From a virus (lineage: Duplodnaviria > Caudoviricetes), in IMG/VR virus record IMGVR_UViG_2974533118_000001, positions 6,266-70,265 of that record: a stretch of DNA of 64,000 bases; one strand, written 5' to 3'. Shown here piece by piece: positions 1 through 64,000 of the stretch (within the stretch, counting starts at the first letter, position 1; the number at the start of each line of letters is the position of its first letter). The position numbers and the translations under genes are program-made. Under the pieces are notes generated by a model, which was given only the letters and a program-made list of their open reading frames with translations, was not told the origin of the DNA and did not search any database.

Positions 1-2
1 CG

Positions 3-314
3 TTTGAGGAAGCCCGGGCAGCCGTCCGAGCTCAAAACCATCCCATTTGGGAAGACAACGACACCCCCGGCGAATACATGGTCGCCGGCTACGGGTGGGA
101 GAACGACGAAAGCTATCTACTCGTGGAGGGCGCGCGCGAGTATCTGGAAGACGGCGACAACGAATATGTAATTCAGGACGCCCCCGCCGTGTTCGTGGAC
201 AAGGAAACCGGCACCGTGGTGTTGGCCGAGTTCCTGGCGGTCTTCGAGGTCATAGCGTCCATGACCCCGGTCCCCGGCCATGAGCCGCCCACAGACCCCG
301 ACGACGACGAATAA
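3..314 (+). CDS. Imm35/YrhB-like protein (5' end runs off the window edge)
   Basis: Frame is open from base 3 (FEEARAAVR...). The segment EYLEDGD...PAVFVDKETG resembles the Imm35/YrhB pattern YLxTGD...PxxVDKxTG. Confidence 0.5.
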   Translation, partial: FEEARAAVRAQNHPIWEDNDTPGEYMVAGYGWENDESYLLVEGAREYLEDGDNEYVIQDAPAVFVDKETGTVVLAEFLAVFEVIASMTPVPGHEPPTDPDDDE

Positions 315-324
315 CCCCACCCCC

Positions 325-364
325 AGCGCCCCGCAGCCACCCCAAGGCTGTGGGGCGCTTTTTT
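325..364 (+). terminator. Intrinsic terminator
   Basis: AGCGCCCCGCAGCC / GGCTGTGGGGCGCT stem followed by a T-tract. Confidence 0.85.
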
Positions 365-376
365 GTGACACCTCAA

Positions 377-417
377 CCGTCCCACAACCGTGGTCACGCC
401 GTGGGCATTATCAGGGC
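377..417 (+). promoter_or_regulatory. Late-class promoter, copy 1
   Basis: CCGTCCCACA-N20-ATTAT, predicted +1 at A418, directly after the terminator. Confidence 0.7.
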
Positions 418-457
418 ACGAGGCTAGACAACGATTCAGTAGAAACGAGGTAGCACC

Positions 458-688
458 ATGCCGGTCAAGCGCGGTAAAGATGGACGTTTTGCCCCCAACG
501 GTGGACGCGTCCGCGACAAGGGCAAGGCCAAGGGCAAGAAAAAGCCCATCAGCAAATCCGGGTTTGACCGTTGGATGGGTGCCAAAAAGCGAACGGATGC
601 CAAGACAGCGGCCAAGGGCAAGATTTCTGAGGCTGGTTTCAACCGCTGGGCCGACGCGAAAAAGCGCGTTGAGTCCCGCAAAAAGTAA
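458..688 (+). CDS. Lys/Arg-rich head-module protein 1
   Basis: RBS GAGG; 27 of 76 residues are K/R; N-terminus MPVKRGKDGRFAPNGG; internal repeat ISxxGFxRWxxAKKR twice. Confidence 0.85.
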   Translation: MPVKRGKDGRFAPNGGRVRDKGKAKGKKKPISKSGFDRWMGAKKRTDAKTAAKGKISEAGFNRWADAKKRVESRKK

Positions 689-699
689 GGAACGGGAAC

Positions 700-1155
700 A
701 TGCCGGTTAGGCGAGATTCAAACGGGCGGTTCGCTGGCGGAAGCGGTGGGAGTTCTAAGCGAGCTTCCAGGGCGTCCAAGAAAATGGGCGCCGTCAAGCC
801 GCGCACCGCAAGCACTGACCGCAGCAAGGTAACCACCTCCAAGGTTGCTGGCAAGGGCCGGGTAGGGCAGACGGCAAGCAAGGTTGTGCGCACACAGGGC
901 GCGGCTAATCAGGTCAAGGCGGCAAAGTTCGACACCGCCAGCCGCGATCAAGCCATGTCCAAGCGCGTGAACATGAACAAGAAAGCTGGTTTGGCTGGGG
1001 CTGCGTCCAGGAAAGCAAGCTTTGACCGCAGCCCGGACAGGGTAAAGGGCGGACTCAAGAAAGCCGCAAACGTCGCCGGCCGGGACGCGATCAAGGCTGA
1101 GGGGCTGAAGGCGATCACGGGAGAACGACGCTACAAGCGAAAGAACCGGAAGTAG
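700..1155 (+). CDS. Lys/Arg-rich head-module protein 2
   Basis: RBS AAGGA; N-terminus MPVRRDSNGRFAGGSGG; strongly basic. Confidence 0.85.
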   Translation: MPVRRDSNGRFAGGSGGSSKRASRASKKMGAVKPRTASTDRSKVTTSKVAGKGRVGQTASKVVRTQGAANQVKAAKFDTASRDQAMSKRVNMNKKAGLAGAASRKASFDRSPDRVKGGLKKAANVAGRDAIKAEGLKAITGERRYKRKNRK

Positions 1156-1161
1156 AGGGCC

Positions 1162-1545
1162 ATGGCTGTCAAACGAGACTCTAACGGGCGGTTCACGTCC
1201 AGCGGCGGCACCAAGGTGGGCAGCCGTTCCGCCAAGCTGGCCAAGGTCAAGGGCCACAAGAAAGCCGTGTTGGACAACAACAACGCCCGGAAGAACCTGT
1301 CCGAGGTCCGGCGCAAGGCTGAGAAAGCGGACAACTTGGCGTTCCGTAAGGGCGACAAAGAGGGCATGAAGAAAACCGAGGCGCACCTCAAAAAGGTGGG
1401 TGCCGGGGCAAACAAGCTGCTGGACCAGCAAATGAAACTTGGGCAGAAATCCAAGACTGGTGGGCGCAAGCTGTTGCCGTTCAAGCCGGAAGTTGCCAAC
1501 AAAAAGGCGCAGGTCAAAAAGCGCCGCGCGAAAGCGGGGAAGTAG
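1162..1545 (+). CDS. Lys/Arg-rich head-module protein 3
   Basis: RBS GAGGG; N-terminus MAVKRDSNGRFTSSGG; strongly basic. Confidence 0.85.
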   Translation: MAVKRDSNGRFTSSGGTKVGSRSAKLAKVKGHKKAVLDNNNARKNLSEVRRKAEKADNLAFRKGDKEGMKKTEAHLKKVGAGANKLLDQQMKLGQKSKTGGRKLLPFKPEVANKKAQVKKRRAKAGK

Positions 1546-1551
1546 CACACC

Positions 1552-3006
1552 ATGGCTAAATTCAAGACTGTTGAAGGCGTGCCCTTGGTCAAAACTGGGA
1601 CCTGGAACGGTTCCACGGGTGCCCGGGCTATCGGCAAAGAGGACTTGGAAGCAATCGTGGAAGCCCACGAATCCAAGATTCTTGACAAGGGTGTGCTAAA
1701 AAAGGGCCACCTTGACCCACGGCACCAGAACCCCACGTGGGACGGCGAACCGGCCTATGGTCAGGTGGACAACCTCCGCTTGTCCGAGGACGGCGAAACG
1801 CTGCTGGGTGACTACATCAACGTGCCGGAAGACTTGGCCGAATCGCTGCCGTCTGCGTACCCCAACAGGTCCGCAGAAATCGCGTGGGGCGTGAAGCTCA
1901 AGGACGCTGCCGGGAAGGTCACCAAAGAGTTCAAGGCAGCGCTTGCCGGCGTCGCCCTGTTGGGACGCACGCCCCCGGCTGTGAAGGGCTTGGGTGGGCC
2001 GGTGTCCGCGTTCTCTGAGGGGCTGGAATACGAAAGCATTGGTGTGTTCACCATGGTGTCCCAGTTCTCGCTTCCGGGTGGGCTGACGGCCAACGCGCTG
2101 CGTGAGGCGCTGTCTACGGCGATCACCGACGAGTTCAAGGCCAAGCGCACGCTGGACAGCGAATATGGCGAGTGGCCGTGGATGGTGGACTACGACGACA
2201 CCAAGGCGTGGTTCCGTTCCAACGGTGGCGTGTTCCAGGTTGGTTACACCGCGTCTGACGACGGCGTGATCACGCTGAACGACGACGTGACCGAGGTAAT
2301 CGAAAAACGTTCATATGTTCCGGTTCCCGACACGGCCCCCGTCCCACAAACAATGCTTTCCGAAAAGCAAGCTAACGACGTACAGGGCGCCGCAAGCGCC
2401 AACGAGAAAGCTACTAGGGAGGAATCCTCCATGTCCGAGTACCTTAAGAAGCTCCGGGACAAGCTGGGCTTGCCTGACACGGCCACGGAGGAAGAAATCC
2501 TTACCGCAGCCGCCGAGGCCGTCCAGACACCCGCAGCCGACGACAAGGGCGCCGCACCCGCTGCCGCTCCCGCCGCTGCCCCCGCAGCCACCACGGCTGA
2601 GGTCACCGAACAGACCAACAACAGCGCCGGCAAGCACGCCGCCCCCGCTGCTGGTGACAGCGCACCGGAAACCGTTGTGGTTTCCAAGGCCATGTTCTCT
2701 GAGCTCATGACCACCAGCCAGTCCAACGCCGAGCGGTTGGCCGTTTTTGAAGCGGACAAGCGCAAGGCGCACGTTGAGGGCTTGGTTTCCAAGTTCTCTG
2801 CCGCTGGCAAGATTCACCCCAGCGAGGTGGCGTTCTTCACCAGCGCGCTGACCAAGGATGAAGCCGAGACCGTAGCGCACCTTGAGGCGCGAGTCGGGAT
2901 CCCCGTTTCTCCGATTGGTTCCTCGACCGCCGACACCGTGGCTTTCAGCGAAAGCGACAACCTGGACCCGGCGTTCGCCTACTTCAACCTGGAAGGTGGC
3001 AACTAA
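1552..3006 (+). CDS. Capsid maturation protease / scaffold (Mu I/Z-like)
   Basis: VPLVKTGTW...KKGH...PAYG...YPNRSAE...VALLGxTPPAVKGL protease-like N-half; Ala/Pro-rich helical C-half; lies upstream of the capsid genes. Confidence 0.8.
   Translation: MAKFKTVEGVPLVKTGTWNGSTGARAIGKEDLEAIVEAHESKILDKGVLKKGHLDPRHQNPTWDGEPAYGQVDNLRLSEDGETLLGDYINVPEDLAESLPSAYPNRSAEIAWGVKLKDAAGKVTKEFKAALAGVALLGRTPPAVKGLGGPVSAFSEGLEYESIGVFTMVSQFSLPGGLTANALREALSTAITDEFKAKRTLDSEYGEWPWMVDYDDTKAWFRSNGGVFQVGYTASDDGVITLNDDVTEVIEKRSYVPVPDTAPVPQTMLSEKQANDVQGAASANEKATREESSMSEYLKKLRDKLGLPDTATEEEILTAAAEAVQTPAADDKGAAPAAAPAAAPAATTAEVTEQTNNSAGKHAAPAAGDSAPETVVVSKAMFSELMTTSQSNAERLAVFEADKRKAHVEGLVSKFSAAGKIHPSEVAFFTSALTKDEAETVAHLEARVGIPVSPIGSSTADTVAFSESDNLDPAFAYFNLEGGN
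2339..2379 (+). promoter_or_regulatory. Late-class promoter, copy 2 (inside the protease gene)
   Basis: CCGTCCCACA-N20-AAGCT, predicted +1 at G2380. Confidence 0.6.
2431..3006 (+). CDS. Nested in-frame scaffolding protein
   Basis: GGGAGGA RBS 7 nt before an in-frame ATG (MSEYLKKLRDKLGL). Confidence 0.65.
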   Translation: MSEYLKKLRDKLGLPDTATEEEILTAAAEAVQTPAADDKGAAPAAAPAAAPAATTAEVTEQTNNSAGKHAAPAAGDSAPETVVVSKAMFSELMTTSQSNAERLAVFEADKRKAHVEGLVSKFSAAGKIHPSEVAFFTSALTKDEAETVAHLEARVGIPVSPIGSSTADTVAFSESDNLDPAFAYFNLEGGN

Positions 3007-3009
3007 GCC

Positions 3010-3393
3010 ATGGGCAAGTACCAGAACCCAACCGATATTGTCCGCGACCCGGCCAAGAACTACACCGCCAAAGCTGGCGCGGGTGCTGCTGTCCGCGGCT
3101 CGCGTTTCGTGTCTTTCATTGCCGGTGGTAACCGCGAGGTTCCCCGCGCTGCTGAGTCCACCGCAACGTCCGCCGTCGTCGGTGTCTCCAAGTACGACGC
3201 CGCCGCAAACGAGACGTTCGGCATCATCAAGGGTGGACAGGCTGGCGTTATCGCTGGCGGTGCTGTCGCCGCTGGTGACCGGGTGGTCTCCGATGCACAG
3301 GGCCGTGCCGTGAAGGCTGCGGACGGCGCCCCCTACGTCGGTGTTGCGTACACCGACGCCGCCCTCAACGCCGTCGTATACATCGACTTCTAA
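3010..3393 (+). CDS. Capsid decoration/cement protein (DUF2190-like)
   Basis: Small Gly/Ala/Val-rich protein with the AGGAVAAGDRVVSDAQGRAV pattern, between scaffold and MCP. Confidence 0.7.
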   Translation: MGKYQNPTDIVRDPAKNYTAKAGAGAAVRGSRFVSFIAGGNREVPRAAESTATSAVVGVSKYDAAANETFGIIKGGQAGVIAGGAVAAGDRVVSDAQGRAVKAADGAPYVGVAYTDAALNAVVYIDF

Positions 3394-3417
3394 GCCAGAA
3401 AGGCACGGAAAAAACAC

Positions 3418-4314
3418 ATGAGCACTGTCACTTACCCGCCGCAGGGTCCGACCGTAAACGGTCACCAGATCACTGTAGATTGGGCGCTCAAGAACCCTAC
3501 CTTCATCAACAAGGCTGTCAGCCTTGCTGTTCAGGGCAAGTTCATTTCTGACTACATTTTCCGCGCCGGCGACGCCGCTGCGGGTGCTGTGGTCTACGAA
3601 CGCACCCTCGGGCCAAACGAGAAGTACCCGGCCAAGGGCGACGTCCAGATCGTGGAACCGGGCGACGAGTTCCCGCTGGTTGACGTTGGCGAGATTTCCA
3701 AGGAAACCGCCATTGTTGACAAGTTCGGTGCCGCCGCGCTGGTCACCTATGAACAGGTGCGCCGCAACCAGAAGGACAAGATCACTGAGGCAATCGTCAA
3801 GATTTCCAACGCGATCCTCCGCAAGACTGACAGCCGCGCCATGGCTGCCCTTGCTGCGGACCCGGACAAGCTCACGGTTGGCGCTGCCGCACCGTGGGGC
3901 ACCGGCACCCCGGACCCGTTCGCTGACATTGTTGGCGCTGTGGGTCTTGGCGAGGGTCAGGAACTCGACTACAACTTCGATACCGTCCTGATCAACCCCA
4001 CGGACGCTGCCAAGCTGCTCAAGAACCGCGACATTCGAGACCAGCTTCCCCGCGAGGCCGTGGCGTCCAACCCGCTGCTGTCGGGCCGTCTGGAAGGTCT
4101 TGCCGGTTTGAACTGGATTCAGACCAACCGCAAGGCTGCCGGTTCGCTCTACATTCTGCAGCGCAACATCACGGGTGTGCACGCTGAGGAATTGGCGACC
4201 TACACCCGCAACATTGACGAGCCGATCAACGAGCGTTGGCGCGTCCAGGGTGCCCGTGTTTCGGTGCCCATCATCACCGATCCCAAGTCCCTTATCGAAC
4301 TGACGGGAATCTAA
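3418..4314 (+). CDS. Major capsid protein
   Basis: 298 aa, synteny, strongly biased codon usage, actinophage MCP-like sequence (ITVDWALKNP...DPFADI...DTVLINP). Confidence 0.9.
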   Translation: MSTVTYPPQGPTVNGHQITVDWALKNPTFINKAVSLAVQGKFISDYIFRAGDAAAGAVVYERTLGPNEKYPAKGDVQIVEPGDEFPLVDVGEISKETAIVDKFGAAALVTYEQVRRNQKDKITEAIVKISNAILRKTDSRAMAALAADPDKLTVGAAAPWGTGTPDPFADIVGAVGLGEGQELDYNFDTVLINPTDAAKLLKNRDIRDQLPREAVASNPLLSGRLEGLAGLNWIQTNRKAAGSLYILQRNITGVHAEELATYTRNIDEPINERWRVQGARVSVPIITDPKSLIELTGI

Positions 4315-4316
4315 CC

Positions 4317-4718
4317 ATGACCACCGCAGCACAGAAACGCCGCAGCGCGTCCGACGCGCTCAAGGGAACCGCGACCCCGGCAGAGGAAACCCTGCCGCTG
4401 TCCGAGGAAACCGGCGACGCCGCCAAGACCGAGGAAACCCCCGCAACTGGTGACCAGCCGGCCGAAACCAAGGCTGACGCCACGGTGGACGCCCCGGCTG
4501 CTGACCCGGCAGAGGGTGCCGACGTTGACGCGGACGCAGAGGAAGACGACGACGCCGAGGAAGACGAACTGGTGGAAGCCGTAGTGCTGTTCGACCTGTT
4601 CAACTACTTTGACGAGTCCGACGCCCACTGCTCTGCGCTCAAGGGCGTCACGGTGCACGTTGACCATGAGACCGCCAAGCGCGGCGTCAAGCTTGGCGCG
4701 CTCAAGGTCAAGGGCTAA
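4317..4718 (+). CDS. Acidic hypothetical virion protein
   Basis: ATG 2 nt after the MCP stop; Asp/Glu/Ala-rich. Confidence 0.7.
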   Translation: MTTAAQKRRSASDALKGTATPAEETLPLSEETGDAAKTEETPATGDQPAETKADATVDAPAADPAEGADVDADAEEDDDAEEDELVEAVVLFDLFNYFDESDAHCSALKGVTVHVDHETAKRGVKLGALKVKG

Positions 4719-4738
4719 GCCCCGAAAGGCTAAACACC

Positions 4739-5242
4739 ATGGCTGAGGCCGCAACGTGGGGAGTCAGCGTCGATGATGTTTCGGCGCTGGCCCCCCATAT
4801 TGTTATTACCAACGCCGAGGCACCGCCCACGGGCGGAACCCCGGATCCCTACAACGCCACCACGGTTCGGAAGCTCACGAATCAACAGGTGCAAAAGTTC
4901 ATCAACGACGTAACCGCCATGGTGGACATGCGTCTGCATGAGCGTGCCAGGATCACCGACGAGGTGTTCACCGCCAAGATTGCTGCCGCCGCCAAGGACA
5001 TTGTGACCAACGGCGCTGGTTCCTACTTGGTGGCTGCCGCGTTCCCCATGAAAGCTGGCCCGAACGAAAACACCAGCTACGGCGCGGAACTGTGGAACCG
5101 CTACAAATACGGGCTTGAGGAACTGGAAAAGGCCATTGCCGACTTCATCAAAGCCGGTGACGGCATTGTTGTGGTTGAAAAGCCGTCCAGCATTGCCGCT
5201 TTCTTCCCGCCAGTCCGCATCCGGGACGACATGAGGTTTTAG
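4739..5242 (+). CDS. Head-to-tail adaptor
   Basis: Synteny, size, helical composition. Confidence 0.65.
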   Translation: MAEAATWGVSVDDVSALAPHIVITNAEAPPTGGTPDPYNATTVRKLTNQQVQKFINDVTAMVDMRLHERARITDEVFTAKIAAAAKDIVTNGAGSYLVAAAFPMKAGPNENTSYGAELWNRYKYGLEELEKAIADFIKAGDGIVVVEKPSSIAAFFPPVRIRDDMRF

Positions 5243-5245
5243 CAC

Positions 5246-5716
5246 ATGAGTGCCACAATGCGGTTTGAGGGCGAGGGCTTCCGGGCTTTCAACCTCATGT
5301 TGCAACGCTTCCAGATCAACTTCAACGACTCTGAACAGGTCTTTGAGGCCATAGCCGATCACCAAATGACGGTGTGGCAAAAGCAATTCGACCAAGAGGG
5401 CGCATATACCGGCCCGGGCACTTGGTCCGCGCTGTCACCGAACTATGGGGCTTGGAAGCAACGGCACTACCCGGGCAAGAAAATCCTTGAGCTCACGGGC
5501 GATTTGCGCGAGTCGCTGACGGAACGCCCTTTTGGTGTGGATGAAATCAACGATCACGTCATGGTAATTGGTACAGCCGTGCCATATAGCGCGTTCCACC
5601 AGAACGGAACCGAGACCATGCCGGCGCGTCGCATCCTGGAAACGCCCCCCGAAAGGGACCGTTTGCAGTATGCAAAGTACCTTCAAAACTGGATTGTGAA
5701 ACGGAGCGTGACCTAA
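5246..5716 (+). CDS. Virion morphogenesis / neck protein (Mu gpG-like)
   Basis: WxxLSPxY...ILELTGDLRESLT...IGTAVPYSAFHQNG...MPARRIL family pattern. Confidence 0.75.
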   Translation: MSATMRFEGEGFRAFNLMLQRFQINFNDSEQVFEAIADHQMTVWQKQFDQEGAYTGPGTWSALSPNYGAWKQRHYPGKKILELTGDLRESLTERPFGVDEINDHVMVIGTAVPYSAFHQNGTETMPARRILETPPERDRLQYAKYLQNWIVKRSVT

Positions 5717-6333
5717 TGCTTGGTGCCGAGGGTGTTTCCCGTGCGCTGGTGTACCGGCTGCTAGAGCGAGTCCCGGGCAAGCTGGCGGAAATCCGGGCGC
5801 GGCTTGGGGTGGACGCTGACGAGCTCCCGGAACTTGCCGCGATCTATCCCCACGAAATCAGCATCCGGGCTATCAACGCGTACCCGTGCGCTTCCGTGGT
5901 GGCCTACCAGACCACTGGCCGGGTTGGTAACAGGCAATTCGAGTCTGACAGCGGCTATGACGAATATTCGTTCAAGTACAAAATGCGCATTTTTCTATGG
6001 GGCATGTCCAACGACCATGTGGCCACGGACCTGCTGCGCAAACGGCTGGCGCTGGCCGTCCGCGAGGTGCTGCTGAATGACAAGATTTTCTACAACGAAA
6101 ACAGCCAGTATGCAGACCTTGACCCTGACACCCTCTTAGAGTCCTACAGCGACGTGGGCAGCTTGGCGGAAAACCAATTCCTTGGAGGGGTTTACCTTGA
6201 GCTTGAGGTTTCAAGTCAGGAAATCTTGGTGGCGTTCCAGGGTGTCCCCAACCCGGACCCGGCAACGGTGATCCCAGACTTTAGCGCCGTGGGTGAGGGC
6301 GACACGCACCCCGTCCCCCAACCGGAACCCTAG
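5716..6333 (+). CDS. Tail terminator
   Basis: Synteny; TAATG overlap with the upstream gene. Confidence 0.6.
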   Translation: MLGAEGVSRALVYRLLERVPGKLAEIRARLGVDADELPELAAIYPHEISIRAINAYPCASVVAYQTTGRVGNRQFESDSGYDEYSFKYKMRIFLWGMSNDHVATDLLRKRLALAVREVLLNDKIFYNENSQYADLDPDTLLESYSDVGSLAENQFLGGVYLELEVSSQEILVAFQGVPNPDPATVIPDFSAVGEGDTHPVPQPEP

Positions 6334-6351
6334 ACAAATGACCCTAGAGCC
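6311..6351 (+). promoter_or_regulatory. Late-class promoter, copy 3 (leaderless)
   Basis: CCGTCCCCCA-N20-ACCCT-N6-ATG(6352). Confidence 0.7.
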
Positions 6352-6633
6352 ATGACTGAAAACGTGAGGGTTTACAACCCCAATGCATTTGAGGTGGTCA
6401 TTGACCTTGAGGGGCACGCCCTTGACGGTGGTTCTGCCACCGACGTGGGCCGGGACACCCTCACGGACCACCTCATTGATACCGGCCAATTGCTGATTCA
6501 GTACCCGGAACCCGTGCCGGTTGAGTCAGTGGTTGAGGAAGTCCCGGCACCGCCGGCGGCTGACACACCCAAGCCCAAACAGCGGCGAACAAGCACCGAG
6601 GCCACCGGCAACGGTTCTGAGAACAGGAGATAA
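6352..6633 (+). CDS. Hypothetical protein upstream of the sheath gene
   Basis: ORF fills the gap exactly; leaderless start. Confidence 0.7.
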   Translation: MTENVRVYNPNAFEVVIDLEGHALDGGSATDVGRDTLTDHLIDTGQLLIQYPEPVPVESVVEEVPAPPAADTPKPKQRRTSTEATGNGSENRR

Positions 6634-6636
6634 GAA

Positions 6637-8085
6637 ATGGCTATTGGTGTTGAAGTAACCACTTCACTGCGTACCGGCCCCACGAACCCGGGGACGGTTT
6701 CCGGGCGTCTGCAAATTGCTGGCATCACCGAACGCGGGTCGTCCACCGAGTCCGTGCTGGTGAAGTCGCTGGCACAGTATGAAAGCCTCTTTGGCACCCG
6801 TCAGGCTTACGCGTCCAACATGTACGATTCCGCGCGCACATTCTTCGAGGAAGGCGGCTCTGAACTCGTTGTTTCGCGTGCCGTTGGGCCGGCTGCAACT
6901 GCTGGCTTCCTGGTCCTCAAGTCCACTGCCGGAACCGTGGACACGCTGCGTGTGGCTGCCCGTAACCCCGGCTCGCATTCGTCCGCGATCACCGCTGAGG
7001 TGACCGTTTCCGGTGGTCTGTTCACGATCACGGTTCGGCGTAGCTCTGAGGTCATTGGGCTGTTCGCCAACCTGTCCACCCCGGCTGACGCCGTGGCTGC
7101 CGCGTCCACCAACTCGCAGGTGGTTATCACGGACATGGGCGACGCGACCGCAGCACCGGGCAACCAGCCCAAGGCGCTGGCCCCCACCGTGCTGTCCGCT
7201 GGTATTGACGACCGCGCCGCTGTCACGGCCTCTATTGTGGCAACTGCACTGGCAAACCCCGGCCCCATCACCAAGGGCGCTGCCGTGGCAGCACCCGGCT
7301 ATGCTGCGTCCGCCATTGGCTCGCTGCTCATTGCCCACGCCAAGGCTTACGGCAAGGTTGCCCTGTTGTCTCCGGCTTCCGGCGCAACTCCGACCGCCGC
7401 CGCCGCTGAGGCCAAGGCGCTGGTTGGTGCTGACGGTGCCTATGCTGGCGTGTTCTACCCGCATGTGGTCATTCCTGACGGCAACGGCACCCGCACGCTG
7501 TCCCCGGAAGCCTACGTCGGCGCCGTGCGAGCCCGTAGCCACGTCAACATTGGTTTCTGGGCTGTCCCGGCCGGCGAACGTGCCCTGCCGCGCTGGATCG
7601 TTGGCACGGTCACCCCCGTGGACCGTCCAACCAACAACACCCTTGCTGATTCCCAGTTGAACGGCATTGTCACTATCGCCGGTAAGCCCCGGCTGTATGG
7701 CTGGGCATCCCTTGCCCTTGACCGCGACAATCTGGGCATGCTGTCCGCGCAGGACTCCCTCAACAACCTGACGGTTCAGGTGGAGGACACGCTGGAAGAG
7801 TTCATGTTTAGTGGCGTGGACAACCGCGGCGTCCTGCTGGGACGCATTGAGTCCGCCGTTACGGGAATCGTGGATCCCATTGCACTGGCCAATGGTTTCT
7901 ACCCGCGCAAGGTTGACGGTGAAATTGTTGATCCTGGCTACCGCGTGACGGTGGACGAAACGATCAACACCGCCACGAGCCTTGCCAACAACGAGGTCCG
8001 CGTGGCCCTCAGCGTTCGACTTGCCCCCACGGCTGCGTTGATCAAGGCCGAAATCATCAAGGTTGCCCTGTCGGCTGCCGTCTAA
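6637..8085 (+). CDS. Contractile tail sheath protein
   Basis: MAIGVEV...GITERG...VKSLAQYESLFG N-terminus, YYP/PAG and WG motifs, 482 aa. Confidence 0.9.
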   Translation: MAIGVEVTTSLRTGPTNPGTVSGRLQIAGITERGSSTESVLVKSLAQYESLFGTRQAYASNMYDSARTFFEEGGSELVVSRAVGPAATAGFLVLKSTAGTVDTLRVAARNPGSHSSAITAEVTVSGGLFTITVRRSSEVIGLFANLSTPADAVAAASTNSQVVITDMGDATAAPGNQPKALAPTVLSAGIDDRAAVTASIVATALANPGPITKGAAVAAPGYAASAIGSLLIAHAKAYGKVALLSPASGATPTAAAAEAKALVGADGAYAGVFYPHVVIPDGNGTRTLSPEAYVGAVRARSHVNIGFWAVPAGERALPRWIVGTVTPVDRPTNNTLADSQLNGIVTIAGKPRLYGWASLALDRDNLGMLSAQDSLNNLTVQVEDTLEEFMFSGVDNRGVLLGRIESAVTGIVDPIALANGFYPRKVDGEIVDPGYRVTVDETINTATSLANNEVRVALSVRLAPTAALIKAEIIKVALSAAV

Positions 8086-8107
8086 CCCCAAGAAAGGAAT
8101 CTGAGTC

Positions 8108-8512
8108 ATGAAGACAACCAAACGGAATTTTATTAGCACCATCTTGGGCGTTACGGGCACATGGTCCACCCACACGGGTGGAGCTTTGAACGCTGACGTG
8201 ACGCGCGACTACGACGGCGGGGCGGTAACCCCTGACCTGATTGGTGGCGCTCCAACGGCGGACGACCTGGAACTGTCGCGGTCCTTTGACCCCGTGCGCG
8301 ATCTTCCCCTTTTGGAGAAGCTGCGCAAGGAAGTTGGCCGGGGCCGGTACACCATCACGAAACAGTCCACTGACGCCAACATGGTCAAGGTGGGCAAGCC
8401 GCTGACTTACGCCAACTGCCTGTTGCTGTCGGTCAACGACCCGGAATCGGACTCGAATAGCTCCGATACGTCGCCCATCACGGTGAAGTTCGCCACGACC
8501 GGCGCCGTGTAA
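8108..8512 (+). CDS. Tail tube protein
   Basis: 134 aa beta-rich protein directly after the sheath gene, with RBS AAGGA. Confidence 0.8.
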   Translation: MKTTKRNFISTILGVTGTWSTHTGGALNADVTRDYDGGAVTPDLIGGAPTADDLELSRSFDPVRDLPLLEKLRKEVGRGRYTITKQSTDANMVKVGKPLTYANCLLLSVNDPESDSNSSDTSPITVKFATTGAV

Positions 8513-8523
8513 CAACGGGTAAG

Positions 8524-8618
8524 CGTCCCACCCGGGACTTGCTGGGGTTCCGGGTGGGCATATCAGTGGGACGGGGTGCGTCCGAGTTGTCCGTGCTTGG
8601 ACACGCGCCCCGTCCCAC
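8524..8618. repeat. Two tandem GC-rich inverted repeats
   Basis: CCCACCCGG...CCGGGTGGG, then GTGGGACGGGGTGCGTCCGAG...CTTGGACACGCGCCCCGTCCCAC. Confidence 0.65.
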
Positions 8619-8650
8619 ACCCATTTAACGAATCGGGCAATTCTTGTCTC
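8610..8650 (+). promoter_or_regulatory. Late-class promoter, copy 4
   Basis: CCGTCCCACA-N20-ATTCT, predicted +1 at A8651. Confidence 0.6.
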
Positions 8651-8700
8651 AGACCACCCCGCACAAGGCGGGGCGGCGGACTGAACGGACAAAACAGGCC

Positions 8701-9267
8701 ATGACTGAAACAACCCCCGATTACGGCACCATCCCCGCAGCTTCCGGCAGCCACGCAGCCGAGGCCGCAGCGGCGACGCCGACGCCCTACGCTTACGAGG
8801 CCAAGCCGGCACCGGAAGAACGCGAGGAATCGCCGCTTGACGCGCTGCTGGCCGAGTCCAAGAAATCCCTTGAGGAATTTGTGACGTGGCAGGTAGATGG
8901 GCGCGACGGCTGGGCTGTCCGGTTCTCCAACGTGATCGAACCGGAAGACACCAAGCGTTACCGGAAGTCAGCAATCGGTAAGCGCAAGAACCCGGAAGAC
9001 GCCGACCAGGTGGTCGCCGCCGCCATGCCTCTCATTGAGAACTGCCGCGCGATCCTCCGCCACGGCAAGGTGGTTGTTGCCAGCGACGGCGACGACCTCA
9101 CGTTCGGCCACAACCAGTTCATCGAAATGTTCGGCGGCATGGGTTCCATCCACGCTGTCCGGCTGTTCCTTGGGCCGGGTCAGACCCTCTCGTGGGGCGG
9201 CGCTCTCTTTGAGGCTGCGGGCTACGGCGCGGACGTGACCGAAGCCGTGGACCCTCAGAAGTCCTAG
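8701..9267 (+). CDS. Tail assembly chaperone
   Basis: Between the tube and tape measure genes; ATG 8701 preferred over TTG 8644. Confidence 0.75.
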   Translation: MTETTPDYGTIPAASGSHAAEAAAATPTPYAYEAKPAPEEREESPLDALLAESKKSLEEFVTWQVDGRDGWAVRFSNVIEPEDTKRYRKSAIGKRKNPEDADQVVAAAMPLIENCRAILRHGKVVVASDGDDLTFGHNQFIEMFGGMGSIHAVRLFLGPGQTLSWGGALFEAAGYGADVTEAVDPQKS

Positions 9268-9449
9268 CCGAGTTCCTGGAGGAATCCGAATACTTTTGCA
9301 ACCTTGCGATAGTGGCGGACATTCTCCGATTAGACCCGGTGGTGGTGGTAGAGGAACGGAACTGGCGTTATAGGGCCGTCCGAACCGCCGCGGCAAGGGT
9401 TGTTGCCGAGGCTAGGAAACAGGCAAACAACAACAAGAAACAACAATGA
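9249..9449 (+). CDS. Frameshifted (-1) extension of the tail assembly chaperone
   Basis: Open -1 frame with no start codon (VLAEFLEESEYFCNLAIVADILRLDP...KKQQ*) that fills the gap to the tape measure RBS. Confidence 0.65.
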   Translation, partial: GPSEVLAEFLEESEYFCNLAIVADILRLDPVVVVEERNWRYRAVRTAAARVVAEARKQANNNKKQQ

Positions 9450-9464
9450 TTTGGAGGGGTGCCG

Positions 9465-12400
9465 GTGGCTACCACTGAGGAACGCGTGGTGCTTACGGTT
9501 GAAACCCGCGACGAAATAACGGCACCCCTCCAAAACATCACCAAAAAAGTTGAACAGGCCAACGACCGTGTGGCCAAATCAGCGCAGAACCAAGCCAACA
9601 CCGTCCAGCGCGCCATGGCTCAAGTCAGTGGTTCCCAAGCCACCGCCATGGGCGCCACAGACCGCATGGCGCGCGCCTATGACCAAGCCCTTGGGCGCAT
9701 GGGCAACAGTTCGGGCCGTGTCGGTGACGTGATCAACTCCCGGCTTGGCGGGACCGTGGATAAGGTCATGCGGAACGTCGCCGCATCCATCACCCGGGCC
9801 ACCCCCAGCATTATTGCTGGGGCGGAACGCATAGGGTCCGGCATTGGGTCAGCTCTAGCCGGCGCGGTCAATACTTCCATCACCGTGGGCGATAAAATCG
9901 GCGCTGGCTTGTCCAGTGGGCTGGGGACCGCTGGCAAGACGCTTGGCGTTGCCGGGGCCGTGGTGGGCGGCGTCGTCGGTAAAGCAATTTCCGGTGGCAT
10001 CAACCGCCAACTGAACATTGAAGACGCCCGGGCGAAACTGTCCGGGCTTGGTACGGACGCGGCCACCGTGAACAGCATCATGGACAGCGCCCTTGCCGCC
10101 GTCCAGGGTACTGCCTTTGGGCTGGATTCCGCCGCTACAGCCGCCGCGTCCGCTGTGGCCTCCGGTATTCAGCCGGGTAAGGATTTGACGCGCACACTCA
10201 AGCTTGTGGGCGACGCTGCCACCATTGCCGGGACTGACTACGGCGAAATGGGCGCGATCTTCAACAAGATTTCAGCGTCCGGCGTCATTCAGGGTGAAGA
10301 GCTCGCGCAGCTTGGCGACCGAGGGATCCCCATCCTGCAACTGCTGGGCAAGGAAATGGGCGTTACGGCGGCTGAGGTCAAGGACTTGGCGTCCAAGGGC
10401 AAGGTTGACTTTGCTACCTTCCAGAACGCCATGGAAAAGGGCATGGGCGGCGCTGCCCTCAAGTCCGGCGAAACCACCCGTGGTTCCATGGCCAACATGG
10501 GCGCTGCCCTGTCTCGCGTTGGCGCTACCCTCACGTCTGGGTTCTTCCCGCTGACCGTGGGCGGCTTCAACGAAATCACCAAGACCCTTGACGGCGTGAA
10601 CAAGGCCATAAAACCGGCTGCCACAGCCTTTGGAACGTACTTCGCCGGCAAAGCTGCCCCCATCATTTCCACGTTCTCAGAGAAAGCCCTCAGAGCCTTT
10701 GGTGAGGTAACTGGCGGCTTCACTGCCCTGCAAGCTGCCTACAAGAGCGCTGACGACGGCGTAACGTCCAGTGGCTTGCCCGGATTCATGGAACGCTTGG
10801 GCATTGCCGCTGGCAAGGTCCGCGACGCCGTGGCCGTGATGAATCCGAACCTGGACAACCTCAAGGCACTGGTTGCCCCGCTGGCTGGCATGTTCTTGGC
10901 CATGGGTTCCGGGCTGCTGGGCAACTTGCCCATCATTGGCCGGTTCCTGCCGGTGCTGAACCCGTTCTTGGGCATCCTGTTGGGTCTTATCGCGGCTAGC
11001 CCGGAACTACGCCGGTCCCTTGGTGACGCGTTCAACGCCATTGTTCCGGCGCTGGGGTCCGTGGTGGCTGCTTTCGCCCCGCTGGTGCCCATTCTGGCCG
11101 AGGTGGTGGCATGGGGCGTCGACCTCGTGGTCAAGGTCATTGACAAGCTGGTGCCGCTGTTCCCGGTCCTCGTGCCGCTGGTGGTGGCCTTTGTTGCTAT
11201 CGCCAAGATTGCTGGCCCGGTCATGGCAGCGTGGAGGACCGCCGTCGTGCTGTTCACCGCCGCACAGGTTGGCTTCCAAGCCGCCATGGGAGTCAGCACC
11301 GTGCTGACCCAAGCGCAGACCGCAGCGACCGAGCGCGGCACCGCTGGTTTTATCGCCATGAAGGTTGCGCAGTACGGCGCCGTGGCTGCCATGGCCGTGG
11401 CGACGGCAGCGCAGTGGCTTTTTAACGCGGCTGTGTCAGCAAACCCCATCAGCCTCATAATCATTGCCATTGCCGCCCTTGTGGCTGGCGTGATTTGGGC
11501 TTACAACAACATTGGTTGGTTCAAGGACGGCGTGGACGCCGCCATGAAATGGATAGGTGAGGCATTCCAGAACGTAGTCAACTGGTGGAACTCCGATTTC
11601 ATGCCGGCGCTGTCCGCCGTGGGTCAATGGTTCGTGGACGTGTGGACCAACGTAAGCACATTCCTGACGGACACTTTCACGAATATTGGTAATTGGTTCC
11701 GCGATTTCATCGGCTTTTTCGTTGACGGCTGGGGCATGCTGGTTGATTTCTGGAACGGCATTTTGCTGCCAGCAATCCAAGCCGTGGGTGATTTCTTCGC
11801 CCCGATCCTGGACTGGATAACGCGCCTGATTTGGAACGCCACGACCATTGCCGTGGCCCTGTTCTACAAACTCGTGGATTTCTGGAACGGCGTCTTGCAG
11901 CCGGCCCTCCAAGCCGTAGGCGACTGGTTCAACAGCATTTTCACATGGATTTACGAGACCATTATCCGGCCCGTGGTTGACGGTATCGTTGGCCTGTTCC
12001 GCACCTTGGTGGACTGGTGGAATCTCACCCTCATGCCAGCCCTGCAAGCTGTCGGACAGTGGTTCTCTGACATTTTCAGCTGGATTTACAACACCATCAT
12101 TTTGCCGTATATCACTTTCTGGATTGACGCCTTCCGCATGGTGGTGGACTGGTGGAACTTGACGTTCCTCCCGGCCCTGCAAGCCGTAGGCCAGTGGTTC
12201 TCTGACGTGCTGAACTGGATTTACAACGTCATCATCAAGCCCGTGGTGGACCTGATAGTCGGCGCCTTTACAGCCCTGACAGACTGGTGGAATAACACCC
12301 TTTCGCCCATGATTACGACCGTAGGCGGCTGGTTCCGTGATGGAATCGGCAAGGCCATTGAGGGCGTTTCCGGCTTCATTGATGGGCTGATAAAGGGCTT

Positions 12401-13001
12401 CCAGGGCTTCATTTCTTTCTGGTCCGACAAGCTCAAGCCTGTGGCTGACGCCATAGCTGAAATTTTCAAGGGCATTGGTGACGCTATCGGAAACGCCCTC
12501 GGCAAAATGGGCGAATTCGTCAACAACCCGCTTGGTGGAATCCAAGACATGCTTGGCATTAACAAGGACGGCAACGGGCAAGGCGTCATGCCGAACAACA
12601 GCGGCGGCGGCGTTTACCTCAAGGGCGGCGGCGTGCTTGGCTACGCCGGCGGCGGCACGGTCCTGCCGGGGTTCGCCCCGGGCAAGGACACGATCCCGGC
12701 CATGCTGTCCCGTGGCGAGTCCGTGCTGGTTCCTGAGCTCACCTCGGCGCTGGGTCCGCGCAACATCATGGCAGCCAACCGCGAGGCGTCCGGGGGACGC
12801 CCTGCCGGGTCCGGTCCCACCGCGTCGCTGGTGGGTGCGCTGGGTGGCGGCGGCGGAACCCAAGTAATCGTGGCGGACGGCGCCGTGCAGGTCAACGTCG
12901 AGGTAAAGGGCGGCGACACCGAGGCAGCCCAAAACGTGGCGGACGCCGTGCGTGAGGCTGTCGAGGAAGTCTTCGAGGAAATCAAGAGGCGGGGTTACTA
13001 A
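9465..13001 (+). CDS. Tape measure protein
   Basis: About 1178 aa; tape_meas-like core; Trp-rich repeats; C-terminal GKDTIPAMLSRGESV; GGAGG RBS before GTG 9465. Confidence 0.95.
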   Translation: MATTEERVVLTVETRDEITAPLQNITKKVEQANDRVAKSAQNQANTVQRAMAQVSGSQATAMGATDRMARAYDQALGRMGNSSGRVGDVINSRLGGTVDKVMRNVAASITRATPSIIAGAERIGSGIGSALAGAVNTSITVGDKIGAGLSSGLGTAGKTLGVAGAVVGGVVGKAISGGINRQLNIEDARAKLSGLGTDAATVNSIMDSALAAVQGTAFGLDSAATAAASAVASGIQPGKDLTRTLKLVGDAATIAGTDYGEMGAIFNKISASGVIQGEELAQLGDRGIPILQLLGKEMGVTAAEVKDLASKGKVDFATFQNAMEKGMGGAALKSGETTRGSMANMGAALSRVGATLTSGFFPLTVGGFNEITKTLDGVNKAIKPAATAFGTYFAGKAAPIISTFSEKALRAFGEVTGGFTALQAAYKSADDGVTSSGLPGFMERLGIAAGKVRDAVAVMNPNLDNLKALVAPLAGMFLAMGSGLLGNLPIIGRFLPVLNPFLGILLGLIAASPELRRSLGDAFNAIVPALGSVVAAFAPLVPILAEVVAWGVDLVVKVIDKLVPLFPVLVPLVVAFVAIAKIAGPVMAAWRTAVVLFTAAQVGFQAAMGVSTVLTQAQTAATERGTAGFIAMKVAQYGAVAAMAVATAAQWLFNAAVSANPISLIIIAIAALVAGVIWAYNNIGWFKDGVDAAMKWIGEAFQNVVNWWNSDFMPALSAVGQWFVDVWTNVSTFLTDTFTNIGNWFRDFIGFFVDGWGMLVDFWNGILLPAIQAVGDFFAPILDWITRLIWNATTIAVALFYKLVDFWNGVLQPALQAVGDWFNSIFTWIYETIIRPVVDGIVGLFRTLVDWWNLTLMPALQAVGQWFSDIFSWIYNTIILPYITFWIDAFRMVVDWWNLTFLPALQAVGQWFSDVLNWIYNVIIKPVVDLIVGAFTALTDWWNNTLSPMITTVGGWFRDGIGKAIEGVSGFIDGLIKGFQGFISFWSDKLKPVADAIAEIFKGIGDAIGNALGKMGEFVNNPLGGIQDMLGINKDGNGQGVMPNNSGGGVYLKGGGVLGYAGGGTVLPGFAPGKDTIPAMLSRGESVLVPELTSALGPRNIMAANREASGGRPAGSGPTASLVGALGGGGGTQVIVADGAVQVNVEVKGGDTEAAQNVADAVREAVEEVFEEIKRRGY
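11769..12300 (+). repeat. 132-135 nt coding repeats in the tape measure gene
   Basis: PA(L/I)QAVGxWF modules start at 11769, 11901, 12036 and 12171. Confidence 0.8.
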
Positions 13002-13670
13002 GTGGTCAACATTTTGGTTCAGAAACCGCAGTATTGGCACACCATGCGTGTCATTACTGACAACGGGTTTCAGGGGTCTATGCACTCCACGCCTACGGTG
13101 TTTCAGTACAGCGACGTTGCCAAGTATGGGCAAGTGGAGCGCGAGGGCAAGAAAGCCATTTCCCGGCTGGTGGCCCCCGGGCTGCGCACGCTCTCATTCA
13201 CGCAGCGTGTCGCGAGCCTGGACTACCAGCAAACCATTGAGCCTATTGTCCAGCGCTTCACGAACCTTTCGGCCGCAGGGGTCCGGGTCCGGTTCCCGAA
13301 CGGGTCCGGCCCATTCGAGCAACCCTGCTGGTGGGTTATCAAGGGCTTGGACGTGCGCGTGCTGCGGCGCGCCACGGACAACAGCATTAGCCACGCCGAG
13401 GTGTCATGGTCCCTTGAGGAACACGTCGACGTGACGGCCAACGCGATCAAGCCGCGCCCGGTGCCCAAAGCCCCGGTGGTGGCCCCCAAGCCTGTTGCTG
13501 CCCCGTCCCGGACTTACCGGGTGGTGTCCGGCGATTGCCTGTGGAACATTGCCGTGCGCTTCCTTGGCAACGGTGCGCGCTGGCCGGAAATCTACAACAT
13601 GAACCGCGCCATTATCGGCGGAAACCCTAACCTGATCTTCCCGGGTCAGGTCTACCGGCTGCCGGGGTAA
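13002..13670 (+). CDS. Tail tube initiator / baseplate protein with LysM domain
   Basis: C-terminal YRVVSGDCLWNIA...IYNMN...NPNLIFPGQ is a LysM domain. Confidence 0.8.
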   Translation: MVNILVQKPQYWHTMRVITDNGFQGSMHSTPTVFQYSDVAKYGQVEREGKKAISRLVAPGLRTLSFTQRVASLDYQQTIEPIVQRFTNLSAAGVRVRFPNGSGPFEQPCWWVIKGLDVRVLRRATDNSISHAEVSWSLEEHVDVTANAIKPRPVPKAPVVAPKPVAAPSRTYRVVSGDCLWNIAVRFLGNGARWPEIYNMNRAIIGGNPNLIFPGQVYRLPG

Positions 13671-13675
13671 CGGGC

Positions 13676-15019
13676 ATGGGAAGCACGCTAGACGCCAACA
13701 AGCTCAAGAACATTTCAGTGACCGGCAAGGGGCTGGAAGCTGACCTTGTAGAGGCTTGCCTCAAAGCCACGTTTTCCACCAGCACGTCCCAAGTGACTGA
13801 GTTCTCTCTGACGTTCCTGGACACCATGGACCTGCAAACGTTCCGTTCCGGGATCCTCAGCGCCGGGGCCACCGTCAAATATGGCGGCTGGCACATGGTC
13901 AGCCGTGTGGTGTCTCTGGGTTCCGGCGCTGCTGGCCCGGAACTGACGGTGAAGGCGCCGTCAGCGTTCGTGGAGGGCTACAAATCCGAGACCGGGGGCC
14001 ACTCATGGGGCGAACAGGACGTCGCCGCGTGGGTGGTAGCTCAAGCACGACGGCGTGACCTTGTGCCCGTGGTCCAGCCCGGGCTTGGCCGGAAAACCAT
14101 TATCAGGGCTGCCACGGACGGCGATAACAAGGAAAGCACATGGGACGTAATGGCGAACCTTGCCACTGCGACCGGGTGCTGGCTGTTCGAGTACGGCACC
14201 GTACTGGTCTTTGCGCGCCCGTCCTGGCTCATGAAATCAGACTGGGGTGGCCGTCACTGGGAACTGTACTGGAACAACTGGGCTGACTATCACGAGGGCA
14301 TGCAAGGCATGCCGGCGTACTCGAAAGACCCCGGCAGCAACCCGGCTGAACAGTTGACCGTTCGCCTGTTGTCCGCGGACGCTGACGAGGCACGCCCGGG
14401 CGACAAGGTGACCATGGGCGGCGCCGCTGTGGGCGATATGGGCGGCGACTGGATCGTGGTAAGTGTCAGCTACCCCATGACCGTGGCCGGTGTCGTCACT
14501 TTGTCGTGCCAGCGCCCCATTGATCCGGTGATCCCCCCAGAGAACACGGGAACGGGCACCAGCGGCACGGCTGCCAAGACAACCACCGTGGTGAGTGCAA
14601 CCACTGGCAAGGCCGGGGCCGGGGCGAACACGTCCGGCGTGGATGGGTGGATGGCTCGCACCAAGGGCCGGTATGTGGACACCGACGGCGCTTATGGCGC
14701 GCAGTGCGTTGACTTGGTGAGCCTCTACAACACGCAGTTTATTGGCGGCGGCGCGATCTTTGGCAACGGTAACCAGTGGTATGGCAACGCTGCGGCTAAC
14801 GCCAACTATGTGCGTGTGCCGGCTGGTCAGCGCGCCCAAAAGGGTGACATTGCTTGCTGGGGTTCCTACTACGGCGGCGGCTACGGCCACGTGTGCATTG
14901 TGGTGGAGGACCGGGGCGGCTCGCTTTACACCTTCACGCAGAACCCCGGCCCCGCTAACTTCCAGGTCCTTACGAAACAAGGGCTGCAGGGATACCTCCG
15001 ACCACGAAAGTTCGCCTAA
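13676..15019 (+). CDS. Baseplate hub with C-terminal CHAP peptidase
   Basis: Hub-like N-terminus; DGAYGAQCVDL...GDIACW...YGHVCIV...TQN carries intact CHAP Cys and His. Confidence 0.8.
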   Translation: MGSTLDANKLKNISVTGKGLEADLVEACLKATFSTSTSQVTEFSLTFLDTMDLQTFRSGILSAGATVKYGGWHMVSRVVSLGSGAAGPELTVKAPSAFVEGYKSETGGHSWGEQDVAAWVVAQARRRDLVPVVQPGLGRKTIIRAATDGDNKESTWDVMANLATATGCWLFEYGTVLVFARPSWLMKSDWGGRHWELYWNNWADYHEGMQGMPAYSKDPGSNPAEQLTVRLLSADADEARPGDKVTMGGAAVGDMGGDWIVVSVSYPMTVAGVVTLSCQRPIDPVIPPENTGTGTSGTAAKTTTVVSATTGKAGAGANTSGVDGWMARTKGRYVDTDGAYGAQCVDLVSLYNTQFIGGGAIFGNGNQWYGNAAANANYVRVPAGQRAQKGDIACWGSYYGGGYGHVCIVVEDRGGSLYTFTQNPGPANFQVLTKQGLQGYLRPRKFA

Positions 15020-15021
15020 AC

Positions 15022-15426
15022 ATGAAAACCCTTTGGTCTTGGTTGGTCTTGGCTCGCGTGTCCCGGCTGGTCAGGGACGTGCGCAGCGGTGAAAGCGCGG
15101 ACGTGTCCCACGCTGCGGCGGAAGGGCTGCGGCTGGACGTTGCCGAGGCGATCAGTCACGCATGCGCCCCGGACGGCTGGAACTGGCCGCGCGAGGATGC
15201 CCGGTTGCTGGTTGTCCTTGCTCGCGACGGGCGCAGCGTCCCCGTGGATTCTGCCCCTTATGGTTCAGTGGTGGAAACAGCGTCGGGGCGTCTGGGGCTG
15301 CGCACCAATGGGGGACTGATTGAGTCCCACGGGGCGGCGTTGTCCGTGGTGCCCAAGGAACCGGGCCGGTGGGTCCGGGCGTGGCTCATTCCCGGCGTTT
15401 CGTACTTTGGGAGGGCAACAACGTGA
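15022..15426 (+). CDS. Baseplate-region protein, possibly a degenerate NlpC/P60 fold
   Basis: PYGSVV...GRLGL...GLIESHG...WLIPGVSY; the catalytic His position appears to be Arg. Confidence 0.55.
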   Translation: MKTLWSWLVLARVSRLVRDVRSGESADVSHAAAEGLRLDVAEAISHACAPDGWNWPREDARLLVVLARDGRSVPVDSAPYGSVVETASGRLGLRTNGGLIESHGAALSVVPKEPGRWVRAWLIPGVSYFGRATT

Positions 15427-17393
15427 ACGGCAGCGCGCTGCAACAGGCAGCTAGGCAACCCACGAGGCAGGAAGCGCCGGACAAGGTGGAATCATTCCAC
15501 CGTGGCATTGTCTCCGAGGTTCGTTCGGACGGCATGCTTTACGTTGTCGTGCCCCGGCTGGCGGGGGATTCCCCGATTGGACCCATGCCGGCCGCGTCAT
15601 ATGCCTTGACCGTGGGCGAACGCGTCATGGTTGGTGCCGTGGGGGACTCCCGTGGTGACCTCATGATTATCTGCCGCGAGTACGGCGATTCCAGCGCGTT
15701 CCCGGCGTTCGAGGGTGTGCACTTGGCGACGGCCCCAACAGGGCCGGACCACGCCACAAGGAAAGACTACGTGGACGCCCTTGGTTCGATCACGGCGGAT
15801 CCCAATACGGTGGCGCGGCGCGGTGCGTCCGGTTCCTTGCTGGCCCAAGAGGTTTATCTCAGTGGAGTTCAGACGGCGAACAACGCGGCGACCCGCAAGA
15901 GCTACGTGGACGCCGGGGACGCTGCCCGGATGCCCAAGAACCCCACTTTGCTGCCCGGGACGGCGCACGACCTCAACGACTACCAGACGCCCGACATTAT
16001 GCACCAGAGCTTCAACGCGGCGGCGACTATCAGCGCCAACTACCCGTTGCCGCTGGCGGGGCTGCTGGAAATCTTCGCCCCGTCCGTGACGTTCCTTTAC
16101 CAGCGCTACACGACATATAACAACGTCACGCGCATTTTCTGGCGTGCCAAGTATTCAACCAGCGCGTGGGGTGCCTGGAAGGAAGTCCAGGACGCGGCGG
16201 GTATGGTCACGGCGTTGGCTGCCAAGGCCGCGCTTGTGCACACCCATGTTGCTGCGGACATTACCGGGGGCGTGTTCGCTCCCGCCCTATTGCCAGCGGC
16301 CACCAGCGCCGCCCAAGGCGCTATGTCAGCGGCGGACAAAGCCAAGCTTGACGCTGCCACGATCAACGCCACGGCGTCCACCATTGCCATGCGCAACAGC
16401 GCGGGTGACCTGACCAGCAATAACTACTTCATGCCGGCTGGAAACGCTCAATCGGCGCTTCCCCAATCCTTGACCCGGCGCGACTATGTGGACGCTCAAG
16501 TTGCCACCCGGGCGCCGAGCTCGCACGGGCACACCTACGCGGACATTTCCGGGACCGTGCCCACGTCTGCGCTTCCGCCGTTGGCCGTCAATGACGTGTT
16601 CACCGTGGCCACGCAAGCGGAAATGCTGGCACTCACTGCGCAGCGCGGCGATATGGCCATACGTTCCGACACGGGCAAAAGCTATGCGCTGTCCACTGAC
16701 AGCCCCGGCACGCTGGCTGACTGGAAAGAACTTATGGCAGCCGGTCAGGTCCAGTCCGTGGCCGGGAAAACCGGCGTGGTGGCCTTGGTCAAGGGTGACG
16801 TTGGCCTTGGGTCCGTGGACAACACGAGTGACGCGGCCAAGCCGGTCAGCACTGCAACGCAGACCGCGCTCAACGCCAAGGCGAATACCTCCCACACGCA
16901 TTTGTGGGCTGACCTGACGGACAAACCGGCGACGTTCGCCCCGTCCGCTCACGTCCACAGTGCTGCGGACCTGACCAGCGGCACGGTACCTGTTGCGCGG
17001 CTGCCGCTGGCCACCACGTCCGCGAACGGGGCCATGTCCGCCGCCGACAAGACCCTGTTTGATTCCATCAGCGCGGACACGGGCTGGGTGGACGTTCCGC
17101 TAACGGCGCCGTGGGTGAACTATGACACCGGGCTGCATGCCACGTTCCAGGTTCGCCGCATCGGGCAAAGCGTTGAGGTCAAGGCGTTCCTGAAATCGGG
17201 ATCCTTGGGCACAAACGTGGGGGTTCTGCCGGCTGGGTTCCGGCCCGTCTCCCAGCGCTGGGGCACGGCGACGTTCCAGTCCTCAATTGTGGGTTCCACC
17301 TTTAGCGTGGTCTACCCGGACGGCACGGTGTTTTTGGTGGGTTCCGGCGCGGTTACTTACGTGTCCATCGAAATGCGGTTCTTGCTGGGATAG
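15423..17393 (+). CDS. Baseplate spike fused to a tail-fibre-like extension
   Basis: GGAGG RBS and GTG 15423; gpV/gp45-like OB-fold N-terminus (FHRGIV...VVVPRL...VGERVMV); KxYVD, HxH and knob-type fibre repeats follow. Confidence 0.7.
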   Translation: MNGSALQQAARQPTRQEAPDKVESFHRGIVSEVRSDGMLYVVVPRLAGDSPIGPMPAASYALTVGERVMVGAVGDSRGDLMIICREYGDSSAFPAFEGVHLATAPTGPDHATRKDYVDALGSITADPNTVARRGASGSLLAQEVYLSGVQTANNAATRKSYVDAGDAARMPKNPTLLPGTAHDLNDYQTPDIMHQSFNAAATISANYPLPLAGLLEIFAPSVTFLYQRYTTYNNVTRIFWRAKYSTSAWGAWKEVQDAAGMVTALAAKAALVHTHVAADITGGVFAPALLPAATSAAQGAMSAADKAKLDAATINATASTIAMRNSAGDLTSNNYFMPAGNAQSALPQSLTRRDYVDAQVATRAPSSHGHTYADISGTVPTSALPPLAVNDVFTVATQAEMLALTAQRGDMAIRSDTGKSYALSTDSPGTLADWKELMAAGQVQSVAGKTGVVALVKGDVGLGSVDNTSDAAKPVSTATQTALNAKANTSHTHLWADLTDKPATFAPSAHVHSAADLTSGTVPVARLPLATTSANGAMSAADKTLFDSISADTGWVDVPLTAPWVNYDTGLHATFQVRRIGQSVEVKAFLKSGSLGTNVGVLPAGFRPVSQRWGTATFQSSIVGSTFSVVYPDGTVFLVGSGAVTYVSIEMRFLLG

Positions 17394-17404
17394 GACACCC
17401 CGGC

Positions 17405-17445
17405 CCGTCCCACAGTGAAACGGTCATGACCTCCACCATGGGGGC
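17405..17445 (+). promoter_or_regulatory. Late-class promoter, copy 5 (leaderless)
   Basis: CCGTCCCACA-N20-ACCAT-N6-ATG(17446). Confidence 0.75.
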
Positions 17446-19383
17446 ATGGCCGTTTCAACAACACCCCGCTTTGGCGTAGAGACTTATAGCGCTGGAACTG
17501 ACCCGCACCCCGGGCGAACCAAGTTCAACGAGCGCATGCTGGCATTCGAGGCGCTGGCAGCTATCGCCACGCAAGGCACCACGGGCTCGCGCCCGTCTGC
17601 CGGTAAAGGCCGCGCGTTCTACTGGGACACGACCGTCGACAGGCTCTATTTCGACAACGGCACAGCCTGGAAGGAAGTCACCACCAACGGCGCTGGTGGC
17701 CCGGGCGCGGCGATTGTCCCGGGCGCTGCGGCGGTTGAGGGCACGTCGTCCCGTTCCGCTCGCGCTGACCACACCCACAGCTTGCCGTTGGCCACGGCTG
17801 CGGTGAACGGTGCCATGGCGGCTGCTGATAAGGCCAAGCTTGACGCTGCCAGCGCTGCCCCCACCCCCAACACTTTGGTGATGCTGGACGCCAACGGGCG
17901 CACTCAGGTGGCTGCCCCGTCCGCCGGCGGCGACACCACGAACAAGACGTATGTTGACGCCCAAGTTGCCACGAGGGCGACCACGGCCCACAGCCACGCG
18001 GCTGCGGACATTTCCAGCGGTGTCTTGGCTGCGGCTCGCTTGCCTGCTTCCACCTCCGCTGCCGCGGGTTCCATGTCCGCCGCTGACAAAGCCAAGTTGG
18101 ACGCAGCGTCGGCAGCGGCCACCCCATCAACGCTTGTCCTGTTGGACGGCAACGGACGCGCCGCCGTCGCCAACCCCAGTCTTGCCGGGGAAATCGCAAA
18201 CAAGGGATACGTTGACACCCAAGTTGCCACGAGGGCCACGACGGCGCACACGCACGCTTGGGCGGACATTACCAGCGGCGTGCCCACCACCTTTACCCCC
18301 GCCGCGCACGTCCATGCGGCTGCTGACGTATCAAGCGGCGTCTTTGCGGCTGCCCGTCTTCCCGCAGCGACCGGCGCGGCACAAGGGGCCATGAGCGCAG
18401 CGGACAAGACCAAGCTGGACGGCGCCACCTCACTGGCCACCCCGTCCACACTGGTGATGCTGGACGCTGCCGGACGTGCCGCCGTGGCTGCCCCATCGGG
18501 CGGCGGCGACATTGCAAACAAGACCTATGTGGACGGTCAGGTTGCCACCAAGGCCAACACCACCCACACCCACACATGGGGCCAAATCACGGGCGCGCCG
18601 GCGACCTATGCCCCGTCCGCGCACTCGCATGATTGGTTCGACCTCACGGGCGTGCCCACGGCGTCCCGCACCCAGTCCGGCGTCATGTCAGCTTCTGCTT
18701 ACGCGCTGCTCTACGACGCCACGGCGGCTTACGCAACGTCCAACATTGTCATGCGTGACGCAAACGGCAATATCGAAATCAACCGGCCGATTCAGGACAT
18801 TGACGGCGCTAACAAGCTCTACGTTGACGACCAGATGAACGCGGCCAAGGCCGGAAAGCTGGACGTGTCGGTGTTCACCGCCGCGATTTCCACCAGTGCC
18901 AGCGCTCGCGCGATCCGGTCCCCTAACCTGGGCTCCTACATGACGTTCTACGACAACGGCGTGGTTGAGTCCCCGGCGATCTACAACACCAACGCCGCGA
19001 GCGGTTCCGGCTTCCGTGCTGTCTGGGTCAACAACACTGGCGGTTTGGGCTATAACCTTTCGTCGGAAAAGTTCAAGACCAACATTCAGCCCTACGAGGT
19101 GCCGCTGGAAGTCTTGGACAAGATCGAACCTAAGCGGTTCCAGTACAAAGAGAACGTGGCCGAAATGGGCGAGGACGCCCCGTTCCGGGTCAACTTCATT
19201 GCGGAAGACCTCCACGACGCCGGCCTAACCGAATATGTCAGCTACGACGAAAACGGCACCGAGCGCGAGAACTGCCAAACGATCAACGAGTCGTTGATGG
19301 TCAACGCGCTGTGGAGCTTCGCACAGCAACAGCAAAGCCAGATCAAGGCCATGCAGAACCAACTCAACGAAATGGCCAAGTGA
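17446..19383 (+). CDS. Tail fibre with C-terminal intramolecular chaperone (peptidase S74)
   Basis: AADKAKLD / NKxYVD / HxH repeats; SSEKFKTNI...FQYK...FIAEDL is the S74 pattern. Confidence 0.85.
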   Translation: MAVSTTPRFGVETYSAGTDPHPGRTKFNERMLAFEALAAIATQGTTGSRPSAGKGRAFYWDTTVDRLYFDNGTAWKEVTTNGAGGPGAAIVPGAAAVEGTSSRSARADHTHSLPLATAAVNGAMAAADKAKLDAASAAPTPNTLVMLDANGRTQVAAPSAGGDTTNKTYVDAQVATRATTAHSHAAADISSGVLAAARLPASTSAAAGSMSAADKAKLDAASAAATPSTLVLLDGNGRAAVANPSLAGEIANKGYVDTQVATRATTAHTHAWADITSGVPTTFTPAAHVHAAADVSSGVFAAARLPAATGAAQGAMSAADKTKLDGATSLATPSTLVMLDAAGRAAVAAPSGGGDIANKTYVDGQVATKANTTHTHTWGQITGAPATYAPSAHSHDWFDLTGVPTASRTQSGVMSASAYALLYDATAAYATSNIVMRDANGNIEINRPIQDIDGANKLYVDDQMNAAKAGKLDVSVFTAAISTSASARAIRSPNLGSYMTFYDNGVVESPAIYNTNAASGSGFRAVWVNNTGGLGYNLSSEKFKTNIQPYEVPLEVLDKIEPKRFQYKENVAEMGEDAPFRVNFIAEDLHDAGLTEYVSYDENGTERENCQTINESLMVNALWSFAQQQQSQIKAMQNQLNEMAK

Positions 19384-19670
19384 TGTTTTCCGACATTCCC
19401 GCGTGGATCGGCACCGACCTAACCCCATGGGCAATCGTGGGGCTTGTGGTGGTGTCGATCCTCACGGGCCGGTTTCTGGTGCCGAAGATTTACTACAACG
19501 AAATCAAGGCCGAACGTGACCGTTGGCGGAACGTGGCTGAGTCCCTGACCGGCGATGTGAAAACCATTGCCGGGGCATTGCCCGGGGTGCTTGAGGTGGG
19601 CAAGTCCATGGATAAGGTCATGACCGCCGTGCGCGAGAAAGCCGACGCTGAAACGGGGGCAAGCGAGTGA
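19383..19670 (+). CDS. Membrane protein (lysis cassette)
   Basis: One N-terminal TM helix, then GRFLVP...RDRWR; TGATG overlap. Confidence 0.75.
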   Translation: MFSDIPAWIGTDLTPWAIVGLVVVSILTGRFLVPKIYYNEIKAERDRWRNVAESLTGDVKTIAGALPGVLEVGKSMDKVMTAVREKADAETGASE

Positions 19671-19885
19671 ATGCACTGGGCAGGTTGCTGGGGTGGCACA
19701 AGTACATTGTCAGCGCCGAGGAAAAGGACGCTTCGACGGCGGCACTCGTGGAAGCGGAACAGGTCAAACAAGCCGTGCAAGCACTCCACACAGAATCAAC
19801 CACGGTGGGCGACCGGCAGCGCCGCATTCGTGAAGAAAACAACTGGACACGATCACTTGAGCATGTTTTTAGGGGAGCCCAATGA
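19667..19885 (+). CDS. Hypothetical protein (lysis cassette)
   Basis: Coupled by 4-nt overlaps on both sides. Confidence 0.7.
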   Translation: MNALGRLLGWHKYIVSAEEKDASTAALVEAEQVKQAVQALHTESTTVGDRQRRIREENNWTRSLEHVFRGAQ

Positions 19886-20286
19886 AAAAAGAAATCGGCA
19901 TCGGGCTGGGTGTGATGCTGCTGGCAGCTACCGCGTTCCTTTGGTCCGAACATTCGTCCTTTACCGTCATTCTGCTGGTCATTCTGGTTGGCTCGCTGGC
20001 GGTCTTGACGATCTACTACATGCGCCGTAGCCACTGGCGCCGCTACCCGTCCGGGCGGGTATTTATGTACCTCATTTGGGCGTTTGATGCCCTGATTGTC
20101 TACTGGCTTTTTTCCCGGCTCATTGAGTCCAGGGACTTGAGGATTGGCATTTTCAACGTCCTTATTGCTGGCCTTGTGGCGGCAATTTGGTTGATCACTG
20201 GCACGTTTTGGAAGTCTCAGCGGCGTGCCCGTGCTGAAAGGCTGCGCAACGCAGCACTCACAAAGAAAGAGGAAACCCAGCCATGA
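19882..20286 (+). CDS. Holin-like membrane protein
   Basis: About 4 hydrophobic segments and a basic C-terminus. Confidence 0.7.
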   Translation: MKKEIGIGLGVMLLAATAFLWSEHSSFTVILLVILVGSLAVLTIYYMRRSHWRRYPSGRVFMYLIWAFDALIVYWLFSRLIESRDLRIGIFNVLIAGLVAAIWLITGTFWKSQRRARAERLRNAALTKKEETQP

Positions 20287-21938
20287 CCACTGCATCACAG
20301 GAACGGTTCCTTTCCGGCGCCGCTGGCAACTACTACGACCCGGACGGCGTTTATGCGTTTCAGTGCGTAGACACGGCCATTGCTTACGCCATGGCGTGCT
20401 ACCCGGAAGTGAACTGGGAAACCACGTTTGGCCGAGGCAACGCCCGGGACCATTACCCCAAGTCCAACGCCTACTTTGATTCCATCCCCAACGTGGTGGG
20501 CGACCTCAACAGCTTCCCGCAGCGCGGTGACATTGTGGTGTGGGGCGGGGACAACTTCAACCCCTACGGCCACATTGCCGTGGTGCTGTGGGCTGACGGT
20601 TATAGCATGCGTGTGCTGCAACAGAACGCTGACGGTTCGGCCCGTCTGCCTACGCAGATAGCAACGGTGGGCTACGTCATTCCGGGTGCTGGCGGCGTCG
20701 TGGGCTGGCTGCGTCCCAAGGTGTCCGGCACGGCCCCGACTCCCGCGCCGGCCCCGGTAGCTGGACGACTCAACGGCATTGACGTTTCCATGCACCAAGG
20801 CACCGCGTTGAGCTTCGCCGCAACAGGTGCGCAGTTCGTGGGCATCAAGGCCACCGAGGGCGCGGGATACACGGATCCGCAGTACGTCGCCAACGTGGCC
20901 AAGGCGCGCCGTGAGGGCTTGCCCATCATCCACTACCACTTCGCCCGTCCGTTCGCTCAAGACGGCAACACCGCCACGGCTGAGGCTGACTGGTTCCTTT
21001 CCGTGGTGCGCCCCCAGCTTGGGCCGGACGACATACTGGCCTTGGACTTCGAGGCTGAGAACACCCACCGCACCGATTGGGCCAATGACTTCCTGGACCT
21101 CGTGCACGCCAACACGGAAAAGCGCCCGTGGCTGTACGCCAACCAGTCCGTGGCCAACCAAGCCGGCTGGGATGCCGTCAAGGCCAAGTATCCGCTGTGG
21201 TGCGCCCGTTACCCGTCGCCTGTCATTCAGTCGTGGTCCCCGCTCAACGCGGCACCGTCCGTTCCGGGCTGGAACCTTGTCATGTGGCAATACAGCCAAA
21301 GCGGACGGCTGTCCGGTTACGGCGGCGACCTGGACCTGAATGTCTTCTACGGCGACATGGGCGCATGGCAGACCCTTGCCGCGGGTGGCAACTGGATAGC
21401 TCCGGTTGTTCCTCCTGTTGTGGCGCCCCCGGTGGCTGGCAGCGCGTCACAGTGCATTGTTGAGCCGGGGGACACCCTCAGCGCAATCGCTGCACAGTTC
21501 GGCGTTGACCTTGGCGCACTGATCAAGGCCAACCCGGGAATCAACCCGGAACTGATCTACCCGGGCCAAGTGCTGAACCTTCCCGGTGGTGGTCCGCTGA
21601 CCAACCCCGGCGCCGTGTCTCAGTGCATTGTTGACGCTGGCGACTCGCTGGCCGGTATCGCCGCGCAATTCGGTGTTGACCTTGGGGCTTTGATCAGCCT
21701 CAACGGCATCACTAACCCTGACCTGATTTTCCCGGGTCAGTTGCTCAACCTCCCGGCCAAGGTAGCTGCCCCGGCAGCCCCCGCGCCGGCTGCGGTTCGA
21801 CAGGTGATAGTTGACCCGGGCGACACCTTGGGCGGCATTGCCACCCAATTTGGTGTGGACGCTGGGGCGCTGGCGCGTGTCAACGGCATCACGAACCCGG
21901 ACTATATCCAAGCCGGTCAAGTTCTCAACCTCCCGTAA
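20283..21938 (+). CDS. Endolysin: CHAP + GH25 muramidase + 3 LysM
   Basis: FQCVD...YGHIA (CHAP); GIDVSMHQG...KATEG...LDFE...WQYS...DLNVF (GH25); three V(E/D)xGD(T/S)LxxIA...NP..I.PGQ repeats. Confidence 0.95.
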   Translation: MTTASQERFLSGAAGNYYDPDGVYAFQCVDTAIAYAMACYPEVNWETTFGRGNARDHYPKSNAYFDSIPNVVGDLNSFPQRGDIVVWGGDNFNPYGHIAVVLWADGYSMRVLQQNADGSARLPTQIATVGYVIPGAGGVVGWLRPKVSGTAPTPAPAPVAGRLNGIDVSMHQGTALSFAATGAQFVGIKATEGAGYTDPQYVANVAKARREGLPIIHYHFARPFAQDGNTATAEADWFLSVVRPQLGPDDILALDFEAENTHRTDWANDFLDLVHANTEKRPWLYANQSVANQAGWDAVKAKYPLWCARYPSPVIQSWSPLNAAPSVPGWNLVMWQYSQSGRLSGYGGDLDLNVFYGDMGAWQTLAAGGNWIAPVVPPVVAPPVAGSASQCIVEPGDTLSAIAAQFGVDLGALIKANPGINPELIYPGQVLNLPGGGPLTNPGAVSQCIVDAGDSLAGIAAQFGVDLGALISLNGITNPDLIFPGQLLNLPAKVAAPAAPAPAAVRQVIVDPGDTLGGIATQFGVDAGALARVNGITNPDYIQAGQVLNLP

Positions 21939-21952
21939 GGAATAAATAAATC

Positions 21953-22423
21953 ATGATTGTTTTCGACATTCCCCAGTGGCAGTTCTTTGTCCAGTTGTTC
22001 GGTGGCACCGTCATGACGCTGCTGGTGGGTCTTGTGACCACTCGCGTGACGGCTTCCAGCACTCGCGCCCTCCTGTTGGCGGCGCTGTCGGTGCTGAGCT
22101 CCATAGTCACCGAGCTTGTGGCGGCGCTACAGACCAACACGCCCTATAACTTGGGCACCGCGCTGGCGTTCGGCCTCTTGACGTTCCTGGTAGCTGTTGG
22201 CACCCACTACGGCCTCTTGAAACACACCAGCCTTGAGACCGCCGCGCAGTCCGTTCTGATCAAAGCCTCTGCCCGTGAGGTTGAAGCCGCCGAGCAAGAC
22301 AAAGCCCGTGAGTTGCTGGCAAAAGCTGGCGTGGCCACCATTGCAACAGACCCCGCAGAAGGTGCCGACGTTTTGCGGGTGGCGGACGCCCGATATGTGC
22401 CCCGTCATAGCTCGCGTGAGTAG
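21953..22423 (+). CDS. Holin
   Basis: 3 TM segments, directly after the endolysin. Confidence 0.8.
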   Translation: MIVFDIPQWQFFVQLFGGTVMTLLVGLVTTRVTASSTRALLLAALSVLSSIVTELVAALQTNTPYNLGTALAFGLLTFLVAVGTHYGLLKHTSLETAAQSVLIKASAREVEAAEQDKARELLAKAGVATIATDPAEGADVLRVADARYVPRHSSRE

Positions 22424-22432
22424 CTGAAACGC

Positions 22433-22466
22433 AAGAAAGCCCCCACCAAACGGTGGGGGCTTTCTT
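22433..22466. terminator. Bidirectional intrinsic terminator
   Basis: AAGAAAGCCCCCACC-AAAC-GGTGGGGGCTTTCTT between convergent genes. Confidence 0.9.
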
Positions 22467-22477
22467 TGTGTCCGGGG

Positions 22478-22696
22478 TTAGATGCTGACGTACTTTTGCA
22501 CCGTGTCCAGCAAGTGCATGTAGTCGCTGCTGAGGGCGTCGTCAAAGAATGTTTTGGCTTCCTCCCGGTGTCCCGCTTTCTCAAGGGCTTTGCGGACGCG
22601 TGAGGCGATCATGAAGCCGTTACCGTCGTGACCTTCGAGCGGGACCACGACGTCGGGGAACTTGGGCTGGCCCTCAATTTCGGCGGCGTTAGGCAT
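22478..22696 (-). CDS. Conserved phage hypothetical protein
   Basis: GAAAGGA RBS; LEGHDGNGFMIASRVRKAL...SSDYMHLL pattern. Confidence 0.8.
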   Translation of the reverse strand: MPNAAEIEGQPKFPDVVVPLEGHDGNGFMIASRVRKALEKAGHREEAKTFFDDALSSDYMHLLDTVQKYVSI

Positions 22697-22850
22697 GTTC
22701 TTTGGTGTTCCTTTCGAGTACGGCACCACCGATTTGATAAGTGCCAAAGTTGAAGCGTTGGGCCTTGCGCTGACAGTAGAAACAGCGGTTCAGCGTGCCT
22801 TGGGTGGTCACTATGAAGTAGTGGCCGTGGGTGCTGCAGTGGCTGGTCAT
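22689..22850 (-). CDS. 53-aa Cys/His microprotein (absent from the ORF track)
   Basis: MTSHCSTHGHYFIVTTQGTLNRCFYCQRK...; overlaps both neighbours in a coupled way. Confidence 0.55.
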   Translation of the reverse strand: MTSHCSTHGHYFIVTTQGTLNRCFYCQRKAQRFNFGTYQIGGAVLERNTKEHA

Positions 22851-22942
22851 GGGCGGGGGCCACGATCATGGCGGATACATGAGGGGATGCTGATAAGCAG
22901 AGCTACAGCGACGGGGATTAGGACGATAACGAGAGCGTGCAC
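22847..22942 (-). CDS. 31-aa single-TM peptide (absent from the ORF track)
   Basis: GGAGG RBS, then GTG; HALVIVLIPVAVALLISIPSC; ATGA overlap with the next gene. Confidence 0.55.
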   Translation of the reverse strand: MHALVIVLIPVAVALLISIPSCIRHDRGPRP

Positions 22943-22944
22943 GG

Positions 22945-23256
22945 TTAGACCTCCACAGCCCAAGTGCTGCGGTCATTGGACTGGACTTGCCACGTTGGGT
23001 TGCCGTCGCCGTCGCTGCCGCACCAACTGGCCGGGAAACCAGCCTCTTTGGCTTCCTCAAGGTTCAGAACGGTGCCCACGGTCCAGAACACCAACGGCGG
23101 GTGGCCCTCACGCTTGAGGTCTTCCTCTTGGCCGTAGGCGCGTGCACTCTTGACCTCATTCACACGGACCCGCAGCTGCCAAGTGTGCACAATGTCGCCG
23201 GTTTTCAGTTCGGATGCTTTGCGGGGTTCGGTCTTGTATTCAGCCATGGTGGTCAT
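22945..23256 (-). CDS. Hypothetical protein
   Basis: AAGGA RBS; SH3-like start (KASELKTGDIV). Confidence 0.75.
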   Translation of the reverse strand: MTTMAEYKTEPRKASELKTGDIVHTWQLRVRVNEVKSARAYGQEEDLKREGHPPLVFWTVGTVLNLEEAKEAGFPASWCGSDGDGNPTWQVQSNDRSTWAVEV

Positions 23257-23288
23257 GTCCGTGGTCCTTAGTGTTGTGGCGGGGCTGG

Positions 23289-23843
23289 TTAGTTGCTGGT
23301 GTCTGCTACCAGCGGGACAAGGGCCGAGAGGGGCACCGAGTCAATCTGAATGGGGTTGAGGGCGTGGGGTGCGCCGTTGGCGTGGGTGAGAGTGGCGCGG
23401 CCACGGCTGGGGCGGACGTGGGAAACGGTCCATTCGTAGCCGGGGTGGTGGCCTTTGGTGAGGGCCGTAACCATGATCACCTTGTCGCCTTCGCTGAACT
23501 CAACGCCCTTGTGGGCGAGGTAAGCAATGGCCGTGGCCCGGGCAATGTCTTGCGCCGTGGTGGTGGCCTTCCGGGCGTCGCTGGTGTTCTTCCAGCCAAA
23601 GTCCATGTCCTCAAACCACACGGCGTCTGAGGCTTCCTCAGCGTCGCCGTTTTCGTCCACGGTGTAGAAACCATAGCTGAGTTCGTCCGTGTCGAAACCT
23701 TCACCGATGATGCCGGGGCCGACCTGAACCGCGCCGCCGTCAATGATCAAGGTAGCGCAGCCGCCCCCGGTGTCTTCAACGTGGGCGGTGATGCCCTCAG
23801 CGGCGAAAGCTTCGATCAGTTCGGTAAAGGTAATGGCGGTCAT
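23289..23843 (-). CDS. Acidic early hypothetical protein
   Basis: GAGGA RBS; EDTGGGC motif; first gene after an early promoter. Confidence 0.8.
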   Translation of the reverse strand: MTAITFTELIEAFAAEGITAHVEDTGGGCATLIIDGGAVQVGPGIIGEGFDTDELSYGFYTVDENGDAEEASDAVWFEDMDFGWKNTSDARKATTTAQDIARATAIAYLAHKGVEFSEGDKVIMVTALTKGHHPGYEWTVSHVRPSRGRATLTHANGAPHALNPIQIDSVPLSALVPLVADTSN

Positions 23844-23881
23844 GGTGTCCTCTTTCGTTGTGGCGGGTTGCTACAAGAAAG

Positions 23882-23911
23882 AATGTAGCACGGCACTACA
23901 GAACTACGCAA
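23882..23911 (-). promoter_or_regulatory. Early SigA-type promoter with palindrome
   Basis: TTGCGT-N18-TACATT containing TGTAG-N7-CTACA. Confidence 0.75.
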
Positions 23912-24122
23912 CCCGCTTGAATCCACCGGGCTTGCCGTGTCGCTGGACATGATCAATGAACGGCTGAATGGTGGCTGGCTTCCACCCCGGGGAATGGCTG
24001 GTAATGAAATCGGGCGTGGGCATGTTGTCGCGCATTTGCCATGCGCGCACGGTCTTGACCTCCACCTTGAGCGTGGCGGCAATTTCGGCGTAACCGATCA
24101 AGCGAACAGGTTTCTTAGGCAT
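23904..24122 (-). CDS. HTH DNA-binding protein (AlpA/excisionase-like)
   Basis: GGGAGGA RBS; LIGYAEIAATLKVEVKTVRAW...MPTPD...PGW. Confidence 0.8.
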   Translation of the reverse strand: MPKKPVRLIGYAEIAATLKVEVKTVRAWQMRDNMPTPDFITSHSPGWKPATIQPFIDHVQRHGKPGGFKRVA

Positions 24123-24155
24123 CGGGGGTTCCTCCCGGGTAGTTGTGGTCAATTG

Positions 24156-24185
24156 AGTGTAGCGGGGCGCTACGTGAGGCCGCAA
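24156..24185 (-). promoter_or_regulatory. Early SigA-type promoter with palindrome
   Basis: TTGCGG-N18-TACACT containing CGTAG-N7-CTACA. Confidence 0.7.
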
Positions 24186-24192
24186 CGCACCC

Positions 24193-24233
24193 CCGTCCCC
24201 CAGCCCCGGGCCGGTAGCTGTCACCATGGGGCC
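24193..24233 (+). promoter_or_regulatory. Late-class promoter, copy 6 (leaderless)
   Basis: CCGTCCCCCA-N20-ACCAT-N6-ATG(24234). Confidence 0.75.
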
Positions 24234-24572
24234 ATGGCTACTGGCGTACTTTCTTTCCCGTTCCAGCTTCAAGCGGACGGCACGGCGGCAACAGCCGGCT
24301 ATGGCACGGACCAGGAAACTGAGGATGCCATTGCCGTGCTTGTCCTAACCCATATCGGGGAACGGCAGATGCAGCCCATGTTCGGCGTGCCCGATCCCGC
24401 GTTCTCCGGTCTGGGGGCTGGGGACATTCAAGTGGGGCTTGATCAGTACGGACCAGCCGGCATAACCGTGCAATCAGTGACCACCGAGCCGGTGGAAGGC
24501 AACGACCAAGTGGTGCGCGCCAAAGTGGCGTGGACACGAACCAGCGACGGAACAGGAAATAACAATGGCTGA
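24234..24572 (+). CDS. Baseplate wedge protein (gp25/gpW-like)
   Basis: LSFPF...LTHIGERQMQPMFGVPDP pattern, upstream of baseplate J. Confidence 0.8.
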   Translation: MATGVLSFPFQLQADGTAATAGYGTDQETEDAIAVLVLTHIGERQMQPMFGVPDPAFSGLGAGDIQVGLDQYGPAGITVQSVTTEPVEGNDQVVRAKVAWTRTSDGTGNNNG

Positions 24573-25686
24573 CGTACCCGAATATGAGGCGTTGAACCTT
24601 CTCAACTACGGCACCGAACCGGACCTTGTGGCGGCGGCGACGGCCTACGCCATGGCTGCGCTGCCCGAATGGCAGCCCCGGGCCGGTAACACTGAAATGG
24701 TGTTGATGGAGTCCCTAGCGGTGATGCTGGGGCCGGAAATCCTGGCTATCCAAATGCTGCCCGGGCAGATCGTGGAACAGTTGATGAAGCTCTACGGCGT
24801 GGCCCGTAACCCGGGCGCGCCTGTCATTGGCCGGGTTCAGTTCACGGTTACCAACAGTTCCCCCACGCAGACCATCCCGGCTGGCACCCGGCTGCGGCTG
24901 CCCATTGCCGGTACGGGCGAAACGGTGGATTTCTTCACTAAAGATGAGCTCAACATCATCACGTCTGAGAGCTACACCGGACAGGTGGACATTTACGCTG
25001 AATACCTTGGGACGGTGGGCAACGCTACCCCGGCCGGCACGACCTTGGACGTGGTGGACATTCTTTCCTTTGTTGAGAGCGTCGTCACCGTGGGCGTGCT
25101 GTCCGGTGGGCTTGGCCTTGAGGCTGACCAAGAGTTCCAGGGTCGTGCCTCCGCGACGCTCGCGCGTCTGACTTCCACCCTCGTGCTGCCGGAATCGTTC
25201 CAGTTCGCTGCGGCGTCCCGGCCCGAGGTTGGCCGCGCCAAGGTCTTTGACCTCTACAACCCGGCCCAACCGCTGGTGAACCCCGCCGTGGGCTTTGTGA
25301 CCGTGGCAGTGGCGGACGCCAACGGCGCTGCGCTGCCGGGGTCTGTCACGTCGGAAATTGCAAGCTGGCTGGCCGGTCAGGCGCTCGCGTCGCTCAAGGT
25401 CAGCGTCATTGACCCGACGTTCACCACGGTAAACGTCACTGTGAGCGTCAAGGCGTCGCCCGGGTTCACGGTGTCGCAAGTGCAAGCGAACGTGACGGCT
25501 GCCCTGTCTGCGTGGCTGAACGCCAAGACGTGGGACTGGAACCCTGTTGTGGGCCAATACGCGATTGTGGCCAAGGTGGCGGCGGCTGCCGGGGTTGCCG
25601 AGGTGACCAGCGCCCCGGCCAACATTGCCCTTGCTGGCAAGGCACCGTTGCCAACGCTGGGCACCGTCACTGTGAACGTAGTCTAA
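24565..25686 (+). CDS. Baseplate J-like protein
   Basis: IPAGTR...GTVGN...SGGLGLEADQEFQGR...GFVTVAV pattern. Confidence 0.9.
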   Translation: MADVPEYEALNLLNYGTEPDLVAAATAYAMAALPEWQPRAGNTEMVLMESLAVMLGPEILAIQMLPGQIVEQLMKLYGVARNPGAPVIGRVQFTVTNSSPTQTIPAGTRLRLPIAGTGETVDFFTKDELNIITSESYTGQVDIYAEYLGTVGNATPAGTTLDVVDILSFVESVVTVGVLSGGLGLEADQEFQGRASATLARLTSTLVLPESFQFAAASRPEVGRAKVFDLYNPAQPLVNPAVGFVTVAVADANGAALPGSVTSEIASWLAGQALASLKVSVIDPTFTTVNVTVSVKASPGFTVSQVQANVTAALSAWLNAKTWDWNPVVGQYAIVAKVAAAAGVAEVTSAPANIALAGKAPLPTLGTVTVNVV

Positions 25687-25695
25687 GGGGCTGAC

Positions 25696-27552
25696 ATGAC
25701 GATTCTGACGAACAAGGCAACCAACCCGGACCAAGTGGCCACCGCTGGAACAACCACGGTGCTGACCAACTTCCTGGGCAACTCCCGCGGACCCTCCACA
25801 ACCTATTGGAACGTGTCCCCGGGTGTTGGTGGTTCGGCCACGCGTGAAGCCGTGCTTGTGGGTGGCCCGGATCCCAGCCTCCCGGAAGGTGGCGGGTTCA
25901 TCCGGTACACGCAGACCGTGGCGAACACTGGCGGAAGCTGCGGCGCCTACTACCGGGACACCGCAGCACTGACCCCCGGGGTGGCCGGTGACACCCGCGT
26001 ATGGCAAGCATGGGTTCGGCCCTCAGTGTCCCGGCAATTCCGCATGTCCGCCAACTTCAAGGACAACGCGGCGGCAGACGTGACCACGGGCACTAGTGCG
26101 TTCAAGGATTGCCCCGCCGGCGAATGGACACAGCTTCCAGACCTCACGGTTACCGCCACGGGCGACTACATGAAACTGCAAGCGTGGCCGGTCACCATTG
26201 GACCTGTTGCCGCTGGCGAGACGTTCGACGTGGTGGCATGGGTGACCCAAGTCCCATGGCCATTATTCGACGGCTACACGCCCAACAATGACGAGTTCAG
26301 CACCTCATGGGTGGGCAGCCCCGGGGTGTCCCTCACGACCCTGACGGCCAACTTGGTGGCTGGCGCCGCCAACAGCGCCGGCACGGGCGGCGCGCTGCGT
26401 GTGTGGCAATCCCTTGACGCCCCGATGAACTCAACCCGGTCTATCAAATCAGTTCAGACCGTGGCGAGCACTGGCGGTTCCGCTGGCCTCATTGTGCACA
26501 CCAACGTGCCCGGGCTGGCCGGGGACGTGCTTAGTGCAAGCTGCTGGGTGAAGTTCAACACTGACCGCTACGTGCGCTTGCTGCTGCGTGCCCTCAACGG
26601 CTCAACGCTGGTTTCCACTGACCTGCCGGGCACGGTCTTTGTCCCGGCGAACACCTGGACTGAGCTCAAGATTGAGGGCACACAGGTAAACGGCGATTAC
26701 ACCCGCATTCAAATCTGGCCGTGGCTGCAAGCTCCCACCGGGTTGCTGGCCGTGGGTGACACCATGCAGTTGGCTCGCATCCTTGTGGTGGACGGCGCCA
26801 AGCTGCCCCCGGATGGGTGGTGGGACGGCGACGAACCCGGCAGCGGCAAATACGTGTTTGCGTGGGACGGCGCGCCGAACGCGTCCACCTCCACCCGCAT
26901 GACCCGGATAGACCTTATCCACTGGTGGACCCGCATGTGGTACGGGCGTTTGCCGGCTGCGTACCAAGACATTGACGCGGTGATTCAGCCCGAAAACGGC
27001 AGTTACCCGCTGCTGAGGTTCATGGACGGGGCCGGTCAGGTGTCCGGGCGTATCCGTGACCTGTCAGACCTCATGAGGTCCGGCAATTTCATGGACCCCA
27101 CGCAGACGCCGGACTACGCGGTGCGGTGGCTCGCGCAGCTTATGGGCGTCACTGCTGCGCAGCGTGCCCTTGACGTGGCCGCGCTGCGCACCTACATGCA
27201 AGACCTTGTGACGTCCGGGCGTCCGGCTGTCGGGACCACGCAAAGCATTGTTGATGCCACCAAGCGGTTCCTGGTGGGTGAACGACAGGTCACCGTGGTG
27301 CCGTCCCCGACGACGGCCCACACCATTCTTGTGCTGGTGCGAACCGATGAAGTGCCGAGCGGTAACCTCACGACGCTGGTAAACCAGATCAGGTCCACGG
27401 GCGTGGTGCCGGCTGGGCATAACCTCGTGGCCCAATTTGCTACCGCTACGTGGGATTCCTATGAGGCTGCGGTGGGTGCCACTTGGTCCGCTGCTGACGC
27501 CAACCAGCCGACATGGCGCGCGGCTGACAGCCTTGGAATCACGCTTAGCTAA
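25696..27552 (+). CDS. Baseplate wedge gpI-like protein with N-terminal carbohydrate-binding-like domains
   Basis: Two beta-sandwich repeats (W..VRPS / W.EL), then RLPAAYQDID...YPLLRF...PDYAVRWLAQLMG. Confidence 0.7.
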   Translation: MTILTNKATNPDQVATAGTTTVLTNFLGNSRGPSTTYWNVSPGVGGSATREAVLVGGPDPSLPEGGGFIRYTQTVANTGGSCGAYYRDTAALTPGVAGDTRVWQAWVRPSVSRQFRMSANFKDNAAADVTTGTSAFKDCPAGEWTQLPDLTVTATGDYMKLQAWPVTIGPVAAGETFDVVAWVTQVPWPLFDGYTPNNDEFSTSWVGSPGVSLTTLTANLVAGAANSAGTGGALRVWQSLDAPMNSTRSIKSVQTVASTGGSAGLIVHTNVPGLAGDVLSASCWVKFNTDRYVRLLLRALNGSTLVSTDLPGTVFVPANTWTELKIEGTQVNGDYTRIQIWPWLQAPTGLLAVGDTMQLARILVVDGAKLPPDGWWDGDEPGSGKYVFAWDGAPNASTSTRMTRIDLIHWWTRMWYGRLPAAYQDIDAVIQPENGSYPLLRFMDGAGQVSGRIRDLSDLMRSGNFMDPTQTPDYAVRWLAQLMGVTAAQRALDVAALRTYMQDLVTSGRPAVGTTQSIVDATKRFLVGERQVTVVPSPTTAHTILVLVRTDEVPSGNLTTLVNQIRSTGVVPAGHNLVAQFATATWDSYEAAVGATWSAADANQPTWRAADSLGITLS

Positions 27553-27553
27553 G

Positions 27554-27583
27554 TTGTAAAAACTTCAACCCACCCCCTATAGT
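27554..27583 (+). promoter_or_regulatory. Possible SigA-type promoter
   Basis: TTGTAA-N18-TATAGT. Confidence 0.45.
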
Positions 27584-27630
27584 TTCTGGGAGACCCCCGG
27601 GGCTATATTGGGGGTAGGGGTTGAGGCAGC

Positions 27631-27671
27631 AAAAAGCCCCCGCGCCGGTCCACCTAGCGCAGGGGCTTTTT
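27631..27671. terminator. Bidirectional intrinsic terminator
   Basis: AAAAAGCCCCCGCGC...GCGCAGGGGCTTTTT. Confidence 0.85.
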
Positions 27672-27690
27672 CAGTAATCGCCACAACTAC

Positions 27691-27721
27691 TGGTGCCAGT
27701 TTATCAGTGGCACCACAAGAT
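27691..27721 (+). promoter_or_regulatory. Possible promoter with palindromic operator
   Basis: TGGTGCCA-N9-TGGCACCA; GTGCCA-N17-CAAGAT. Confidence 0.4.
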
Positions 27722-27773
27722 ATAGCCATGCACGGAATCGCCACACACAACTACACACGAAAGGCAGCAACCA

Positions 27774-28013
27774 ATGTCTAAGCTGCGTCTTGCCCTTGCC
27801 CGGTTCGCCCGTTGGTTCGCCGGCGCGTCACCTGTTCCGGCGCCGGAACCGCCGCGTTCCAGGTTGGAAGAACTCCACGACCAGCGGCTGCAGGGTGTCT
27901 TCCAGCGCGGCATGGCTGCGTTGGAATCACGCCCCGCCAACATGACCGACCGGGACCGGGAAATCCTTGGCCACTCTATTGCCAACATGCTGGCCCGAAA
28001 CGTCACGTCATGA
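27774..28013 (+). CDS. Hypothetical protein
   Basis: GAAAGG RBS. Confidence 0.75.
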   Translation: MSKLRLALARFARWFAGASPVPAPEPPRSRLEELHDQRLQGVFQRGMAALESRPANMTDRDREILGHSIANMLARNVTS

Positions 28014-28237
28014 AGGTGCAATTGATCGGCGGACCCGCTGACGGTGCCGTATTCCAGTTGTCCGACGATAAGGCCAACGCGCTGCAAGTCCCTTGCACCG
28101 TGGTAACCGACAACCCCGCGTTCCAGTCCAAGGAAATCGGCCCGGGCTTCCCATGCGTCGCGACTTATGCCCTTTTCCAGACCCTTCCCAGCGGCACCCG
28201 GATTTTCCGGTTGTCCGGGATCCACAGCAAAGCATGA
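28010..28237 (+). CDS. Hypothetical protein (xxGGPxDG type)
   Basis: ATGA overlap; MKVQLIGGPADG. Confidence 0.75.
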   Translation: MKVQLIGGPADGAVFQLSDDKANALQVPCTVVTDNPAFQSKEIGPGFPCVATYALFQTLPSGTRIFRLSGIHSKA

Positions 28238-29640
28238 TCACCCGGGGCAGTGAGGTGGTGCACAAGCGGAACCACCAACTTGGCAAGGTGATGGGGTTTG
28301 TCCCGGGAGGTTATGAGGTCATGTGGGCCGGTTCCAAGGCCATTAGTTATGAAGACGAACGAACCATTGAATTGCGATTTCCCGACGACGAAAGAGAAGA
28401 ACCCATGAAAGTTATTGCCCTTGAGGCTGAGAACGTCAAGCGTCTGCGTGCCGTCAACATTGGTTTTGACGGCACCTTGCAAGTCATTGGAGGGGACAAC
28501 GGCGAGGGTAAATCCTCAGTCCTTGACGCCATTTGGCTGGCCCTTGGTGGCCGTCAGGCCGTCAGCGAAACGCAGACCACCCGGCCCATTCACGACGGCG
28601 AAAAGGTAGCCACCGCCACGGTGGACCTTGGGGAAATCATTGTGACCCGGACGTGGAAGGACGGGAAAGCCCCCACGGTCAAGGTGACCACCCCGGAAGG
28701 GGCAGAACACAAGTCACCCCAAGCGATCCTTGACGCCCTCACGTCCAAGGTGGGCATTGACCCGCTCGCGTTCACGCTGCTGTCCCCCAAGGACCAGATG
28801 AAGCAACTCTTGGCACTGGTGGAATTGCCCTTTGACCCGGTGGCGTTGGACGAACAGTTCGCCGAGACATTCAAGGAAAGGACCGCCGTCAACCGCCGCG
28901 TTGATGAAATCACAGCGCAGCTAAAGGCGTTCCCTCAGCCCCCGGAAGGTCTCCCGGAACAAGAGATTGACGTCGCGGACTTGGTGGCCGAGTTGCGCCG
29001 TCTGGACGGCCTCCACCGGGACTGGCAGCGCGCTGAGGCCGACTATAAGGAAGCCGTGTCCAGCCGCCGCTACTTCGAGGAACAGCTGGAAGCCGCCAAG
29101 CAATCCGAGGCAGCCGCCGCCCTTGCGCTGGACCACAAACGCAGCGAGGTGGAAACGTCCCCCAACCCGGAAGGACTCCAAGGCAAGCTTGACACCGTGG
29201 GCGAAACGAACAAGGCCGTGAGGCTTGAGAACCAGAGGCGGCAAGGCGTCAAGCTGCTGGGTCAGCACGCAGCCAAGGCCAAAGAGCTCACGGCAAAGCT
29301 TGACAGCATCAAGGACACCCGCGCCAAGGGGCTGGCGGCAGCGAACTGGCCCATTGAGGACCTGGGATTTGATGCTGACGGGCTGACCTACAAAGGCGTG
29401 CCGTTCAATCAGGCGTCCAGCGCCGAACAGATCAGGGTTTCCATGGCCATGGCCATGGCGGCAAGCCCCAAGCTCAAGACCCTGTTCATTCGTGACGGCT
29501 CGCTTTTGGACGGCAAGAACATGGCACTTGTGGCCGAACTGGCAGCCTCCCACGGCTTCCAAGTGATCATGGAACGCGTAGGCGACCATGACAAGGGCGC
29601 AATCATCATTGAAGACGGAACAGTAAAGGCAGCATCCTAA
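28234..29640 (+). CDS. SMC/RecN-like ABC ATPase (alternative start 28405)
   Basis: ENVKR, Walker A GDNGEGKSS, coiled coil, SSAEQ signature, Walker B LFIRDGSLLD. Confidence 0.85.
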   Translation: MITRGSEVVHKRNHQLGKVMGFVPGGYEVMWAGSKAISYEDERTIELRFPDDEREEPMKVIALEAENVKRLRAVNIGFDGTLQVIGGDNGEGKSSVLDAIWLALGGRQAVSETQTTRPIHDGEKVATATVDLGEIIVTRTWKDGKAPTVKVTTPEGAEHKSPQAILDALTSKVGIDPLAFTLLSPKDQMKQLLALVELPFDPVALDEQFAETFKERTAVNRRVDEITAQLKAFPQPPEGLPEQEIDVADLVAELRRLDGLHRDWQRAEADYKEAVSSRRYFEEQLEAAKQSEAAAALALDHKRSEVETSPNPEGLQGKLDTVGETNKAVRLENQRRQGVKLLGQHAAKAKELTAKLDSIKDTRAKGLAAANWPIEDLGFDADGLTYKGVPFNQASSAEQIRVSMAMAMAASPKLKTLFIRDGSLLDGKNMALVAELAASHGFQVIMERVGDHDKGAIIIEDGTVKAAS

Positions 29641-29642
29641 CC

Positions 29643-29897
29643 ATGACACTCAAAGTTGACCCGGGCGAGGCCAAGCGGTTGCTATCCGCTGTGACCAAGG
29701 GAACAGCACGCAGCACCCGGCTGCGTGGCATAGCGGAACGGCGCTATAAGCGAGACCTTGCCCGGGCCAACGAACCCCGCCGTTTGGCGGTGTTGGCAGC
29801 CAAGGAAGCTGGCATAAAAGGCACGGACATAGCCGCCGCCGCTGGCGTGTCCGTGGCCCGTCTTTACCAGATAATTGAGGGCGCTCAAGACGCCTAA
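29643..29897 (+). CDS. HTH DNA-binding protein
   Basis: AGIKGTDIAAAAGVSVARLYQI. Confidence 0.75.
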   Translation: MTLKVDPGEAKRLLSAVTKGTARSTRLRGIAERRYKRDLARANEPRRLAVLAAKEAGIKGTDIAAAAGVSVARLYQIIEGAQDA

Positions 29898-29914
29898 AAC
29901 GTCAAGGGGGGGAC

Positions 29915-29944
29915 TTGGTAAATGTCGCCCCCGTGCACTACTGT
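29915..29944 (+). promoter_or_regulatory. Possible SigA-type promoter
   Basis: TTGGTA-N18-TACTGT. Confidence 0.5.
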
Positions 29945-30344
29945 GAAACCGTTCCACCAAATCGCCACAAACTACAAGGACGTGATTCTCCTGGACCTTA
30001 TCCAAGCCGCCCACGAACTACCGCCGTTGACGCGGGAACAGGGCAAAGCCGTTGTTCTGGAAGCGCTGCGCATGACTTATGAAGTGCTGCCAGCGGACGC
30101 CCCCATTGAACAGACAGCCCGGGCCGTGGCCTTGTGCTTGCGTGGCGAGGTTTCAGCCCGTGAGCTTGAGGAAGCCTATGCGCTGTGGCTGCTGCGCACG
30201 CAGATAGCTGACCCCAACGGCGACCTTGAGTGGTTGCTGGACCTCCCGAACACGGAAGCCAACCGCGAGGCCGAACAAGCCACCGCTGAGGGCAACCTGC
30301 TGGCCTCCATCAACGCCATTCTTGACAAGGCTGGCGTCAAGTGA
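29922..30344 (+). CDS. Hypothetical protein (true start probably near 29982)
   Basis: Helical ORF coupled by a GTGA overlap to the exonuclease gene. Confidence 0.65.
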   Translation: MSPPCTTVKPFHQIATNYKDVILLDLIQAAHELPPLTREQGKAVVLEALRMTYEVLPADAPIEQTARAVALCLRGEVSARELEEAYALWLLRTQIADPNGDLEWLLDLPNTEANREAEQATAEGNLLASINAILDKAGVK

Positions 30345-31294
30345 CCGCCGTTGCCGAGGTCACGCAGTACGTCGACCACTCCATCCCCGGCCACAAGCCC
30401 GGAAGCGACGAATGGGTCAAGTTCCTGACGGCCTCCAAAATCGCGGCAATCATGGGCCACAGCACCTATGACAGCTATTTCAGCATGTGGCACCGCATGG
30501 CCGGGACCATTGCCCCGGACGAACCAAGCGAGGAAGCCCTGCGCGGCCACTACCTTGAGCCGTCCATTTCCAACTGGTTTGCCGACCAAATGCCCGGTTA
30601 CACGCTGTTGCCAACGGGCATGTGGGTGGCCAAGGACAACCCCCGGTTCGCCGCCACCCCTGACCGCTTCATGGTCCCGAAAAATCCGGGCATGAAGCTT
30701 TCCTTGGGCGAGGTAAAAAGCTCCAATAACGATTGGGAGTGGGGCACCGAGGACACCGAGGAAGTGCCCCTCGGCTACTACGACCAGACACAGTGGCAAA
30801 TGCGCTGCATCCGAACGTACTACCCGGAAATTGAGGGCGTGCACGTTCCCGTGCTGACCACCGGGCTGAACTTCGCCAAGTATTACGTCCCATGGGATCC
30901 CGACTACGTGGAAATCCTGGAAGCCCGGGCAACCGAGTTCATGGACAAGCTGGAAGCCGGGGAATCCCCCAGCATTGACCCCATGGACGGGCACCTGCAG
31001 ACGTACACCGCCATAAGGAAGCTGCACCCGGACATTGAGCCGCGCAGCGTGGAAGTGACCGACGACGAGGCCCGGGCGTTCTTCGCGGCACACGCCGAGG
31101 ACAAGGAACTTGCCCTGCGGTTGCAAGCCGCCAAATCGGTCATTGCCGCCAAGATGGGCAACGCCCAAACCGCCAAGTGGCGTGGCCGAAAGATATTCAC
31201 CCGCATGTCCAAGCAGGGTGGAACGCCCTACCTGACCGCAGCCCGGGGACTTCCCACTGCTGACCTCCTGAAAGAAATGGAACCCGCCGAATGA
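30341..31294 (+). CDS. YqaJ/RecE-like exonuclease
   Basis: LTASKIAAI...GHYLE...ATPDR...EVK...YYDQTQWQM. Confidence 0.9.
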   Translation: MTAVAEVTQYVDHSIPGHKPGSDEWVKFLTASKIAAIMGHSTYDSYFSMWHRMAGTIAPDEPSEEALRGHYLEPSISNWFADQMPGYTLLPTGMWVAKDNPRFAATPDRFMVPKNPGMKLSLGEVKSSNNDWEWGTEDTEEVPLGYYDQTQWQMRCIRTYYPEIEGVHVPVLTTGLNFAKYYVPWDPDYVEILEARATEFMDKLEAGESPSIDPMDGHLQTYTAIRKLHPDIEPRSVEVTDDEARAFFAAHAEDKELALRLQAAKSVIAAKMGNAQTAKWRGRKIFTRMSKQGGTPYLTAARGLPTADLLKEMEPAE

Positions 31295-32238
31295 CCAACG
31301 CAGCCCAAGACCGTGCCGTTGTCCTGCAAGACCAAGTTCGTGGCCTCCTGTTGCACCACCGCCGCCAACTGACCAGCACGCTGCCGTCCCACCTCAAGGA
31401 CAAGGGCGACGCGTGGCTGTCCGGGGCGCTCGCTGCCCTGCAACGTGATCCGAAGCTTGCGGCCGCAGCCCTCAACGCACCCCACACCCTCATTTCGGCG
31501 CTGTCCGAGGCAGCACAAAAGGGCTTGAACCCCGGAACCCCGGAATACTACCTGACCCCGCGCCGGAACAAGGGGCAGGAAGAAATCCTTGGGATCACGG
31601 GCTACCAAGGCGAAATTGAGCTCATTTTCAGGGCCGGGGCCGTGGCCACCATTGTGGCTGAGGTTGTCCACGAAAACGACACGTACACCTACGTGCGCGG
31701 CGTCCAAGACCGGCCCGTCCATGAGATTCCAGGTGGCAACTTTGGGGCCATGGCCAACCGGGGCAAGATGGTGGGCGTCTACGCGTACTGCATCATGAAA
31801 GACGGCAGCGTGTCCCGGATTGTGGAACACGGCGCGGACCATATCGCCAAGGTCAAGGCTGAGGCTCAAGGCGCTGACGGCAACTATTCCCCATGGAAAA
31901 AGTGGGAAGACCAGATGTGGCTCAAGACCGCCGTCCACTCTCTCAGCAAGTGGGTGCCCACGTCCGCCGAGTACATCAGGGAACAGCACCGTGCCGTGGC
32001 CGTAGGGGCAGCTACCGCCGTCCCGGAAGCCGCCAAGGGCAACGCCGGTGGCGCACCAACAGGCGACACGCCCCGGCCGGCACCCGCCAATATCAACGAC
32101 GACCCTAACCCGGGTGGAGAATTTGAAGACCTTGGGGAATCTCAGACCGTGCACACCGGAACTGGTGAGACGTTCGAGAACGACCCAACCGCCGCGTCTT
32201 GGGGTCTTGGGGATCCCGAAGCGCAGCAACAGAACTAA
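31291..32238 (+). CDS. recT: RecT-like recombinase
   Basis: GLNPG...YYLTP...GYQGEIELIFRAG...VGVYAY...PWKKWEDQMWLKT. Confidence 0.92.
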   Translation: MTNAAQDRAVVLQDQVRGLLLHHRRQLTSTLPSHLKDKGDAWLSGALAALQRDPKLAAAALNAPHTLISALSEAAQKGLNPGTPEYYLTPRRNKGQEEILGITGYQGEIELIFRAGAVATIVAEVVHENDTYTYVRGVQDRPVHEIPGGNFGAMANRGKMVGVYAYCIMKDGSVSRIVEHGADHIAKVKAEAQGADGNYSPWKKWEDQMWLKTAVHSLSKWVPTSAEYIREQHRAVAVGAATAVPEAAKGNAGGAPTGDTPRPAPANINDDPNPGGEFEDLGESQTVHTGTGETFENDPTAASWGLGDPEAQQQN

Positions 32239-32272
32239 GTAACGCCACAACGAACAAAGGAACAGCATCAAA

Positions 32273-32425
32273 ATGTCTGGGGTAGAGAATCACCTGTTTG
32301 CCGGAGTCCGCGACTCCCGCACTTGGCCGCGTCACAAGCGTAAGGCCGTCAGCCGCAAGGCAGCCCGTAAGGCCATTGCCCGGGCTGCTCAAGCCAAGCG
32401 CGACGCTATCAGGGGTGACCGGTAG
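32273..32425 (+). CDS. 50-aa basic microprotein (absent from the ORF track)
   Basis: AAAGGA RBS; MSGVENHLFAG...RKAARKAIARAAQAKRD. Confidence 0.6.
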   Translation: MSGVENHLFAGVRDSRTWPRHKRKAVSRKAARKAIARAAQAKRDAIRGDR

Positions 32426-32427
32426 CC

Positions 32428-32694
32428 ATGGCACGTTCAAGTCTGGGGAGCATTTCCGAGGTCCGGGACGCGTTGAACCTTGGGGGTTCGGTGCGTATTA
32501 CTGGCACGTCCGTGGGAATGGACGGGCGAGGGCTGCGCATTGCCGACAATGCGTTCCTCAAGTGCTGCAACCGCTGCGGCAACACCTATGAGACCGCGAC
32601 ACGGCGGCAGCCCGTCATGAGGTTGTGCCAGGACTGCAAGGACGTGCTGAGTCCGCAGGAACGGCGCGGGTACATGGTCCGGGTGGCGAAATGA
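32428..32694 (+). CDS. Zn-ribbon protein
   Basis: CNRC...CQDC. Confidence 0.7.
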   Translation: MARSSLGSISEVRDALNLGGSVRITGTSVGMDGRGLRIADNAFLKCCNRCGNTYETATRRQPVMRLCQDCKDVLSPQERRGYMVRVAK

Positions 32695-33008
32695 GCGAGC
32701 CAACAGGACAAGAGGAAAAGCCAGTTTGGCGCGACGGCGGACCCGGCAGCGTCAAGGGGCTGGCGTATCAGGCGAACGAGGAAGCAATCCGGGCAGCATA
32801 TGTGGAAGCTCTCGCGTCTGTCCGGCACCTCAACCGGGAAGAGCTCACGGAAAAGGTCACTCCCATGCATGGGCGGACTGAGTACACGCTGAACTATGAC
32901 GCGTGCAAGGGCTTGACTGATATTCAGAAAGTGGCTTTGGCCTACGGCGGCATACCCCCGTTTGGTGGGAGTGTGCGAGGCATCCGGGTGACCGTCTACA
33001 ACGACTGA
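32691..33008 (+). CDS. Hypothetical protein
   Basis: ATGA overlap. Confidence 0.7.
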   Translation: MSEPTGQEEKPVWRDGGPGSVKGLAYQANEEAIRAAYVEALASVRHLNREELTEKVTPMHGRTEYTLNYDACKGLTDIQKVALAYGGIPPFGGSVRGIRVTVYND

Positions 33009-33075
33009 CCCCGCTACACCTCTCACCACATCACCAGACCGCCGCACGACACATTCACCACCAAGGGGGGATTCC

Positions 33076-33594
33076 ATGCCGTTACATGCCGTGGAGTCCC
33101 CCACTGTGTCGCGCCCACGCTCGCTCAACCGCGAGGGGAAGACGCCGCCAATGTCAGGCAAGGACACACGCGCCTACATCACCGTGACCAATGAACTATT
33201 TGACCACCCCAAGTTCAAGCGCATAAAGAACCCTTACGCGCAGCTGTACCTCATTGAGCTTTGGACCTACTGCAACAGGTACAAGACGGACGGCAGAGTT
33301 GACCCGGACACCCTCATGGAACATGGCGAGGACGTAGGCGCCGAGCTCATAAAAATTGGGTGGGTCACTGGACCTGACAAAGACGGTGACTACTGGATGC
33401 ACGACTACCTCAAGCACCAGAAATCCAAAGCCGAGATTGAGGGCTTGACCCGCCACCGGACCACCGCCGCGCAGTACGGCAACCACACCCGCTGGCATGA
33501 AGCCAAGGACGTTTACGAGGCTTCCTGTGGGTTCTGCACTGGCGACCTGGAACCACCGCGGACCAAAACCAGCAAAAAGGTTCATTCCAGCTAA
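33076..33594 (+). CDS. Replication initiator-like protein, N-terminal domain only (alternative start 33151)
   Basis: RAYITV...DHPKF...WTYCNRYKTDG...YWMHDYLKHQKSKAEIE matches the actinophage RepA-like N-terminus. Confidence 0.7.
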   Translation: MPLHAVESPTVSRPRSLNREGKTPPMSGKDTRAYITVTNELFDHPKFKRIKNPYAQLYLIELWTYCNRYKTDGRVDPDTLMEHGEDVGAELIKIGWVTGPDKDGDYWMHDYLKHQKSKAEIEGLTRHRTTAAQYGNHTRWHEAKDVYEASCGFCTGDLEPPRTKTSKKVHSS

Positions 33595-33672
33595 CACACA
33601 GCTAATCCCGGGTTTCTCACAGGAAACTCACAGCGACATTTTGGGGGTCAAAAACCCCTAGAATCCGCCGAT

Positions 33673-33810
33673 CTATCGCATTTGTGATCGCAAGTGTGAT
33701 CGCAAATGTGATCACAAAACGATCGCAAACGTATCGCAAAACGATCGCAAACGTATCGCAAAACCGTCGCACCATAACCAGAACCAGAACCACAACCAGA
33801 ACCACAACCA
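33673..33810. repeat. Iteron-like array, candidate replication origin
   Basis: About 9 ATCGCAA-like units at 11-12 bp period: TGTGATC(G/A)CAA three times, an exact 22-bp tandem at 33719-33762, then CCA(G/C)AA repeats. Confidence 0.75.
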
Positions 33811-33923
33811 ACAAAACAGTGTGGGTCACCTTTCGTACTTGTAGAGGTGCTGAGAAATTCAAAACGTCCAGTAAGTTAACGCGCGAGCCACACGCAGACC
33901 ACCACACGAAAGGAAAAGCCAAC

Positions 33924-34283
33924 ATGACCACCACACCCGCCGGCATGACCAACAACCAAGCCGCCCTGATAGCCGCCACCACAGCCAACGCCAACCGCAT
34001 GGTCAGCAACAGCGAGCTAGTCCAAGCCACCATGGGATTCAAAAACCTACTCGACACCTTGGACCAAGCCGACGCAGACAAAGCCCAAGCCGCCCGAATC
34101 CAAGCAATGCCCGGGTACTGCCTCCACCACCTCAAAGAAAAAGAGCGGGACGCGTACATGTACGGCAGCAACAGCCCCCACCAAGTCCGCCGCATCATCA
34201 ACAACGGCGAACAATGCAACGAACGCGAATGCTTCCAAACCGACCCCACCAACCACCAACCCAAGAAAGCAACAGAAAAATGA
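33924..34283 (+). CDS. Hypothetical protein
   Basis: GAAAGGA RBS; ATG 33924. Confidence 0.75.
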   Translation: MTTTPAGMTNNQAALIAATTANANRMVSNSELVQATMGFKNLLDTLDQADADKAQAARIQAMPGYCLHHLKEKERDAYMYGSNSPHQVRRIINNGEQCNERECFQTDPTNHQPKKATEK

Positions 34284-34996
34284 CCCCCACACCTGACACA
34301 ACCTCTATTGACCACGCGCCACTGTCCACAACTGGGGAAAACCCTGTGGATAAGCTCATTGCCTCCATTCAGGCCGCGAGGGAGGGCATCACCCCGGCAA
34401 AGGCGCTGGCCCTTGTGGAGGAAACAGCGGCGACCCTCACGGAAGTGCTGCCAGCGGACGCCCGGGAACGGCTGTCGCGGCTTGGTGGGGCTTTGGCGGC
34501 ACCACGCCCCAGTGAGGCCGCGCGGGACGCTGAGGCGCTAAGCCACCGGCAGGACGCCAAGAGGTGGACGGCGCAAGCTCGCGCGGCTGAGGAACGGGCC
34601 GAAAGCTTGTTTGCCATGAGCCCGGAAGAATGGCGGCTGCAGAAGACCGCCAAGGAAACGCAACAGGCCAAGCGCAGCGCGGAACGGCAGGAAGCCCGGG
34701 ATGGGTCCATTTCGGTGGACATAACCACTGAGGTGACCGACACGGTGCAAGTGACCAAAGAGGAAATGAGCGCAGCCGGCTGGCACCACGAAAGCCAGTG
34801 CAAAAGCGGCCATGAGGAAATGGCGGGGGTTACCACGGTGGACGAGGCTGCGGCGTTGCGTGCTGACACCCACTACGCCCTCCAGGATTGGCACGACCGG
34901 GCGCACGGCCTCATTCAGTGGGCCAACTGCCCCCATGAGCCTTGCAACGTCCTGCCGGAAGCCGCCAAGGTCTTCAAGATCGGGGGTCGGTCATGA
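34280..34996 (+). CDS. Hypothetical protein
   Basis: ATGA overlap; C-terminal His/Cys cluster. Confidence 0.7.
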   Translation: MTPTPDTTSIDHAPLSTTGENPVDKLIASIQAAREGITPAKALALVEETAATLTEVLPADARERLSRLGGALAAPRPSEAARDAEALSHRQDAKRWTAQARAAEERAESLFAMSPEEWRLQKTAKETQQAKRSAERQEARDGSISVDITTEVTDTVQVTKEEMSAAGWHHESQCKSGHEEMAGVTTVDEAAALRADTHYALQDWHDRAHGLIQWANCPHEPCNVLPEAAKVFKIGGRS

Positions 34997-35454
34997 GGCG
35001 CCGGGACGCTCACGACGCGGCGGGGCGCATCTATGACGCCATGGACGACGGGAAGCTCAAGGGCATTGCCGTGGTGCGTACCGGCAGCAACGGCAGCGTG
35101 GAAGCGTGGGAGGGCCACACCCACTTAGGCGGGTACAGCCTGGAAGAGGGCGCGGCGGACCTGTTGGCCATGCAGGAACTGTTCCCGGGTGGCCGAGTTG
35201 AGCGCATGGGGCTGGAATCCAAGGGCAGCAAGTGGGCGCCGGTCACCGACAGGGCGCGCTACATCACCCACGGCCCCCGTGACGTGCTGGTGATCTTCCA
35301 CTATTTCGTGGCCCACGAGTGCCGGAACTTCGCCGGCCGCGCCGATTTCGGCGGCAAGCCCAAGTGGTGGTGTGTGTCCTGCAAGAAACCCGTCACCACC
35401 ACCAAAGCCCGGGAAATCGGGCTCTTGCCAAAGCTCGAAAGGAAACGCAAATGA
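34993..35454 (+). CDS. Hypothetical protein with Zn-finger-like C-terminus
   Basis: ATGA overlap; HEC...WWCVSC. Confidence 0.7.
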   Translation: MRRRDAHDAAGRIYDAMDDGKLKGIAVVRTGSNGSVEAWEGHTHLGGYSLEEGAADLLAMQELFPGGRVERMGLESKGSKWAPVTDRARYITHGPRDVLVIFHYFVAHECRNFAGRADFGGKPKWWCVSCKKPVTTTKAREIGLLPKLERKRK

Positions 35455-35627
35455 AGATTCAACGAGTCCGAAACGGCGAGATAGACCCCAACGGGCTGGA
35501 CGTACCCCACGGCACTGAGGTGTTCGTAACGTGCACCATGGGCGCTATCAAGCTTGTGGAGGACGAATTTACCGGGGTGCTGTACGTCTCCCACATACGC
35601 GGCGGCGTCGTCGTCACGGACGAATAA
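35451..35627 (+). CDS. Hypothetical protein
   Basis: GAAAGGA RBS; ATGA overlap. Confidence 0.7.
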   Translation: MKIQRVRNGEIDPNGLDVPHGTEVFVTCTMGAIKLVEDEFTGVLYVSHIRGGVVVTDE

Positions 35628-35645
35628 CCAACCGGGGGTGTGTGC

Positions 35646-35678
35646 AAAAACAGGCACGCACCCCCATAGGTTGGAAAT
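35646..35678 (+). promoter_or_regulatory. Middle-class promoter, copy 1
   Basis: AAAAACAGGCACG-N13-TG-GAAA-TAT. Confidence 0.75.
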
Positions 35679-35710
35679 ATAAGCACCCGCCACAACGAAA
35701 GACCCAGACC

Positions 35711-36151
35711 ATGAAACTGACCCACCGCGACGCCAAGTTCGACACCCAACTATTGGCCGAGCTCCGCAACTTCACCATTGAAACCCGCAACGGCGCCGTG
35801 ATCAGCGTGAGCGAGGGCGCGGACGGCTCGCTACACCTCCACGAGGGAAGCCACCGCAACCTCCGCATTGTGCCCGTAGTGGCCAACAGCGTGCGCATAG
35901 ACATAGTGGACCCATTCCTCGAGTCAGCCGCCCCCATGACACCCATAGCCACCGAGGACGCCCTCTCACGCATCCCCAAAGGGGCCAAGGTCTACAGCGT
36001 CCGTACCAAAAGCCTTTGGGACTGGTGGGGCGCAAACGAACGGCTTGTCGCGAGCAACAACATTGGCTATACAGGCGAAACCTACACAAGCTTTACCGCA
36101 TTCTGGGCAGCGGAAGCACCCCTACTGCTGGCAGCCAACCCCGATGAATGA
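35711..36151 (+). CDS. Hypothetical protein
   Basis: GAAAG RBS; ATG 35711. Confidence 0.75.
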   Translation: MKLTHRDAKFDTQLLAELRNFTIETRNGAVISVSEGADGSLHLHEGSHRNLRIVPVVANSVRIDIVDPFLESAAPMTPIATEDALSRIPKGAKVYSVRTKSLWDWWGANERLVASNNIGYTGETYTSFTAFWAAEAPLLLAANPDE

Positions 36152-36539
36152 GAACCGCGACCGGCTGGCAGCCGACATAGCCACAGCCACCAGCCAATGG
36201 GTCACCCCGCTGGAACAAGGCGAAACCGAAACGCTGGCCATGGAACTTGACGCCATGAACTGGGAAAAACGCGAAATCATCGAAACCCAGGAACAAGCCG
36301 ACGCCGTGCGCGAGGGCACCGTGGTGATAGACAGCTACCGGCCCGACTTCAAAGGCGACGTATACCGTGCCAGCCTCACGCCCTACCGAGGAAGCCCCAT
36401 AACGTGGTGGCAAGCCGGCCCACAAACCTGTTTCAAGTCCGTGCAACTCCCGGCCCTTGTCTTGCTCCAAGGCACCGGCCCCACACTGGCCGAACTCAAG
36501 CAAGCAATGGGAATCATGACGAAAGGCAAAATCCAATGA
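36144..36539 (+). CDS. Hypothetical protein
   Basis: Coupled overlap. Confidence 0.7.
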   Translation: MNENRDRLAADIATATSQWVTPLEQGETETLAMELDAMNWEKREIIETQEQADAVREGTVVIDSYRPDFKGDVYRASLTPYRGSPITWWQAGPQTCFKSVQLPALVLLQGTGPTLAELKQAMGIMTKGKIQ

Positions 36540-36727
36540 CGCAATGGGCAGTACACACAGACGGCAGCCCCGCCCACGTATGGCCTCTAGCCGACACCAT
36601 GGAACACGACCTTGAGGGCCACGGCGAAAACTGCACATGCCAACCCGTCGTGGAAGAAATCCCCCGCGAGGACGGCACAACAGGCCACATGATCAGCCAC
36701 AACGCCAAGGACGGACGCCCCGAATGA
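36536..36727 (+). CDS. Hypothetical protein (His/Cys motif)
   Basis: HVWPLAD...H...CTCQP...HNAKDGR. Confidence 0.7.
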   Translation: MTQWAVHTDGSPAHVWPLADTMEHDLEGHGENCTCQPVVEEIPREDGTTGHMISHNAKDGRPE

Positions 36728-37227
36728 CCCCCGACATGACAGCCCTGGACGCAATCCGGGCACGCACCCGCTCATGGGCAGCCGGTAAGCTGCGCACCGC
36801 CAAACTGGTCACCAGCCCGTTCAATGGCCGGTTTGCTGCCCTCAACGGCGTCACCCCCGAAGGCATCGAACTGAACATGGTCATGGTCAACCACGACCCC
36901 GGGGGCACCAAAACCCCCGTGTTCGAGACGGAAAAAGCGGAAGCCATTGTGGCCGCGGCCCGGGACGCCAAAGCCCTCATGACCATTGTTGACACCCTCA
37001 GAACCCAGTTCAAGCACGAGGCCGAACAACTCCGCATCACCGCCGACAGGCTCACCCAAGACTCACTACACCCTGCAACGTCCACCACCAAGGCCGAACG
37101 CCGGGAAGCACGCGAGACCGCCGAACGCTACCGCAACTTTTCCAGTTGGGCCGACTCAGTGGCCTACAAAGTGGACAAGATCATTGACGACGTACTGAAC
37201 CCCAAGGAAGATGCCCCGAATGTCTAA
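36724..37227 (+). CDS. Hypothetical protein
   Basis: ATGA overlap. Confidence 0.7.
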   Translation: MTPDMTALDAIRARTRSWAAGKLRTAKLVTSPFNGRFAALNGVTPEGIELNMVMVNHDPGGTKTPVFETEKAEAIVAAARDAKALMTIVDTLRTQFKHEAEQLRITADRLTQDSLHPATSTTKAERREARETAERYRNFSSWADSVAYKVDKIIDDVLNPKEDAPNV

Positions 37228-37459
37228 GAACCTCAAGCCCCAGCCGGCCCCCATTCAGGTCAAACAGGCCACCCCGCGCATTGTCATTGACCCCGTGGAA
37301 CCATCCGTAATCCTGGACCTGCAACGCGACGGCGTGTTCCTCAAGTTCGACCCGGAAGCTGCCCGGAAACTTGGCATGGCGCTGGCGTCCGGCGCCGCAC
37401 GCGCCGAGGGCAAGACCAAGGGCCACGTAATCATGACGTTTGTGGAGGACGAAAAGTAA
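37220..37459 (+). CDS. Hypothetical protein
   Basis: AAGGAAG RBS. Confidence 0.7.
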   Translation: MSKNLKPQPAPIQVKQATPRIVIDPVEPSVILDLQRDGVFLKFDPEAARKLGMALASGAARAEGKTKGHVIMTFVEDEK

Positions 37460-38455
37460 ATGAGTTCACTCACTGACCCCAAAGGCATCAAAGACACCGT
37501 AAACGCGATCTTTGCCGGGGGAAGCACCCACCCGCTTGCTGACCTTGCCCGACTCATTGACGGCGCAATCAACGACGCCCGATTCCGCGGCCTTGGGGAC
37601 TTCGACATTGCCCGGTGGGTGGCCCACGTCATTGACCACCACGGCTACCAGATCAACCCAGACAGCGAACCCGCAAGCGCCCACGTTGACGTGCACGGCA
37701 CACCCCACGGCCAGTTCGTGATCAACCCACCCAAGCCGACATATGAGGGCGTTTCGGAGTTCCCCGCAAGCACCGAAACGCGCACCGCAGAGCAATTCCT
37801 CATGGACCAGGTCCTCAAGGATGCGCCCACCATGTCAGCGACCACCCCGGACCCCAAGCTAAGCGCCGAGGTGCTGGGCAGGATCGAACGCGACACCCGG
37901 CGCGCCAACCCGTGGGACAACTTCAAGCCTGAGTTCTTGCCGTTCCCCAAGCTGGACCTGTCAGGGATCCCCGCCATGCCCGTGGACGTAAAAGAGAGTT
38001 TGGAAGCCGCCGCCGAACTAATGCGCGAGAGCATGGAACGCGCGGCCAAGGCCGTGCGCAAGGGTGTGGACGACGCCCGGGCCGCGGAAGCACGCCGCAT
38101 CCTGGCCGAACAGCCCCACGAACACATTTACGGGCGCGGCTCTAACGGCCTCTGCCGTATCTGTGGCGCCGAGTCCAACAGTCGCCGCGCGAGGGCCAAA
38201 CGCCGCGCAATCCACAACGAACAGGCCAAAAAGGTTGCCCAATGGCCACAGCACGCCCTTGGGGAACGCGTGGAACAAGCCCAATCCGGGCGCTTGGGGC
38301 GCATCACCAAGACCGTCAACGCTGAGGGCTACGTCCATACTGTTTGGGACCAGGAACCCGGCAAGACAAACATTATTCACGTCTCCCACCTCAGCGCCCC
38401 CATGTCCAACCTCCACGAGGCGTTGAAAGCCAAGGGCGACGGCGGCGACGAATGA
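37460..38455 (+). CDS. Hypothetical protein
   Basis: 331 aa; HEH...CRICG motif; SH3-like C-terminus. Confidence 0.75.
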   Translation: MSSLTDPKGIKDTVNAIFAGGSTHPLADLARLIDGAINDARFRGLGDFDIARWVAHVIDHHGYQINPDSEPASAHVDVHGTPHGQFVINPPKPTYEGVSEFPASTETRTAEQFLMDQVLKDAPTMSATTPDPKLSAEVLGRIERDTRRANPWDNFKPEFLPFPKLDLSGIPAMPVDVKESLEAAAELMRESMERAAKAVRKGVDDARAAEARRILAEQPHEHIYGRGSNGLCRICGAESNSRRARAKRRAIHNEQAKKVAQWPQHALGERVEQAQSGRLGRITKTVNAEGYVHTVWDQEPGKTNIIHVSHLSAPMSNLHEALKAKGDGGDE

Positions 38456-38559
38456 TCACGCAAGAGGTTTGGGACCACATGGGCCGGGGGGCGTGGCTGG
38501 CCATTGCCCTGTTCGTGCTTTGGGTGGCGGTAAGCGTCTACTGGGATAGGCCGAAATGA
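38452..38559 (+). CDS. Small membrane protein
   Basis: One TM helix; ATGA overlaps. Confidence 0.6.
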   Translation: MITQEVWDHMGRGAWLAIALFVLWVAVSVYWDRPK

Positions 38560-38744
38560 GCGCCCCGCAACTCCTGAATCTTGCGTCCGCGCTGGCCTTG
38601 TGCGTTGCCACATGGCTTGCTTTCTTCGCTGCGTGGAACAGCAACCAACCTAGACCGGCTTGGGGGTCCAAACCGGCTGGCGTGGCCCTCTTGGTGGCTT
38701 GCGTGTTGGGGTTGGCTGCTTTGCTCACTGGGCTGTTCGTATGA
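38556..38744 (+). CDS. Membrane protein
   Basis: Two TM helices. Confidence 0.7.
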   Translation: MSAPQLLNLASALALCVATWLAFFAAWNSNQPRPAWGSKPAGVALLVACVLGLAALLTGLFV

Positions 38745-39103
38745 CCGACTACCAGCCCACCCTTTGGAATGAACCCACGCCCCCGGCAGCGCCCCCGCGA
38801 GCTCTGCCGGTCTCGTGGGACGGCATCCCCATGGAATGGCGGGAATGGCACGCAGAGAACCAAATCACGATATGCCCACCCATCCCACGCGAGCCGTGCC
38901 CACACTGCGGCTTTGACGACGCGCCGCGCTCAATGTGCCGGGGCGTCCGGGTGGGTTCCAGGATGCTGGGGCCACTCTTTGCGTTCCGCTGCCAAGCCTG
39001 TGGCGGGGACACCGTGCACGACCTCCAAGCCGGCGATACATGGATCCTTGAACTAGACGACTACGGGCCGGACGGTTCCACAGACGTTCGGATTATCGAC
39101 TAA
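38741..39103 (+). CDS. Zn-finger hypothetical protein
   Basis: CPHCG...FRCQACG...WILELDDYGPDGS. Confidence 0.75.
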   Translation: MTDYQPTLWNEPTPPAAPPRALPVSWDGIPMEWREWHAENQITICPPIPREPCPHCGFDDAPRSMCRGVRVGSRMLGPLFAFRCQACGGDTVHDLQAGDTWILELDDYGPDGSTDVRIID

Positions 39104-39133
39104 AACAGGCACGCAGCGCGAGACACTGAGAAT
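39101..39133 (+). promoter_or_regulatory. Middle-class promoter, copy 2 (leaderless)
   Basis: TAAAACAGGCACG-N13-TG-AGAA-T-ATG. Confidence 0.8.
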
Positions 39134-39307
39134 ATGACCACTCAACCAGAGCCCCGGCCCAAAGCTGTCGTGGAGAAAACCACCGTGCCCCGGCGTCACC
39201 GCGCTTGGTGCGAGGGATGCCAGGACGGGTGGAACGGCAGCAAGCGCACCGCCGACAAATGGGCCAAGGAACACAACGAGGAACACCATGTTGAGCCTCA
39301 CGCGTAA
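39134..39307 (+). CDS. 57-aa microprotein (absent from the ORF track)
   Basis: Leaderless ATG; WCEGC...HNEEHH is C2H2-like. Confidence 0.7.
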   Translation: MTTQPEPRPKAVVEKTTVPRRHRAWCEGCQDGWNGSKRTADKWAKEHNEEHHVEPHA

Positions 39308-39479
39308 GGAACGCGAGAACAACCTCGTTTGCTGCCACTGTGGGCGCCCGATTGTCCGCAACACCGGCCCCCGGCACCGATGGGCGCGCGCACTGCCCAA
39401 GATGGAATGGCTTCACAACGCCAAGGACTTTGACCCGTCCAAGCCCATTGATTGCTTCACCCCCGAACCGAAAGCCTGA
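39288..39479 (+). CDS. Hypothetical protein
   Basis: GAGGA RBS; CCHCG. Confidence 0.65.
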   Translation: MLSLTRKERENNLVCCHCGRPIVRNTGPRHRWARALPKMEWLHNAKDFDPSKPIDCFTPEPKA

Positions 39480-39481
39480 AC

Positions 39482-39613
39482 ATGGCCAAGCCCTGCCACC
39501 CCTGTTCCTGCCACCTCCACCCGCCATGCGGTGCTTGCGAGCATTGCACCCACTGGGACGTGGACGATTGCCCCAACGATTGCCAAGATTGCCCCGACCA
39601 CGAGGAAGACTGA
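39482..39613 (+). CDS. 43-aa Cys/His-rich microprotein (absent from the ORF track)
   Basis: MAKPCHPCSCHLHPPCGACEHCTHWDVDDCPNDCQDCPDHEED: 9 Cys, 6 His. Confidence 0.7.
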   Translation: MAKPCHPCSCHLHPPCGACEHCTHWDVDDCPNDCQDCPDHEED

Positions 39614-39615
39614 CC

Positions 39616-40134
39616 ATGCCTAAAATCGCCACAGCACGCCAACGCATCATGGAGTATCTGCGCCAACGCCGCAACCAGTCCCGCGACCTTGGGAACACCA
39701 TTCACGTCAGCTACACAGACCCCAAGGGCGAGCCGGCCGAACTGCTGATTTCCGACATTGAGGAAATCATGCAGACCACCACCGGGCTGCCCGATTGGAC
39801 GTACTTCTACGCGTTCCACGCCGCCTACGCAGCCTTACGCGCCCATGAGGCATGGACCATGGGGCGCGGGGAAGACCTGACCGGCAACGGCATCAAGTCC
39901 CACAAAATCAGTTGCGTGGGCTGCCCCGCCGGCTGGCACACCTACGCCTTGAACGCGGAAGACGCACGCGAGCTATTCACCGGCCACCAAGCCAACATTG
40001 TGGCCACCCACTTGCGTGACAGCTTCCAGAACCCAGACAAAGCCGAGGAACAGCGCCTGATCCTTGACCGGGTATGGCATGAAGGCTGGGACTCCCACGC
40101 GGACGCCAAGAGCCCTTACGGGGTGGCCGAATGA
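39616..40134 (+). CDS. Hypothetical protein
   Basis: GAGGA RBS; CVGC...H motif. Confidence 0.7.
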   Translation: MPKIATARQRIMEYLRQRRNQSRDLGNTIHVSYTDPKGEPAELLISDIEEIMQTTTGLPDWTYFYAFHAAYAALRAHEAWTMGRGEDLTGNGIKSHKISCVGCPAGWHTYALNAEDARELFTGHQANIVATHLRDSFQNPDKAEEQRLILDRVWHEGWDSHADAKSPYGVAE

Positions 40135-40988
40135 GCGCCGCCATTGCCGCCGTCCTGGAAGCCCACCCCGACTGGGGGTTCCAGATGCTTGAGAACCGGG
40201 TAACGTGCACCGGCCCCGGCTGTGACTGGAAGCATGACGACGTTGGCCTCAGCGAGCCGGCCGAAAAGCTGTTCCGCGCCCACCAAGCCGAGGAAATCAG
40301 CAAAGCCATGACCGGCGCACCTGTTGAGCTCGAAACCAAGCCGCTGACGTTCAACAGCACCCAGCGCCCGGAAGTGTTGCGCCGGTTCAACAGCGACATT
40401 GAGGGCGGAACGCTCAAGCTCATGCACGATCAGGGGCTTATCCGGCACCTGACCTTTCGGCCCCGCAAGGGTAATTTCTGCTGGTTTGACATCATCACCA
40501 GCCCGGGCCAGCTGACCATCCGGGGCGACATGGGCGACTTTGTGTTCGTGCGCGAGCCGGACATGCTGCGTGACTTTTTCAGCCGCGACGTAAACCCCCA
40601 TTACTGGCGGGAAAAGCTGGTGGCACAAGACGTTTCCACCCCTGCATGGGTCTATGAGCGCGATCTATTCCGCAGCTACGTGGCCAAACACTTTTGGGAC
40701 CGCCGCACGCAGTACACCCCGGACGTGGCCGCAGCCTTGTGGGAGGAAATCCGCACCAATGGACCCCTGGACGAATGGACAGACACCCACGACGCCACCA
40801 GCGCGTGGGCTGCCCTGTCAGGCTTCACCAGCGAGCAAGCCCCCAGCTACCGCTACGAGTCCGATTACGAGGAAGACTTCCACGACTACAGCTTCCAATA
40901 CTTGTGGTGCTGCCATGCCGTGCTGCTGGCTTGCCGTGCGTATCGTGAACATGACCGAAACAAGACCCTGGAAGGGGCCACAGCATGA
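40131..40988 (+). CDS. Conserved phage hypothetical protein
   Basis: DQGLIRHL...FDIITSPGQLTIRGDMG...YWREKL pattern. Confidence 0.8.
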   Translation: MSAAIAAVLEAHPDWGFQMLENRVTCTGPGCDWKHDDVGLSEPAEKLFRAHQAEEISKAMTGAPVELETKPLTFNSTQRPEVLRRFNSDIEGGTLKLMHDQGLIRHLTFRPRKGNFCWFDIITSPGQLTIRGDMGDFVFVREPDMLRDFFSRDVNPHYWREKLVAQDVSTPAWVYERDLFRSYVAKHFWDRRTQYTPDVAAALWEEIRTNGPLDEWTDTHDATSAWAALSGFTSEQAPSYRYESDYEEDFHDYSFQYLWCCHAVLLACRAYREHDRNKTLEGATA

Positions 40989-41410
40989 CTTACACGCCCA
41001 CTATTGCCGAAATCAACAACGTGGAGGTGACCCGCGACGGCGACACGCTGCGAGCCGTCAACGGCACCATCAAAGTGACCGCATGGATAACCGACAATCC
41101 CGCGACTGTCCGAACCCGGGCCGTGATGCTGTTGGCACTTGCCAACTACATTGAAAGCCCGCCCTTGCCGCCCTTTGAGTTCCCCAAGAACCACGCGGCC
41201 GTGATACTCGCGACCACGCACATGGTTGACGGCGTTGTTGGGCTGGCCCGGTTCACTCGCATTGAGAACAGCGGCTGGTTTAGCGCCGGCTTTGGCTGGC
41301 GAACCGAGGAAACCATACGCAGCGAGTTCGAGAACTTGCGCGTGGTCTCTGAGGGAGTCCCGGACGACCCGGAAAACCAGACCCCGGAAGACCCGGAACC
41401 AACAGGCTAA
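40985..41410 (+). CDS. Hypothetical protein
   Basis: ATGA overlap. Confidence 0.7.
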   Translation: MTYTPTIAEINNVEVTRDGDTLRAVNGTIKVTAWITDNPATVRTRAVMLLALANYIESPPLPPFEFPKNHAAVILATTHMVDGVVGLARFTRIENSGWFSAGFGWRTEETIRSEFENLRVVSEGVPDDPENQTPEDPEPTG

Positions 41411-41423
41411 ACCACGACCCACC

Positions 41424-41464
41424 AAAAGCCCCGTGACGCATCCCACACTGTCACGGGGCTTTTG
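41424..41464 (+). terminator. Intrinsic terminator
   Basis: AAAAGCCCCGTGAC...GTCACGGGGCTTTT. Confidence 0.85.
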
Positions 41465-41501
41465 CGTACCGTCAGCCCACCAGCAAACAAAGAGGTTGAC
41501 C

Positions 41502-41663
41502 ATGGCCAAGCACCGCGTAACCCACCTAACCAAGTGCCACGAGTGCGCCCAACTCGTTGAGGAACCCTGCCGGGACGCATTCGATTACGCCCTATGCTCA
41601 CGCCACCGAGATTGCCACCCATGCCCACTTTTGGAGTGGAGGAAAAAACAGGCACGGCTCTGA
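41502..41663 (+). CDS. Cys-rich microprotein
   Basis: GAGG RBS; CHEC...C...CSRHRDCHPC. Confidence 0.65.
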   Translation: MAKHRVTHLTKCHECAQLVEEPCRDAFDYALCSRHRDCHPCPLLEWRKKQARL

Positions 41664-41676
41664 GTAAGTTGGGGAT
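41644..41676 (+). promoter_or_regulatory. Middle-class promoter, copy 3 (leaderless)
   Basis: AAAAACAGGCACG-N13-TG-GGGA-T-ATG. Confidence 0.8.
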
Positions 41677-42105
41677 ATGAGCTCCTTTCAGAAACCCCGA
41701 CAAACCCGCGCCGAACTGATCCAGCACGCCAGAACCCTTGGGGATCCCAACTGGTGCCTCAGCGTGCCGGCTGAGGCCAAGCAAGTTATCAACGCCCTTG
41801 CCGAACAAGTGGCAATTTCCATGCCACCCCCGCAAGCCGTAATCCCGGAAGACAAGCCCCAAGACCCCATTGTCACGCTCGCGAACAGCGCCAAAAGCTA
41901 TCTGGAATACCGCAAGGGCAAACTTGAAGACCACCTTGCCAACCTGGAACGCACCATTGCCGACTTGCGCCGCTACCCCGGCAGCGACGGCGTGAACCTC
42001 ATGACCCGGGCAGCCGAGGCAGCCAACGCCGCCACCCAACTGCAAGACGCCATGGAACACGCCGAACAATTCGCATACCTCGTGGGAGAACGCGCCCATG
42101 ACTAA
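41677..42105 (+). CDS. Hypothetical coiled-coil protein
   Basis: Leaderless ATG. Confidence 0.75.
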   Translation: MSSFQKPRQTRAELIQHARTLGDPNWCLSVPAEAKQVINALAEQVAISMPPPQAVIPEDKPQDPIVTLANSAKSYLEYRKGKLEDHLANLERTIADLRRYPGSDGVNLMTRAAEAANAATQLQDAMEHAEQFAYLVGERAHD

Positions 42106-42565
42106 ACGCCAGTACCTTGTCACCGTGGAGGACAACGACGAATCAGACGAAATGCTTGGTTCCTATATCCGGGGCACCATAGACGGGCAAGTGACCGTGG
42201 AAAGGCTCGCTGACACAGTGGGCGGATTCCCGGCCATATGGAGCAACTACGCCCAACCCGGCCAAGTGCTGCTGTTCCAAGCTGACCAGCCCAACCCCTA
42301 CGGCCACATTGAGGTGGTCCAGGACGACGGCACCACCCGCCGCCCCGAACCCGGGGAAATCCTCACCAGCGAGGGACTACAACACGGATTCAACTACCCG
42401 GAACGGTTCATTGTCGAAACCAGCAACGGTGACGTTATGGGCCGGTTCCGCACCCGCGACCAAGCCGACACCGTGGCCGAACGCTGGAACCAACAGGACA
42501 CCACCCATGAGGTCTACCCCGCAACCGTGCGCGACCTCAGAGAGGACCCCCACCATGAGGACTGA
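42098..42565 (+). CDS. Hypothetical protein
   Basis: GGAG RBS. Confidence 0.7.
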   Translation: MTKRQYLVTVEDNDESDEMLGSYIRGTIDGQVTVERLADTVGGFPAIWSNYAQPGQVLLFQADQPNPYGHIEVVQDDGTTRRPEPGEILTSEGLQHGFNYPERFIVETSNGDVMGRFRTRDQADTVAERWNQQDTTHEVYPATVRDLREDPHHED

Positions 42566-43112
42566 ACCGCTGCCCCATGAGGACAAAGCCCAATTCGAGC
42601 TTGCCAAGGCCGTCTTTGAGGTGGACAACGGCGCCGCCAAGCACCCGGAATATGAATGGGAGACAGCAACGTCCGACCTCACGGAATACGCGTTTGGAAT
42701 TGCTGCTGGGCTGATCCGGCGCGGCTACCACAAGACCCCTGACGACCTTGTGAAAGTCGCGGACATTCGGCCCATCATCCGGGACTTGCTGGACCCTGAA
42801 CCGTGCGAGCGGGACCATAACGGCGGCTGCCAAGCGCATCTTTACCTTTCCCTCAAGCCCGGTGACACATGCCCCCAGCAAACCGCCAAGAACTGGCTGG
42901 AACTCCACAAAGAGGAACCCGCCAAACCCGGGGAAACGGACCTTGTGTGCTCCGGTTACTGTGGCCGGTTCATCCCATGGCCGGAAGCCACCAGAGACAG
43001 CGGGTGGAAAATCACCACCACCAGCGGCCCGGACACTGACGACGCCGGGGCATATATCCGCGTCTGGTGCCCCACCTGTGGCCCATTCGGCGGCAGCTAT
43101 GCCAAGGGTTGA
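42555..43112 (+). CDS. Hypothetical protein (Cys/His motifs)
   Basis: GAGGA RBS; CERDHNGGCQAH; CSGYC...CPTC. Confidence 0.7.
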   Translation: MRTEPLPHEDKAQFELAKAVFEVDNGAAKHPEYEWETATSDLTEYAFGIAAGLIRRGYHKTPDDLVKVADIRPIIRDLLDPEPCERDHNGGCQAHLYLSLKPGDTCPQQTAKNWLELHKEEPAKPGETDLVCSGYCGRFIPWPEATRDSGWKITTTSGPDTDDAGAYIRVWCPTCGPFGGSYAKG

Positions 43113-43266
43113 GCTCATAAGAGACCACCGTGGCCACATAGCAGGACATGTGGCCACGGTTACCAAGGAAGAACAAGAGGAAGCGGACAAGCGAGCCGCG
43201 GAACTCAAGGCGTCCCAGAACACGGACGGCGACTATGACCCCTACGACGATTGGATCGACTGGTGA
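43099..43266 (+). CDS. Hypothetical protein
   Basis: Coupled overlap. Confidence 0.6.
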   Translation: MPRVELIRDHRGHIAGHVATVTKEEQEEADKRAAELKASQNTDGDYDPYDDWIDW

Positions 43267-43499
43267 AACAAGGAAAATATTGGTGCTTGGTACTCACAAT
43301 TACGGCGGGAGTCATGTTTGCAACCGAGATATGGGTGGCTGACGGGCGCTATGCGGCTATGGGCTGGCTGGCTGTGGGCGGTGCGATCATTGCCGGTCTG
43401 GTGGGCATCACCCAAGCCGTCAAAAGCGAGGCCAAAGAGCTCAAGAAACACCCCGCGTTGGGCTGGGAGGAAGAACAGGCACGCGAGGGGCGAGACTGA
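43263..43499 (+). CDS. Membrane protein
   Basis: GTGA overlap; two TM helices. Confidence 0.65.
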   Translation: MKQGKYWCLVLTITAGVMFATEIWVADGRYAAMGWLAVGGAIIAGLVGITQAVKSEAKELKKHPALGWEEEQAREGRD

Positions 43500-43503
43500 G
43501 AAT
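43471..43503 (+). promoter_or_regulatory. Middle-class promoter, copy 4 (leaderless)
   Basis: AAGAACAGGCACG-N13-TG-AGAA-T-ATG. Confidence 0.75.
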
Positions 43504-43701
43504 ATGAGCAACCAACACCCCGACCTGCCCGACACCGGAACCACGCCAATGATGGCTGACGCCATAGCCATGCAAGAGGTCATGCAAGCCATGACCGCTG
43601 CCGGTTTCACCCCCGACGAAGCCCTCAAGTACATGGTCTACCGCTCCATAGCCGTGGTGGAAATGCAGACCCCTTGCCAGAAGTGTGGGCACAAGCCATG
43701 A
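43504..43701 (+). CDS. Hypothetical protein
   Basis: Leaderless ATG. Confidence 0.7.
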   Translation: MSNQHPDLPDTGTTPMMADAIAMQEVMQAMTAAGFTPDEALKYMVYRSIAVVEMQTPCQKCGHKP

Positions 43702-44294
43702 ACGTCAACGACTTTGAGCCGCGCGCGGCCGGCGACGTGGTGCCCGATCCGTTCGTGGAGGGCAGCAACAACAGGTGGATGCCGTTCGATCCCATCAAAG
43801 CGGCCATGGGTTACCACGCAGCCCGGGCGCTGGCGTACAGCCGCCAAACCGAGCTTGAGCCGGACAACACCAACGCCGTGGCGCTCATGGTCACCGAGTA
43901 CCACATTGCGAGCCTCTACTACGCCCAAGTGACCGGGGGCATGACACGCAAGGGCTGCATTGGCTTCAACAAAGGCATGCGAGAACGGCCCTACGCGACC
44001 TTGCACAACATCATGCACATGCTCACGTTCCTGGGCATCGACCCCCGCGAAATCAGGGCGTTTCGATCCCCGGAACGCATCCAACGCGAGGCACTGGAAG
44101 GACTCGTGCAGGACTTGCTCCACCACCAAGACGTTGAGGGTGAAGCCGTGGACGTGCGCGGCCCCCACGGCTGGTACGACGTAGTGACCGTGATCCAAGG
44201 GGCACTACACCCCAACGCCCGACAAGGCGACCCTGACCTGCTACCCGGAATCCGCGCCAAACTGGCCAACCTCAAGAAAGATGCCACCAAATGA
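43698..44294 (+). CDS. Hypothetical protein
   Basis: ATGA overlaps. Confidence 0.75.
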   Translation: MNVNDFEPRAAGDVVPDPFVEGSNNRWMPFDPIKAAMGYHAARALAYSRQTELEPDNTNAVALMVTEYHIASLYYAQVTGGMTRKGCIGFNKGMRERPYATLHNIMHMLTFLGIDPREIRAFRSPERIQREALEGLVQDLLHHQDVEGEAVDVRGPHGWYDVVTVIQGALHPNARQGDPDLLPGIRAKLANLKKDATK

Positions 44295-45367
44295 CCAACT
44301 GCATTGACCTGATCGAACAGCACGCCCCCGACGCGCCCAAGGGATCGTTCTACACATGCCCCCACGGACGAAACTACCGGCTCAAGGGCAAGGGCTGGCG
44401 CCCAATCCGCAACCCGTGGACCAACCGCAAGGTAAAGCAACAGCAATGGGAAGCGATCAAGGCCGAGCTCTTGCGTATCTGTGAGCGCGCCGCCGCCAAC
44501 CACGACGCCAAACAGGCTGAGGAAGCCGACAAAAAGGCACGCGCGGACGAAAACCGCGCCCGGGCACGTCAGCACGCCAACAAAATCAGGTGGGGCACCG
44601 ACGCCGAGCCCGGCGACACCGTGACAGTGGAACCGCTGCGTGAGCCGGAAGGCTTCGAGGTCACCCGTGTGCTGGGACGCGTCAAGCACGACGCCAAAGC
44701 CGGGGAAGTTGTGGAACTCGACGTCGACAACCCAGTAAATGACGAACTGCCCCGCGAGCTTTGGGACGCACGACAGGAACCCCACGGGTGGGCCAAGGTA
44801 GAGAACAGCGAGGACTACAAGCCCCGGCGCTCCGATGCATACCTGAACGCATTGGACTTGCCGGATGCTTCCAGCCTGAAACGGGAGGACCACAAGGCGC
44901 GCATCCTGGATGCCTACTACGTGAACGTGGCAGCCGGCCGACGCCTTGACACCGCAAAGGGCTTTTTCGCTAACACCGTGGAGGAATACGCGAAAGTCAA
45001 CCGTCTTGGCTTTGCGGACGCTGTGAGCCTCTTGGAGGAAGCCCGGGAGGACGAACGGAAGCACAACGAGGCCACCGGGCGCATTGCCGTTTACAAAGAG
45101 GACGGCACCGCCAAGACCGCTGACGAAATCCGGGAGGAAGCCGCCAAAATCAACGGACGCGGCACCACCTTTGTGGACTTGGAAGGCAGCCCCAACCTGT
45201 TGACCGAAAAACCCAAGGCATCCGGTGGCGTCATTTCCGCCGAACACGACCACTTCAAGGGAAGCGTCAAGATTGAGGTTCACGGCGTCCGTGGCGACGC
45301 CGCCGAGGTCATGGAGCAAGCCGCGGCAAGCATCCGTGAGAACGGCGCCCGGGGCGTGTGGCTGTGA
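44291..45367 (+). CDS. Hypothetical protein
   Basis: 358 aa, coupled to both neighbours. Confidence 0.75.
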   Translation: MTNCIDLIEQHAPDAPKGSFYTCPHGRNYRLKGKGWRPIRNPWTNRKVKQQQWEAIKAELLRICERAAANHDAKQAEEADKKARADENRARARQHANKIRWGTDAEPGDTVTVEPLREPEGFEVTRVLGRVKHDAKAGEVVELDVDNPVNDELPRELWDARQEPHGWAKVENSEDYKPRRSDAYLNALDLPDASSLKREDHKARILDAYYVNVAAGRRLDTAKGFFANTVEEYAKVNRLGFADAVSLLEEAREDERKHNEATGRIAVYKEDGTAKTADEIREEAAKINGRGTTFVDLEGSPNLLTEKPKASGGVISAEHDHFKGSVKIEVHGVRGDAAEVMEQAAASIRENGARGVWL

Positions 45368-45756
45368 GCTATCAGCACCCGGTTATTGACTTCCTGGAAG
45401 CCCGTCTTGAGGAACAGGAAGCCCTAGCCAAGACGTGCTTGTTGCCGGAACACACGCACCCCTATGGGGACGAAAGGATCCCGGCCTCACGCCCGGACCA
45501 ATGGGCAAGGGACTTGGATAACTACCTCGGCGGACCCTACGGCAAGCACACGGGCTATTGGTCCCCCACCCAAGTGCTGGCCGAAATCCACAGCAAGCGC
45601 GAGGTGATCCGAACGCTTCGCCTGTTGGTGGAGCAAGGCAAGGAAAGCCCGGTGATTCAGTCCCACAGCGTTGGGCTGCTGAACGCCGTCAAGCTGCTTT
45701 GCCAGCCCTACCAAGACCACCCCGACTTCCGCGCGATCCTGGACTATCTGCCCTGA
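45364..45756 (+). CDS. DUF6221-like protein
   Basis: FLEARLEE...SPTQVLAEIHSKR...PYQDHPDF. Confidence 0.75.
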   Translation: MSYQHPVIDFLEARLEEQEALAKTCLLPEHTHPYGDERIPASRPDQWARDLDNYLGGPYGKHTGYWSPTQVLAEIHSKREVIRTLRLLVEQGKESPVIQSHSVGLLNAVKLLCQPYQDHPDFRAILDYLP

Positions 45757-45807
45757 CGCTGTGTTAATGTGGTCTCACTCCTTCAGAGTGGCATCGGTTG
45801 ACCTGAG

Positions 45808-45836
45808 AAACCCCCGGCTAACCCCGGGGGTTTTTT
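45808..45836 (+). terminator. Intrinsic terminator
   Basis: AAACCCCCGG...CCGGGGGTTTTTT. Confidence 0.85.
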
Positions 45837-45858
45837 GGTGCCCGGGCGAGCCCTTAGC

Positions 45859-45891
45859 AAAAACAGGCACGCGACCGCGGACAATGAAAAT
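45859..45891 (+). promoter_or_regulatory. Middle-class promoter, copy 5 (leaderless)
   Basis: AAAAACAGGCACG-N13-TG-AAAA-T-ATG. Confidence 0.8.
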
Positions 45892-46692
45892 ATGAACCCC
45901 TTACGCAACACCATTGAGGAAGTCCGGGCGCTCATTGAAGCGAACGGGCACCACCTCCCGGCGCAACTGACCAGCGCCGAACTGTTCGCCGGGTACGGCG
46001 GCTTAGCCCAAGCAATCGAACGGGCATTCGGCGCCCACACCCTTTGGCTAAGCGAGTTCGACGCCGCCCCGTCCAAAATCCTTGCCCACCACTGGCCCGA
46101 CGTGATCAACCACGGCGACGTAACCAAGATCAATTGGGCACTCATGGGCCGGCCTAACATCATGGGTGGCGGATTCCCGTGTCAGGACGTAAGCCTTGCC
46201 GGTCTGCGCATGGGCTTGAACGCGGACACCCGCTCCGGTCTGTGGTTCCACTTCCTCAAGGGAATCGTTGCCCTACAACCGGAATTTGTCCTATTCGAGA
46301 ACGTCCGGGGCATCCTTTCCGCCAAGTCAGTCAGGGACGCCCCAAGCACCCCTGAAACGCTCGCAATTGATGCTGAACTACTCGAATTGACCACCCGTAG
46401 CGAAACCCTCCACGCAGAATTGGACCACCTCTATGACGCCGCTAGCCACGCTGAGTTCAACGCCGTTGAAGACCGAATTTCTGGCCTCCTGGAACAGCGA
46501 GAGAGGGCTATGGGAGACGAACCAGATGGACCTATTCAGCGAGCACTCGGAACCGTTCTCGGAGACTTGGCCGATGCAGGGTATGACGCGCAATGGTGTG
46601 GCCTACGCGCTGCCGACGTGGGCGCCCCCCATGGGCGTTTCCGCGTCTTCGGCCTTGGAATCCGGCGCGACCTCCTCAGCCCCGCAGCCTGA
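45892..46692 (+). CDS. C5 cytosine DNA methyltransferase, N-terminal subunit (motifs I-VIII)
   Basis: ELFAGYGG, GDVTKI, GFPCQD, ENV, HGRFRVF. Confidence 0.9.
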   Translation: MNPLRNTIEEVRALIEANGHHLPAQLTSAELFAGYGGLAQAIERAFGAHTLWLSEFDAAPSKILAHHWPDVINHGDVTKINWALMGRPNIMGGGFPCQDVSLAGLRMGLNADTRSGLWFHFLKGIVALQPEFVLFENVRGILSAKSVRDAPSTPETLAIDAELLELTTRSETLHAELDHLYDAASHAEFNAVEDRISGLLEQRERAMGDEPDGPIQRALGTVLGDLADAGYDAQWCGLRAADVGAPHGRFRVFGLGIRRDLLSPAA

Positions 46693-47932
46693 CAAGCTGA
46701 TCCCCACCCCGGAAGCCAAGCTAGCCAGTTCCGGGCCGGACTACGCGCGAGCCAACAGGGCCGGAAGCGGTGGCCATGACCTCACCACGGCAATGCACAT
46801 TCTGCATAACGAGACCGTGGAGGAAGTACCGGAATCCGCGCTGCTGCTCACACCTGTGGCCGCTGAGGGCGTCAAACCGTCCAACACCATGGGTGTTGAG
46901 CGTCGTCTATCCACCGGGCAACTGTTCCTCACCAACCAAGTGGTCACCATCATGGGGCTAGACCCCTCTGAGGACACCGGCAAGCTGCTGCCCACCCCCA
47001 CGACGCAGGAAACCAAGTCGGGGCCGTCCCAAGGGTCCAGGAACACGCCCCCACTCAACCATGTGGTCACGGACTTGCTGCCCACCCCCATTGCCTCTGA
47101 CAGCAAGGGAACCGGCCCTGCAGACGCCAACCGGGAGACCGTGCAACTGCGTGCCATTACTGAGCTCCTGCCAACGCCCATGTGTGGCGACGCCAAGCAA
47201 GCCCGGAACTCGACGGCGAACCGTAACAAGATTCCACCTACTGGCATCCATGCTGGGGACACCCTCACGGACTTGTTCGTGCCCAACGGGAACACCCCCA
47301 TTTTCCCGACGCCCAAGGGCAGCGACGGCGAAAAGGGCGGACCCAACCAGCGCGGTTCCAGCGGTGACTACGCACTACCCGCCATTGGCCACCTGTTGCC
47401 CACCCCGGCAGCCAACGACAGTGGCAACACCCCGGAAGAACACCTACGCAAAAAGCCCGGGCGCACGCAGGTAACCAGCTTGCAAGTCATTGCCGACCAC
47501 GGCCTCATTGAGACCGGGGGCAAGATTCTGCCGACGCCCACCGTGGGCAACGCAACGGGCGGAAATGCGCAGCGAGGCGGCGACCGTTCGGACGAAAAGC
47601 TTTTGCCCGGGCTGGCCGTCGAAATGACCGAGAAAGACCCCTCGGAAATCAACTGGGGTGCCTACGCCCCGGCCATTCGACGGTGGGAACGTATCAGTGG
47701 CCGCATGGCCCCACCCCCGACGACGGCAGCCGGCCGCGACGGCGCGCAACGCCTGAACCCCGCGTTTGTGGAATGGATGATGGGACTCAACCCGGGCCAC
47801 GTCACCGGGGTGGACATTCCCAGGTCCGCCATGCTCAAAGCCCTTGGTAACGGCGTCTGCCCACAGCAAGCCGAGGTAGCCATAAACCACCTGTTGGCCA
47901 TGTTCGTGCGAGCTTACGCGCTGGCAGCCTAA
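46433..47932 (+). CDS. C5 methyltransferase C-terminal subunit (variable region + motifs IX-X), overlapping frame; start uncertain
   Basis: 8 (L/I)(L/I/F)(P)TP modules, then RLNPAFVEWMMG and LKALGNGV. Confidence 0.8.
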   Translation: MTPLATLSSTPLKTEFLASWNSERGLWETNQMDLFSEHSEPFSETWPMQGMTRNGVAYALPTWAPPMGVSASSALESGATSSAPQPDKLIPTPEAKLASSGPDYARANRAGSGGHDLTTAMHILHNETVEEVPESALLLTPVAAEGVKPSNTMGVERRLSTGQLFLTNQVVTIMGLDPSEDTGKLLPTPTTQETKSGPSQGSRNTPPLNHVVTDLLPTPIASDSKGTGPADANRETVQLRAITELLPTPMCGDAKQARNSTANRNKIPPTGIHAGDTLTDLFVPNGNTPIFPTPKGSDGEKGGPNQRGSSGDYALPAIGHLLPTPAANDSGNTPEEHLRKKPGRTQVTSLQVIADHGLIETGGKILPTPTVGNATGGNAQRGGDRSDEKLLPGLAVEMTEKDPSEINWGAYAPAIRRWERISGRMAPPPTTAAGRDGAQRLNPAFVEWMMGLNPGHVTGVDIPRSAMLKALGNGVCPQQAEVAINHLLAMFVRAYALAA

Positions 47933-47934
47933 CC

Positions 47935-47966
47935 GAAAGCCCCCACCAAATCTGGCGGGGGCTTTC
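47935..47966 (+). terminator. Intrinsic terminator
   Basis: GAAAGCCCCCACC...GGCGGGGGCTTTC, nearly identical to the one at 22433. Confidence 0.8.
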
Positions 47967-47974
47967 TGCTGCGC

Positions 47975-48007
47975 AAAAACAGGCACGACGGCTGAAAGAC
48001 TGAACCT
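47975..48007 (+). promoter_or_regulatory. Middle-class promoter, copy 6 (leaderless)
   Basis: AAAAACAGGCACG-N13-TG-AACC-T-ATG. Confidence 0.8.
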
Positions 48008-49810
48008 ATGACCCTTTGTGATCCGTGCCAAGCCCTCTATGACGGGTGGCTTGAGTACAAAAAACCGGCCAAAGGATGGGTGACCCTCAACAGCCCGGAA
48101 CGCAGCGCCGAAACGCGCCGTTCCCAAATCCAGGACACCCGCAACCTGCAACGCCAACAACTAGACGGCATCCGTGAGACGTGCCGGCGCAAGCACCAAG
48201 AAAGCGAACCTATGACCAGTGAACTGACCGCCGAGGAATCCCAAGCCGTCGCTGAGGCGCTGGCAATTGCCAACGACGGCGTTATGCCTGCCCCGTCCCT
48301 CCACTACGAGGACAGCAACGTGAAGCTGTGGCACGGCGACTGTGTGGAAGTCCTCAAGACCTTGCCGGACAACAGCGTCGACGCCGTCGTCACAGACCCG
48401 CCCTACGGTATCCGGTTCATGGGCAAGGCATGGGACGGCGACGACATTGAGGAAATGACCCGCAAGCGCCGCGAGTCAGCCCCAATGCCGGACGGCGTGG
48501 GTGGCCCCAATGGTGGCTACCAGTCAGCAAGCACCGAGGCCGGACGGTACAACCAGACCCTCACAGCGAACCAAGCGTTTGGGGAATGGTGCCTTGAGTG
48601 GACGCGCGAGTGCTTCCGTGTCCTCAAGCCCGGTGGCCACATTCTCGCGTTCGGCGGTTCCCGCACGTGGCACCGGCTCGCGTCTGCCGTGGAAGATGCC
48701 GGGTTTGAAATCCGGGACTCAATCGCGTGGCTCTACGGATCCGGCTTCCCCAAGTCCATGGACATTTCCAAGGCCATTGACAAAATGCGCCACGAGTCAG
48801 CGGACAAGCTCAAGGTCACCTCGTGGCTGGCTGATCAGGCCGAGGCCAACAACATCACCCGCCGAATGCTGGACATTGCCATGGGTACCAGCGACATGGG
48901 CGGCTGGTGGCTGTCCCGCATTGAACACCGCTGCCAGATTCCCACCATGGAACAAATCCCCCGGGTGCTGGCTACCCTTGGCATTGAGGCTGAGGACGTG
49001 CCGGCCGAAATCCAGGAACTCATTTTTGAGCTCAACGGCGCCAAGGGAACCCCGGGCAAGGCATGGCTTGAGCGCGAGGTTGTGGGCACCCGGGAGACCG
49101 GCGACGCCTTGGGCTGGCTACAACAGTCCGGCAGCACCACCAAGACCGTGGACGTGACCACCGCAGCCAGTGACGCAGCAAAGCAATGGGAGGGCTGGGG
49201 CACGACGTTGAAGCCGTCCTTTGAACCCATGGTGGTGGGCCGTAAGCCCATGCGCCTGACCACTGCGGCCAACGTCCTCAAGCACGGCACCGGGGGCATG
49301 AACATTGCCGCCACAAGGGTGGGCGACGAACCCCGCACGAACAAGGGCGGCAGCGCGTCCAGTCTCCACGCCGTCAGCCGGGTGGAACAGGGCTACCGCG
49401 ACACCGTGACAGCGAGCGAGGGCGTGGAATCCATGGTCAACGGGCGGTGGCCCACCAATGTGCTGCTGGACGACTTCACCGCGGAACTGCTGGACGCCCA
49501 AGAGCGCAACGCCGACCAGTTCTTCCCCGTCTTCAAGTACGAGGCCAAAGCTCCCGCATCCGAACGCCCCAAGGTAGACGGCATAGCCCACCCCACCGTG
49601 AAGCCGCTGGACCTCATGCGCTGGTGCATCCGGCTTATCACCCCTCCCGGGGGCATCATCCTGGAACCCTTCGCCGGGTCCGGCACGACGGCTGAGGCAG
49701 CCGTAATGGAGGGCATGCAGTGCATAGCCATTGAGCGGGAAGCCGACTATCTGCCACTGATCCGGCAACGACTCGAAAAGCCCATTGAAGTGGCCTTGTT
49801 CCAAGTCTGA
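48008..49810 (+). CDS. N4C/N6A DNA methyltransferase, beta class (alternative start 48212)
   Basis: TDPPY, VLKPGG and HPTVKP motifs precede EPFAGSGTT. Confidence 0.9.
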   Translation: MTLCDPCQALYDGWLEYKKPAKGWVTLNSPERSAETRRSQIQDTRNLQRQQLDGIRETCRRKHQESEPMTSELTAEESQAVAEALAIANDGVMPAPSLHYEDSNVKLWHGDCVEVLKTLPDNSVDAVVTDPPYGIRFMGKAWDGDDIEEMTRKRRESAPMPDGVGGPNGGYQSASTEAGRYNQTLTANQAFGEWCLEWTRECFRVLKPGGHILAFGGSRTWHRLASAVEDAGFEIRDSIAWLYGSGFPKSMDISKAIDKMRHESADKLKVTSWLADQAEANNITRRMLDIAMGTSDMGGWWLSRIEHRCQIPTMEQIPRVLATLGIEAEDVPAEIQELIFELNGAKGTPGKAWLEREVVGTRETGDALGWLQQSGSTTKTVDVTTAASDAAKQWEGWGTTLKPSFEPMVVGRKPMRLTTAANVLKHGTGGMNIAATRVGDEPRTNKGGSASSLHAVSRVEQGYRDTVTASEGVESMVNGRWPTNVLLDDFTAELLDAQERNADQFFPVFKYEAKAPASERPKVDGIAHPTVKPLDLMRWCIRLITPPGGIILEPFAGSGTTAEAAVMEGMQCIAIEREADYLPLIRQRLEKPIEVALFQV

Positions 49811-49842
49811 GAAACAGGCACACCCCGCAATACGCTGAGAAT
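49810..49842 (+). promoter_or_regulatory. Middle-class promoter, copy 7
   Basis: AGAAACAGGCACA-N13-TG-AGAA-TAT. Confidence 0.7.
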
Positions 49843-49867
49843 ATAAGCCACAACGAAAGGGCCAACC

Positions 49868-50440
49868 ATGACCTTGAAAGAGACCTACACGGACGGGGCA
49901 GCCGCGCCGGAATGGGTGAAAGAGGGCGGCACCGTCGCCGTCTGCCAGCGCACACGCTGGGGTGTCGGCCACAGCGTCAACAAAGGCTATGTGGAGCGCC
50001 TGACCAAGACCCAAGTCATTCTGAACGACGGGCAGCGGTTCAGCCTCAAGAACGGCTTACGGGCCGTAGGGGACTCCAAACGCGACCCATACGGGCCGGG
50101 ACCGTTGTTCCTTGCTGACTGGGAATCCAAAGAGGTCAAGTCAGCTCTACGGGAACAGTTCCTGCGGAACGCCGCCACGCAGATTGCCCACCAAGCGCGC
50201 GCGTTTGAGAAAGAACCCACCGGGCAGAAAGCCCACGAGCTTATGGGGCTGCTGGCCAAATGGCTGCACAAGGACGGCACCGTGGTGGAATACGGGGTGC
50301 CAGTCAGTGAAAAGCGCCCCCATGAAATCGTGGTCAAGCCAGAAGCCGACGCGCGCCGGATAGCTGAGTCGGAAGGGCTGCCAATCTACATGCGCGCGCC
50401 CGGGGTGCTGTCCGGCAAATGGGTGGCGGTAGCGGAATGA
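49868..50440 (+). CDS. Hypothetical protein
   Basis: GAAAGG RBS. Confidence 0.75.
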   Translation: MTLKETYTDGAAAPEWVKEGGTVAVCQRTRWGVGHSVNKGYVERLTKTQVILNDGQRFSLKNGLRAVGDSKRDPYGPGPLFLADWESKEVKSALREQFLRNAATQIAHQARAFEKEPTGQKAHELMGLLAKWLHKDGTVVEYGVPVSEKRPHEIVVKPEADARRIAESEGLPIYMRAPGVLSGKWVAVAE

Positions 50441-50874
50441 GCTTGCACCTAGTCAAGGCCATTGAGGAACTGGCAGCCCGTTGCGAAAGCGCCGGACTTG
50501 TTGACGCTGCCGAGGTGGGCGCTGAGCTCCGCGCGATCCTGGAACGCTACCCGCTGCCCCCGGAAGACGCGGACGAACGCGATTCAACGCATTGGTTGTT
50601 CCAGCGTCACAGTGAAACCCTCACCCGGGTGGCCAACGCCGTCAACGGCCCACCCAAGCCGCTGTGGAGTCATTCCCACCATGACCTTGGCGAGAAAGCC
50701 GAGGAACTGGCAGCCAAGCACGCCGCTGCCCTCAACCCGTCACCAGCCCTGTTGGACGCCGTGGCCGAAAACGTGATGCTTGATTTCAACATTCCAAGCA
50801 TGGCTTTTGCGCGGCAAGAGGTCCGGTCGGTACTCAAGCACCTTGGGAACGGGCTGGACAATGGTCTCCGGTAG
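50437..50874 (+). CDS. Hypothetical protein
   Basis: ATGA overlap. Confidence 0.7.
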   Translation: MSLHLVKAIEELAARCESAGLVDAAEVGAELRAILERYPLPPEDADERDSTHWLFQRHSETLTRVANAVNGPPKPLWSHSHHDLGEKAEELAAKHAAALNPSPALLDAVAENVMLDFNIPSMAFARQEVRSVLKHLGNGLDNGLR

Positions 50875-51220
50875 CCGCCACAAGACCGTTGAGGACTCCC
50901 GGGAATGCCTCCACTGTGGGCAGACCCGGGGGCAGGTCCGCGCCGAGGGCAACGGGTGCGCCACAGTGGACTACGAGGGACACTGCCAAGAGGACTGGCC
51001 TCAGCACCGTTGGGCCGACTGGAAGCCCGAGGAAATCCCCAACTACATAAAGACCGAGGCCAAACACAAGTACGTCCGGTGGAACATTGCAACCCTCCAA
51101 TACGCGGCTTGTGAGGACACGATCAAGGGCCATGTGTACCCAGTAACCGATGAAGACAAGTCATTTTTCCAAGCCGGCCGATGCATCTTTTGCGGAATCG
51201 AGGAACCAACCAATGCGTGA
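50861..51220 (+). CDS. Cys/His-rich hypothetical protein
   Basis: CLHCG...C...HC...H...C...H...CIFCG. Confidence 0.7.
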   Translation: MVSGSRHKTVEDSRECLHCGQTRGQVRAEGNGCATVDYEGHCQEDWPQHRWADWKPEEIPNYIKTEAKHKYVRWNIATLQYAACEDTIKGHVYPVTDEDKSFFQAGRCIFCGIEEPTNA

Positions 51221-51662
51221 CGATCACCGGGTAAAGGCCACGCTTTCGTTCACCTTTGAGGAACTGGACGAAAACGGCACCGTGGTGCGCCGGTCCACTG
51301 AAAAGCACGGCGTAAGCCACACCATGACCACCACCAACATGGTGCGTACCCGCTTTCCTGACATGGAAGCGCAATGGGTGGCGCGGAAGTTCGGCCAAAG
51401 CGTTGCTGACCTCTTGGGCAACGTCCTGCCGCCGTTCCTGGACGGCAAGACCGGGCAAGCGTTCTGCCCCTCCACCATCCACGAGGGCAAAGAGATTCCC
51501 GCGCCCGTATCTGGGGTGTTCATCAACTATCTGACCCCCGGCGTGGAACCCCCCGTTTCCTATTGCTTCGAGTGCGCCGAAATGGGCGTGTTCACGGGCA
51601 TGTTCAAGCCGGACCCGGCAGCGCCCAAAAGCATTTTTGAGGTGCCAGAAAATGGCAACTGA
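51213..51662 (+). CDS. Hypothetical protein
   Basis: GAGGA RBS; FCP...H...YCFEC. Confidence 0.7.
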   Translation: MRDDHRVKATLSFTFEELDENGTVVRRSTEKHGVSHTMTTTNMVRTRFPDMEAQWVARKFGQSVADLLGNVLPPFLDGKTGQAFCPSTIHEGKEIPAPVSGVFINYLTPGVEPPVSYCFECAEMGVFTGMFKPDPAAPKSIFEVPENGN

Positions 51663-51951
51663 GGTCTACACCCCGGAACCCGTCCAAGGGCACCGCATGA
51701 AGCCCGATATTGAGATTGACGAACAGGGCGTGACGTGGCTGCTCATTGAGACCAATTACGGCAGCTACAAAGCGAACCACGCGACCATGACCGCGCCCCC
51801 TCCCGTCGCTGACCCCATCAGTGTGCGCATGGGCTTTGACCCCGGCAGCGTGGACCCCTCCCGGGTGCTGTGGGGCAAGAACGCTTACGCCACGTTCGCG
51901 CCGGAACCCAAGGCATACTTTGACGGCGTTTACATTGGCAAGGTGCTTTGA
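51652..51951 (+). CDS. Hypothetical protein
   Basis: GAGG RBS. Confidence 0.7.
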   Translation: MATEVYTPEPVQGHRMKPDIEIDEQGVTWLLIETNYGSYKANHATMTAPPPVADPISVRMGFDPGSVDPSRVLWGKNAYATFAPEPKAYFDGVYIGKVL

Positions 51952-52047
51952 TTCCCAAGCCCGGACCCCGGCCCGTCACGAACCCATACCAAGACCCCGT
52001 TGGCATAGCCCTTGTCAACGCAATCATCAAGAGAAAGTTGGCCCGAA

Positions 52048-52341
52048 ATGGAAGCCCAAACCGAGAACCTGGACCCCGCCAACGCACCGTTGGACACCAG
52101 CCCCGCACCGAACCCGGAAGTGGGGGACGTGGTGCTGTACCTGACCAAAGAGAACGGCATTGAGGTGCCGGCCATGGTCACCGGCAAGTTCGAGTACCGG
52201 GAAGCGGTCAGCCTGAAAATCTTCTACCCGCCGAACCTCCCGGAAGACCCCATCGACAAAGAACAGTTGCTAAGCGTCCCGGGCACCGTCACATATCTGC
52301 CCGGGATTGGTGAGCGGGGACGCTGGCGCCTTCGCGACTAA
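52048..52341 (+). CDS. Hypothetical protein
   Basis: PEVGDVVLY...PAMVT...SLKIFYP...RGRW pattern. Confidence 0.7.
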   Translation: MEAQTENLDPANAPLDTSPAPNPEVGDVVLYLTKENGIEVPAMVTGKFEYREAVSLKIFYPPNLPEDPIDKEQLLSVPGTVTYLPGIGERGRWRLRD

Positions 52342-52371
52342 AACAGGCACGCGAGTGGTTACGTTGGAAAT
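52339..52371 (+). promoter_or_regulatory. Middle-class promoter, copy 8 (leaderless)
   Basis: TAAAACAGGCACG-N13-TG-GAAA-T-ATG. Confidence 0.8.
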
Positions 52372-52746
52372 ATGACCACTGCTCTGCAAACACTCGCTGA
52401 CGTTGCCGCGATAATCGCCCTCAAGGCCCACACCTGGAACAACGAGGACGAACTACAAGAATCAATAGCTGAATCCCTCAAGGCCGCTGGGCTAGAGGTC
52501 ACCCGCGAGGTGGCCCTGTCCGGTGGCCTTGGGCGTATCGACCTCATGATCGGGGAACACCTTGGCGTTGAGGTCAAGGTAAAGGGCTCATGGCAGCAAC
52601 TCACCCGTCAGGTCATGCGCTACAGCCACGCCCCTGAAATCAAAGCCCTTTTGGTGGTGACCACCAAGCCCGGGCACGCCCAAAACGTCCCGCTACAGTC
52701 CAACGGCGTCCCGATCCTCACCCACCTGTTGCGGGGTGCGTTTTGA
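52372..52746 (+). CDS. PD-(D/E)XK nuclease-like protein
   Basis: EDELQ...REV...RIDL...EVK...QVMRY. Confidence 0.7.
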   Translation: MTTALQTLADVAAIIALKAHTWNNEDELQESIAESLKAAGLEVTREVALSGGLGRIDLMIGEHLGVEVKVKGSWQQLTRQVMRYSHAPEIKALLVVTTKPGHAQNVPLQSNGVPILTHLLRGAF

Positions 52747-54488
52747 GTCTCGCGCAACTCGAATTGCCCGTTCCCACAACCCGGACCTATGGCTGGTACG
52801 AGTACACAGATCAAGGCAAGCGCGGCAAGTGGACCCTACGCATGGAACCCGCCGTCGCATCCCGCGTGAAGCGCATCTTTGCCCGTGTCCGCTGGACCAC
52901 AGCCGGGACCGTGGAAATCGCGGACTCACTGGACGTGACCCGCGACCTGGAATGGATTCTTGAGCGCTGGCCCATGACCCCAGCCAACGAGGCAACGGCG
53001 GCGCGACTCTACGGCGGCGCGAGGGCGCACCGACGCCGTGAGGAAACCATTCAGCGCGTCATTTCCGGGGAACGCCGTCTTGAGCTCCCGCGCGACCCGG
53101 CGAAAGCCCCGCGTGATTACCAGCTAACCGCCGTGGACCTGTTGCGGCAGACCGGCCGGCTGCTGCTCACGGACTCCCGGGGCTTGGGAAAGACCTACAC
53201 GGGCTTGCTAAACGGCACCCATGAGGACGCTCTGCCCATGCTTGTGGTGCCCCCGGCGCACTTGCCCGGGCGTTGGATGCAAGAGGCACACGAGGCGTTC
53301 CCGTTCCTCAGCGTCCAGATAGCCAAGAAAGGCGCACCCCCGGAAAACTGGACGCCCGACGACATGCCCGACGTCATGGTCGTGCCGTATTCCAAGCTGG
53401 CCGGATGGGCTGACTACTTGGCCGGGAACATCAACACCATTGTGTTTGATGAAGTGCAAGACCTCCGAACAGGCAAGGGCACCCGCAAGGGGCACGCCGC
53501 TGGCATTCTCTGCGAGGATGCCACTTACCGGCTGGGACTGACCGCCACCCCGATTTACAACTACGGCGGCGAAATCTGGAACATTATGGACATTCTCGCG
53601 CCCGGGGAACTGGGCACGAGTGACGAATTTACCCGTGAATGGGGTTCGGTCAACTTCAACGGCAAGACCGTGATCAAGGATCCCGCCGCGCTGGGCAGCT
53701 ACTTGCGCGAGCAAGGTTTGATGCTGGGCAGGAACCGCAAGGACGTGGGCCGTGAGCTTCCGGCCCATGTGACCGTGCCCGTGACCGTAGAGAGCGACCC
53801 GGAAGCCCTGGAAAAGGTCAAGGGCGACGCCCGGGCCATGGCTGAACTGATCCTTTCAGCGAACACCACCAGCTTTGACCGCATGAAGGCAGCCGGGGAA
53901 CTGGACTGGAAGCTACGCGAGGCCACCGGCATTGCCAAAGCCCCATACGTGGCCGAGTTCGTGCGCCTGTTGCTGGAATCTGAGAACAAAATCTTGTTGT
54001 TCGGTTGGCACCGTGCCGTCTATGACATTTGGATGGACTTGCTCAACGAGTTCCAGCCGGTCATGTATACGGGCAGCGAGTCCCCCGCGCAAAAGGATGC
54101 TGCGGCCGCTGAGTTCATCAAGGGCGACGCCCGTATCCTGATCATGTCCTTGCGTTCCGGCAGCGGCGTGGACGGGCTGCAGGAAGCATCCAAGGTGTGC
54201 GTGTTCGGTGAACTGGACTGGTCCCCACAAGTGCACTTGCAAGGTATCGGCCGGCTCGACCGCGACCCCGCAGACCCCGGCGTCGACCTCACCCAAGTGG
54301 AACCCACCGTTGCTTACTACCTGACCACCGAGGACGGCAGCGACCCGGTGATCATGGAAACCCTTGGCATCAAACGCAACCAGTCCGAACCCATGCTGAA
54401 CCCTGACGGGAAACTCACCAGCAACGCCACCCCCGACGCAGGGCGCGCCCGTGCCCTTGCCCAACAAATCCTTGGAGTCACCGAATGA
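52743..54488 (+). CDS. SNF2-family helicase
   Basis: DSRGLGKT, DEVQ, LTATP, GVDGLQ, QGIGRLDR. Confidence 0.9.
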   Translation: MSLAQLELPVPTTRTYGWYEYTDQGKRGKWTLRMEPAVASRVKRIFARVRWTTAGTVEIADSLDVTRDLEWILERWPMTPANEATAARLYGGARAHRRREETIQRVISGERRLELPRDPAKAPRDYQLTAVDLLRQTGRLLLTDSRGLGKTYTGLLNGTHEDALPMLVVPPAHLPGRWMQEAHEAFPFLSVQIAKKGAPPENWTPDDMPDVMVVPYSKLAGWADYLAGNINTIVFDEVQDLRTGKGTRKGHAAGILCEDATYRLGLTATPIYNYGGEIWNIMDILAPGELGTSDEFTREWGSVNFNGKTVIKDPAALGSYLREQGLMLGRNRKDVGRELPAHVTVPVTVESDPEALEKVKGDARAMAELILSANTTSFDRMKAAGELDWKLREATGIAKAPYVAEFVRLLLESENKILLFGWHRAVYDIWMDLLNEFQPVMYTGSESPAQKDAAAAEFIKGDARILIMSLRSGSGVDGLQEASKVCVFGELDWSPQVHLQGIGRLDRDPADPGVDLTQVEPTVAYYLTTEDGSDPVIMETLGIKRNQSEPMLNPDGKLTSNATPDAGRARALAQQILGVTE

Positions 54489-54697
54489 TCAAGCTATTTC
54501 GCCGCCGCCGCTACGTCGTCCAGGCATTCCACCCCGCAGAGTACGCCCCCAACGATCAAAAGCGATTCCACGAGGCATACCAAGCGGACGACTACATGGC
54601 CATGGTGCGCCGTAGCTACCCGTGGACTGAGTTCGTGGTCAGGGACCGGAAAACCGGCCTAGTGAGCCGCTACAAGCACATTCCCCGTGCCCACTGA
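54485..54697 (+). CDS. Hypothetical protein
   Basis: ATGA overlap. Confidence 0.7.
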   Translation: MIKLFRRRRYVVQAFHPAEYAPNDQKRFHEAYQADDYMAMVRRSYPWTEFVVRDRKTGLVSRYKHIPRAH

Positions 54698-55049
54698 CAC
54701 ATGGCCACGGGATGGGTCCGGCAACATACGCATGGTGCTGTATGTTGCCGGTCCCATGACCGGGCTACCGGAGTTCAACCGCCCCCAATTCCATACCGTC
54801 ACCGACGAATTACGGCGCCGAGGCTACTACGTGTTAAATCCGGCACGGCAGCCGTTAGGTTTGGAATATAACGACTATATGAGACGTGGACTGTACGACG
54901 TTTCCCGGGCTGACGGGCTGGCTTTGCTGCCCAACTGGGAAGAATCCAACGGCGCCCGTATCGAACACCGTTTAGCCCTGAAAATGGGCTTGGAATGCAG
55001 ACCCCATGACGAATGGGAAAACCTCTACGAGAAAGAGCCACAACTATGA
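54687..55049 (+). CDS. DUF4406 / nucleoside deoxyribosyltransferase-like protein
   Basis: YVAGPMTGLPEFN...LNPA...LPNWEESNGARIE. Confidence 0.8.
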   Translation: MPTDTWPRDGSGNIRMVLYVAGPMTGLPEFNRPQFHTVTDELRRRGYYVLNPARQPLGLEYNDYMRRGLYDVSRADGLALLPNWEESNGARIEHRLALKMGLECRPHDEWENLYEKEPQL

Positions 55050-55645
55050 GCAAGCCCCTTGTCCAATACGCCACGTTCACCAACGAAAACCGGGAACTGG
55101 CCATTGACGCCAAAGCCCCCAAAGGCGTGCGTCTCAAGATCAGGTCACCCAAGACCGGCAGCACCTTGGGCGTCTTCCAGGTCCCCCACCGTGACCTCCC
55201 GGCCATGATGTTTGAGCTCACGGGCGGCGCCGCAGCCGAACAGGAACTTGCCGACGCCCAAGAGATCGTAGAGGCATTCCAGAGTGGCGAGAACAGCCCC
55301 CAAGGCGTGGCCATGCTGACCCGCCGGCTGCTGCTGGCCCTCCATATCAACGCCACCAACGTCATTGCCGCTGAGGCGCTTGGGGAAGCCCCCGGCCCCG
55401 CCGAGGAACCGGGCGGCTGCCAAGGCTGCCGAGACTTTGCCGAGTCCTACGAGAACGCCACCCACCCCCACGAAACCATGCAAGACCCGGACTACAACCC
55501 CGACGCCACCCCCGTGGAAGACCCGGAACCCCTCAGCCCGGAAGACGTGCGCCAAGCCCTCACGGAAGCCCTCCAGGAAAACGAGAGCCTACGCACCCGG
55601 CTAATGGCCGTCGCCGCCGTCCTTGACCCCACCACCCAGTTCTGA
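55046..55645 (+). CDS. Hypothetical protein
   Basis: ATGA overlap; CQGC motif. Confidence 0.7.
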   Translation: MSKPLVQYATFTNENRELAIDAKAPKGVRLKIRSPKTGSTLGVFQVPHRDLPAMMFELTGGAAAEQELADAQEIVEAFQSGENSPQGVAMLTRRLLLALHINATNVIAAEALGEAPGPAEEPGGCQGCRDFAESYENATHPHETMQDPDYNPDATPVEDPEPLSPEDVRQALTEALQENESLRTRLMAVAAVLDPTTQF

Positions 55646-55648
55646 ACC

Positions 55649-55930
55649 ATGACCGAGTACAAGCGACCAGCCCGGGCGACGGGTGATAACTGCGTAATCC
55701 CGGAATGCCAGTGCCCCATCCGTGACTGTGGCCGCGCGACCCCGGAAACCAAGGGCATGCGCCGCGCTGACAAGCTTGGCCGCTGCGCTGTCTGCCGCGA
55801 GAAAGGCATACCCGTGCCCCCGGGAACCATCACCACCAGTGAGCTACTAAAGGACTTCGAGTGGTCCCCAGAGCTCTTGGCCGACGCCGTGAACTACGCC
55901 ATGGAGAACATGCTCGATGATGCTGCATAA
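55649..55930 (+). CDS. Cys-rich hypothetical protein
   Basis: CVIPECQC...C...CAVC. Confidence 0.7.
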   Translation: MTEYKRPARATGDNCVIPECQCPIRDCGRATPETKGMRRADKLGRCAVCREKGIPVPPGTITTSELLKDFEWSPELLADAVNYAMENMLDDAA

Positions 55931-56330
55931 CCCGCCCCTCACAATCGTGGCCACCGTGCCCATGGCTGACCTGTTGAACGCAAACGTGAGCGCCCACTGG
56001 GGCAACCGCAGCCCCAAAGTCAAGGCTTTGCGTGAGGCCGGGGGCTGGCTCATGCGCGAAAAGCACAAGGGCCGGAACCCCTACTTTGAGCGCTGCCACA
56101 TCAACGTCCGGGTGCTGTTCCCCAACAAATCCCGGGACCGCGACACCATGAACTACTACCCCACCAGCAAAGCCCACGTGGACGGCTTCATTGACGCCAA
56201 ACTTGCAATCAACGACCACGAGGGCATTGTGATTGGCCCACACCTGTGGCCCACCGCCGAACTGTCCGGCATGCCCGGTTTCGCCAAGTTCATCTACACA
56301 ATCACCCACTTGGACAGCACCTATGAGTGA
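55917..56330 (+). CDS. rusA: RusA-like Holliday junction resolvase
   Basis: LNAN...HW...RDTMNYYPTSKAHVDG...ND pattern. Confidence 0.7.
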   Translation: MMLHNPPLTIVATVPMADLLNANVSAHWGNRSPKVKALREAGGWLMREKHKGRNPYFERCHINVRVLFPNKSRDRDTMNYYPTSKAHVDGFIDAKLAINDHEGIVIGPHLWPTAELSGMPGFAKFIYTITHLDSTYE

Positions 56331-56520
56331 CCACATTCAACGCATCCGGGAAGACCTCAACCGGGAACGGCTGAGACTCCTGGAAGACCTCAGCCGGGAA
56401 GCACGCACCCCCGCTTACTACCGGCCCCGCAAAGAACACCCCAGCGCCGGCCGACGCCGCGCCGAAATCCTCCGAACCGAAAACGCAGCATTCTACGCCG
56501 CAAGAAAGGCCACCAAATGA
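56323..56520 (+). CDS. Hypothetical protein
   Basis: Coupled overlaps. Confidence 0.65.
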   Translation: MSDHIQRIREDLNRERLRLLEDLSREARTPAYYRPRKEHPSAGRRRAEILRTENAAFYAARKATK

Positions 56521-56900
56521 GCATGACCTACGGACCCCGCGACCGCCACGACGACCTCAACCGGGGGTTGCTGTTCGGCGCTTTCCTGATAGTGGCAATC
56601 ATCATTGTGGCTGCCGTGTTCTTCGCCCAGACCGCTTCCAAGCAAGCGCAGGTTTGCACCGTGTCCGGCAAGCACATGACCAACGACGTGCAAGACGGCC
56701 AAAGCGTCCGCGTGTATCAGGTGGAAACCTCCGATTGTGGGGTGCTGCGCATTGAAGACAACGCCCTGCAGGGTGTGTTCAACAGCGCGGACCTGTTCGC
56801 CGCCCTCCACGAGGGGCAGCGCTACCGCTTCACCACCGTGGGTTGGCGGATCCCGTTCCTCAGCCAGTTCCCCAGCGTCACCAAGGTTGAAAGCGCATGA
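56517..56900 (+). CDS. Membrane-anchored OB-fold-like protein
   Basis: TM helix, then CTV..K...TSDCGV...NSADL...GWRIPFLSQFP. Confidence 0.8.
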   Translation: MSMTYGPRDRHDDLNRGLLFGAFLIVAIIIVAAVFFAQTASKQAQVCTVSGKHMTNDVQDGQSVRVYQVETSDCGVLRIEDNALQGVFNSADLFAALHEGQRYRFTTVGWRIPFLSQFPSVTKVESA

Positions 56901-57085
56901 GCCAGAGCAAGCCAAAAGGCTGCACATGCACTAACCACTGCCCCGAAAGTGACAACCCTTGCCCCCACTGCCGGGGGCTGGACATTTACAGCCCGTGCCC
57001 CGTCGTGGGGTTCGGTTGCGGCGACTGTGGAGACGTGGAAGACCCATGTTGCACCCCAGAGGAACAGGCAGCCGCCAAGTCATGA
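56897..57085 (+). CDS. 62-aa Cys-rich microprotein
   Basis: 10 Cys; ATGA overlaps on both sides. Confidence 0.7.
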   Translation: MSQSKPKGCTCTNHCPESDNPCPHCRGLDIYSPCPVVGFGCGDCGDVEDPCCTPEEQAAAKS

Positions 57086-57309
57086 GACGCCGCTACGTGA
57101 ACCGCGACGCGCGCCCGTGGTTCATCACCCCCGCAGAACAAGCCCACATTGACAGCTTCGCACCCCCGGAAGAGCTCAACGAATGCCTAACTATCGTGAT
57201 CCCAGGACCCGCAAAAACGCCACCAGTGGACGCCGCGCCCCCGACTATAAGCCCGTGGCGCTGGAACCCAGCAAAGGCCGCGGACCCGGCAAACCCAAGC
57301 CCGTGGTGA
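57082..57309 (+). CDS. Hypothetical protein
   Basis: ATGA overlap. Confidence 0.6.
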   Translation: MRRRYVNRDARPWFITPAEQAHIDSFAPPEELNECLTIVIPGPAKTPPVDAAPPTISPWRWNPAKAADPANPSPW

Positions 57310-57566
57310 GGATCAACCAGCCGGCGCGCGATAACCACTGGATGAAAGACCTCTACCTCGCCACCCCAGAACCACCCCGCGACGCCGCAGCGATCCGGGC
57401 AGACCTCATGGAAGCCGAGAAACTGGAACACGACCCCGACGTCGTGCATGAGGAAGGCAGCTGGGGCGCCGCTGGCTGCCCCCGCTGTGACGCCATGGAA
57501 CCCCTCAGCAACGAACTACTACGGGCGACCTTGCGAGGACCGGAACGGGGCAGCGATGCCCCGTAA
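57306..57566 (+). CDS. Hypothetical protein
   Basis: GTGA overlap; H...CPRC. Confidence 0.6.
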   Translation: MRINQPARDNHWMKDLYLATPEPPRDAAAIRADLMEAEKLEHDPDVVHEEGSWGAAGCPRCDAMEPLSNELLRATLRGPERGSDAP

Positions 57567-58050
57567 GACTCAAGCCGAACGATTCTGGGAAAAGGTAGAG
57601 GTCAAGGAAGACCACGAGTGCTGGCCATGGACGGCCTACGTGGACAAGTCCAAGGGCTATGGGCAATTTGGTGTTGGTGGGCGTGACGGTGGGCTAGAAT
57701 CGGCCCACCGCATGGCCTACCGGCTCGCTGTAGGGCCAATCGGGGAAGGCATGCACATTGACCACACATGCCACAACGGCAGCGGGTGCCCGGGCGGCAA
57801 AGAGTGCCCACACCGCCGTTGCTGCAACCCCGCGCACCTGGAACAGGTCACCCAAGAGGTCAACAAGGCGCGAGGGGAAGCCGGGGCATACAACGCCGCA
57901 AAGACAGCATGCCCCCAAGGGCACAGCTACACGCCCGAAAACATTCTGTGGCGCCGGGGCGGACGTGACCGCGTTTGCCGGCTATGCAACAGGAACCACC
58001 AAGCGAAATACCGCGAGAAAATGAGAGCAAGGCGCATACATGTCAGGTGA
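57556..58050 (+). CDS. HNH endonuclease
   Basis: RFWEKV...CWPW...GYG...AHR...IDHTC...CCNPAHLE...N; C-terminal CPQGH...CRLC. Confidence 0.9.
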
Positions 58051-58609
58051 GACAACAATTACGGTTATCGGGAATCTGACCACAGACCCCGAGCTTAGGT
58101 TCGTACCGTCAGGCAGCGCGGTGGCCAACTTCACCATTGCCAGCACGCCCCGGACGTTCGACAGGCAAAAAAACGAATGGGTTGATGCAGAGACCTTGTT
58201 TTTACGCTGCTCCATTTGGCGTGAGGCTGCGGAGAACGTGGCCGAGTCTCTGACCAAGGGCATGCGCGTGATCGTGTCCGGCCGGCTCAAGTCCAGGTCA
58301 TATGACACAAAGGAAGGCGACAAGCGCACGGTCATTGAGCTTGAGGTGGACGAAATCGGCCCCAGCTTGCGCTACGCCCAAGCCAAGGTGAACCGGACGC
58401 AGCGCAGCAACAATGGCGGCGGTGGGTTTGGTGGCGGTAATGGCGCGTCACAGGGCGGTCAGGGCGGCGGGGGCGGATATAGTAATCAAGGCGGTTTTGG
58501 TGGCGGTGCGAGTAGCGCGCCGGCCAACGCGGACGACCCGTGGGCGACTCCCGGCGTTAGCAATGCTGGCGGCTGGGGGAATGGCCCCGACTCCGAACCG
58601 CCCTTTTAG
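58040..58609 (+). CDS. ssb: Single-stranded DNA-binding protein
   Basis: [15 protein letters not shown]...[16 protein letters not shown]; Gly-rich tail ending EPPF. Confidence 0.97.
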
Positions 58610-58751
58610 CTTCCAGTTGGTCCGGTTAGGTGCGTTTAGTGTGTGAGCGGAATTAGTACGCCGTGGAACCACTCTAAAGATGATGTAGACGTTGCCAGCG
58701 ATCCGGTAGCCAACAGGTGAGGTGGAGGACGTAGGGCGTTACGTTGGAAGC

Positions 58752-58795
58752 CACAAGATAGCCCCGGTGCACGCTCGCGCCGGGGCTTTCTTGTG
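58752..58795. terminator. Intrinsic terminator
   Basis: CACAAGATAGCCCCGGTGC...GCGCCGGGGCTTTCTTGTG. Confidence 0.75.
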
Positions 58796-58815
58796 CCCTC
58801 TTGCATGAAGTGTGG

Positions 58816-58845
58816 TTGCATTCCCCTGTAGTGAGGTGCTACATT
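58816..58845 (+). promoter_or_regulatory. Early SigA-type promoter with palindrome
   Basis: TTGCAT-N18-TACATT containing TGTAG-N7-CTACA; near copy of the promoter at 23882-23911. Confidence 0.75.
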
Positions 58846-58889
58846 CTTTCTAACGCACCAACCGCCACAGCTACGCAAAGGAACCCGCC

Positions 58890-59615
58890 ATGACCGCCGA
58901 ACAGCCCCTTGACCTCCACACCTTCGCTAAAGGTGACACGTTCTACTACGGCACCAGCGAGGTGATTTATACGGCCACCAAGGTGACCAAGCGTTACATG
59001 CACGCTCTTGGCCCGACCGGGCGTGCCGTGCGTTTCGATCTTCGCCACGACCCCTTGACCCCCGCCGTTGCCACCGCAGACGAGTGGCCCACTGTGGCTG
59101 ATCTTGTGGAGTGCATGCAGAACGAGTTTCGCACCGAGCAAGGCGAGGACTACACCCCCAGCGTGGACGCCGTGGCCGAGTCAGCCGACGATTTGTTCCC
59201 GGAAGTACCGGACGACGACGCCGACGCCGCAGCGTTCCACAAGCGTGCTGAGGGCATCATGAACGCGGCTTTGGCAATCATGCGGGTTTGGGCTGCTGAA
59301 CAAACCCCGGACGCCCCCACGCCGCTGCTGCACCCCAAGCGCGAGGTGTTCAACGTGTCAGCGACTTTGGACGGCAAAGCGGTGGTGGAAACCATCACCG
59401 TGCAGGGCAACATCAAGCGTGCCCGGTCTGTGGCGGACATGCTCGCGTGCAAGTACGGGTTCGGGCCGCTGACTATCAACTTCCACACCGCATTGCTTGA
59501 GTTCCACCAAGGCAGCGGGGAAGCTGGCGTTGAGATTGAGGACATGGACGCCGACGACCCGTGGGAGTGGGGGCCACATGATGAAGAAATGACCGCTGAA
59601 ATGGCCGCTGAATAG
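58890..59615 (+). CDS. Acidic early hypothetical protein
   Basis: AAAGGA RBS; monocistronic between an early promoter and a terminator. Confidence 0.8.
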   Translation: MTAEQPLDLHTFAKGDTFYYGTSEVIYTATKVTKRYMHALGPTGRAVRFDLRHDPLTPAVATADEWPTVADLVECMQNEFRTEQGEDYTPSVDAVAESADDLFPEVPDDDADAAAFHKRAEGIMNAALAIMRVWAAEQTPDAPTPLLHPKREVFNVSATLDGKAVVETITVQGNIKRARSVADMLACKYGFGPLTINFHTALLEFHQGSGEAGVEIEDMDADDPWEWGPHDEEMTAEMAAE

Positions 59616-59631
59616 ATCAAGAGATACCGAG

Positions 59632-59658
59632 AAAGCCACCCTACGGGGTGGCTTTTTT
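59632..59658 (+). terminator. Intrinsic terminator
   Basis: AAAGCCACCC-TACG-GGGTGGCTTTTTT. Confidence 0.9.
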
Positions 59659-59669
59659 CGTGCCCGGAC

Positions 59670-59702
59670 AAAAACAAGCACGCGCCAAGAGAGACTGAGG
59701 TT
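59670..59702 (+). promoter_or_regulatory. Middle-class promoter, copy 9 (leaderless)
   Basis: AAAAACAAGCACG-N13-TG-AGGT-T-ATG. Confidence 0.75.
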
Positions 59703-59942
59703 ATGGACGCTTTTGAGTATCAGACCGTGAAGGTTCCCCGCGACGCCAAGGGGCGCACTAAAGCGCTGACGGCCTACGGGCAGCAAGGGTGGGAGGTCAC
59801 GCACACCAGTGACGCATGGCAAAAGACCGTGACCGTGACCATGCGCCGCATGGTGCCCGGTGGCGCGAGGCCCAAGCCGAAACAGCCCGGGCTTTTGGGT
59901 CTGATATTCCAAGCAATCGCGAACCGCAACACCGCCAAGTAA
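59703..59942 (+). CDS. Hypothetical protein (DUF4177-like)
   Basis: FEYQTV...YGQQGWEV pattern. Confidence 0.7.
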   Translation: MDAFEYQTVKVPRDAKGRTKALTAYGQQGWEVTHTSDAWQKTVTVTMRRMVPGGARPKPKQPGLLGLIFQAIANRNTAK

Positions 59943-59954
59943 AGGAACCCAGCT

Positions 59955-61070
59955 TTGAAACTGACTATTGATTCCAGCGCGCTCAACGAGGCTGTGGGCT
60001 TCGCTGCCCGGGCCGTGAACCCCCGCCACGCCCAGCCGGTCCTCACGGGTCTTGTGCTGGAAGCTGCCGGGGGCACGCTGTCCATTCGTGGCTTTGACCA
60101 GACCAAGGCCAATGCCGTGGAAATCGCCGCTGACATTGAGGAAGACGGCCTTGTGTTGCTGCCCGGGGCGGTGCTGGCCAACATGCTCAAGGCGCTGCCG
60201 ACTAACAAGCCGCTGGACCTGGAAGTGGCCGATAGGGCCACGCTCAAGGTGGGGCGCGCCAAGTTCTCTACCCCGGTCATGTCCATGGACAATTACCCGG
60301 TGTTGCCGGGGCTGCCGCAGCGCCTTGGTTACGTGGACAGTGACGTGTTCGCCAAGGCTGTGGGGCAGATTCAGCACGCAGCCGGCCGGAACTCTGACGT
60401 GGAGGTGCTGAACGGCATCAAGGTGGAGCTCCGCGGCGACCTGTTGCAGTTCATTGCCACTGACCGTTACCGGGTGGCCATGGCTGAAATTCCGATCCAC
60501 CGTTATGAGGGCACCCCGCATGAGGCTGATTTCCTTGTGCTCGCTGAGGTGCTGGTGAACGCTGCCCGGGGCGGTAGCGGCAACATGGACGTGCTGGGTT
60601 CGGAACAGCGGATTGGGTTTGTGTCAGCTACCAGGACGGCCACGGCCAACCTCATGGCGGGGCAGTATCCCCCGGTTCACAAGCTGTTCCCGGCTGCGCA
60701 CATGGTGGCCAACAGGGCGACCATTGACGTTGACGCGCTGCTGGGTGCTGTGACTCGTGCCGCCGTCGTCGTGGACGGCAAGAACCCCATCCGGCTGAAC
60801 TTCCGGCAAGGCGAGGTCATTGTGGACGCTGGCCGTGCTGACTCCAACGCTGGTGAGGAAGCCGTGGAGTGCTGGCACGACTTCGAGGGGCCAAAGGCGG
60901 TGGGATTCAACCCCACGTATCTGGCCGAGGGCTTGCGCTCACTGGCCACCCCGCAAGCCGTGTTTGGGTTCCACGCTGAGACCGGCGTCAAGCCCATTAG
61001 CCTGACCGATTCCGGCGACATGGTGACCAACAAGCAATTGCTCATGCCCATGCGACTGGAAAGCATCTAG
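59955..61070 (+). CDS. dnaN: DNA polymerase III beta sliding clamp
   Basis: 371 aa; QPVLTGL...ATDRYR...YPPV..LFP...GFNPTYL...LLMPMR. Confidence 0.95.
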   Translation: MKLTIDSSALNEAVGFAARAVNPRHAQPVLTGLVLEAAGGTLSIRGFDQTKANAVEIAADIEEDGLVLLPGAVLANMLKALPTNKPLDLEVADRATLKVGRAKFSTPVMSMDNYPVLPGLPQRLGYVDSDVFAKAVGQIQHAAGRNSDVEVLNGIKVELRGDLLQFIATDRYRVAMAEIPIHRYEGTPHEADFLVLAEVLVNAARGGSGNMDVLGSEQRIGFVSATRTATANLMAGQYPPVHKLFPAAHMVANRATIDVDALLGAVTRAAVVVDGKNPIRLNFRQGEVIVDAGRADSNAGEEAVECWHDFEGPKAVGFNPTYLAEGLRSLATPQAVFGFHAETGVKPISLTDSGDMVTNKQLLMPMRLESI

Positions 61071-61118
61071 CGGCGTGTTAATCTGATTTCCTTGCTGCGT
61101 CGGGTTGCAGGGGTCACG

Positions 61119-61154
61119 GGAAAGCCCGGGGATTATGTCCCCGGGCTTTCCTTT
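61119..61154 (+). terminator. Intrinsic terminator
   Basis: GGAAAGCCCGGGGA-TTATG-TCCCCGGGCTTTCC-TTT. Confidence 0.8.
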
Positions 61155-61158
61155 GCCC

Positions 61159-61191
61159 AAAAACAGGCACGCTCGCGCATAGCGTGGGAAT
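61159..61191 (+). promoter_or_regulatory. Middle-class promoter, copy 10
   Basis: AAAAACAGGCACG-N13-TG-GGAA-T. Confidence 0.7.
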
Positions 61192-61221
61192 TGACGGCAC
61201 AACCGACGAATTGAGGATCCA

Positions 61222-61668
61222 TTGATTCCCGTAGACCAGACCATATTTGCGGCCACCGGCAGAAACGACGGCAACGCCGCTGACGGAACCCCCGGCAACT
61301 GCTTTCAGGCGTGCATTGCTTCGCTGCTGGAACTACCCCTTGAGCAAGTGCCCCACTTCATCACCCATGAGGACTGGTGGGAGGTCACCAAGGCTTTCGT
61401 GTCCGCTCACAAGCCGGGTTGGACGATTGAGCATTACGACGCCAGTTTCCCGGCCTACCAAGACCCGGAACACCCGGAAGCGCCCACCCATGTGATTGGG
61501 TCCGGCAAGTCGCCGCGCGGGGACTTCTACCACGCCGCAATTGTGGACGCTGTGACGGGCGAGCTCGCGCACGACCCGCACCCGTCCAGGGCCGGGTTTT
61601 TGGGTGAAATGGATAGCATGTTTGCCCTTGTGGCAAAGCCTACGGTTGAACAGGTGGCAGCAAATTGA
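61222..61668 (+). CDS. Putative C39-like cysteine peptidase
   Basis: GAGGA RBS; GNCFQACIASLL...YHAAIV...AHDP gives a possible Cys-His-Asp triad. Confidence 0.5.
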   Translation: MIPVDQTIFAATGRNDGNAADGTPGNCFQACIASLLELPLEQVPHFITHEDWWEVTKAFVSAHKPGWTIEHYDASFPAYQDPEHPEAPTHVIGSGKSPRGDFYHAAIVDAVTGELAHDPHPSRAGFLGEMDSMFALVAKPTVEQVAAN

Positions 61669-62012
61669 GCTACGACATTTCAATGGAAAAGCCCCCCGCT
61701 GAGGGCTGCTGCACATGCCACGGTGGAAGCTACGAGGAAGTGGGGAACATGACGTCCAACGTGGCCCCGCTGTGGCGCCACGCTGCCCCGCAGACTGACG
61801 GGCTGGCCGGGATCGACGGCAAGACAGGTGGCGAGTTCGCCGCGTATCTGCGCACCGGCCTGGAACACATGAAAACCCACCGGGCCGAGTATGAGCCGCT
61901 GGTGCGCGGCGACGGGACGTGGGGGAACTACACCAACGCCGTGGACTTCATGACCGAGGTGGTGGAAGCCGCCGAGGCGAACCCAGCGGCACGGTTCCGC
62001 GTGTGGCGCTGA
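61665..62012 (+). CDS. Conserved phage hypothetical protein
   Basis: NMTSNVAPLW...WGNY pattern. Confidence 0.75.
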   Translation: MSYDISMEKPPAEGCCTCHGGSYEEVGNMTSNVAPLWRHAAPQTDGLAGIDGKTGGEFAAYLRTGLEHMKTHRAEYEPLVRGDGTWGNYTNAVDFMTEVVEAAEANPAARFRVWR

Positions 62013-62018
62013 GTCCCG

Positions 62019-62051
62019 AAAAACAAGCACGCAGCATGTCACGCTGGAAAT
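62019..62051 (+). promoter_or_regulatory. Middle-class promoter, copy 11
   Basis: AAAAACAAGCACG-N13-TG-GAAA-T. Confidence 0.7.
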
Positions 62052-62084
62052 AAGACCACCACCCCATCAAGAAAGACCCACCCC

Positions 62085-62477
62085 ATGGATTTGCTCGCAA
62101 TCTGGTTCTACGTTTTCCCTTGGATTTCCCTTATCGCGTGTATCAACCTCACGCTGATTGTTGTTCACCTGTGGTTCCCCCGACCAAACGCCGTGACCGC
62201 CGCAGCCCACAAAGCGCACCGTGAGGGCTTCAAGGACGGCTTCAAAACCGGCCACGAGGACGGCATGAAAGAGGGCTACAAAGCCGGCGCTGAGGACAAC
62301 CACCTCGAGGAAGGGCATTTCATCAAGTGCCCCGAATGTGACCATGCAATCCACATTCCCACCATCTTGCATGTGGACGGCGATCCAGGAGACCAGTCGA
62401 TCACTTGCGAGCCGGACACCACGGAACTGTGGATCCACATAGAGGGCCATAAGGCCGGGACCATTGGCCACGCGTAA
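62085..62477 (+). CDS. Membrane protein with Zn-finger-like C-terminus
   Basis: N-terminal TM helix; CPEC. Confidence 0.7.
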   Translation: MDLLAIWFYVFPWISLIACINLTLIVVHLWFPRPNAVTAAAHKAHREGFKDGFKTGHEDGMKEGYKAGAEDNHLEEGHFIKCPECDHAIHIPTILHVDGDPGDQSITCEPDTTELWIHIEGHKAGTIGHA

Positions 62478-62604
62478 GCCGCGGCCCTTGGTGGTCCCCC
62501 CGGGGCCGATCACGGAACCGAGCTATTGCCCCCGCTGCGGTCAGGGCTATGTCCTCCCGCAGTTCGCTGACGAATGCCCCTGCAGGGAGGAACCCAAGCC
62601 GTGA
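62464..62604 (+). CDS. 46-aa Zn-ribbon microprotein (absent from the ORF track)
   Basis: TTG start; CPRCG...CPC; GTGA overlap with the next gene. Confidence 0.55.
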   Translation: MATRKPRPLVVPPGPITEPSYCPRCGQGYVLPQFADECPCREEPKP

Positions 62605-62744
62605 GAATCACTTACGCAAGCACCAACGACGACTTGAAATATCTCACCAGCTTGGGTGTTCCCCTTGAGGACGTGGCCCACCGTATGGGCCGGTCTGAGG
62701 ACGCCGTCCAAGCCATGCTGACCAAAGACGAACAGGAAGACTGA
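62601..62744 (+). CDS. 47-aa HTH microprotein (absent from the ORF track)
   Basis: GGAGG RBS; LGVPLEDVAHRMGRSEDAVQAML. Confidence 0.65.
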   Translation: MRITYASTNDDLKYLTSLGVPLEDVAHRMGRSEDAVQAMLTKDEQED

Positions 62745-62748
62745 ACCA

Positions 62749-63042
62749 ATGACTGAATTTGCCCCGACAGGCTACGACCCCGCAGACGACCCGGACCTCA
62801 AGCAAGCACTGGAAACCGCGCTGAACAAGTGGAAGGCTTCCAACCCGGACGCTGAGACCGCCACGCACTTGACCAAGTTTGTGCTGGTGGTCCGGGCTGA
62901 CGGCTGGGACGCCGAGGGCAAGGAAGTAAGCCAAGTCATGCTTGTGCCTCATGGCAGCGAGGAAGACTGCCTTGGGCTGCTGGCATCGGCAGACACCCGC
63001 ATGAAAGCCATGCTCGTGGCCGGAATCCTGGAACGCGAGTAG
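62749..63042 (+). CDS. Hypothetical protein
   Basis: AGGAAG RBS. Confidence 0.7.
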   Translation: MTEFAPTGYDPADDPDLKQALETALNKWKASNPDAETATHLTKFVLVVRADGWDAEGKEVSQVMLVPHGSEEDCLGLLASADTRMKAMLVAGILERE

Positions 63043-63070
63043 CAAACCACAACGAGAGGAAACGGACACA

Positions 63071-63622
63071 ATGGGATTTTTGGACAAGCTGCGGACCATT
63101 TGGAATGGCACCAGCATGGGCGCGACCGCTGAACAGGTGAGCGCCAAGGAAGCTGAGGACGCAATGGCGTTGGCTGCGCAACTGGCCAACCCCAGCGAGG
63201 CGCGCCGGCGGGAACAGTACGCCGAAACGGTGGCCGCGTTCGTTGGCAAGTGGCAAGGCAAGGACGCCCCGAGCGAGGCTTACGGGCCACAGTCCCCGGC
63301 GCTCATTCAGGAGTTCATGCAGGAGTTCCAGCCCGGTTGGCGCTGGGATTTCGGCAACGCCGTGGACCTTGCCGACCACCCGGACGTTCTGCCGGGGTTC
63401 TATCAGGTGCCGGTGGGCACGCCGCTGCGGTTCGGTGACATTTTGGTGTTCAAGACGGACTTCATGCGCCCGTTCGGGAACGTGGGCATTGTCATGGACC
63501 CGGACACCAGCATGGGCAACGTAACCGTGTTCACGCAGCACGCCACACGGGGCGCGTTGCGAGCTCACGAACCCATGACCATTGCGGCGGTGTTTAGGCG
63601 GAACCATGCCAACCCGGTTTAG
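63071..63622 (+). CDS. Catalytically degenerate CHAP-domain protein
   Basis: AYGPQSPAL...FGNAVD...GDILVF...FGNVGIV...FTQ aligns to the CHAP domains in this window with Cys>Ser and His>Asn. Confidence 0.7.
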   Translation: MGFLDKLRTIWNGTSMGATAEQVSAKEAEDAMALAAQLANPSEARRREQYAETVAAFVGKWQGKDAPSEAYGPQSPALIQEFMQEFQPGWRWDFGNAVDLADHPDVLPGFYQVPVGTPLRFGDILVFKTDFMRPFGNVGIVMDPDTSMGNVTVFTQHATRGALRAHEPMTIAAVFRRNHANPV

Positions 63623-63944
63623 CAAAGACCAGTACCCGCTCACCCTGGACAAGCAAGCGGTGTACGTCAAAGAACGGGTGGAGGAACGCGACGGCCACCA
63701 TATCTGGCAGTTGTGCCGGCACGCCAAGTACGGCTACCCGCGCGGCGGTGCGCCTGTTGGTTACCGGGCAGCCACCCGGCTGGCGTGGGAGGTGGAGCAT
63801 GGCGAGTCTTTGCCCACGGAAACCCTGATCCTGCCGACGTGCGAGGAACCGGCATGCGTGAACCCCGCCCATATGGTCACTTCTACGCTTCACCCGTCAC
63901 AGTTGCCCCGCGTGCCCCGCGCGGAAAAAGCACGAGCGAGTTAA
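63606..63944 (+). CDS. Degenerate HNH-like protein
   Basis: IW...YGY...TRLAW...ILPTC...CVNPAHM; the DH His position is Pro. Confidence 0.6.
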   Translation: MPTRFSKDQYPLTLDKQAVYVKERVEERDGHHIWQLCRHAKYGYPRGGAPVGYRAATRLAWEVEHGESLPTETLILPTCEEPACVNPAHMVTSTLHPSQLPRVPRAEKARAS

Positions 63945-64000
63945 GATAGAACGTAAAGACCCACCATTGAATAAATAAGTGAGCATGAGGGGAAGGTGAC

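Follow-up and report, generated by a model that had tools for sequence, protein, structure and literature searches.

A phage-specific box, evenly spaced from minimal -10 elements, points to probable activator-dependent late promoters in an Arthrobacter cluster AR myophage

Introduction

What switches on the virion genes of a tailed phage that infects an actinobacterium, and how much of that switch can be read from the phage genome? To our knowledge, almost nothing is known about the timing of late genes in actinobacteriophages. The question is raised here by a stretch of 64,000 nucleotides (hereafter the window), which makes up the final 64 kb, bases 6266-70265, of the 70,265-bp genome of an Arthrobacter cluster AR myophage (genus Klausavirus), and in which a ten-base box recurs, each time at the same distance from an A-N-N-N-T element. 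The initial annotation of this DNA had read the sites as late promoters, in which a host-type -10 element is joined to a non-canonical upstream box and served by a phage activator, in the manner of Mu C or P2 Ogr.

Late promoters that dispense with a -35 and depend on a dedicated factor are a familiar kind, with T4, Mu and P2 as the well-known cases. Late promoters of Mu are activated by C and its Pm promoter by Mor, while those of P2 and P4 are activated by Ogr and Delta; in Mu and P2 the late promoters have only a -10 element, a small phage activator is bound upstream of, and overlapping, the -35 region, and each late operon carries its own copy. In T4, the MotA box is centred near -30. The middle promoters of that phage combine this box with a sigma-70 -10 element, through sigma appropriation by AsiA and MotA (PMC7403470). 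A host counterpart is mycobacterial PafBC, which works with the housekeeping-sigma polymerase at hybrid promoters that lack a -35 and pair a canonical -10 with an activator element (PMC8635444). In actinobacteria themselves, the rule is a TANNNT that precedes the start site by 7-12 nt, a preference for a purine at +1 and no conserved -35 (PMC3898074).

In this study, we describe a phage-specific motif with a fixed geometry, conserved among relatives and arranged at the heads of gene blocks. We put at roughly 70% the probability that its copies are activator-dependent late promoters, in which the -10 element of the host primary sigma would be kept and the -35 replaced by a phage-specific box, with predicted start sites, a putative late timing and a probable dependence on a dedicated factor.

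Results

A box and a -10 element at a fixed spacing

The first 20 kb of the window match Arthrobacter phage RosiePosie, a Klausavirus myovirus of cluster AR, at 99.5% identity, and gene numbers are those of the RosiePosie annotation projected onto the window. The 10-mer CCGTCCCMCA (M, A or C) occurs six times in the window, all on the + strand and exactly where the initial annotation had placed it (Table 1), against 0.85 copies expected by chance and with six or more in none of 100 shuffles. The A and the T of ANNNT follow 20 and 24 nt past the box in all six copies, with C at -1 and a purine at +1, and the composite CCGTCCCMCA-N20-ANNNT-N5-C-purine has these six matches (all on the + strand), with 0.00 expected from shuffles. 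The box thereby occupies -41 to -32 relative to a -10 of the A-11/T-7 type. In three of the six copies the predicted +1 coincides with the first base of an ATG (6352, 17446 and 24234), as had been claimed. The count of six holds for the window; the genome has seven, the seventh lying outside the window before the portal gene with the same geometry and a predicted +1 at the portal ATG, so that starts at an ATG are predicted for four of the seven promoters per genome. Beyond the box, GACAC stands at -51 to -47 in four sites out of seven, while in P27 it is shifted upstream by one base; the position reads GCAAC in P38, and the element is absent before the portal gene (P4).

Table 1. Predicted promoters and other features discussed in the text; positions refer to the window
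Feature	Position	Strand	Details
P4, portal gene			box at genome 2772, outside the window; predicted +1 at genome 2813; predicted leaderless
Intrinsic terminator, strong	325..359	+	14-bp stem and T-run, 18 nt upstream of P7 box
P7	367..418	+	GACAC 367-371; box 377-386; -10 ATTAT 407-411; predicted +1 A418; kept in 5 Klausavirus species
P10int	2329..2380	+	within gene 10 coding sequence; box 2339-2348; -10 AAGCT; predicted +1 G2380
Nested in-frame scaffold gene	2431..3006	+	C-terminal 191 aa of gene 10; Shine-Dalgarno GGGAGG 2417-2422
P17	6301..6352	+	box 6311-6320, within gene 16 3' end; -10 ACCCT; predicted +1 at A of gene 17 ATG (leaderless)
Two strong hairpins past the tail-tube gene	8525..8618	+	MFE -78.6 kcal/mol, z -6.5
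P20	8600..8651	+	box 8610-8619; -10 ATTCT; predicted +1 A8651
Gene 20, putative tail assembly chaperone	8701..9267	+	ATG 8701, 50 nt past predicted +1
P27	17394..17446	+	GACAC shifted 1 base upstream; box 17405-17414; -10 ACCAT; predicted +1 at A of gene 27 ATG (leaderless)
Gene 37	23904..24122	-	72-aa AlpA/Xis-like HTH; weaker candidate regulator
P38	24183..24234	+	box 24193-24202; -10 ACCAT; divergent from HTH gene 37; predicted +1 at A of gene 38 ATG (leaderless)
Middle promoter box, last copy	62019..62064	+	Klausavirus-specific box (AAAAACAAGCACG); predicted arrangement
Gene 109	62601..62744	+	47-aa three-helix HTH with acidic tail; candidate box-binding protein

In cluster K mycobacteriophages, the start-associated sequence (SAS) lies at a fixed short distance from the start codon, and the stoperators of cluster A mycobacteriophages are many repressor sites inside transcription units. 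Here, by contrast, the start codon lies at varying distances beyond the box (0, 40, 50 or 51 nt past the predicted +1), whereas the distance to the -10 and +1 is constant, and there are only seven copies per genome, each heading a gene block. These relations bear on whether the sites are promoters at all, or instead a translation-linked signal like the SAS, a place where RNA is processed or a boundary at which modules have recombined. The copies do stand at module boundaries and four of them abut start codons; however, at the three sites where the start codon comes 40-51 nt later, the distances to ANNNT and to C-1/R+1 are nevertheless exact, one site is internal to a coding sequence, where a nested gene follows it, and the geometry is that of the actinobacterial -10/+1 (PMC3898074), all of which makes a non-promoter role highly improbable. 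A possible eighth site at 29155, inside an MRE11-like gene, was treated as a coding-sequence coincidence because it has one mismatch, lacks GACAC and has a pyrimidine at +1. A Shine-Dalgarno census, considered as support for leaderless starts, was dropped as too noisy, since a simple rule scores just 53 of 103 genes.

The sites are conserved within Klausavirus

All seven sites are found at corresponding places in Colucci, ArV1, KBurrousTX and DrYang, which, together with the phage described here, make up a comparison set of five species (~80% DNA identity) and 35 sites. Across these, positions -41 to -32 are invariant or nearly so except for the A/C position at -34, A-11 and T-7 are present in 35/35, C-1 and a purine at +1 are each present in 34/35, and the 20-nt spacer and the flanks drift. 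This pattern is the footprint expected of a promoter with a fixed start site, and the conserved geometry supports the original reading of a host-type -10 joined to a non-canonical box. When the elements are set against SigA-type -10 elements on the basis of the predicted start sites, A-11, T-7 and the purine at +1 agree, but position -12 is C in 24 of the 35 sites; because this is not the usual T, another or a modified sigma factor may act at these -10 elements.

Gene blocks headed by the sites

The blocks that follow the sites hold virion and lysis genes. P7, with a predicted leader of 40 nt up to the gene 7 ATG at 458, heads three small genes and the protease/scaffold gene, and the terminator at 325..359 ends the preceding transcription unit. 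Gene 17 and the sheath and tube genes lie downstream of P17, tail chaperone genes and the tape measure gene downstream of P20, a minor tail protein gene followed by lysis genes downstream of P27, and the baseplate wedge gene (gene 38) and J downstream of P38. The initial annotation had stated that all copies precede virion genes; virion genes do lie downstream, but the copy at 2339 is inside gene 10 (protease/scaffold), and at 8610 the annotated start codon of gene 20, TTG 8644, precedes the predicted +1.

Both exceptions can be accounted for by the promoter model. Within gene 10, a GGGAGG-N8-ATG arrangement in frame with the gene places a nested ATG 51 nt past the internal +1 at 2380. The internal site is kept inside the gene 10 homologue of all 11 genomes compared, and in each of the 11 a Shine-Dalgarno sequence and an in-frame start follow 30-51 nt past the internal +1, with a predicted nested product that starts ..LKxKLGLPxxAT.. 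throughout. The Pfam family Mu-like_Pro covers exactly the C-terminal, nested part of gene 10 (residues 281-449). As far as sequence comparison can tell, the promoter model's prediction of a nested scaffold start holds. At gene 20, the TTG of the RosiePosie annotation lies upstream of the predicted +1 (8651), whereas the annotated starts in Colucci, ArV1, KBurrousTX and DrYang correspond to the in-frame ATG 8701 and lie 49-53 nt past their own predicted +1, and ATG 8701 is therefore likely the true start of gene 20, rather than TTG 8644.

The region just before P20 holds a further structure. Of the two strong hairpins past the tail-tube gene, the second has GACAC and the P20 box as its 3' arm and an inverted copy of the box (8566-8576) as its 5' arm, and this inverted copy is also present upstream of P20 in relatives.

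The box is shared among phages and rare in host genomes

A scan of IMG/VR with the leaderless pattern returned other high-GC phages with several sites per genome, and among the IMG/VR loci of at least 58% GC, (G/A)ACAC is in place at 43 of 74 distinct sites. A set of distant box-bearing genomes was assembled for comparison, consisting of Brent (genus Marthavirus), the IMG/VR genomes G102-G104, the provirus G105 and a prophage of Pseudarthrobacter sp. P1. With one mismatch allowed, Brent and G102-G105 have 6-9 sites each, and the Pseudarthrobacter prophage has eight. The sites stand at homologous genes in all six, with virion proteins that are just 35-60% identical. The box reads CCTTCCCACA in G104 and GCGTCCCACA in Brent, and these variants mark TCCCMCA as its core. 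A search of genome contigs with the tail-sheath protein found no relatives. No published description of the box was found in the literature searched; the ArV1 J Virol paper may list these promoters.

A host-encoded factor (an alternative sigma or a host activator, perhaps with few chromosomal targets) might also read the box, with no phage protein needed. Such a factor would suit a box that is common to phages of the same host group with almost wholly different non-structural genes, and it would fit with the failure to find canonical phage regulator families described below. The host genomes themselves speak against it. The core pattern has 91 matches in 101 Micrococcaceae genomes (~0.28/Mb versus ~100/Mb in the phage, or ~360-fold rarer), which amounts to ~0.9 per genome against ~0.4 for the reversed control, roughly a twofold difference; several of the matches are one conserved coding sequence, three of the five in the richest genome fall inside a prophage, and the extended leaderless pattern has only three matches in 185,579 bacterial genomes (596 Gb). 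In addition, the -10 is of the primary-sigma type and not of the ECF type. Given this rarity in host-family genomes, the box does not mark a host regulon or host promoter class, and we consider a host-encoded reader unlikely. The box is, judging from these scans, phage-specific and common to several phage genera and a prophage. A dedicated factor, as the initial annotation had deduced, would then be needed, because the box is both phage-specific and rare in the genomes of the host family.

Control at the box could in principle be negative, with the box as an operator (a stoperator-like or repressor site) and constitutive -10-only promoters held off early in infection by a phage or prophage repressor at -41 to -32. 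The single orientation of all copies, the inverted second copy upstream of P20 and the presence of the box in two proviruses would agree with this. However, the minimal -10 elements lack both T-12 and a TG extension and would probably be weak by themselves, the constant spacing to the -10 and +1 and the position at -41 to -32 are typical of activation, and neither an integrase nor a repressor is annotated in the lytic phages considered here; we regard repression as very unlikely, and continue with activation as the preferred reading.

Searches for a known transcription factor

The initial annotation had recognised no sigma factor or WhiB gene, and this was borne out by dedicated searches. No Sigma70_r2 domain (PF04542) was found at E<=1 in a six-frame search of the whole genome, a kind of search that very divergent sigma-like proteins (T4 gp55 type) escape, and no WhiB domain (PF02467) at E<=1 in the same six frames; for Sigma70 region 4_2 the search reached no more than 11 bits, in a match to gene 37. 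Pfam scans of the 73 non-structural proteins (E<=0.01) found no regulator families, the MotA and AsiA families included, and in scans of the non-structural proteins Mor (PF08765) had no match, nor did Ogr_Delta (PF04606) in gene 1 or the other proteins scanned. The genome has no open reading frame big enough for a phage RNA polymerase. Given that no sigma factor, WhiB, regulator or RNA polymerase was found, the host primary sigma is the likeliest reader of the -10, with the box left to a factor that these searches do not recognise. The proposed parallel to Mu C and P2 Ogr thus stands as logic, but not as membership, with no Mor/C or Ogr/Delta family protein found.

Candidate readers of the box

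The non-structural genes in common with the distant box-bearing genomes are few, namely gene 1, SSB, RusA, gene 109 and, weakly, gene 37. Gene 1 (219 aa; genome 1-660, outside the window) has homologues in six of the six distant box-bearing genomes and in 25 IMG/VR contigs, and it is found in all box-bearing genomes searched but one 63%-complete fragment. It is the gene with which the non-structural region closes, immediately ahead of the late genes, and in many cases a box follows directly. Its sequence combines a zinc ribbon (CxxC-N10-CxxCxGxG) with a linker of basic character and the motif RGLPxLSxxGHPSHLAR, which does not vary; it matches no Pfam family at E<=0.1, and belongs to phrog_5264 in PHROGs, listed as of unknown function. 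The AlphaFold model (pLDDT 75) has no Foldseek match in the PDB (best E 3), a wide VIA structure search reached a best Z of 4.3, which is background, and the ESM Atlas returned nothing; no recognisable DNA-binding fold was found among sequence families or the PDB. By distribution, gene 1 is the leading suspect and best candidate for reading the box, although its co-occurrence with the box is confounded by the shared ancestry of the virion module.

Gene 109 is kept in five of the six distant box-bearing genomes, always 0.5-2.3 kb upstream of gene 1. Six of 13 homologues weakly match Sigma70_r4_2, with a best E of 0.002 that is below the Pfam cut-off, and its AlphaFold model is a three-helix HTH like those of resolvase, NarL/DosR and SigD region 4 (TMq 0.65-0.74, Foldseek E ~1). 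Gene 109 and its neighbour are absent from G102, which keeps seven boxes, and gene 109 is weakened as a universal reader because the boxes are retained without it; it may be an accessory DNA-binding partner. Gene 37 has weak relatives in four lytic relatives (Brent, G102, G103 and G104). A ParB-like gene adjoining the gene 1 homologue of Brent (gene 66) was also considered, and is not present in this phage.

The final middle box stands upstream of both gene 1 and gene 109. It would drive genes 108-112 and, if the DNA is circular or concatemeric, would also reach genes 1-3, so that both candidate regulators would be under its control. This arrangement fits a putative middle-to-late cascade. The Klausavirus middle box is absent from Brent and the Pseudarthrobacter prophage.

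Discussion

Taken together, these results suggest a promoter at which host RNA polymerase with its primary sigma would read a minimal -10 (c-A-N-N-N-T) and start at the purine 6 nt downstream; where this purine is the A of the ATG, as predicted for four of the seven, the mRNAs would be leaderless. There is no -35 hexamer, and its place would be taken by a phage-specific element of ~20 bp, made up of (G/A)ACAC at -51 to -47 and CCGTCCCMCA, whose core is TCCCMCA, at -41 to -32. A dedicated factor, in all probability encoded by the phage and expressed as part of the middle transcription unit that immediately precedes the terminase genes, would bind this element and recruit or adapt the polymerase, with gene 1 as the likeliest factor by distribution and gene 109 as a possible accessory partner. 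Late virion and lysis starts would be expected to come after those of the AAAACAGGCACG class. A bolder and decidedly tentative proposal is that gene 1 founds a new class of late-transcription factor (an activator or a sigma adaptor), that the polymerase reads TCCCMCA (-38 to -32) in place of a -35, and that its partner, in most lineages, is the stand-alone HTH of gene 109 (45 aa).

The sites share several traits with known systems. SigA-type leaderless promoters (PMC3898074) are alike in A-11/T-7 and, going by the predicted starts, in the purine at +1 and in transcription from the start codon; they differ in position -12, where C replaces T in most of the sites described here, and in that the invariant upstream box is absent from host promoters. 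T4 middle promoters likewise keep the host -10, replace the -35 by a phage box at a fixed distance and occur in many copies that head a temporal class, whereas here the sequence and position of the box differ (-41 to -32, with -51 to -47), the host is actinobacterial, most messages are predicted to be leaderless and MotA/AsiA were not found. The 'sigma adaptation' by PafBC (PMC8635444) resembles our model in its -35-less -10 promoter with a factor-specific upstream element; however, the PafBC element is at -26 and its activator is a host WYL-domain protein, while the element described here, specific to phages, lies further upstream, and the phage showed no protein resembling PafBC. The head module is Mu-like (a MuF-like gene 5 and the Mu-like_Pro match in gene 10), but in contrast to the dyad-symmetric site of Mor/C, which overlaps the -35, the box and GACAC here are without dyad symmetry. 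Ogr of P2 and gene 1 have a zinc ribbon in common, with gene 1 being three times the size of Ogr and of no detectable relation to it. Because no defining family protein was found, the likeness to T4, Mu, P2 and PafBC is one of mechanism and not of membership.

The degree of surprise is moderate, unless the factor proves to be new. If our reading is right, sequence alone reveals the entire late regulon of a group of cultured Arthrobacter phages, from its seven promoters and the start site predicted for each to the nested scaffold gene. Gene starts would be corrected, and the candidates for the reader would come down to a single universal gene plus one or two small HTH genes. The system is directly testable with reporters in a soil host that is harmless, and it may offer tightly phage-dependent promoters for Actinobacteria.

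Predicted promoter elements in the window

Ahead of P20, the predicted late promoter of gene 20 (a putative tail assembly chaperone), lie two very stable hairpins, and in the second of these an inverted copy of the late box (CCGTCCCMCA, at -41 to -32 of the predicted late promoters) is paired with the GACAC and box of P20 itself. This pairing could be a terminator made from a promoter element, or the inverted copy could serve as an additional binding site in the opposite orientation. For gene 20, the annotation of RosiePosie, the closest relative, places the start at a TTG that lies 5' of the predicted transcription start site; the downstream ATG agrees with the annotated start in four other species.

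A copy of the late box with one mismatch, ACGTCCCCCA, is followed at the correct spacing by AAGCT and is retained in three other species. Since this site has no GACAC and its +1 is a pyrimidine, its retention probably reflects conservation of the coding sequence.

The late box is not confined to Klausavirus, whereas a second predicted phage-specific promoter class, consisting of AAAACAGGCACG, N12/13 and then T-G, often with a leaderless ATG next, is private to that genus, because it is missing from both Brent, a box-bearing Marthavirus phage, and the Pseudarthrobacter prophage described below.

Features by position (window coordinates unless an accession or contig is given)
Feature	Position	Remarks
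Two hairpins	8525-8618	Between tail-tube gene and P20; z -6.5
Gene 20 TTG	8644	
Gene 20 ATG	8701	
Gene 34 counterpart (RosiePosie numbering)	22677-22850 (-)	One in-frame stop codon in the window's genome
ACGTCCCCCA site	29155-29195	Within MRE11-like gene
AAAACAGGCACG class, 11 sites (35646-62064)	35646, 39101, 41644, 43471, 45859, 47975, 49810, 52339, 59670, 61159, 62019	
Small open frame, 46 aa	62464-62604	CxxC...CxC zinc-ribbon-like peptide; unannotated in RosiePosie
Prophage (L133+L134)	NZ_CP189584.1, about 926-953 kb	Pseudarthrobacter sp. P1
L163, L167, L169	IMG/VR contigs, 60-63 kb	56-57% GC; more distant, lower-GC phage lineage

The late box and its candidate readers in other phages

Gene 1 (a zinc-ribbon protein) and gene 109 (an HTH protein) are both candidate readers of the late box. 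The 46-aa frame overlaps the GTG start of gene 109 in a GTGA arrangement; Brent carries a small Cys/His-containing gene (gene 59) at the equivalent position, and G102, another box-bearing genome, lacks counterparts of both the frame and gene 109.

The Pseudarthrobacter prophage shares 37-61% identity with the window's lytic phage across the terminase-to-baseplate genes, contains eight late boxes, and encodes homologues of both gene 1 and gene 109, features that mark it as a temperate or defective cousin of the cluster AR/AO myoviruses.

In all three lower-GC contigs, a gene 1 homologue is followed within about 110-190 nt by the late box (exact, except for three mismatches in L163), with N20-ACAAT-N6-G downstream. 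Such an order in this more distant lineage suggests that the arrangement of gene 1 with the first late promoter is old.

Follow-up and report, generated by a model that had tools for sequence, protein, structure and literature searches.

The window, that is, the whole stretch of 64,000 nucleotides analysed here, covers bases 6266-70265 of a virus record of 70,265 bp and originates from Arthrobacter phage PrincessTrina, a myovirus of the genus Klausavirus (cluster AR); it is 99% identical to Arthrobacter phage RosiePosie. Near its 5' end lies a cassette of three consecutive genes, gp7, gp8, and gp9 (Table 1), the same reading frames, to the nucleotide and with the same N-termini, that the original prediction had placed there. 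Their products are small and strongly basic, with 27 Lys or Arg residues in 76, 41 in 151, and 38 in 127, which bears out the share of about one third claimed for proteins of 76-151 amino acids. The isoelectric points lie at about 11-12 (11.1-11.9), net charges range from +20 to +33, and cysteine is absent from all three. Each gene is preceded by a ribosome-binding site of the GGAG/AGGA type, in agreement with the good sites predicted. Their GC3 of 0.68-0.80 is similar to that of the adjacent capsid genes, and the gp9 family has a dN/dS of 0.17-0.40; on both counts, gp7-9 are genuine coding genes. Long antisense ORFs at the locus were dismissed as spurious, because they overlap the protease gene and show a reversed GC-position bias.

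Table 1. Features at and around the gp7-9 cassette (window coordinates unless stated otherwise)
Feature	Position	Strand	Description
gp5	genome 4243-6222 (L018:4243-6219), just 5' of the window		MuF-like head protein with PF15644 Gln_amidase domain at residues 427-543
gp6, 3' part	3..314	+	acidic, after the MuF-toxin gene; probable immunity protein; KBurrousTX orthologue carries an Imm35 note
Intrinsic terminator	325..359	+	14-bp stem with 11 G-C pairs, T-run; closes the terminase-portal-MuF unit
Promoter-like repeat GACAC-N5-CCGTCCCACA	367..386	+	upstream of the cassette
gp7	458..688	+	76 aa, +20 net; leader 458-505, then module A (two GF[DN]RW..AKKR repeats); phrog_9140
gp8	700..1155	+	151 aa, +32 net; leader 700-750, then module D; phrog_10034
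gp9	1162..1545	+	127 aa, +28 net; leader 1162-1209, then module E; phrog_8348
gp10	1552..3006	+	Mu-like prohead protease/scaffold fusion, net -28; PF10123, PHROG head maturation protease
Probable nested scaffold gene	2431..3006	+	in-frame ATG (M294 of gp10), Shine-Dalgarno sequence AGGGAGGAA, own promoter-like motif at 2329-2348

The prohead protease predicted directly downstream is gp10, recognized by its Pfam and PHROG matches; a solved relative of this Mu-like protease was not found. Next in order come a decoration or cement protein and then the capsid protein; the scaffold gene probably nested in the gp10 reading frame recalls Mu gpZ and lambda Nu3. The cassette heads a protease-scaffold-decoration-capsid operon, behind a terminator and a promoter-like repeat, and gp7-9 are probably co-transcribed with the protease/scaffold gene. 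Directly 3' of the capsid gene, gp13 (window 4317-4718) encodes a very acidic protein of 133 amino acids (net -21) with a DADAEEDDDAEEDE tract, whose homologue ArV1 ORF010 carries the label putative structural protein.

The GACAC-N5-CCGTCCCACA repeat recurs at 2339, 8610, and 17405, with variants at 6311 and 24193, exclusively on the plus strand, and each copy precedes a virion gene block. In the form GACAC-N5-CCGTCCC(A/C)CA, four exact 10-mers were counted against about 0.1 expected, and the motif is kept upstream of the cassette in the metagenome relative L021. We regard the repeat as a candidate late promoter specific to the phage. The late promoter originally proposed for this site hence has a repeated promoter-like motif behind a strong terminator in its favor, but no sigma-70 consensus was detected in window positions 1-3200.

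The shared N-terminal leader

The three proteins open alike and continue differently, as the original prediction had it. In pairwise BLASTP of gp7, gp8, and gp9, the alignment does not reach beyond the N-terminal region (E 2e-5 to 2e-4), and the bodies compared by themselves reach local alignment scores of 34-39, which are composition-driven. The leader consensus in gp7-9 is M-[PA]-[VIQ]-[KR]-R-[DG]-x-x-G-[RK]-[FY], followed by a Gly-rich hinge, and the leader occurs nowhere else in the 70-kb genome. In the six isolate species compared (PrincessTrina-type, Lymara, DrYang, Colucci, KBurrousTX, and ArV1), the opening shared by each of the 16 cassette proteins is M-[PA]-[VIQ]-[KR]-R-[DG]-x-x-G-R-[FY]-x-x-x-G-G, with a mean pairwise identity of 74% over residues 1-11, and cassette proteins of divergent metagenome relatives carry the leader as well.

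Differing synonymous codons are used in the leaders of gp7, gp8, and gp9, those of gp7 and gp8 having 8 identical residues but only 2 identical codons. Among gp9 orthologues, pN amounts to 0.01-0.09 at residues 1-36 versus 0.14-0.34 in the middle of the protein, with pS at 0.14-0.37. Since residues are kept while synonymous codons and sites differ, the leader is, on this codon evidence, maintained by selection at the level of the peptide and not of the DNA. The same observations bear on the possibility that gp7-9 are diverged tandem paralogues, whose common N-terminus is not a tag but was kept for translation initiation, for features of the mRNA, or because it marks a boundary of recombination. 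The genes adjoin, and weak similarity runs 27-60 residues past the leader, both in keeping with such an origin. However, conservation of the peptide over differing synonymous sites, the constraint on its non-synonymous sites, stronger than in any other part of gp9, and the recurrence of the leader in divergent relatives on bodies that are chimeric or unrelated argue otherwise, and we consider this explanation improbable.

Structural models of the cassette proteins are of low confidence overall (pLDDT 58-66). AlphaFold2 placed a small beta-hairpin in the leader with modest confidence, with its turn at D-S-N-G. In gp9, the leader is followed in the model by a helical hairpin at residues 22-94 (pLDDT 72-84) and then by a basic C-terminal helix, and gp8 was modelled as mostly low-confidence or disordered, with basic helices. 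Readings of the leader as a Tat signal or as a Pup-like sequence were without support. Its N-terminus resembles MPKxK..G..KRF, the pattern of ribosomal protein bL35, but a Pfam Ribosomal_L35p match was not obtained at E <= 0.1, and this candidate was dropped.

The glycines at the end of the leader had been read in the original prediction as a possible cleavage site. GG occupies positions 15-16 (16-17 in gp8) in 16 of 16 isolate cassette proteins, as would be expected of precursors from which a dedicated protease cuts the leader and frees mature basic peptides, in the manner of adenovirus core proteins or bacteriocins. In relatives, however, the pair is not invariant, with GAG in its place in the E-type protein of L023, and it is directly followed by Pro in P0020, P0023, and the E-type protein of L020. 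The P4 position in gp7-9 is held by Pro, Gly, or Ser, and the Met, Ile, or Leu of adenain-type sites is absent. Neither Peptidase_C5 (PF00770) nor Peptidase_C39 (PF03412) was found in the genome, where the sole papain-fold domain is the Gln-deamidase toxin of gp5, which has its own putative immunity gene. The cassette proteins accordingly match neither an adenain substrate, for which a site of the form (M/I/L)-X-G-G↓X or (M/I/L)-X-G-X↓G and a C5 peptidase would be needed, nor a double-glycine leader, which would have hydrophobic residues at conserved positions and be paired with a C39 peptidase. With Pro after GG, the GAG variant, the P4 mismatch, and neither peptidase present, GG-directed cleavage is unsupported and such processing very improbable; the glycines more plausibly form a hinge joining tag and body.

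Mosaic bodies and restricted distribution

Behind the leader, at least six kinds of body module were distinguished: A, with two GF[DN]RW repeats; B, with GVDHILARK...AKNKR; C, with MTxADKxKAAAIMFG; D, of about 151 amino acids; E, of about 127 amino acids, which in gp9 consists of the helical hairpin at 22-94 plus a conserved basic C-terminal tail; and F, of 123 amino acids, in L023. Residues 91-153 of ArV1 ORF005 are 70-72% identical to the entire body of gp7 from KBurrousTX or DrYang, and the metagenomic protein P0017 is a chimera in which module A (65% identity) is joined to module C (72% identity). Judged from these alignments, the bodies are a mosaic of swappable Lys/Ala/Arg-rich modules that recombine.

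The cassette reads A-D-E in PrincessTrina and Lymara, B-D-E in DrYang, B-C-E in KBurrousTX, A-E in Colucci, and a D/B chimera followed by E in ArV1. It comprises three genes in L019, B-E in L020, B-F-E in L023, and in L021 one A/C chimera directly 5' of the protease gene. All 10 Klausavirus-type genome contexts examined hold one to three leader-bearing genes immediately before the protease gene; comparison of the ten contents therefore leaves as the constant at least one leader-bearing gene, always directly upstream of the protease. The summed charge of the cassette differs widely among genomes, from +24 to +81, which is a poor fit to a fixed charge-neutralising dose.

A profile search with the leader, suggested as a check in the original prediction, was run with a profile of 30 residues against 1.84 billion representative proteins. 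At E <= 1e-3 it returned nine matches, eight of them Klausavirus-type basic proteins and one a WD40 false positive, and the leader was not found outside the Klausavirus lineage in this protein set. A word-indexed search of 5.8 billion proteins agreed with this result, and tblastn against phage genomes together with a scan of IMG/VR yielded Klausavirus members only. The cassette is missing from Marthavirus Jawnski (37% capsid identity), Jinkies, and Mycobacterium phage Rem711, the closest phages whose capsid and scaffold genes are homologous.

Family searches with gp7-9 in Pfam, PHROGs, NCBIfam, PDB sequences, the ESM Atlas, and BFVD folds gave nothing but three PHROGs without an assigned function (phrog_9140, phrog_10034, and phrog_8348), whose profile lengths are the same as those of gp7, gp8, and gp9. 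Histone H1, protamine, HU, and other nucleoid families gave no meaningful match in Pfam, NCBIfam, PDB sequences, or BFVD folds. The label protamine/histone-like, under which these proteins had been introduced, thus describes their composition but does not extend to homology. The literature on Klausavirus and on protamine-like phage proteins contained nothing relevant that we could find. As far as these searches reach, gp7-9 are three orphan families of small polycationic proteins restricted to Klausavirus.

The MuF-toxin neighbor, virion labels, and capsid size

Upstream of the terminator, the PF15644 domain in gp5 is a papain-fold glutamine-deamidase toxin domain. The acidic gp6, encoded 3' of gp5, is probably the immunity protein for this toxin, and the domain content of the pair suggests a polymorphic toxin module delivered by the capsid. 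All seven MuF-toxin proteins of the Klausavirus type have a C-terminal extension of about 75 amino acids with the motif [FY]RK[NG]xx[GN]RWE.IPE, exemplified by RKGSNGRW in KBurrousTX, RKNAKGRW in DrYang, and RKNKSNRW in PrincessTrina. The extension is confined to the Klausavirus-type lineage: the MuF homologue of Jawnski ends right after the toxin domain, and this phage has neither extension nor cassette. A loose pattern accommodating both the leader and the MuF motif gave six matches in six-frame translation of the genome, one in each of the three leaders, one in the MuF tail, and two in non-gene frames. The match of the MuF tail is weak in PrincessTrina. Because the pattern was defined post hoc and the leader HMM did not detect the MuF-tail motif of PrincessTrina, the likeness is only suggestive; as such, it may tie the leader to the neighboring head protein that is labelled structural in ArV1. 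In L021, a metagenomic relative of 71 kb, the gene upstream of the single-gene cassette (L021:3-2024) has a different, beta-rich C-terminus in place of the MuF-toxin tail, and the neighborhood of the cassette is therefore itself variable.

In the GenBank record of ArV1, several neighbors of the cassette are annotated as putative structural protein, and the cassette homologues ORF005 and ORF006 as hypothetical. The structural labels reportedly derive in part from virion proteomics, and ORF005 and ORF006 were each computed to yield 5-7 tryptic peptides of detectable length. Their hypothetical labels count weakly against a location in the virion, and this negative keeps two further explanations in play.

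According to one of them, gp7-9 are accessories of the prohead core that act in assembly only, binding the acidic protease/scaffold through the leader or through charge, helping to nucleate or size the larger capsid, and then being degraded or expelled, so that mature virions would lack them. Such a role would account for the missing structural labels in ArV1. It would also fit the position of the genes immediately 5' of the protease/scaffold gene and their probable co-transcription with it, the scaffold net charge of -28, and the presence of the cassette in the Klausavirus lineage of about 70 kb but not in relatives of about 50 kb whose capsid protein is homologous and equally long. The genes for T4 gp67 and gp68, which likewise lie between the portal and protease genes, offer a positional analogue. 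A ruler or nucleator would, however, be expected to be conserved, yet gene number (1-3) and kind of body vary freely, and one relative makes do with a single chimeric gene. Scaffold acidity, moreover, does not differ between phages with and without the cassette, the outgroup scaffolds being equally acidic. We regard a role in assembly only as rather unlikely, though a serious competitor.

The other explanation places gp7-9 outside the virion, as late nucleic-acid binders that condense replicated phage DNA ahead of packaging, act on the host nucleoid by compacting it or shutting it off, or serve as RNA chaperones, with a leader that docks elsewhere than on the prohead or is regulatory. A composition like that of Lys/Ala-rich histone-H1-like tails, the predicted basic helices, and again the ArV1 homologues without a structural label are compatible with this. 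The place at the head of the capsid operon and the leader-like motif of the MuF protein nevertheless point to the prohead, and no known DNA- or RNA-binding family was matched, so that we hold this explanation to be unlikely.

An enlarged DNA load was considered as well. The PrincessTrina head is listed at 57.5 nm for 70 kb, versus 54-58 nm for relatives of 49-51 kb, in a table whose head sizes correlate poorly with genome size (PLoS One 2017 S2 Table, PMC5513430). The DNA density estimated for 70 kb in a head of 57.5 nm lies above close packing. Because of the poor correlation, and because the ArV1 head was reportedly measured at about 74 nm, the idea of an over-packed capsid was rejected as a measurement artefact, probably one of negative staining.

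Proposed loading mechanism and comparison with known systems

The address tag that had been proposed at the outset becomes more plausible in the light of the peptide-level selection, the mosaic bodies, the head-operon position, and the lineage restriction. With a tag that stays constant, cargo that shuffles, a place at the front of the capsid operon, and confinement to one lineage, the anatomy resembles that of the internal proteins of T-even phages, and we therefore rank first the reading of gp7-9 as internal head proteins. By analogy with T4, we tentatively infer that they are tag-loaded and DNA-associated, being encapsidated, binding DNA, and being ejected. Each protein would consist of two parts, a conserved N-terminal module (a weakly predicted beta-hairpin) with a Gly-rich hinge and, behind it, an interchangeable Lys/Ala/Arg-rich body. 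Encoded at the start of the late head-assembly operon, the products would be largely helical or disordered. The leader would dock the protein on a component of the prohead, either the acidic protease/scaffold core, for which gp10 is the candidate partner, or the portal-MuF complex, and docking would lead to incorporation of the basic protein into the prohead. Once the scaffold is removed, the polycationic body would bind the incoming DNA, neutralising its charge or coating it, and the protein would probably exit with the DNA at infection.

It is tempting to go further and to see in the leader, with its 11-16 residues, a portable capsid-targeting tag that evolved independently of that of T4, loads a shuffling set of DNA-coating polycations and perhaps the MuF-toxin tail, and provides proteins that enter Arthrobacter with the genome and shield or organise the DNA; we offer this wider proposal with more doubt. 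To our knowledge, DNA-associated internal proteins loaded by a defined peptide tag occur in very few tailed phages other than T4 and related ones. If the proposal is true, the occurrence of another, unrelated tag in an actinophage that is easy to grow would mean that the strategy evolved more than once, a simple handle would be at hand to package foreign proteins in phage heads for delivery to Actinobacteria, and three orphan protein families would be assigned a function. Should gp7-9 act in assembly only, they would still be unusual in forming a freely shuffling accessory of a Mu-like scaffold.

Several known systems invite comparison. With MuF-fused polymorphic head toxins, the locus shares the fusion in the neighboring gp5, the putative immunity gene, and the leader-like motif in a lineage-specific tail; gp7-9 themselves, however, contain neither a MuF nor a toxin domain, and the link runs via the motif and co-occurrence only. 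The adenovirus proteins pVII and pre-Mu, which are processed by adenain and condense DNA within the capsid, are likewise rich in Arg and Lys and have glycines near the putative processing site. Yet gp7-9 do not conform to (M/I/L)XGG-X, come without a C5 peptidase, and belong to an unrelated realm, which leaves a compositional analogy only. The T4 prohead core proteins gp67 and gp68 are comparable as small proteins encoded between portal-side genes and the prohead protease, but they are not known to be polycationic or to have a shared leader.

The closest parallel may be the internal proteins of the T-even phages, which are diverse and have in common only the capsid targeting sequence by which they enter the scaffolding core, and whose lysines in T4 contact the packaged DNA (PMC3012670). 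As in T4 IPI, IPII, and IPIII, small basic proteins that are otherwise unlike have a short N-terminal peptide in common, the locus shows plasticity and a mosaic make-up, and expression would be late, together with prohead core genes; the hallmark of the T4 targeting sequence, a short N-terminal sequence on otherwise unrelated small proteins of one phage, is thus found here as well. In contrast to the T4 proteins, to which Pfam and PHROG indicate no sequence relationship, the leader of gp7-9 is charged and beta-hairpin-like, and a cleavage motif of the T4 type, L/I-x-E, was not found after it. Moreover, the protease is the Mu-like gp10 here but gp21 in T4, and the bodies are polycations of low complexity where those of T4 are folded inhibitors. 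In their working, gp7-9 may therefore resemble the T4 internal-protein system without belonging to it.

Follow-up and report, generated by a model that had tools for sequence, protein, structure and literature searches.

What are the 36-bp units, each built around the same 13-bp box, that recur along the 64,000-nt stretch of DNA analysed here (the window), and what might read them? The window was identified as Arthrobacter phage PrincessTrina (Klausavirus, cluster AR), which was compared with five further species of Klausavirus and, at a greater distance, a 16.5-kb metagenomic relative (seven genomes in all). We consider it fairly probable, at roughly 0.6, that the unit represents a phage-specific promoter class of Klausavirus with a sigma-A-type -10 element, in which the box replaces the -35 element.

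Copies of the box and their register

The box, AAAAACAGGCACG, is asymmetric and was present, with zero to two mismatches, at all 11 positions listed in a preliminary description of this DNA, and the constant spacing and mostly leaderless arrangement claimed there hold as well: an A lies 22 and a T 26 bases past the box start in 11/11 window copies, and an ATG lies 33 bases past it in seven of the 11. The putative promoters, in window coordinates, are as follows.

35646..35679, + strand: promoter B; box 35646-35658, -10 element 35667-35672, predicted +1 at 35679 (45.6 bits); 32-nt leader (+ strand) with a GAAAG Shine-Dalgarno, gene ATG at 35711; a hairpin overlaps the box
39101..39136, + strand: promoter C; leaderless, predicted +1 being the A of the ATG at 39134; the upstream gene ends in a TAA stop that makes up box positions 1-3
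41644..41679, + strand: promoter D; leaderless, ATG at 41677
43471..43506, + strand: promoter E; leaderless, ATG at 43504; box within the 3' end of the upstream gene (stop 43497-43499)
45859..45894, + strand: promoter F; leaderless, ATG at 45892 of a DNA methyltransferase
47975..48010, + strand: promoter G; leaderless, ATG at 48008 of a DNA methyltransferase
49810..49843, + strand: promoter H; predicted +1 at 49843, 25-nt leader with GAAAGGG, gene ATG at 49868
52339..52374, + strand: promoter I; leaderless, ATG at 52372 of a Cas4-like nuclease, followed by a helicase
54835..54868, + strand: possible 13th, degenerate site TAAATCCGGCACG; geometry unchanged, within a nucleoside deoxyribosyltransferase gene
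59670..59705, + strand: promoter J; leaderless, ATG at 59703; small gene and sliding clamp downstream
61159..61192, + strand: promoter K; predicted +1 at 61192, 30-nt leader with GAGGA, gene TTG at 61222
62019..62052, + strand: promoter L; predicted +1 at 62052, 33-nt leader, gene ATG at 62085

A twelfth copy (site A), also leaderless, lies at genome position 6220, 46 nt before the window start, so that PrincessTrina carries 12 copies on the + strand and none on the - strand. At up to two mismatches the window holds 12 box matches versus 2.4 ± 1.6 in shuffled versions, none of 100 shuffles reaching 12. The match at 44529 was rejected as a box promoter, since it lacks the downstream geometry and is a chance match. 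A weight matrix trained on the other genomes only, when applied to PrincessTrina, recovered exactly the 12 sites at 30–46 bits, with the next match at 25 bits and shuffled genomes reaching at most 8 bits. The degenerate intragenic site at 54835 (24–25 bits) is found in 6/6 Klausavirus genomes, its conservation being confounded by coding constraint.

The five other species have 13–14 box matches each (up to two mismatches, + strand), 11–12 of them with the downstream geometry, and the metagenomic relative has seven of seven matches on one strand, six with the geometry. This amounts to 75 sites over the compared genomes, PrincessTrina's 12 positions being syntenic in its relatives.

Conserved geometry and the neighbouring promoter classes

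What these comparisons establish at the sequence level is a motif with a fixed geometry, selectively conserved, in agreement with gene starts and terminators, and restricted to one lineage; footprinting over the seven genomes, annotated starts and directly upstream terminators all agree with the promoter-like class proposed in the preliminary description. The order is box (-33 to -21), N9, A(-11), N3, T(-7), N6 and +1, and the distance from box to A-11 is the same in 72 of the 75 sites and one base off in the other three. Among ortholog pairs (73 sites in 12 syntenic groups), identity reaches 0.97 at A-11 and 1.00 at T-7 and ranges from 0.72 to 1.00 within the box, versus 0.4–0.6 for spacer and flanking positions. 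Purines occupy -5/-4 in 73/73 sites, -1 is a pyrimidine in 69/73 and +1 is an A in 64/73. Of the N13-TG-N4-T pattern described earlier, the T at -7 stands, whereas the following G does not (TT, TA and TC occur in relatives), and the T before the ATG position is better given as a pyrimidine (T in 52, C in 17 of the 73 sites).

An ATG lies exactly at +1 in 48/75 sites and at +2 in two more. The +1 ATGs are annotated gene starts in EdgarPoe, Colucci and KBurrousTX, as seen for promoter C; for promoter F the ATG is the annotated start in Colucci and KBurrousTX, the EdgarPoe annotation beginning at a TTG 57 nt upstream. A purine run from -6 to -3 is retained in four leadered promoters, whose GAAAG/GAGGA Shine-Dalgarno sits further down, and is therefore a promoter feature rather than a ribosome-binding site. 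As a T at -12 occurs in only 28 of the 73 sites (38%), the -10 element is weak, and there is no TGn extension in the 73 sites; this weakness is compatible with, rather than proof of, an activator model.

Four promoters are directly preceded by strong terminator-like hairpins, whose limits are approximate.

~45805..45840, + strand: hairpin and T-run upstream of promoter F, -29.6 kcal/mol
~47935..47966, + strand: hairpin upstream of promoter G, -34.3 kcal/mol
~59631..59656, + strand: hairpin and T-run upstream of promoter J, -22.1 kcal/mol
~61119..61150, + strand: hairpin upstream of promoter K, -41.8 kcal/mol

The box class had been described as distinct from both a late box and sigma-A-type early promoters, and both of these other classes were verified in PrincessTrina as predicted promoters.

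23882..23911, - strand: sigma-A-type early promoter, leftward
24156..24185, - strand: sigma-A-type early promoter preceding the leftward HTH gene 23904-24122
27554..27583, + strand: sigma-A-type promoter TTGTAA-N18-TATAGT preceding a box-free operon (genes 41-55), conserved in six genomes
58816..58845, + strand: sigma-A-type early promoter TTGCAT-N18-TACATT with a palindrome, preceding gene 58890-59615
24193..24236, + strand: late-class promoter, one of seven, CCGTCCC(A/C)CA-N19-nAnnnT-N6-+1
377, 2339, 6311, 8610 and 17405 (window starts) and 2772 (genome): the six other late-class promoters

The early promoters of PrincessTrina have a full TTGnnn-N18-TAnnnT, whereas the box promoters are without TTG at -35. 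The late class, which is also seen in the Arthrobacter phages Abba (Ayohtrevirus), Vibaki (Vibakivirus), Bumble and Altadena, resembles the box class in its -10, distance to +1, frequent ATG at +1 and phage-specific upstream box instead of a -35, but differs in the box sequence, the box position (-41 to -32) and the virion genes downstream. Several phage lineages have this late class, along with a conserved 47-aa HTH protein. The box studied here, by contrast, occurs only in Klausavirus and one metagenomic relative: it is missing from the related myovirus Abba and the three other Arthrobacter phages with the late box, as well as from phages with a 33–48% identical helicase. A scan of 185,579 species genomes gave no Micrococcaceae match to the composite motif, its 84 single matches (about 70 estimated by chance) being scattered across unrelated taxa and never occurring twice per stretch, and 301 Actinomycetota genomes yielded 24 matches versus 27 for a reversed control, i.e., no enrichment.

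Possible readers of the box and competing readings

In the promoter reading, host RNA polymerase with a primary-type sigma would read the weak -10 (nAnnnT, with A-11 and T-7 invariant) and probably start at the A 6 nt past T-7, which in two thirds of the sites is the A of the ATG and would give a leaderless mRNA. There being no sigma-A -35 hexamer, the box in its strict register at -33 to -21 would most likely be read by a Klausavirus-encoded specificity factor, either an activator or a stand-in for sigma region 4. The gene for such a factor may lie in the box-free early units under sigma-A control (genes 41-55, or the leftward genes and gene 58890), and the box promoters, whose timing we infer to be "middle", would then head 12 compact transcription units. 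These include the methyltransferases, nuclease/helicase and clamp as well as numerous small genes, and the last unit codes for the likely late-class regulator. Three proteins had been put forward as activators.

29643..29897, + strand: gp44, a basic 84-aa protein with a helix-turn-helix at its C terminus; candidate box-binding factor
32428..32694, + strand: gp49, 88 aa, basic, zinc-ribbon-like; second, inferred candidate
62601..62744, + strand: gp108, 47-aa HTH protein; reassigned as the likelier late-box factor

Both gp44 and gp49, encoded in the box-free operon behind a sigma-A promoter and conserved in 6/6 Klausavirus species, are possible box factors. The profile matches of gp44 (HTH_23 and phrog_686) are both weak, and the structure predicted for it is that of a generic HTH (best Foldseek E 0.45). 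It is found only in box-bearing Klausavirus genomes and is absent from Abba. The proposal of gp108 as the box activator was revised: its homologues occur in four other Arthrobacter phage lineages having 4–9 copies of the late box and none of the studied one, so that the late class is the better place for gp108. Most of the early proteins fall into phage-private families. The predicted structure model of gp53 was of poor quality.

The box might instead be an operator, with the -35-less sigma-A promoters firing alone, like many promoters of actinobacteria, and a phage repressor or shut-off protein covering -33 to -21, so that polymerase would be blocked at the box as temporal negative control and the class would be early by default. 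The box does lie within the polymerase footprint, and the L5-type stoperators of cluster A mycobacteriophages are also 13-bp asymmetric sites, present in many copies, in short intergenic spaces and in one orientation to transcription. Stoperators, however, are bound by the lysogenic repressor and show no register to a -10 or start codon, unlike the exact register seen here, and no integrase is annotated in the Klausavirus phages examined, nor does the description of cluster AR mention lysogeny functions. In Mycobacterium tuberculosis, promoters lack a -35 motif and depend mainly on the -10 (PMC3898074). A -10 alone can suffice in actinobacteria (PMC3898074), so that a negative or modulatory role would suit the box just as well. 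Nevertheless, an operator has no need for the single-base register, the -10 is weak and unextended, and the autonomous promoters of PrincessTrina show a clear TTGnnn -35; we regard an operator as unlikely.

Rather improbable, too, is that an alternative sigma, from the host or encoded by the phage and then too diverged for Pfam, reads box and nAnnnT together, with the box as its -35-type element. The strict spacing does resemble ECF-type promoters, an AAC as is typical of ECF -35 elements is present in the box, SPO1 and T4 encode divergent sigma-like proteins, and several early proteins of 140–240 aa have no detectable family. Yet the early, box and late classes all have A-11, T-7, a G/purine-rich discriminator and 6 nt between T-7 and +1, which argues for one sigma region 2; the -10 is not CGT-like, the Sigma70_r2 and Sigma70_r4 profiles had no match in the phage and r4_2 only an 11-bit HTH match below threshold, and the genome scans gave no enrichment of the composite motif in Actinomycetota and no Micrococcaceae match.

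The motif could also act in RNA or translation, as a site of RNA processing, a structured element, or a signal by which ribosomes load or re-initiate on polycistronic RNA, given that it stands directly 5' of start codons and that the upstream gene runs into it at sites A, C, E, H and I, where it would be part of read-through RNA. This seems very improbable: neither a folding signal (z -1.4 to +1.6) nor an Rfam match was found for the motif region, the box has no complement nearby, and the conserved A-11, T-7, Y-1 and R+1 are positions of DNA melting and initiation. The four members without an adjoining start codon keep all other features, and the purines at -6 to -3 are too near the ATG for a Shine-Dalgarno, the leadered genes using GAAAG 7–10 nt upstream.

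Likeness to known systems

Two known systems come close to the promoter reading. The actinobacterial sigma-A leaderless promoters share A-11/T-7, the lack of a -35 consensus, the purine at +1, the pyrimidine at -1 and a start codon at +1; in M. tuberculosis, where the -10 is TANNNT, leaderless genes make up 26% of those having a primary start site (PMC3898074). Such host-type promoters have no conserved upstream box, whereas here there is an invariant 13-mer in strict register within one phage lineage.

The likeness in function to the T4 MotA box, with an unrelated sequence, also holds on comparison with the published box (PMC2988021). T4 middle promoters, which rely on a MotA box with AsiA/MotA sigma appropriation (PMC2988021), likewise keep a host sigma-type -10, replace the -35 with an asymmetric box that is specific to the phage and lies a short, constant distance away, stand in many copies before DNA-metabolism genes and coexist with separate early (host-type) and late classes. 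The T4 box, however, is (a/t)(a/t)(a/t)TGCTTtA, 9–10 bp long, at -35 to -26 and 12 ± 1 bp from the -10, whereas the Klausavirus box is 13 bp long and 8 bp from the -10; T4 middle promoters need an excellent -10 whereas it is weak here; and no homologue of the MotA C-terminal domain, AsiA or WhiB was found among the phage proteins. The host here is actinobacterial and most predicted transcripts are leaderless, unlike in T4. By analogy, the box class looks like one that works as MotA-dependent middle promoters do, while not being a member of the T4 MotA family.

Geometry and conservation of the box units

The window (bases 6266-70265 of a virus record 70,265 bp in length) is 97-99% identical to the Arthrobacter phages EdgarPoe, Tophat and Conboy, and stems from PrincessTrina, a circularly permuted cluster AR myovirus (Klausavirus) whose host is Arthrobacter sp. 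ATCC 21022 (cluster AR paper), a publication in which promoters go unmentioned. Literature searches, the coverage of which did not extend to the ArV1 paper, retrieved no earlier description of this promoter class.

The 13-mer AAAAACAGGCACG, referred to here as the box, has 12 matches at two or fewer mismatches in the window (2.4 expected), every one of them on the + strand, and the eleven copies claimed in the preliminary description are all found among these; the match at 44529 was rejected as a box site, the rest of the pattern being missing. An additional copy lies at genome position 6220, immediately 5' of the window, and precedes a gene annotated as an immunity protein in relatives (promoter A, the window copies being promoters B to L). 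With the A of the ATG set as +1, the box occupies positions -33 to -21, 8 bp away from the -10 hexamer, and A-11 and T-7 are invariant among the copies, as is the placement of the box, which agrees with what had been described from the sequence. The ATG is indeed the next base in seven window copies, and likewise in the copy at genome 6220; each of these +1 ATGs opens an ORF, and the annotations of EdgarPoe, Colucci and KBurrousTX place gene starts there, apart from a few cases in which an ORF of greater or lesser length was picked. The remaining four copies are followed by leaders of 25-33 nt with GAAAG or GAGGA 5-10 nt 5' of the start codon. At window 35634-35669, the box of promoter B is found within a hairpin (GGGGGTGTGTGC ... 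GCACGCACCCCC), maintained through compensatory or G-U substitutions in Colucci, KBurrousTX, Lymara, ArV1 and DrYang, which could be a terminator of the upstream operon overlapping the promoter.

The same five relatives have 11-12 full-geometry sites each, at the same 12 syntenic positions and with no opposite-strand box matches, and six sites are present in a 16.5-kb IMG/VR contig that can be aligned to PrincessTrina over just ~3.2 kb (identity 66-84%). Ortholog-pair identity (73 sites) is 72-100% for the box, versus 40-60% for the spacer and flanks, and position -11 agrees in 97% of pairs and position -7 in 100%. A-11 is present in 72/73 sites and T-7 in 73/73, with 6 nt onward to +1; -5 and -4 are purines in 73/73, -1 is T or C in 69/73, +1 is A in 64/73 and T-12 is seen in 28/73, positions -20 to -13 carrying low information. 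The register is exact in 72 of 75 sites, and an ATG agreeing with the annotated starts stands at the +1, itself predicted rather than mapped, in 48 of the 75. Box-like matches without A-11/T-7 are chance matches. With a matrix built from the sites of the other genomes, the 12 sites of PrincessTrina score 30-46 bits (shuffled genomes reach 8 bits at most), and a conserved degenerate site at window 54835 is also picked up (~25 bits).

No copy of the box was found in 21 loci of distant relatives (retrieved through the helicase, 32-48% identity). A scan of 185,579 species genomes for the composite motif found none in Micrococcaceae and 84 single matches across unrelated taxa versus ~70 estimated by chance, the motif is at control level in a phylum-wide sample of 301 Actinomycetota genomes, and among the matches listed in a metagenome scan (at least 120 stretches) all are chance singles. 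Judging by these scans, the box is confined to Klausavirus and one relative.

The box unit as a probable promoter

Sequence and comparison support well the reading of the box units as promoters. What is conserved corresponds to a primary-sigma open complex: the A-11/T-7 -10 element (nAnnnT at -12 to -7, with no TTG present at -36 to -30), a discriminator rich in G/purines, then a pyrimidine at -1 and, six bases past the hexamer, a +1 purine. Terminator hairpins of -22 to -42 kcal/mol stop just 5' of four boxes, and at five sites the box abuts or overlaps the 3' end of the upstream gene; the motif region itself yielded no folding signal, no Rfam match and no tRNA. The purine run 5' of +1 is also present in promoters without an adjacent ATG, and is therefore not a ribosome site. 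Wherever the ATG coincides with +1, leaderless mRNAs would be predicted.

Several other readings of the unit were weighed. The preliminary description had included a “TG” in its pattern, which could have indicated an extended -10 (TG-n-GAATAT) with a start site 3' of the ATG; its G is not conserved among relatives, which removes that reading, and the GAATAT hexamer lacks its second-position A or sixth-position T in many sites, whereas A-11/T-7 of the upstream hexamer never fail. A loading site of the lambda Q type, placed between -35 and -10, was rejected, as no conserved -10-like pause element is seen in the first transcribed bases. In a sigma-54 (-24/-12) promoter, TGGCACG at -24 is separated by 4 nt from a TTGC at -12; the box does end in GGCACG, with its GG at -26/-25 relative to the predicted start, but the next 13 nt hold no conserved TTGC, and for want of this -12 element the reading was rejected. 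Actinobacteria are not known to carry RpoN. Promoters of alternative (ECF-type or phage) sigma factors come with a cognate sigma gene and a -10 differing from that of sigma-A, unlike the box class, the -10 of which is common to the sigma-A early class. A search of the whole genome in six frames with Pfam profiles for Sigma70 r2/r4/r4_2 and WhiB gave nothing above threshold (the best for Sigma70_r4_2 was 11 bits, on an HTH), and a very divergent sigma falling below profile detection may still be what reads the box.

Early and late classes and the candidate factors

The box class shares the genome with early promoters of the sigma-A type, showing a clear TTGnnn-N18-TAnnnT, and with late promoters.

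Early promoters and late boxes (window positions unless marked as genome)
23882 and 24156, - strand (leftward): early promoters of the divergent region
27554, + strand: early promoter, TTGTAA-N18-TATAGT, -10 invariant in six genomes, ahead of the box-free genes 41-55
58816, + strand: early promoter, sigma-A type
377, 2339, 6311, 8610, 17405, 24193 and genome 2772: late boxes, CC(G/T)TCCC(A/C)CA-N19-nAnnnT-N6-+1

The late class, with seven members per genome preceding virion genes (four with the ATG at +1) and kept in all relatives, reads CCGTCCC(A/C)CA-N19-nAnnnT-N6-+1, so that the earlier separation of the box class from the late box holds. The -10 and its distance to +1 are common to the early, box and late classes, which points to one sigma region 2, and thus to the host primary sigma factor, with the upstream boxes of each class being what would be class-specific add-ons.

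Some neighboring features deserve mention. The promoter at 27554 is followed (window 27554-27673) by a conserved transcribed stretch of ~85 nt ending in a strong terminator, for which no Rfam match was found and which might act as a small RNA or as a leader for attenuation or antitermination. A recurrent 5'-leader motif, CCGCCACAAC-GAAAG(G/A), precedes start codons in the early class, the box class and elsewhere (window 35690-35710, 49846-49867, 23850-23880 on the - strand, 27730-27773 and 58850-58889), and may be a common translation-initiation region pairing with the extreme 3' end of 16S rRNA. The immunity-protein-like gene among the head genes (genome 6253-6579; window 1-314) has its own box promoter in Klausavirus, while its counterpart in phage Abba (5434-5739) overlaps the gene before it and lacks a promoter; the Klausavirus promoter thus looks like a lineage-specific gain uncoupling the gene from late expression. 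Just 3' of a truncated replication-initiator-like gene (33076-33594), window 33670-33760 holds approximately nine ATCGCAA-type repeats with a period of 11-12 bp.

As the box class has no match in Micrococcaceae, stays at control level in Actinomycetota and is confined to Klausavirus and one relative, a phage-encoded factor is the favoured reader of the box on sequence grounds, and its gene would be expected in a unit independent of the box, i.e., among the leftward genes, gene 58890, or genes 41-55. The two longer genes behind palindrome-type early promoters (23289-23843 and 58890-59615) encode acidic products. DNA-binding candidates present in all six species are gp37 (HTH), gp44 (HTH), gp48 (Arg-rich) and gp49 (Zn-ribbon), with gp37 probably being a regulator of the palindromic early operators. 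Like most genes of Klausavirus, gp44 is restricted to box-bearing genomes, its homologues outside the genus coming from two metagenomic contigs alone (0.9 and 1.8 kb, too short for a box test). Its model (pLDDT 71), whose top Foldseek PDB match stands at E 0.45, shows a generic fold made of a long helix and an HTH, and its profile comparison with gp108 returned HTH-level similarity only (probability 33%). For 18 early-unit proteins, the Pfam and PHROGs matches were confined to phage-private families and weak indications of an HTH or a Zn-ribbon; a PDB sequence search with four proteins gave no match, and a protein atlas search with gp53 and gp54 gave nothing usable. The gp53 model (pLDDT 62, pTM 0.25) is too poor for a structure search; in the C-terminal third of this 238-aa protein (window 34280-34996), past long helices, C174, H198, H205, H209, C217 and C222 are invariant, and this cluster is a possible zinc-binding domain within a low-confidence AlphaFold model.

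The preliminary description had also named gene 62601 (gp108, 62601-62744), encoding a 47-aa HTH protein, as a potential activator of the box class. Of the small proteins common to PrincessTrina and the distant contig, its product is the most conserved (78%). Homologues are encoded by the Arthrobacter phages Abba, Bumble, Altadena and Vibaki, in each of which the late box is present in 4-9 forward copies with the same geometry (reversed control 0) and the box is missing; in Abba, non-structural genes lie behind sigma-A-like promoters with a different palindrome. With four lineages sharing the homologue and the late box and no box copy, gene 62601 was reassigned: by co-occurrence, its protein would belong with the late class, making it a candidate regulator of what might be a cross-lineage late promoter. 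An unannotated conserved 46-aa ORF with CPRC...CPC (zinc-ribbon-like) lies at window 62464-62604, its end overlapping the start of the 47-aa HTH gene (GTGA) in what the EdgarPoe annotation leaves as intergenic; over 30 of its residues, identity to the distant metagenomic relative is 70%.

A putative cascade and its known counterparts

“Middle” timing of the box class and its dependence on an activator are plausible, and the order would be from sigma-A units to box units to late units; the gene for the 47-aa HTH protein is found behind box promoter L, which fits such an ordered cascade. The most complete reading, to which we would give roughly one chance in three (0.35), is that Klausavirus redirects the actinobacterial sigma-A polymerase in a manner resembling sigma appropriation, with proteins that have no relation to MotA/AsiA: a small lineage-specific early protein (the gp44 HTH being the leading candidate) would read the box at -33 to -21, replacing sigma region 4, and activate 12-13 units, most of them leaderless. 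The 47-aa HTH protein encoded in the final unit (along with the overlapping Zn-ribbon microprotein) would then activate the late box common to several Arthrobacter phage genera, and the whole would form a complete three-tier cascade with a single host sigma factor.

Host polymerase reprogramming by phages of Actinobacteria is a little-known subject, to which the box class contributes a well-delimited 36-bp promoter unit making predictions for single bases (box, A-11, T-7, +1), a handful of candidate factors, and a built-in comparison, the early and late classes using the same -10 element; the host, moreover, is a non-pathogenic laboratory organism. Cluster AR annotations benefit as well, gene starts being corrected or supported, with eight genes per genome beginning at +1. 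If true, the reading would also provide compact, orthogonal, leaderless expression parts for Arthrobacter.

Among known systems, L5-type stoperators are asymmetric repressor-bound sites of a temperate phage, with no fixed register to promoter elements, unlike the exact register of the box; the annotations of these phages show no integrase, and lysogeny functions go unmentioned in the description of cluster AR. Functionally closest are the MotA/AsiA-dependent T4 middle promoters, in which a host -10 is kept, a phage box at fixed spacing replaces the -35, and the factors are early-encoded (PMC2988021). The earlier likening of the box to the MotA box, as reminiscent yet unrelated, is apt: the host primary-sigma -10 is kept in both (it is weaker in the box class than in T4), whereas sequence, position and proteins differ, the MotA box being (a/t)(a/t)(a/t)TGCTTtA, centred at -30 and 12 +/- 1 bp from the -10 (PMC2988021), unlike AAAAACAGGCACG with its 8 bp. 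A six-frame search of the whole genome for the C-terminal domain of MotA (PF09158, MotCF) and for AsiA (PF09010) gave no match at E <= 1. The predicted leaderless output and the actinobacterial host further set the box class apart from T4. Actinobacterial sigma-A leaderless promoters begin transcription at the start codon, have a TANNNT-type -10 ~7-12 bp 5' of the start site and lack a -35 consensus; mapped M. tuberculosis promoters show TANNNT and no -35 motif, with 26% of genes having a primary start site being leaderless (PMC3898074), and the box class, in a similar fashion, has its nAnnnT without a -35 TTG.
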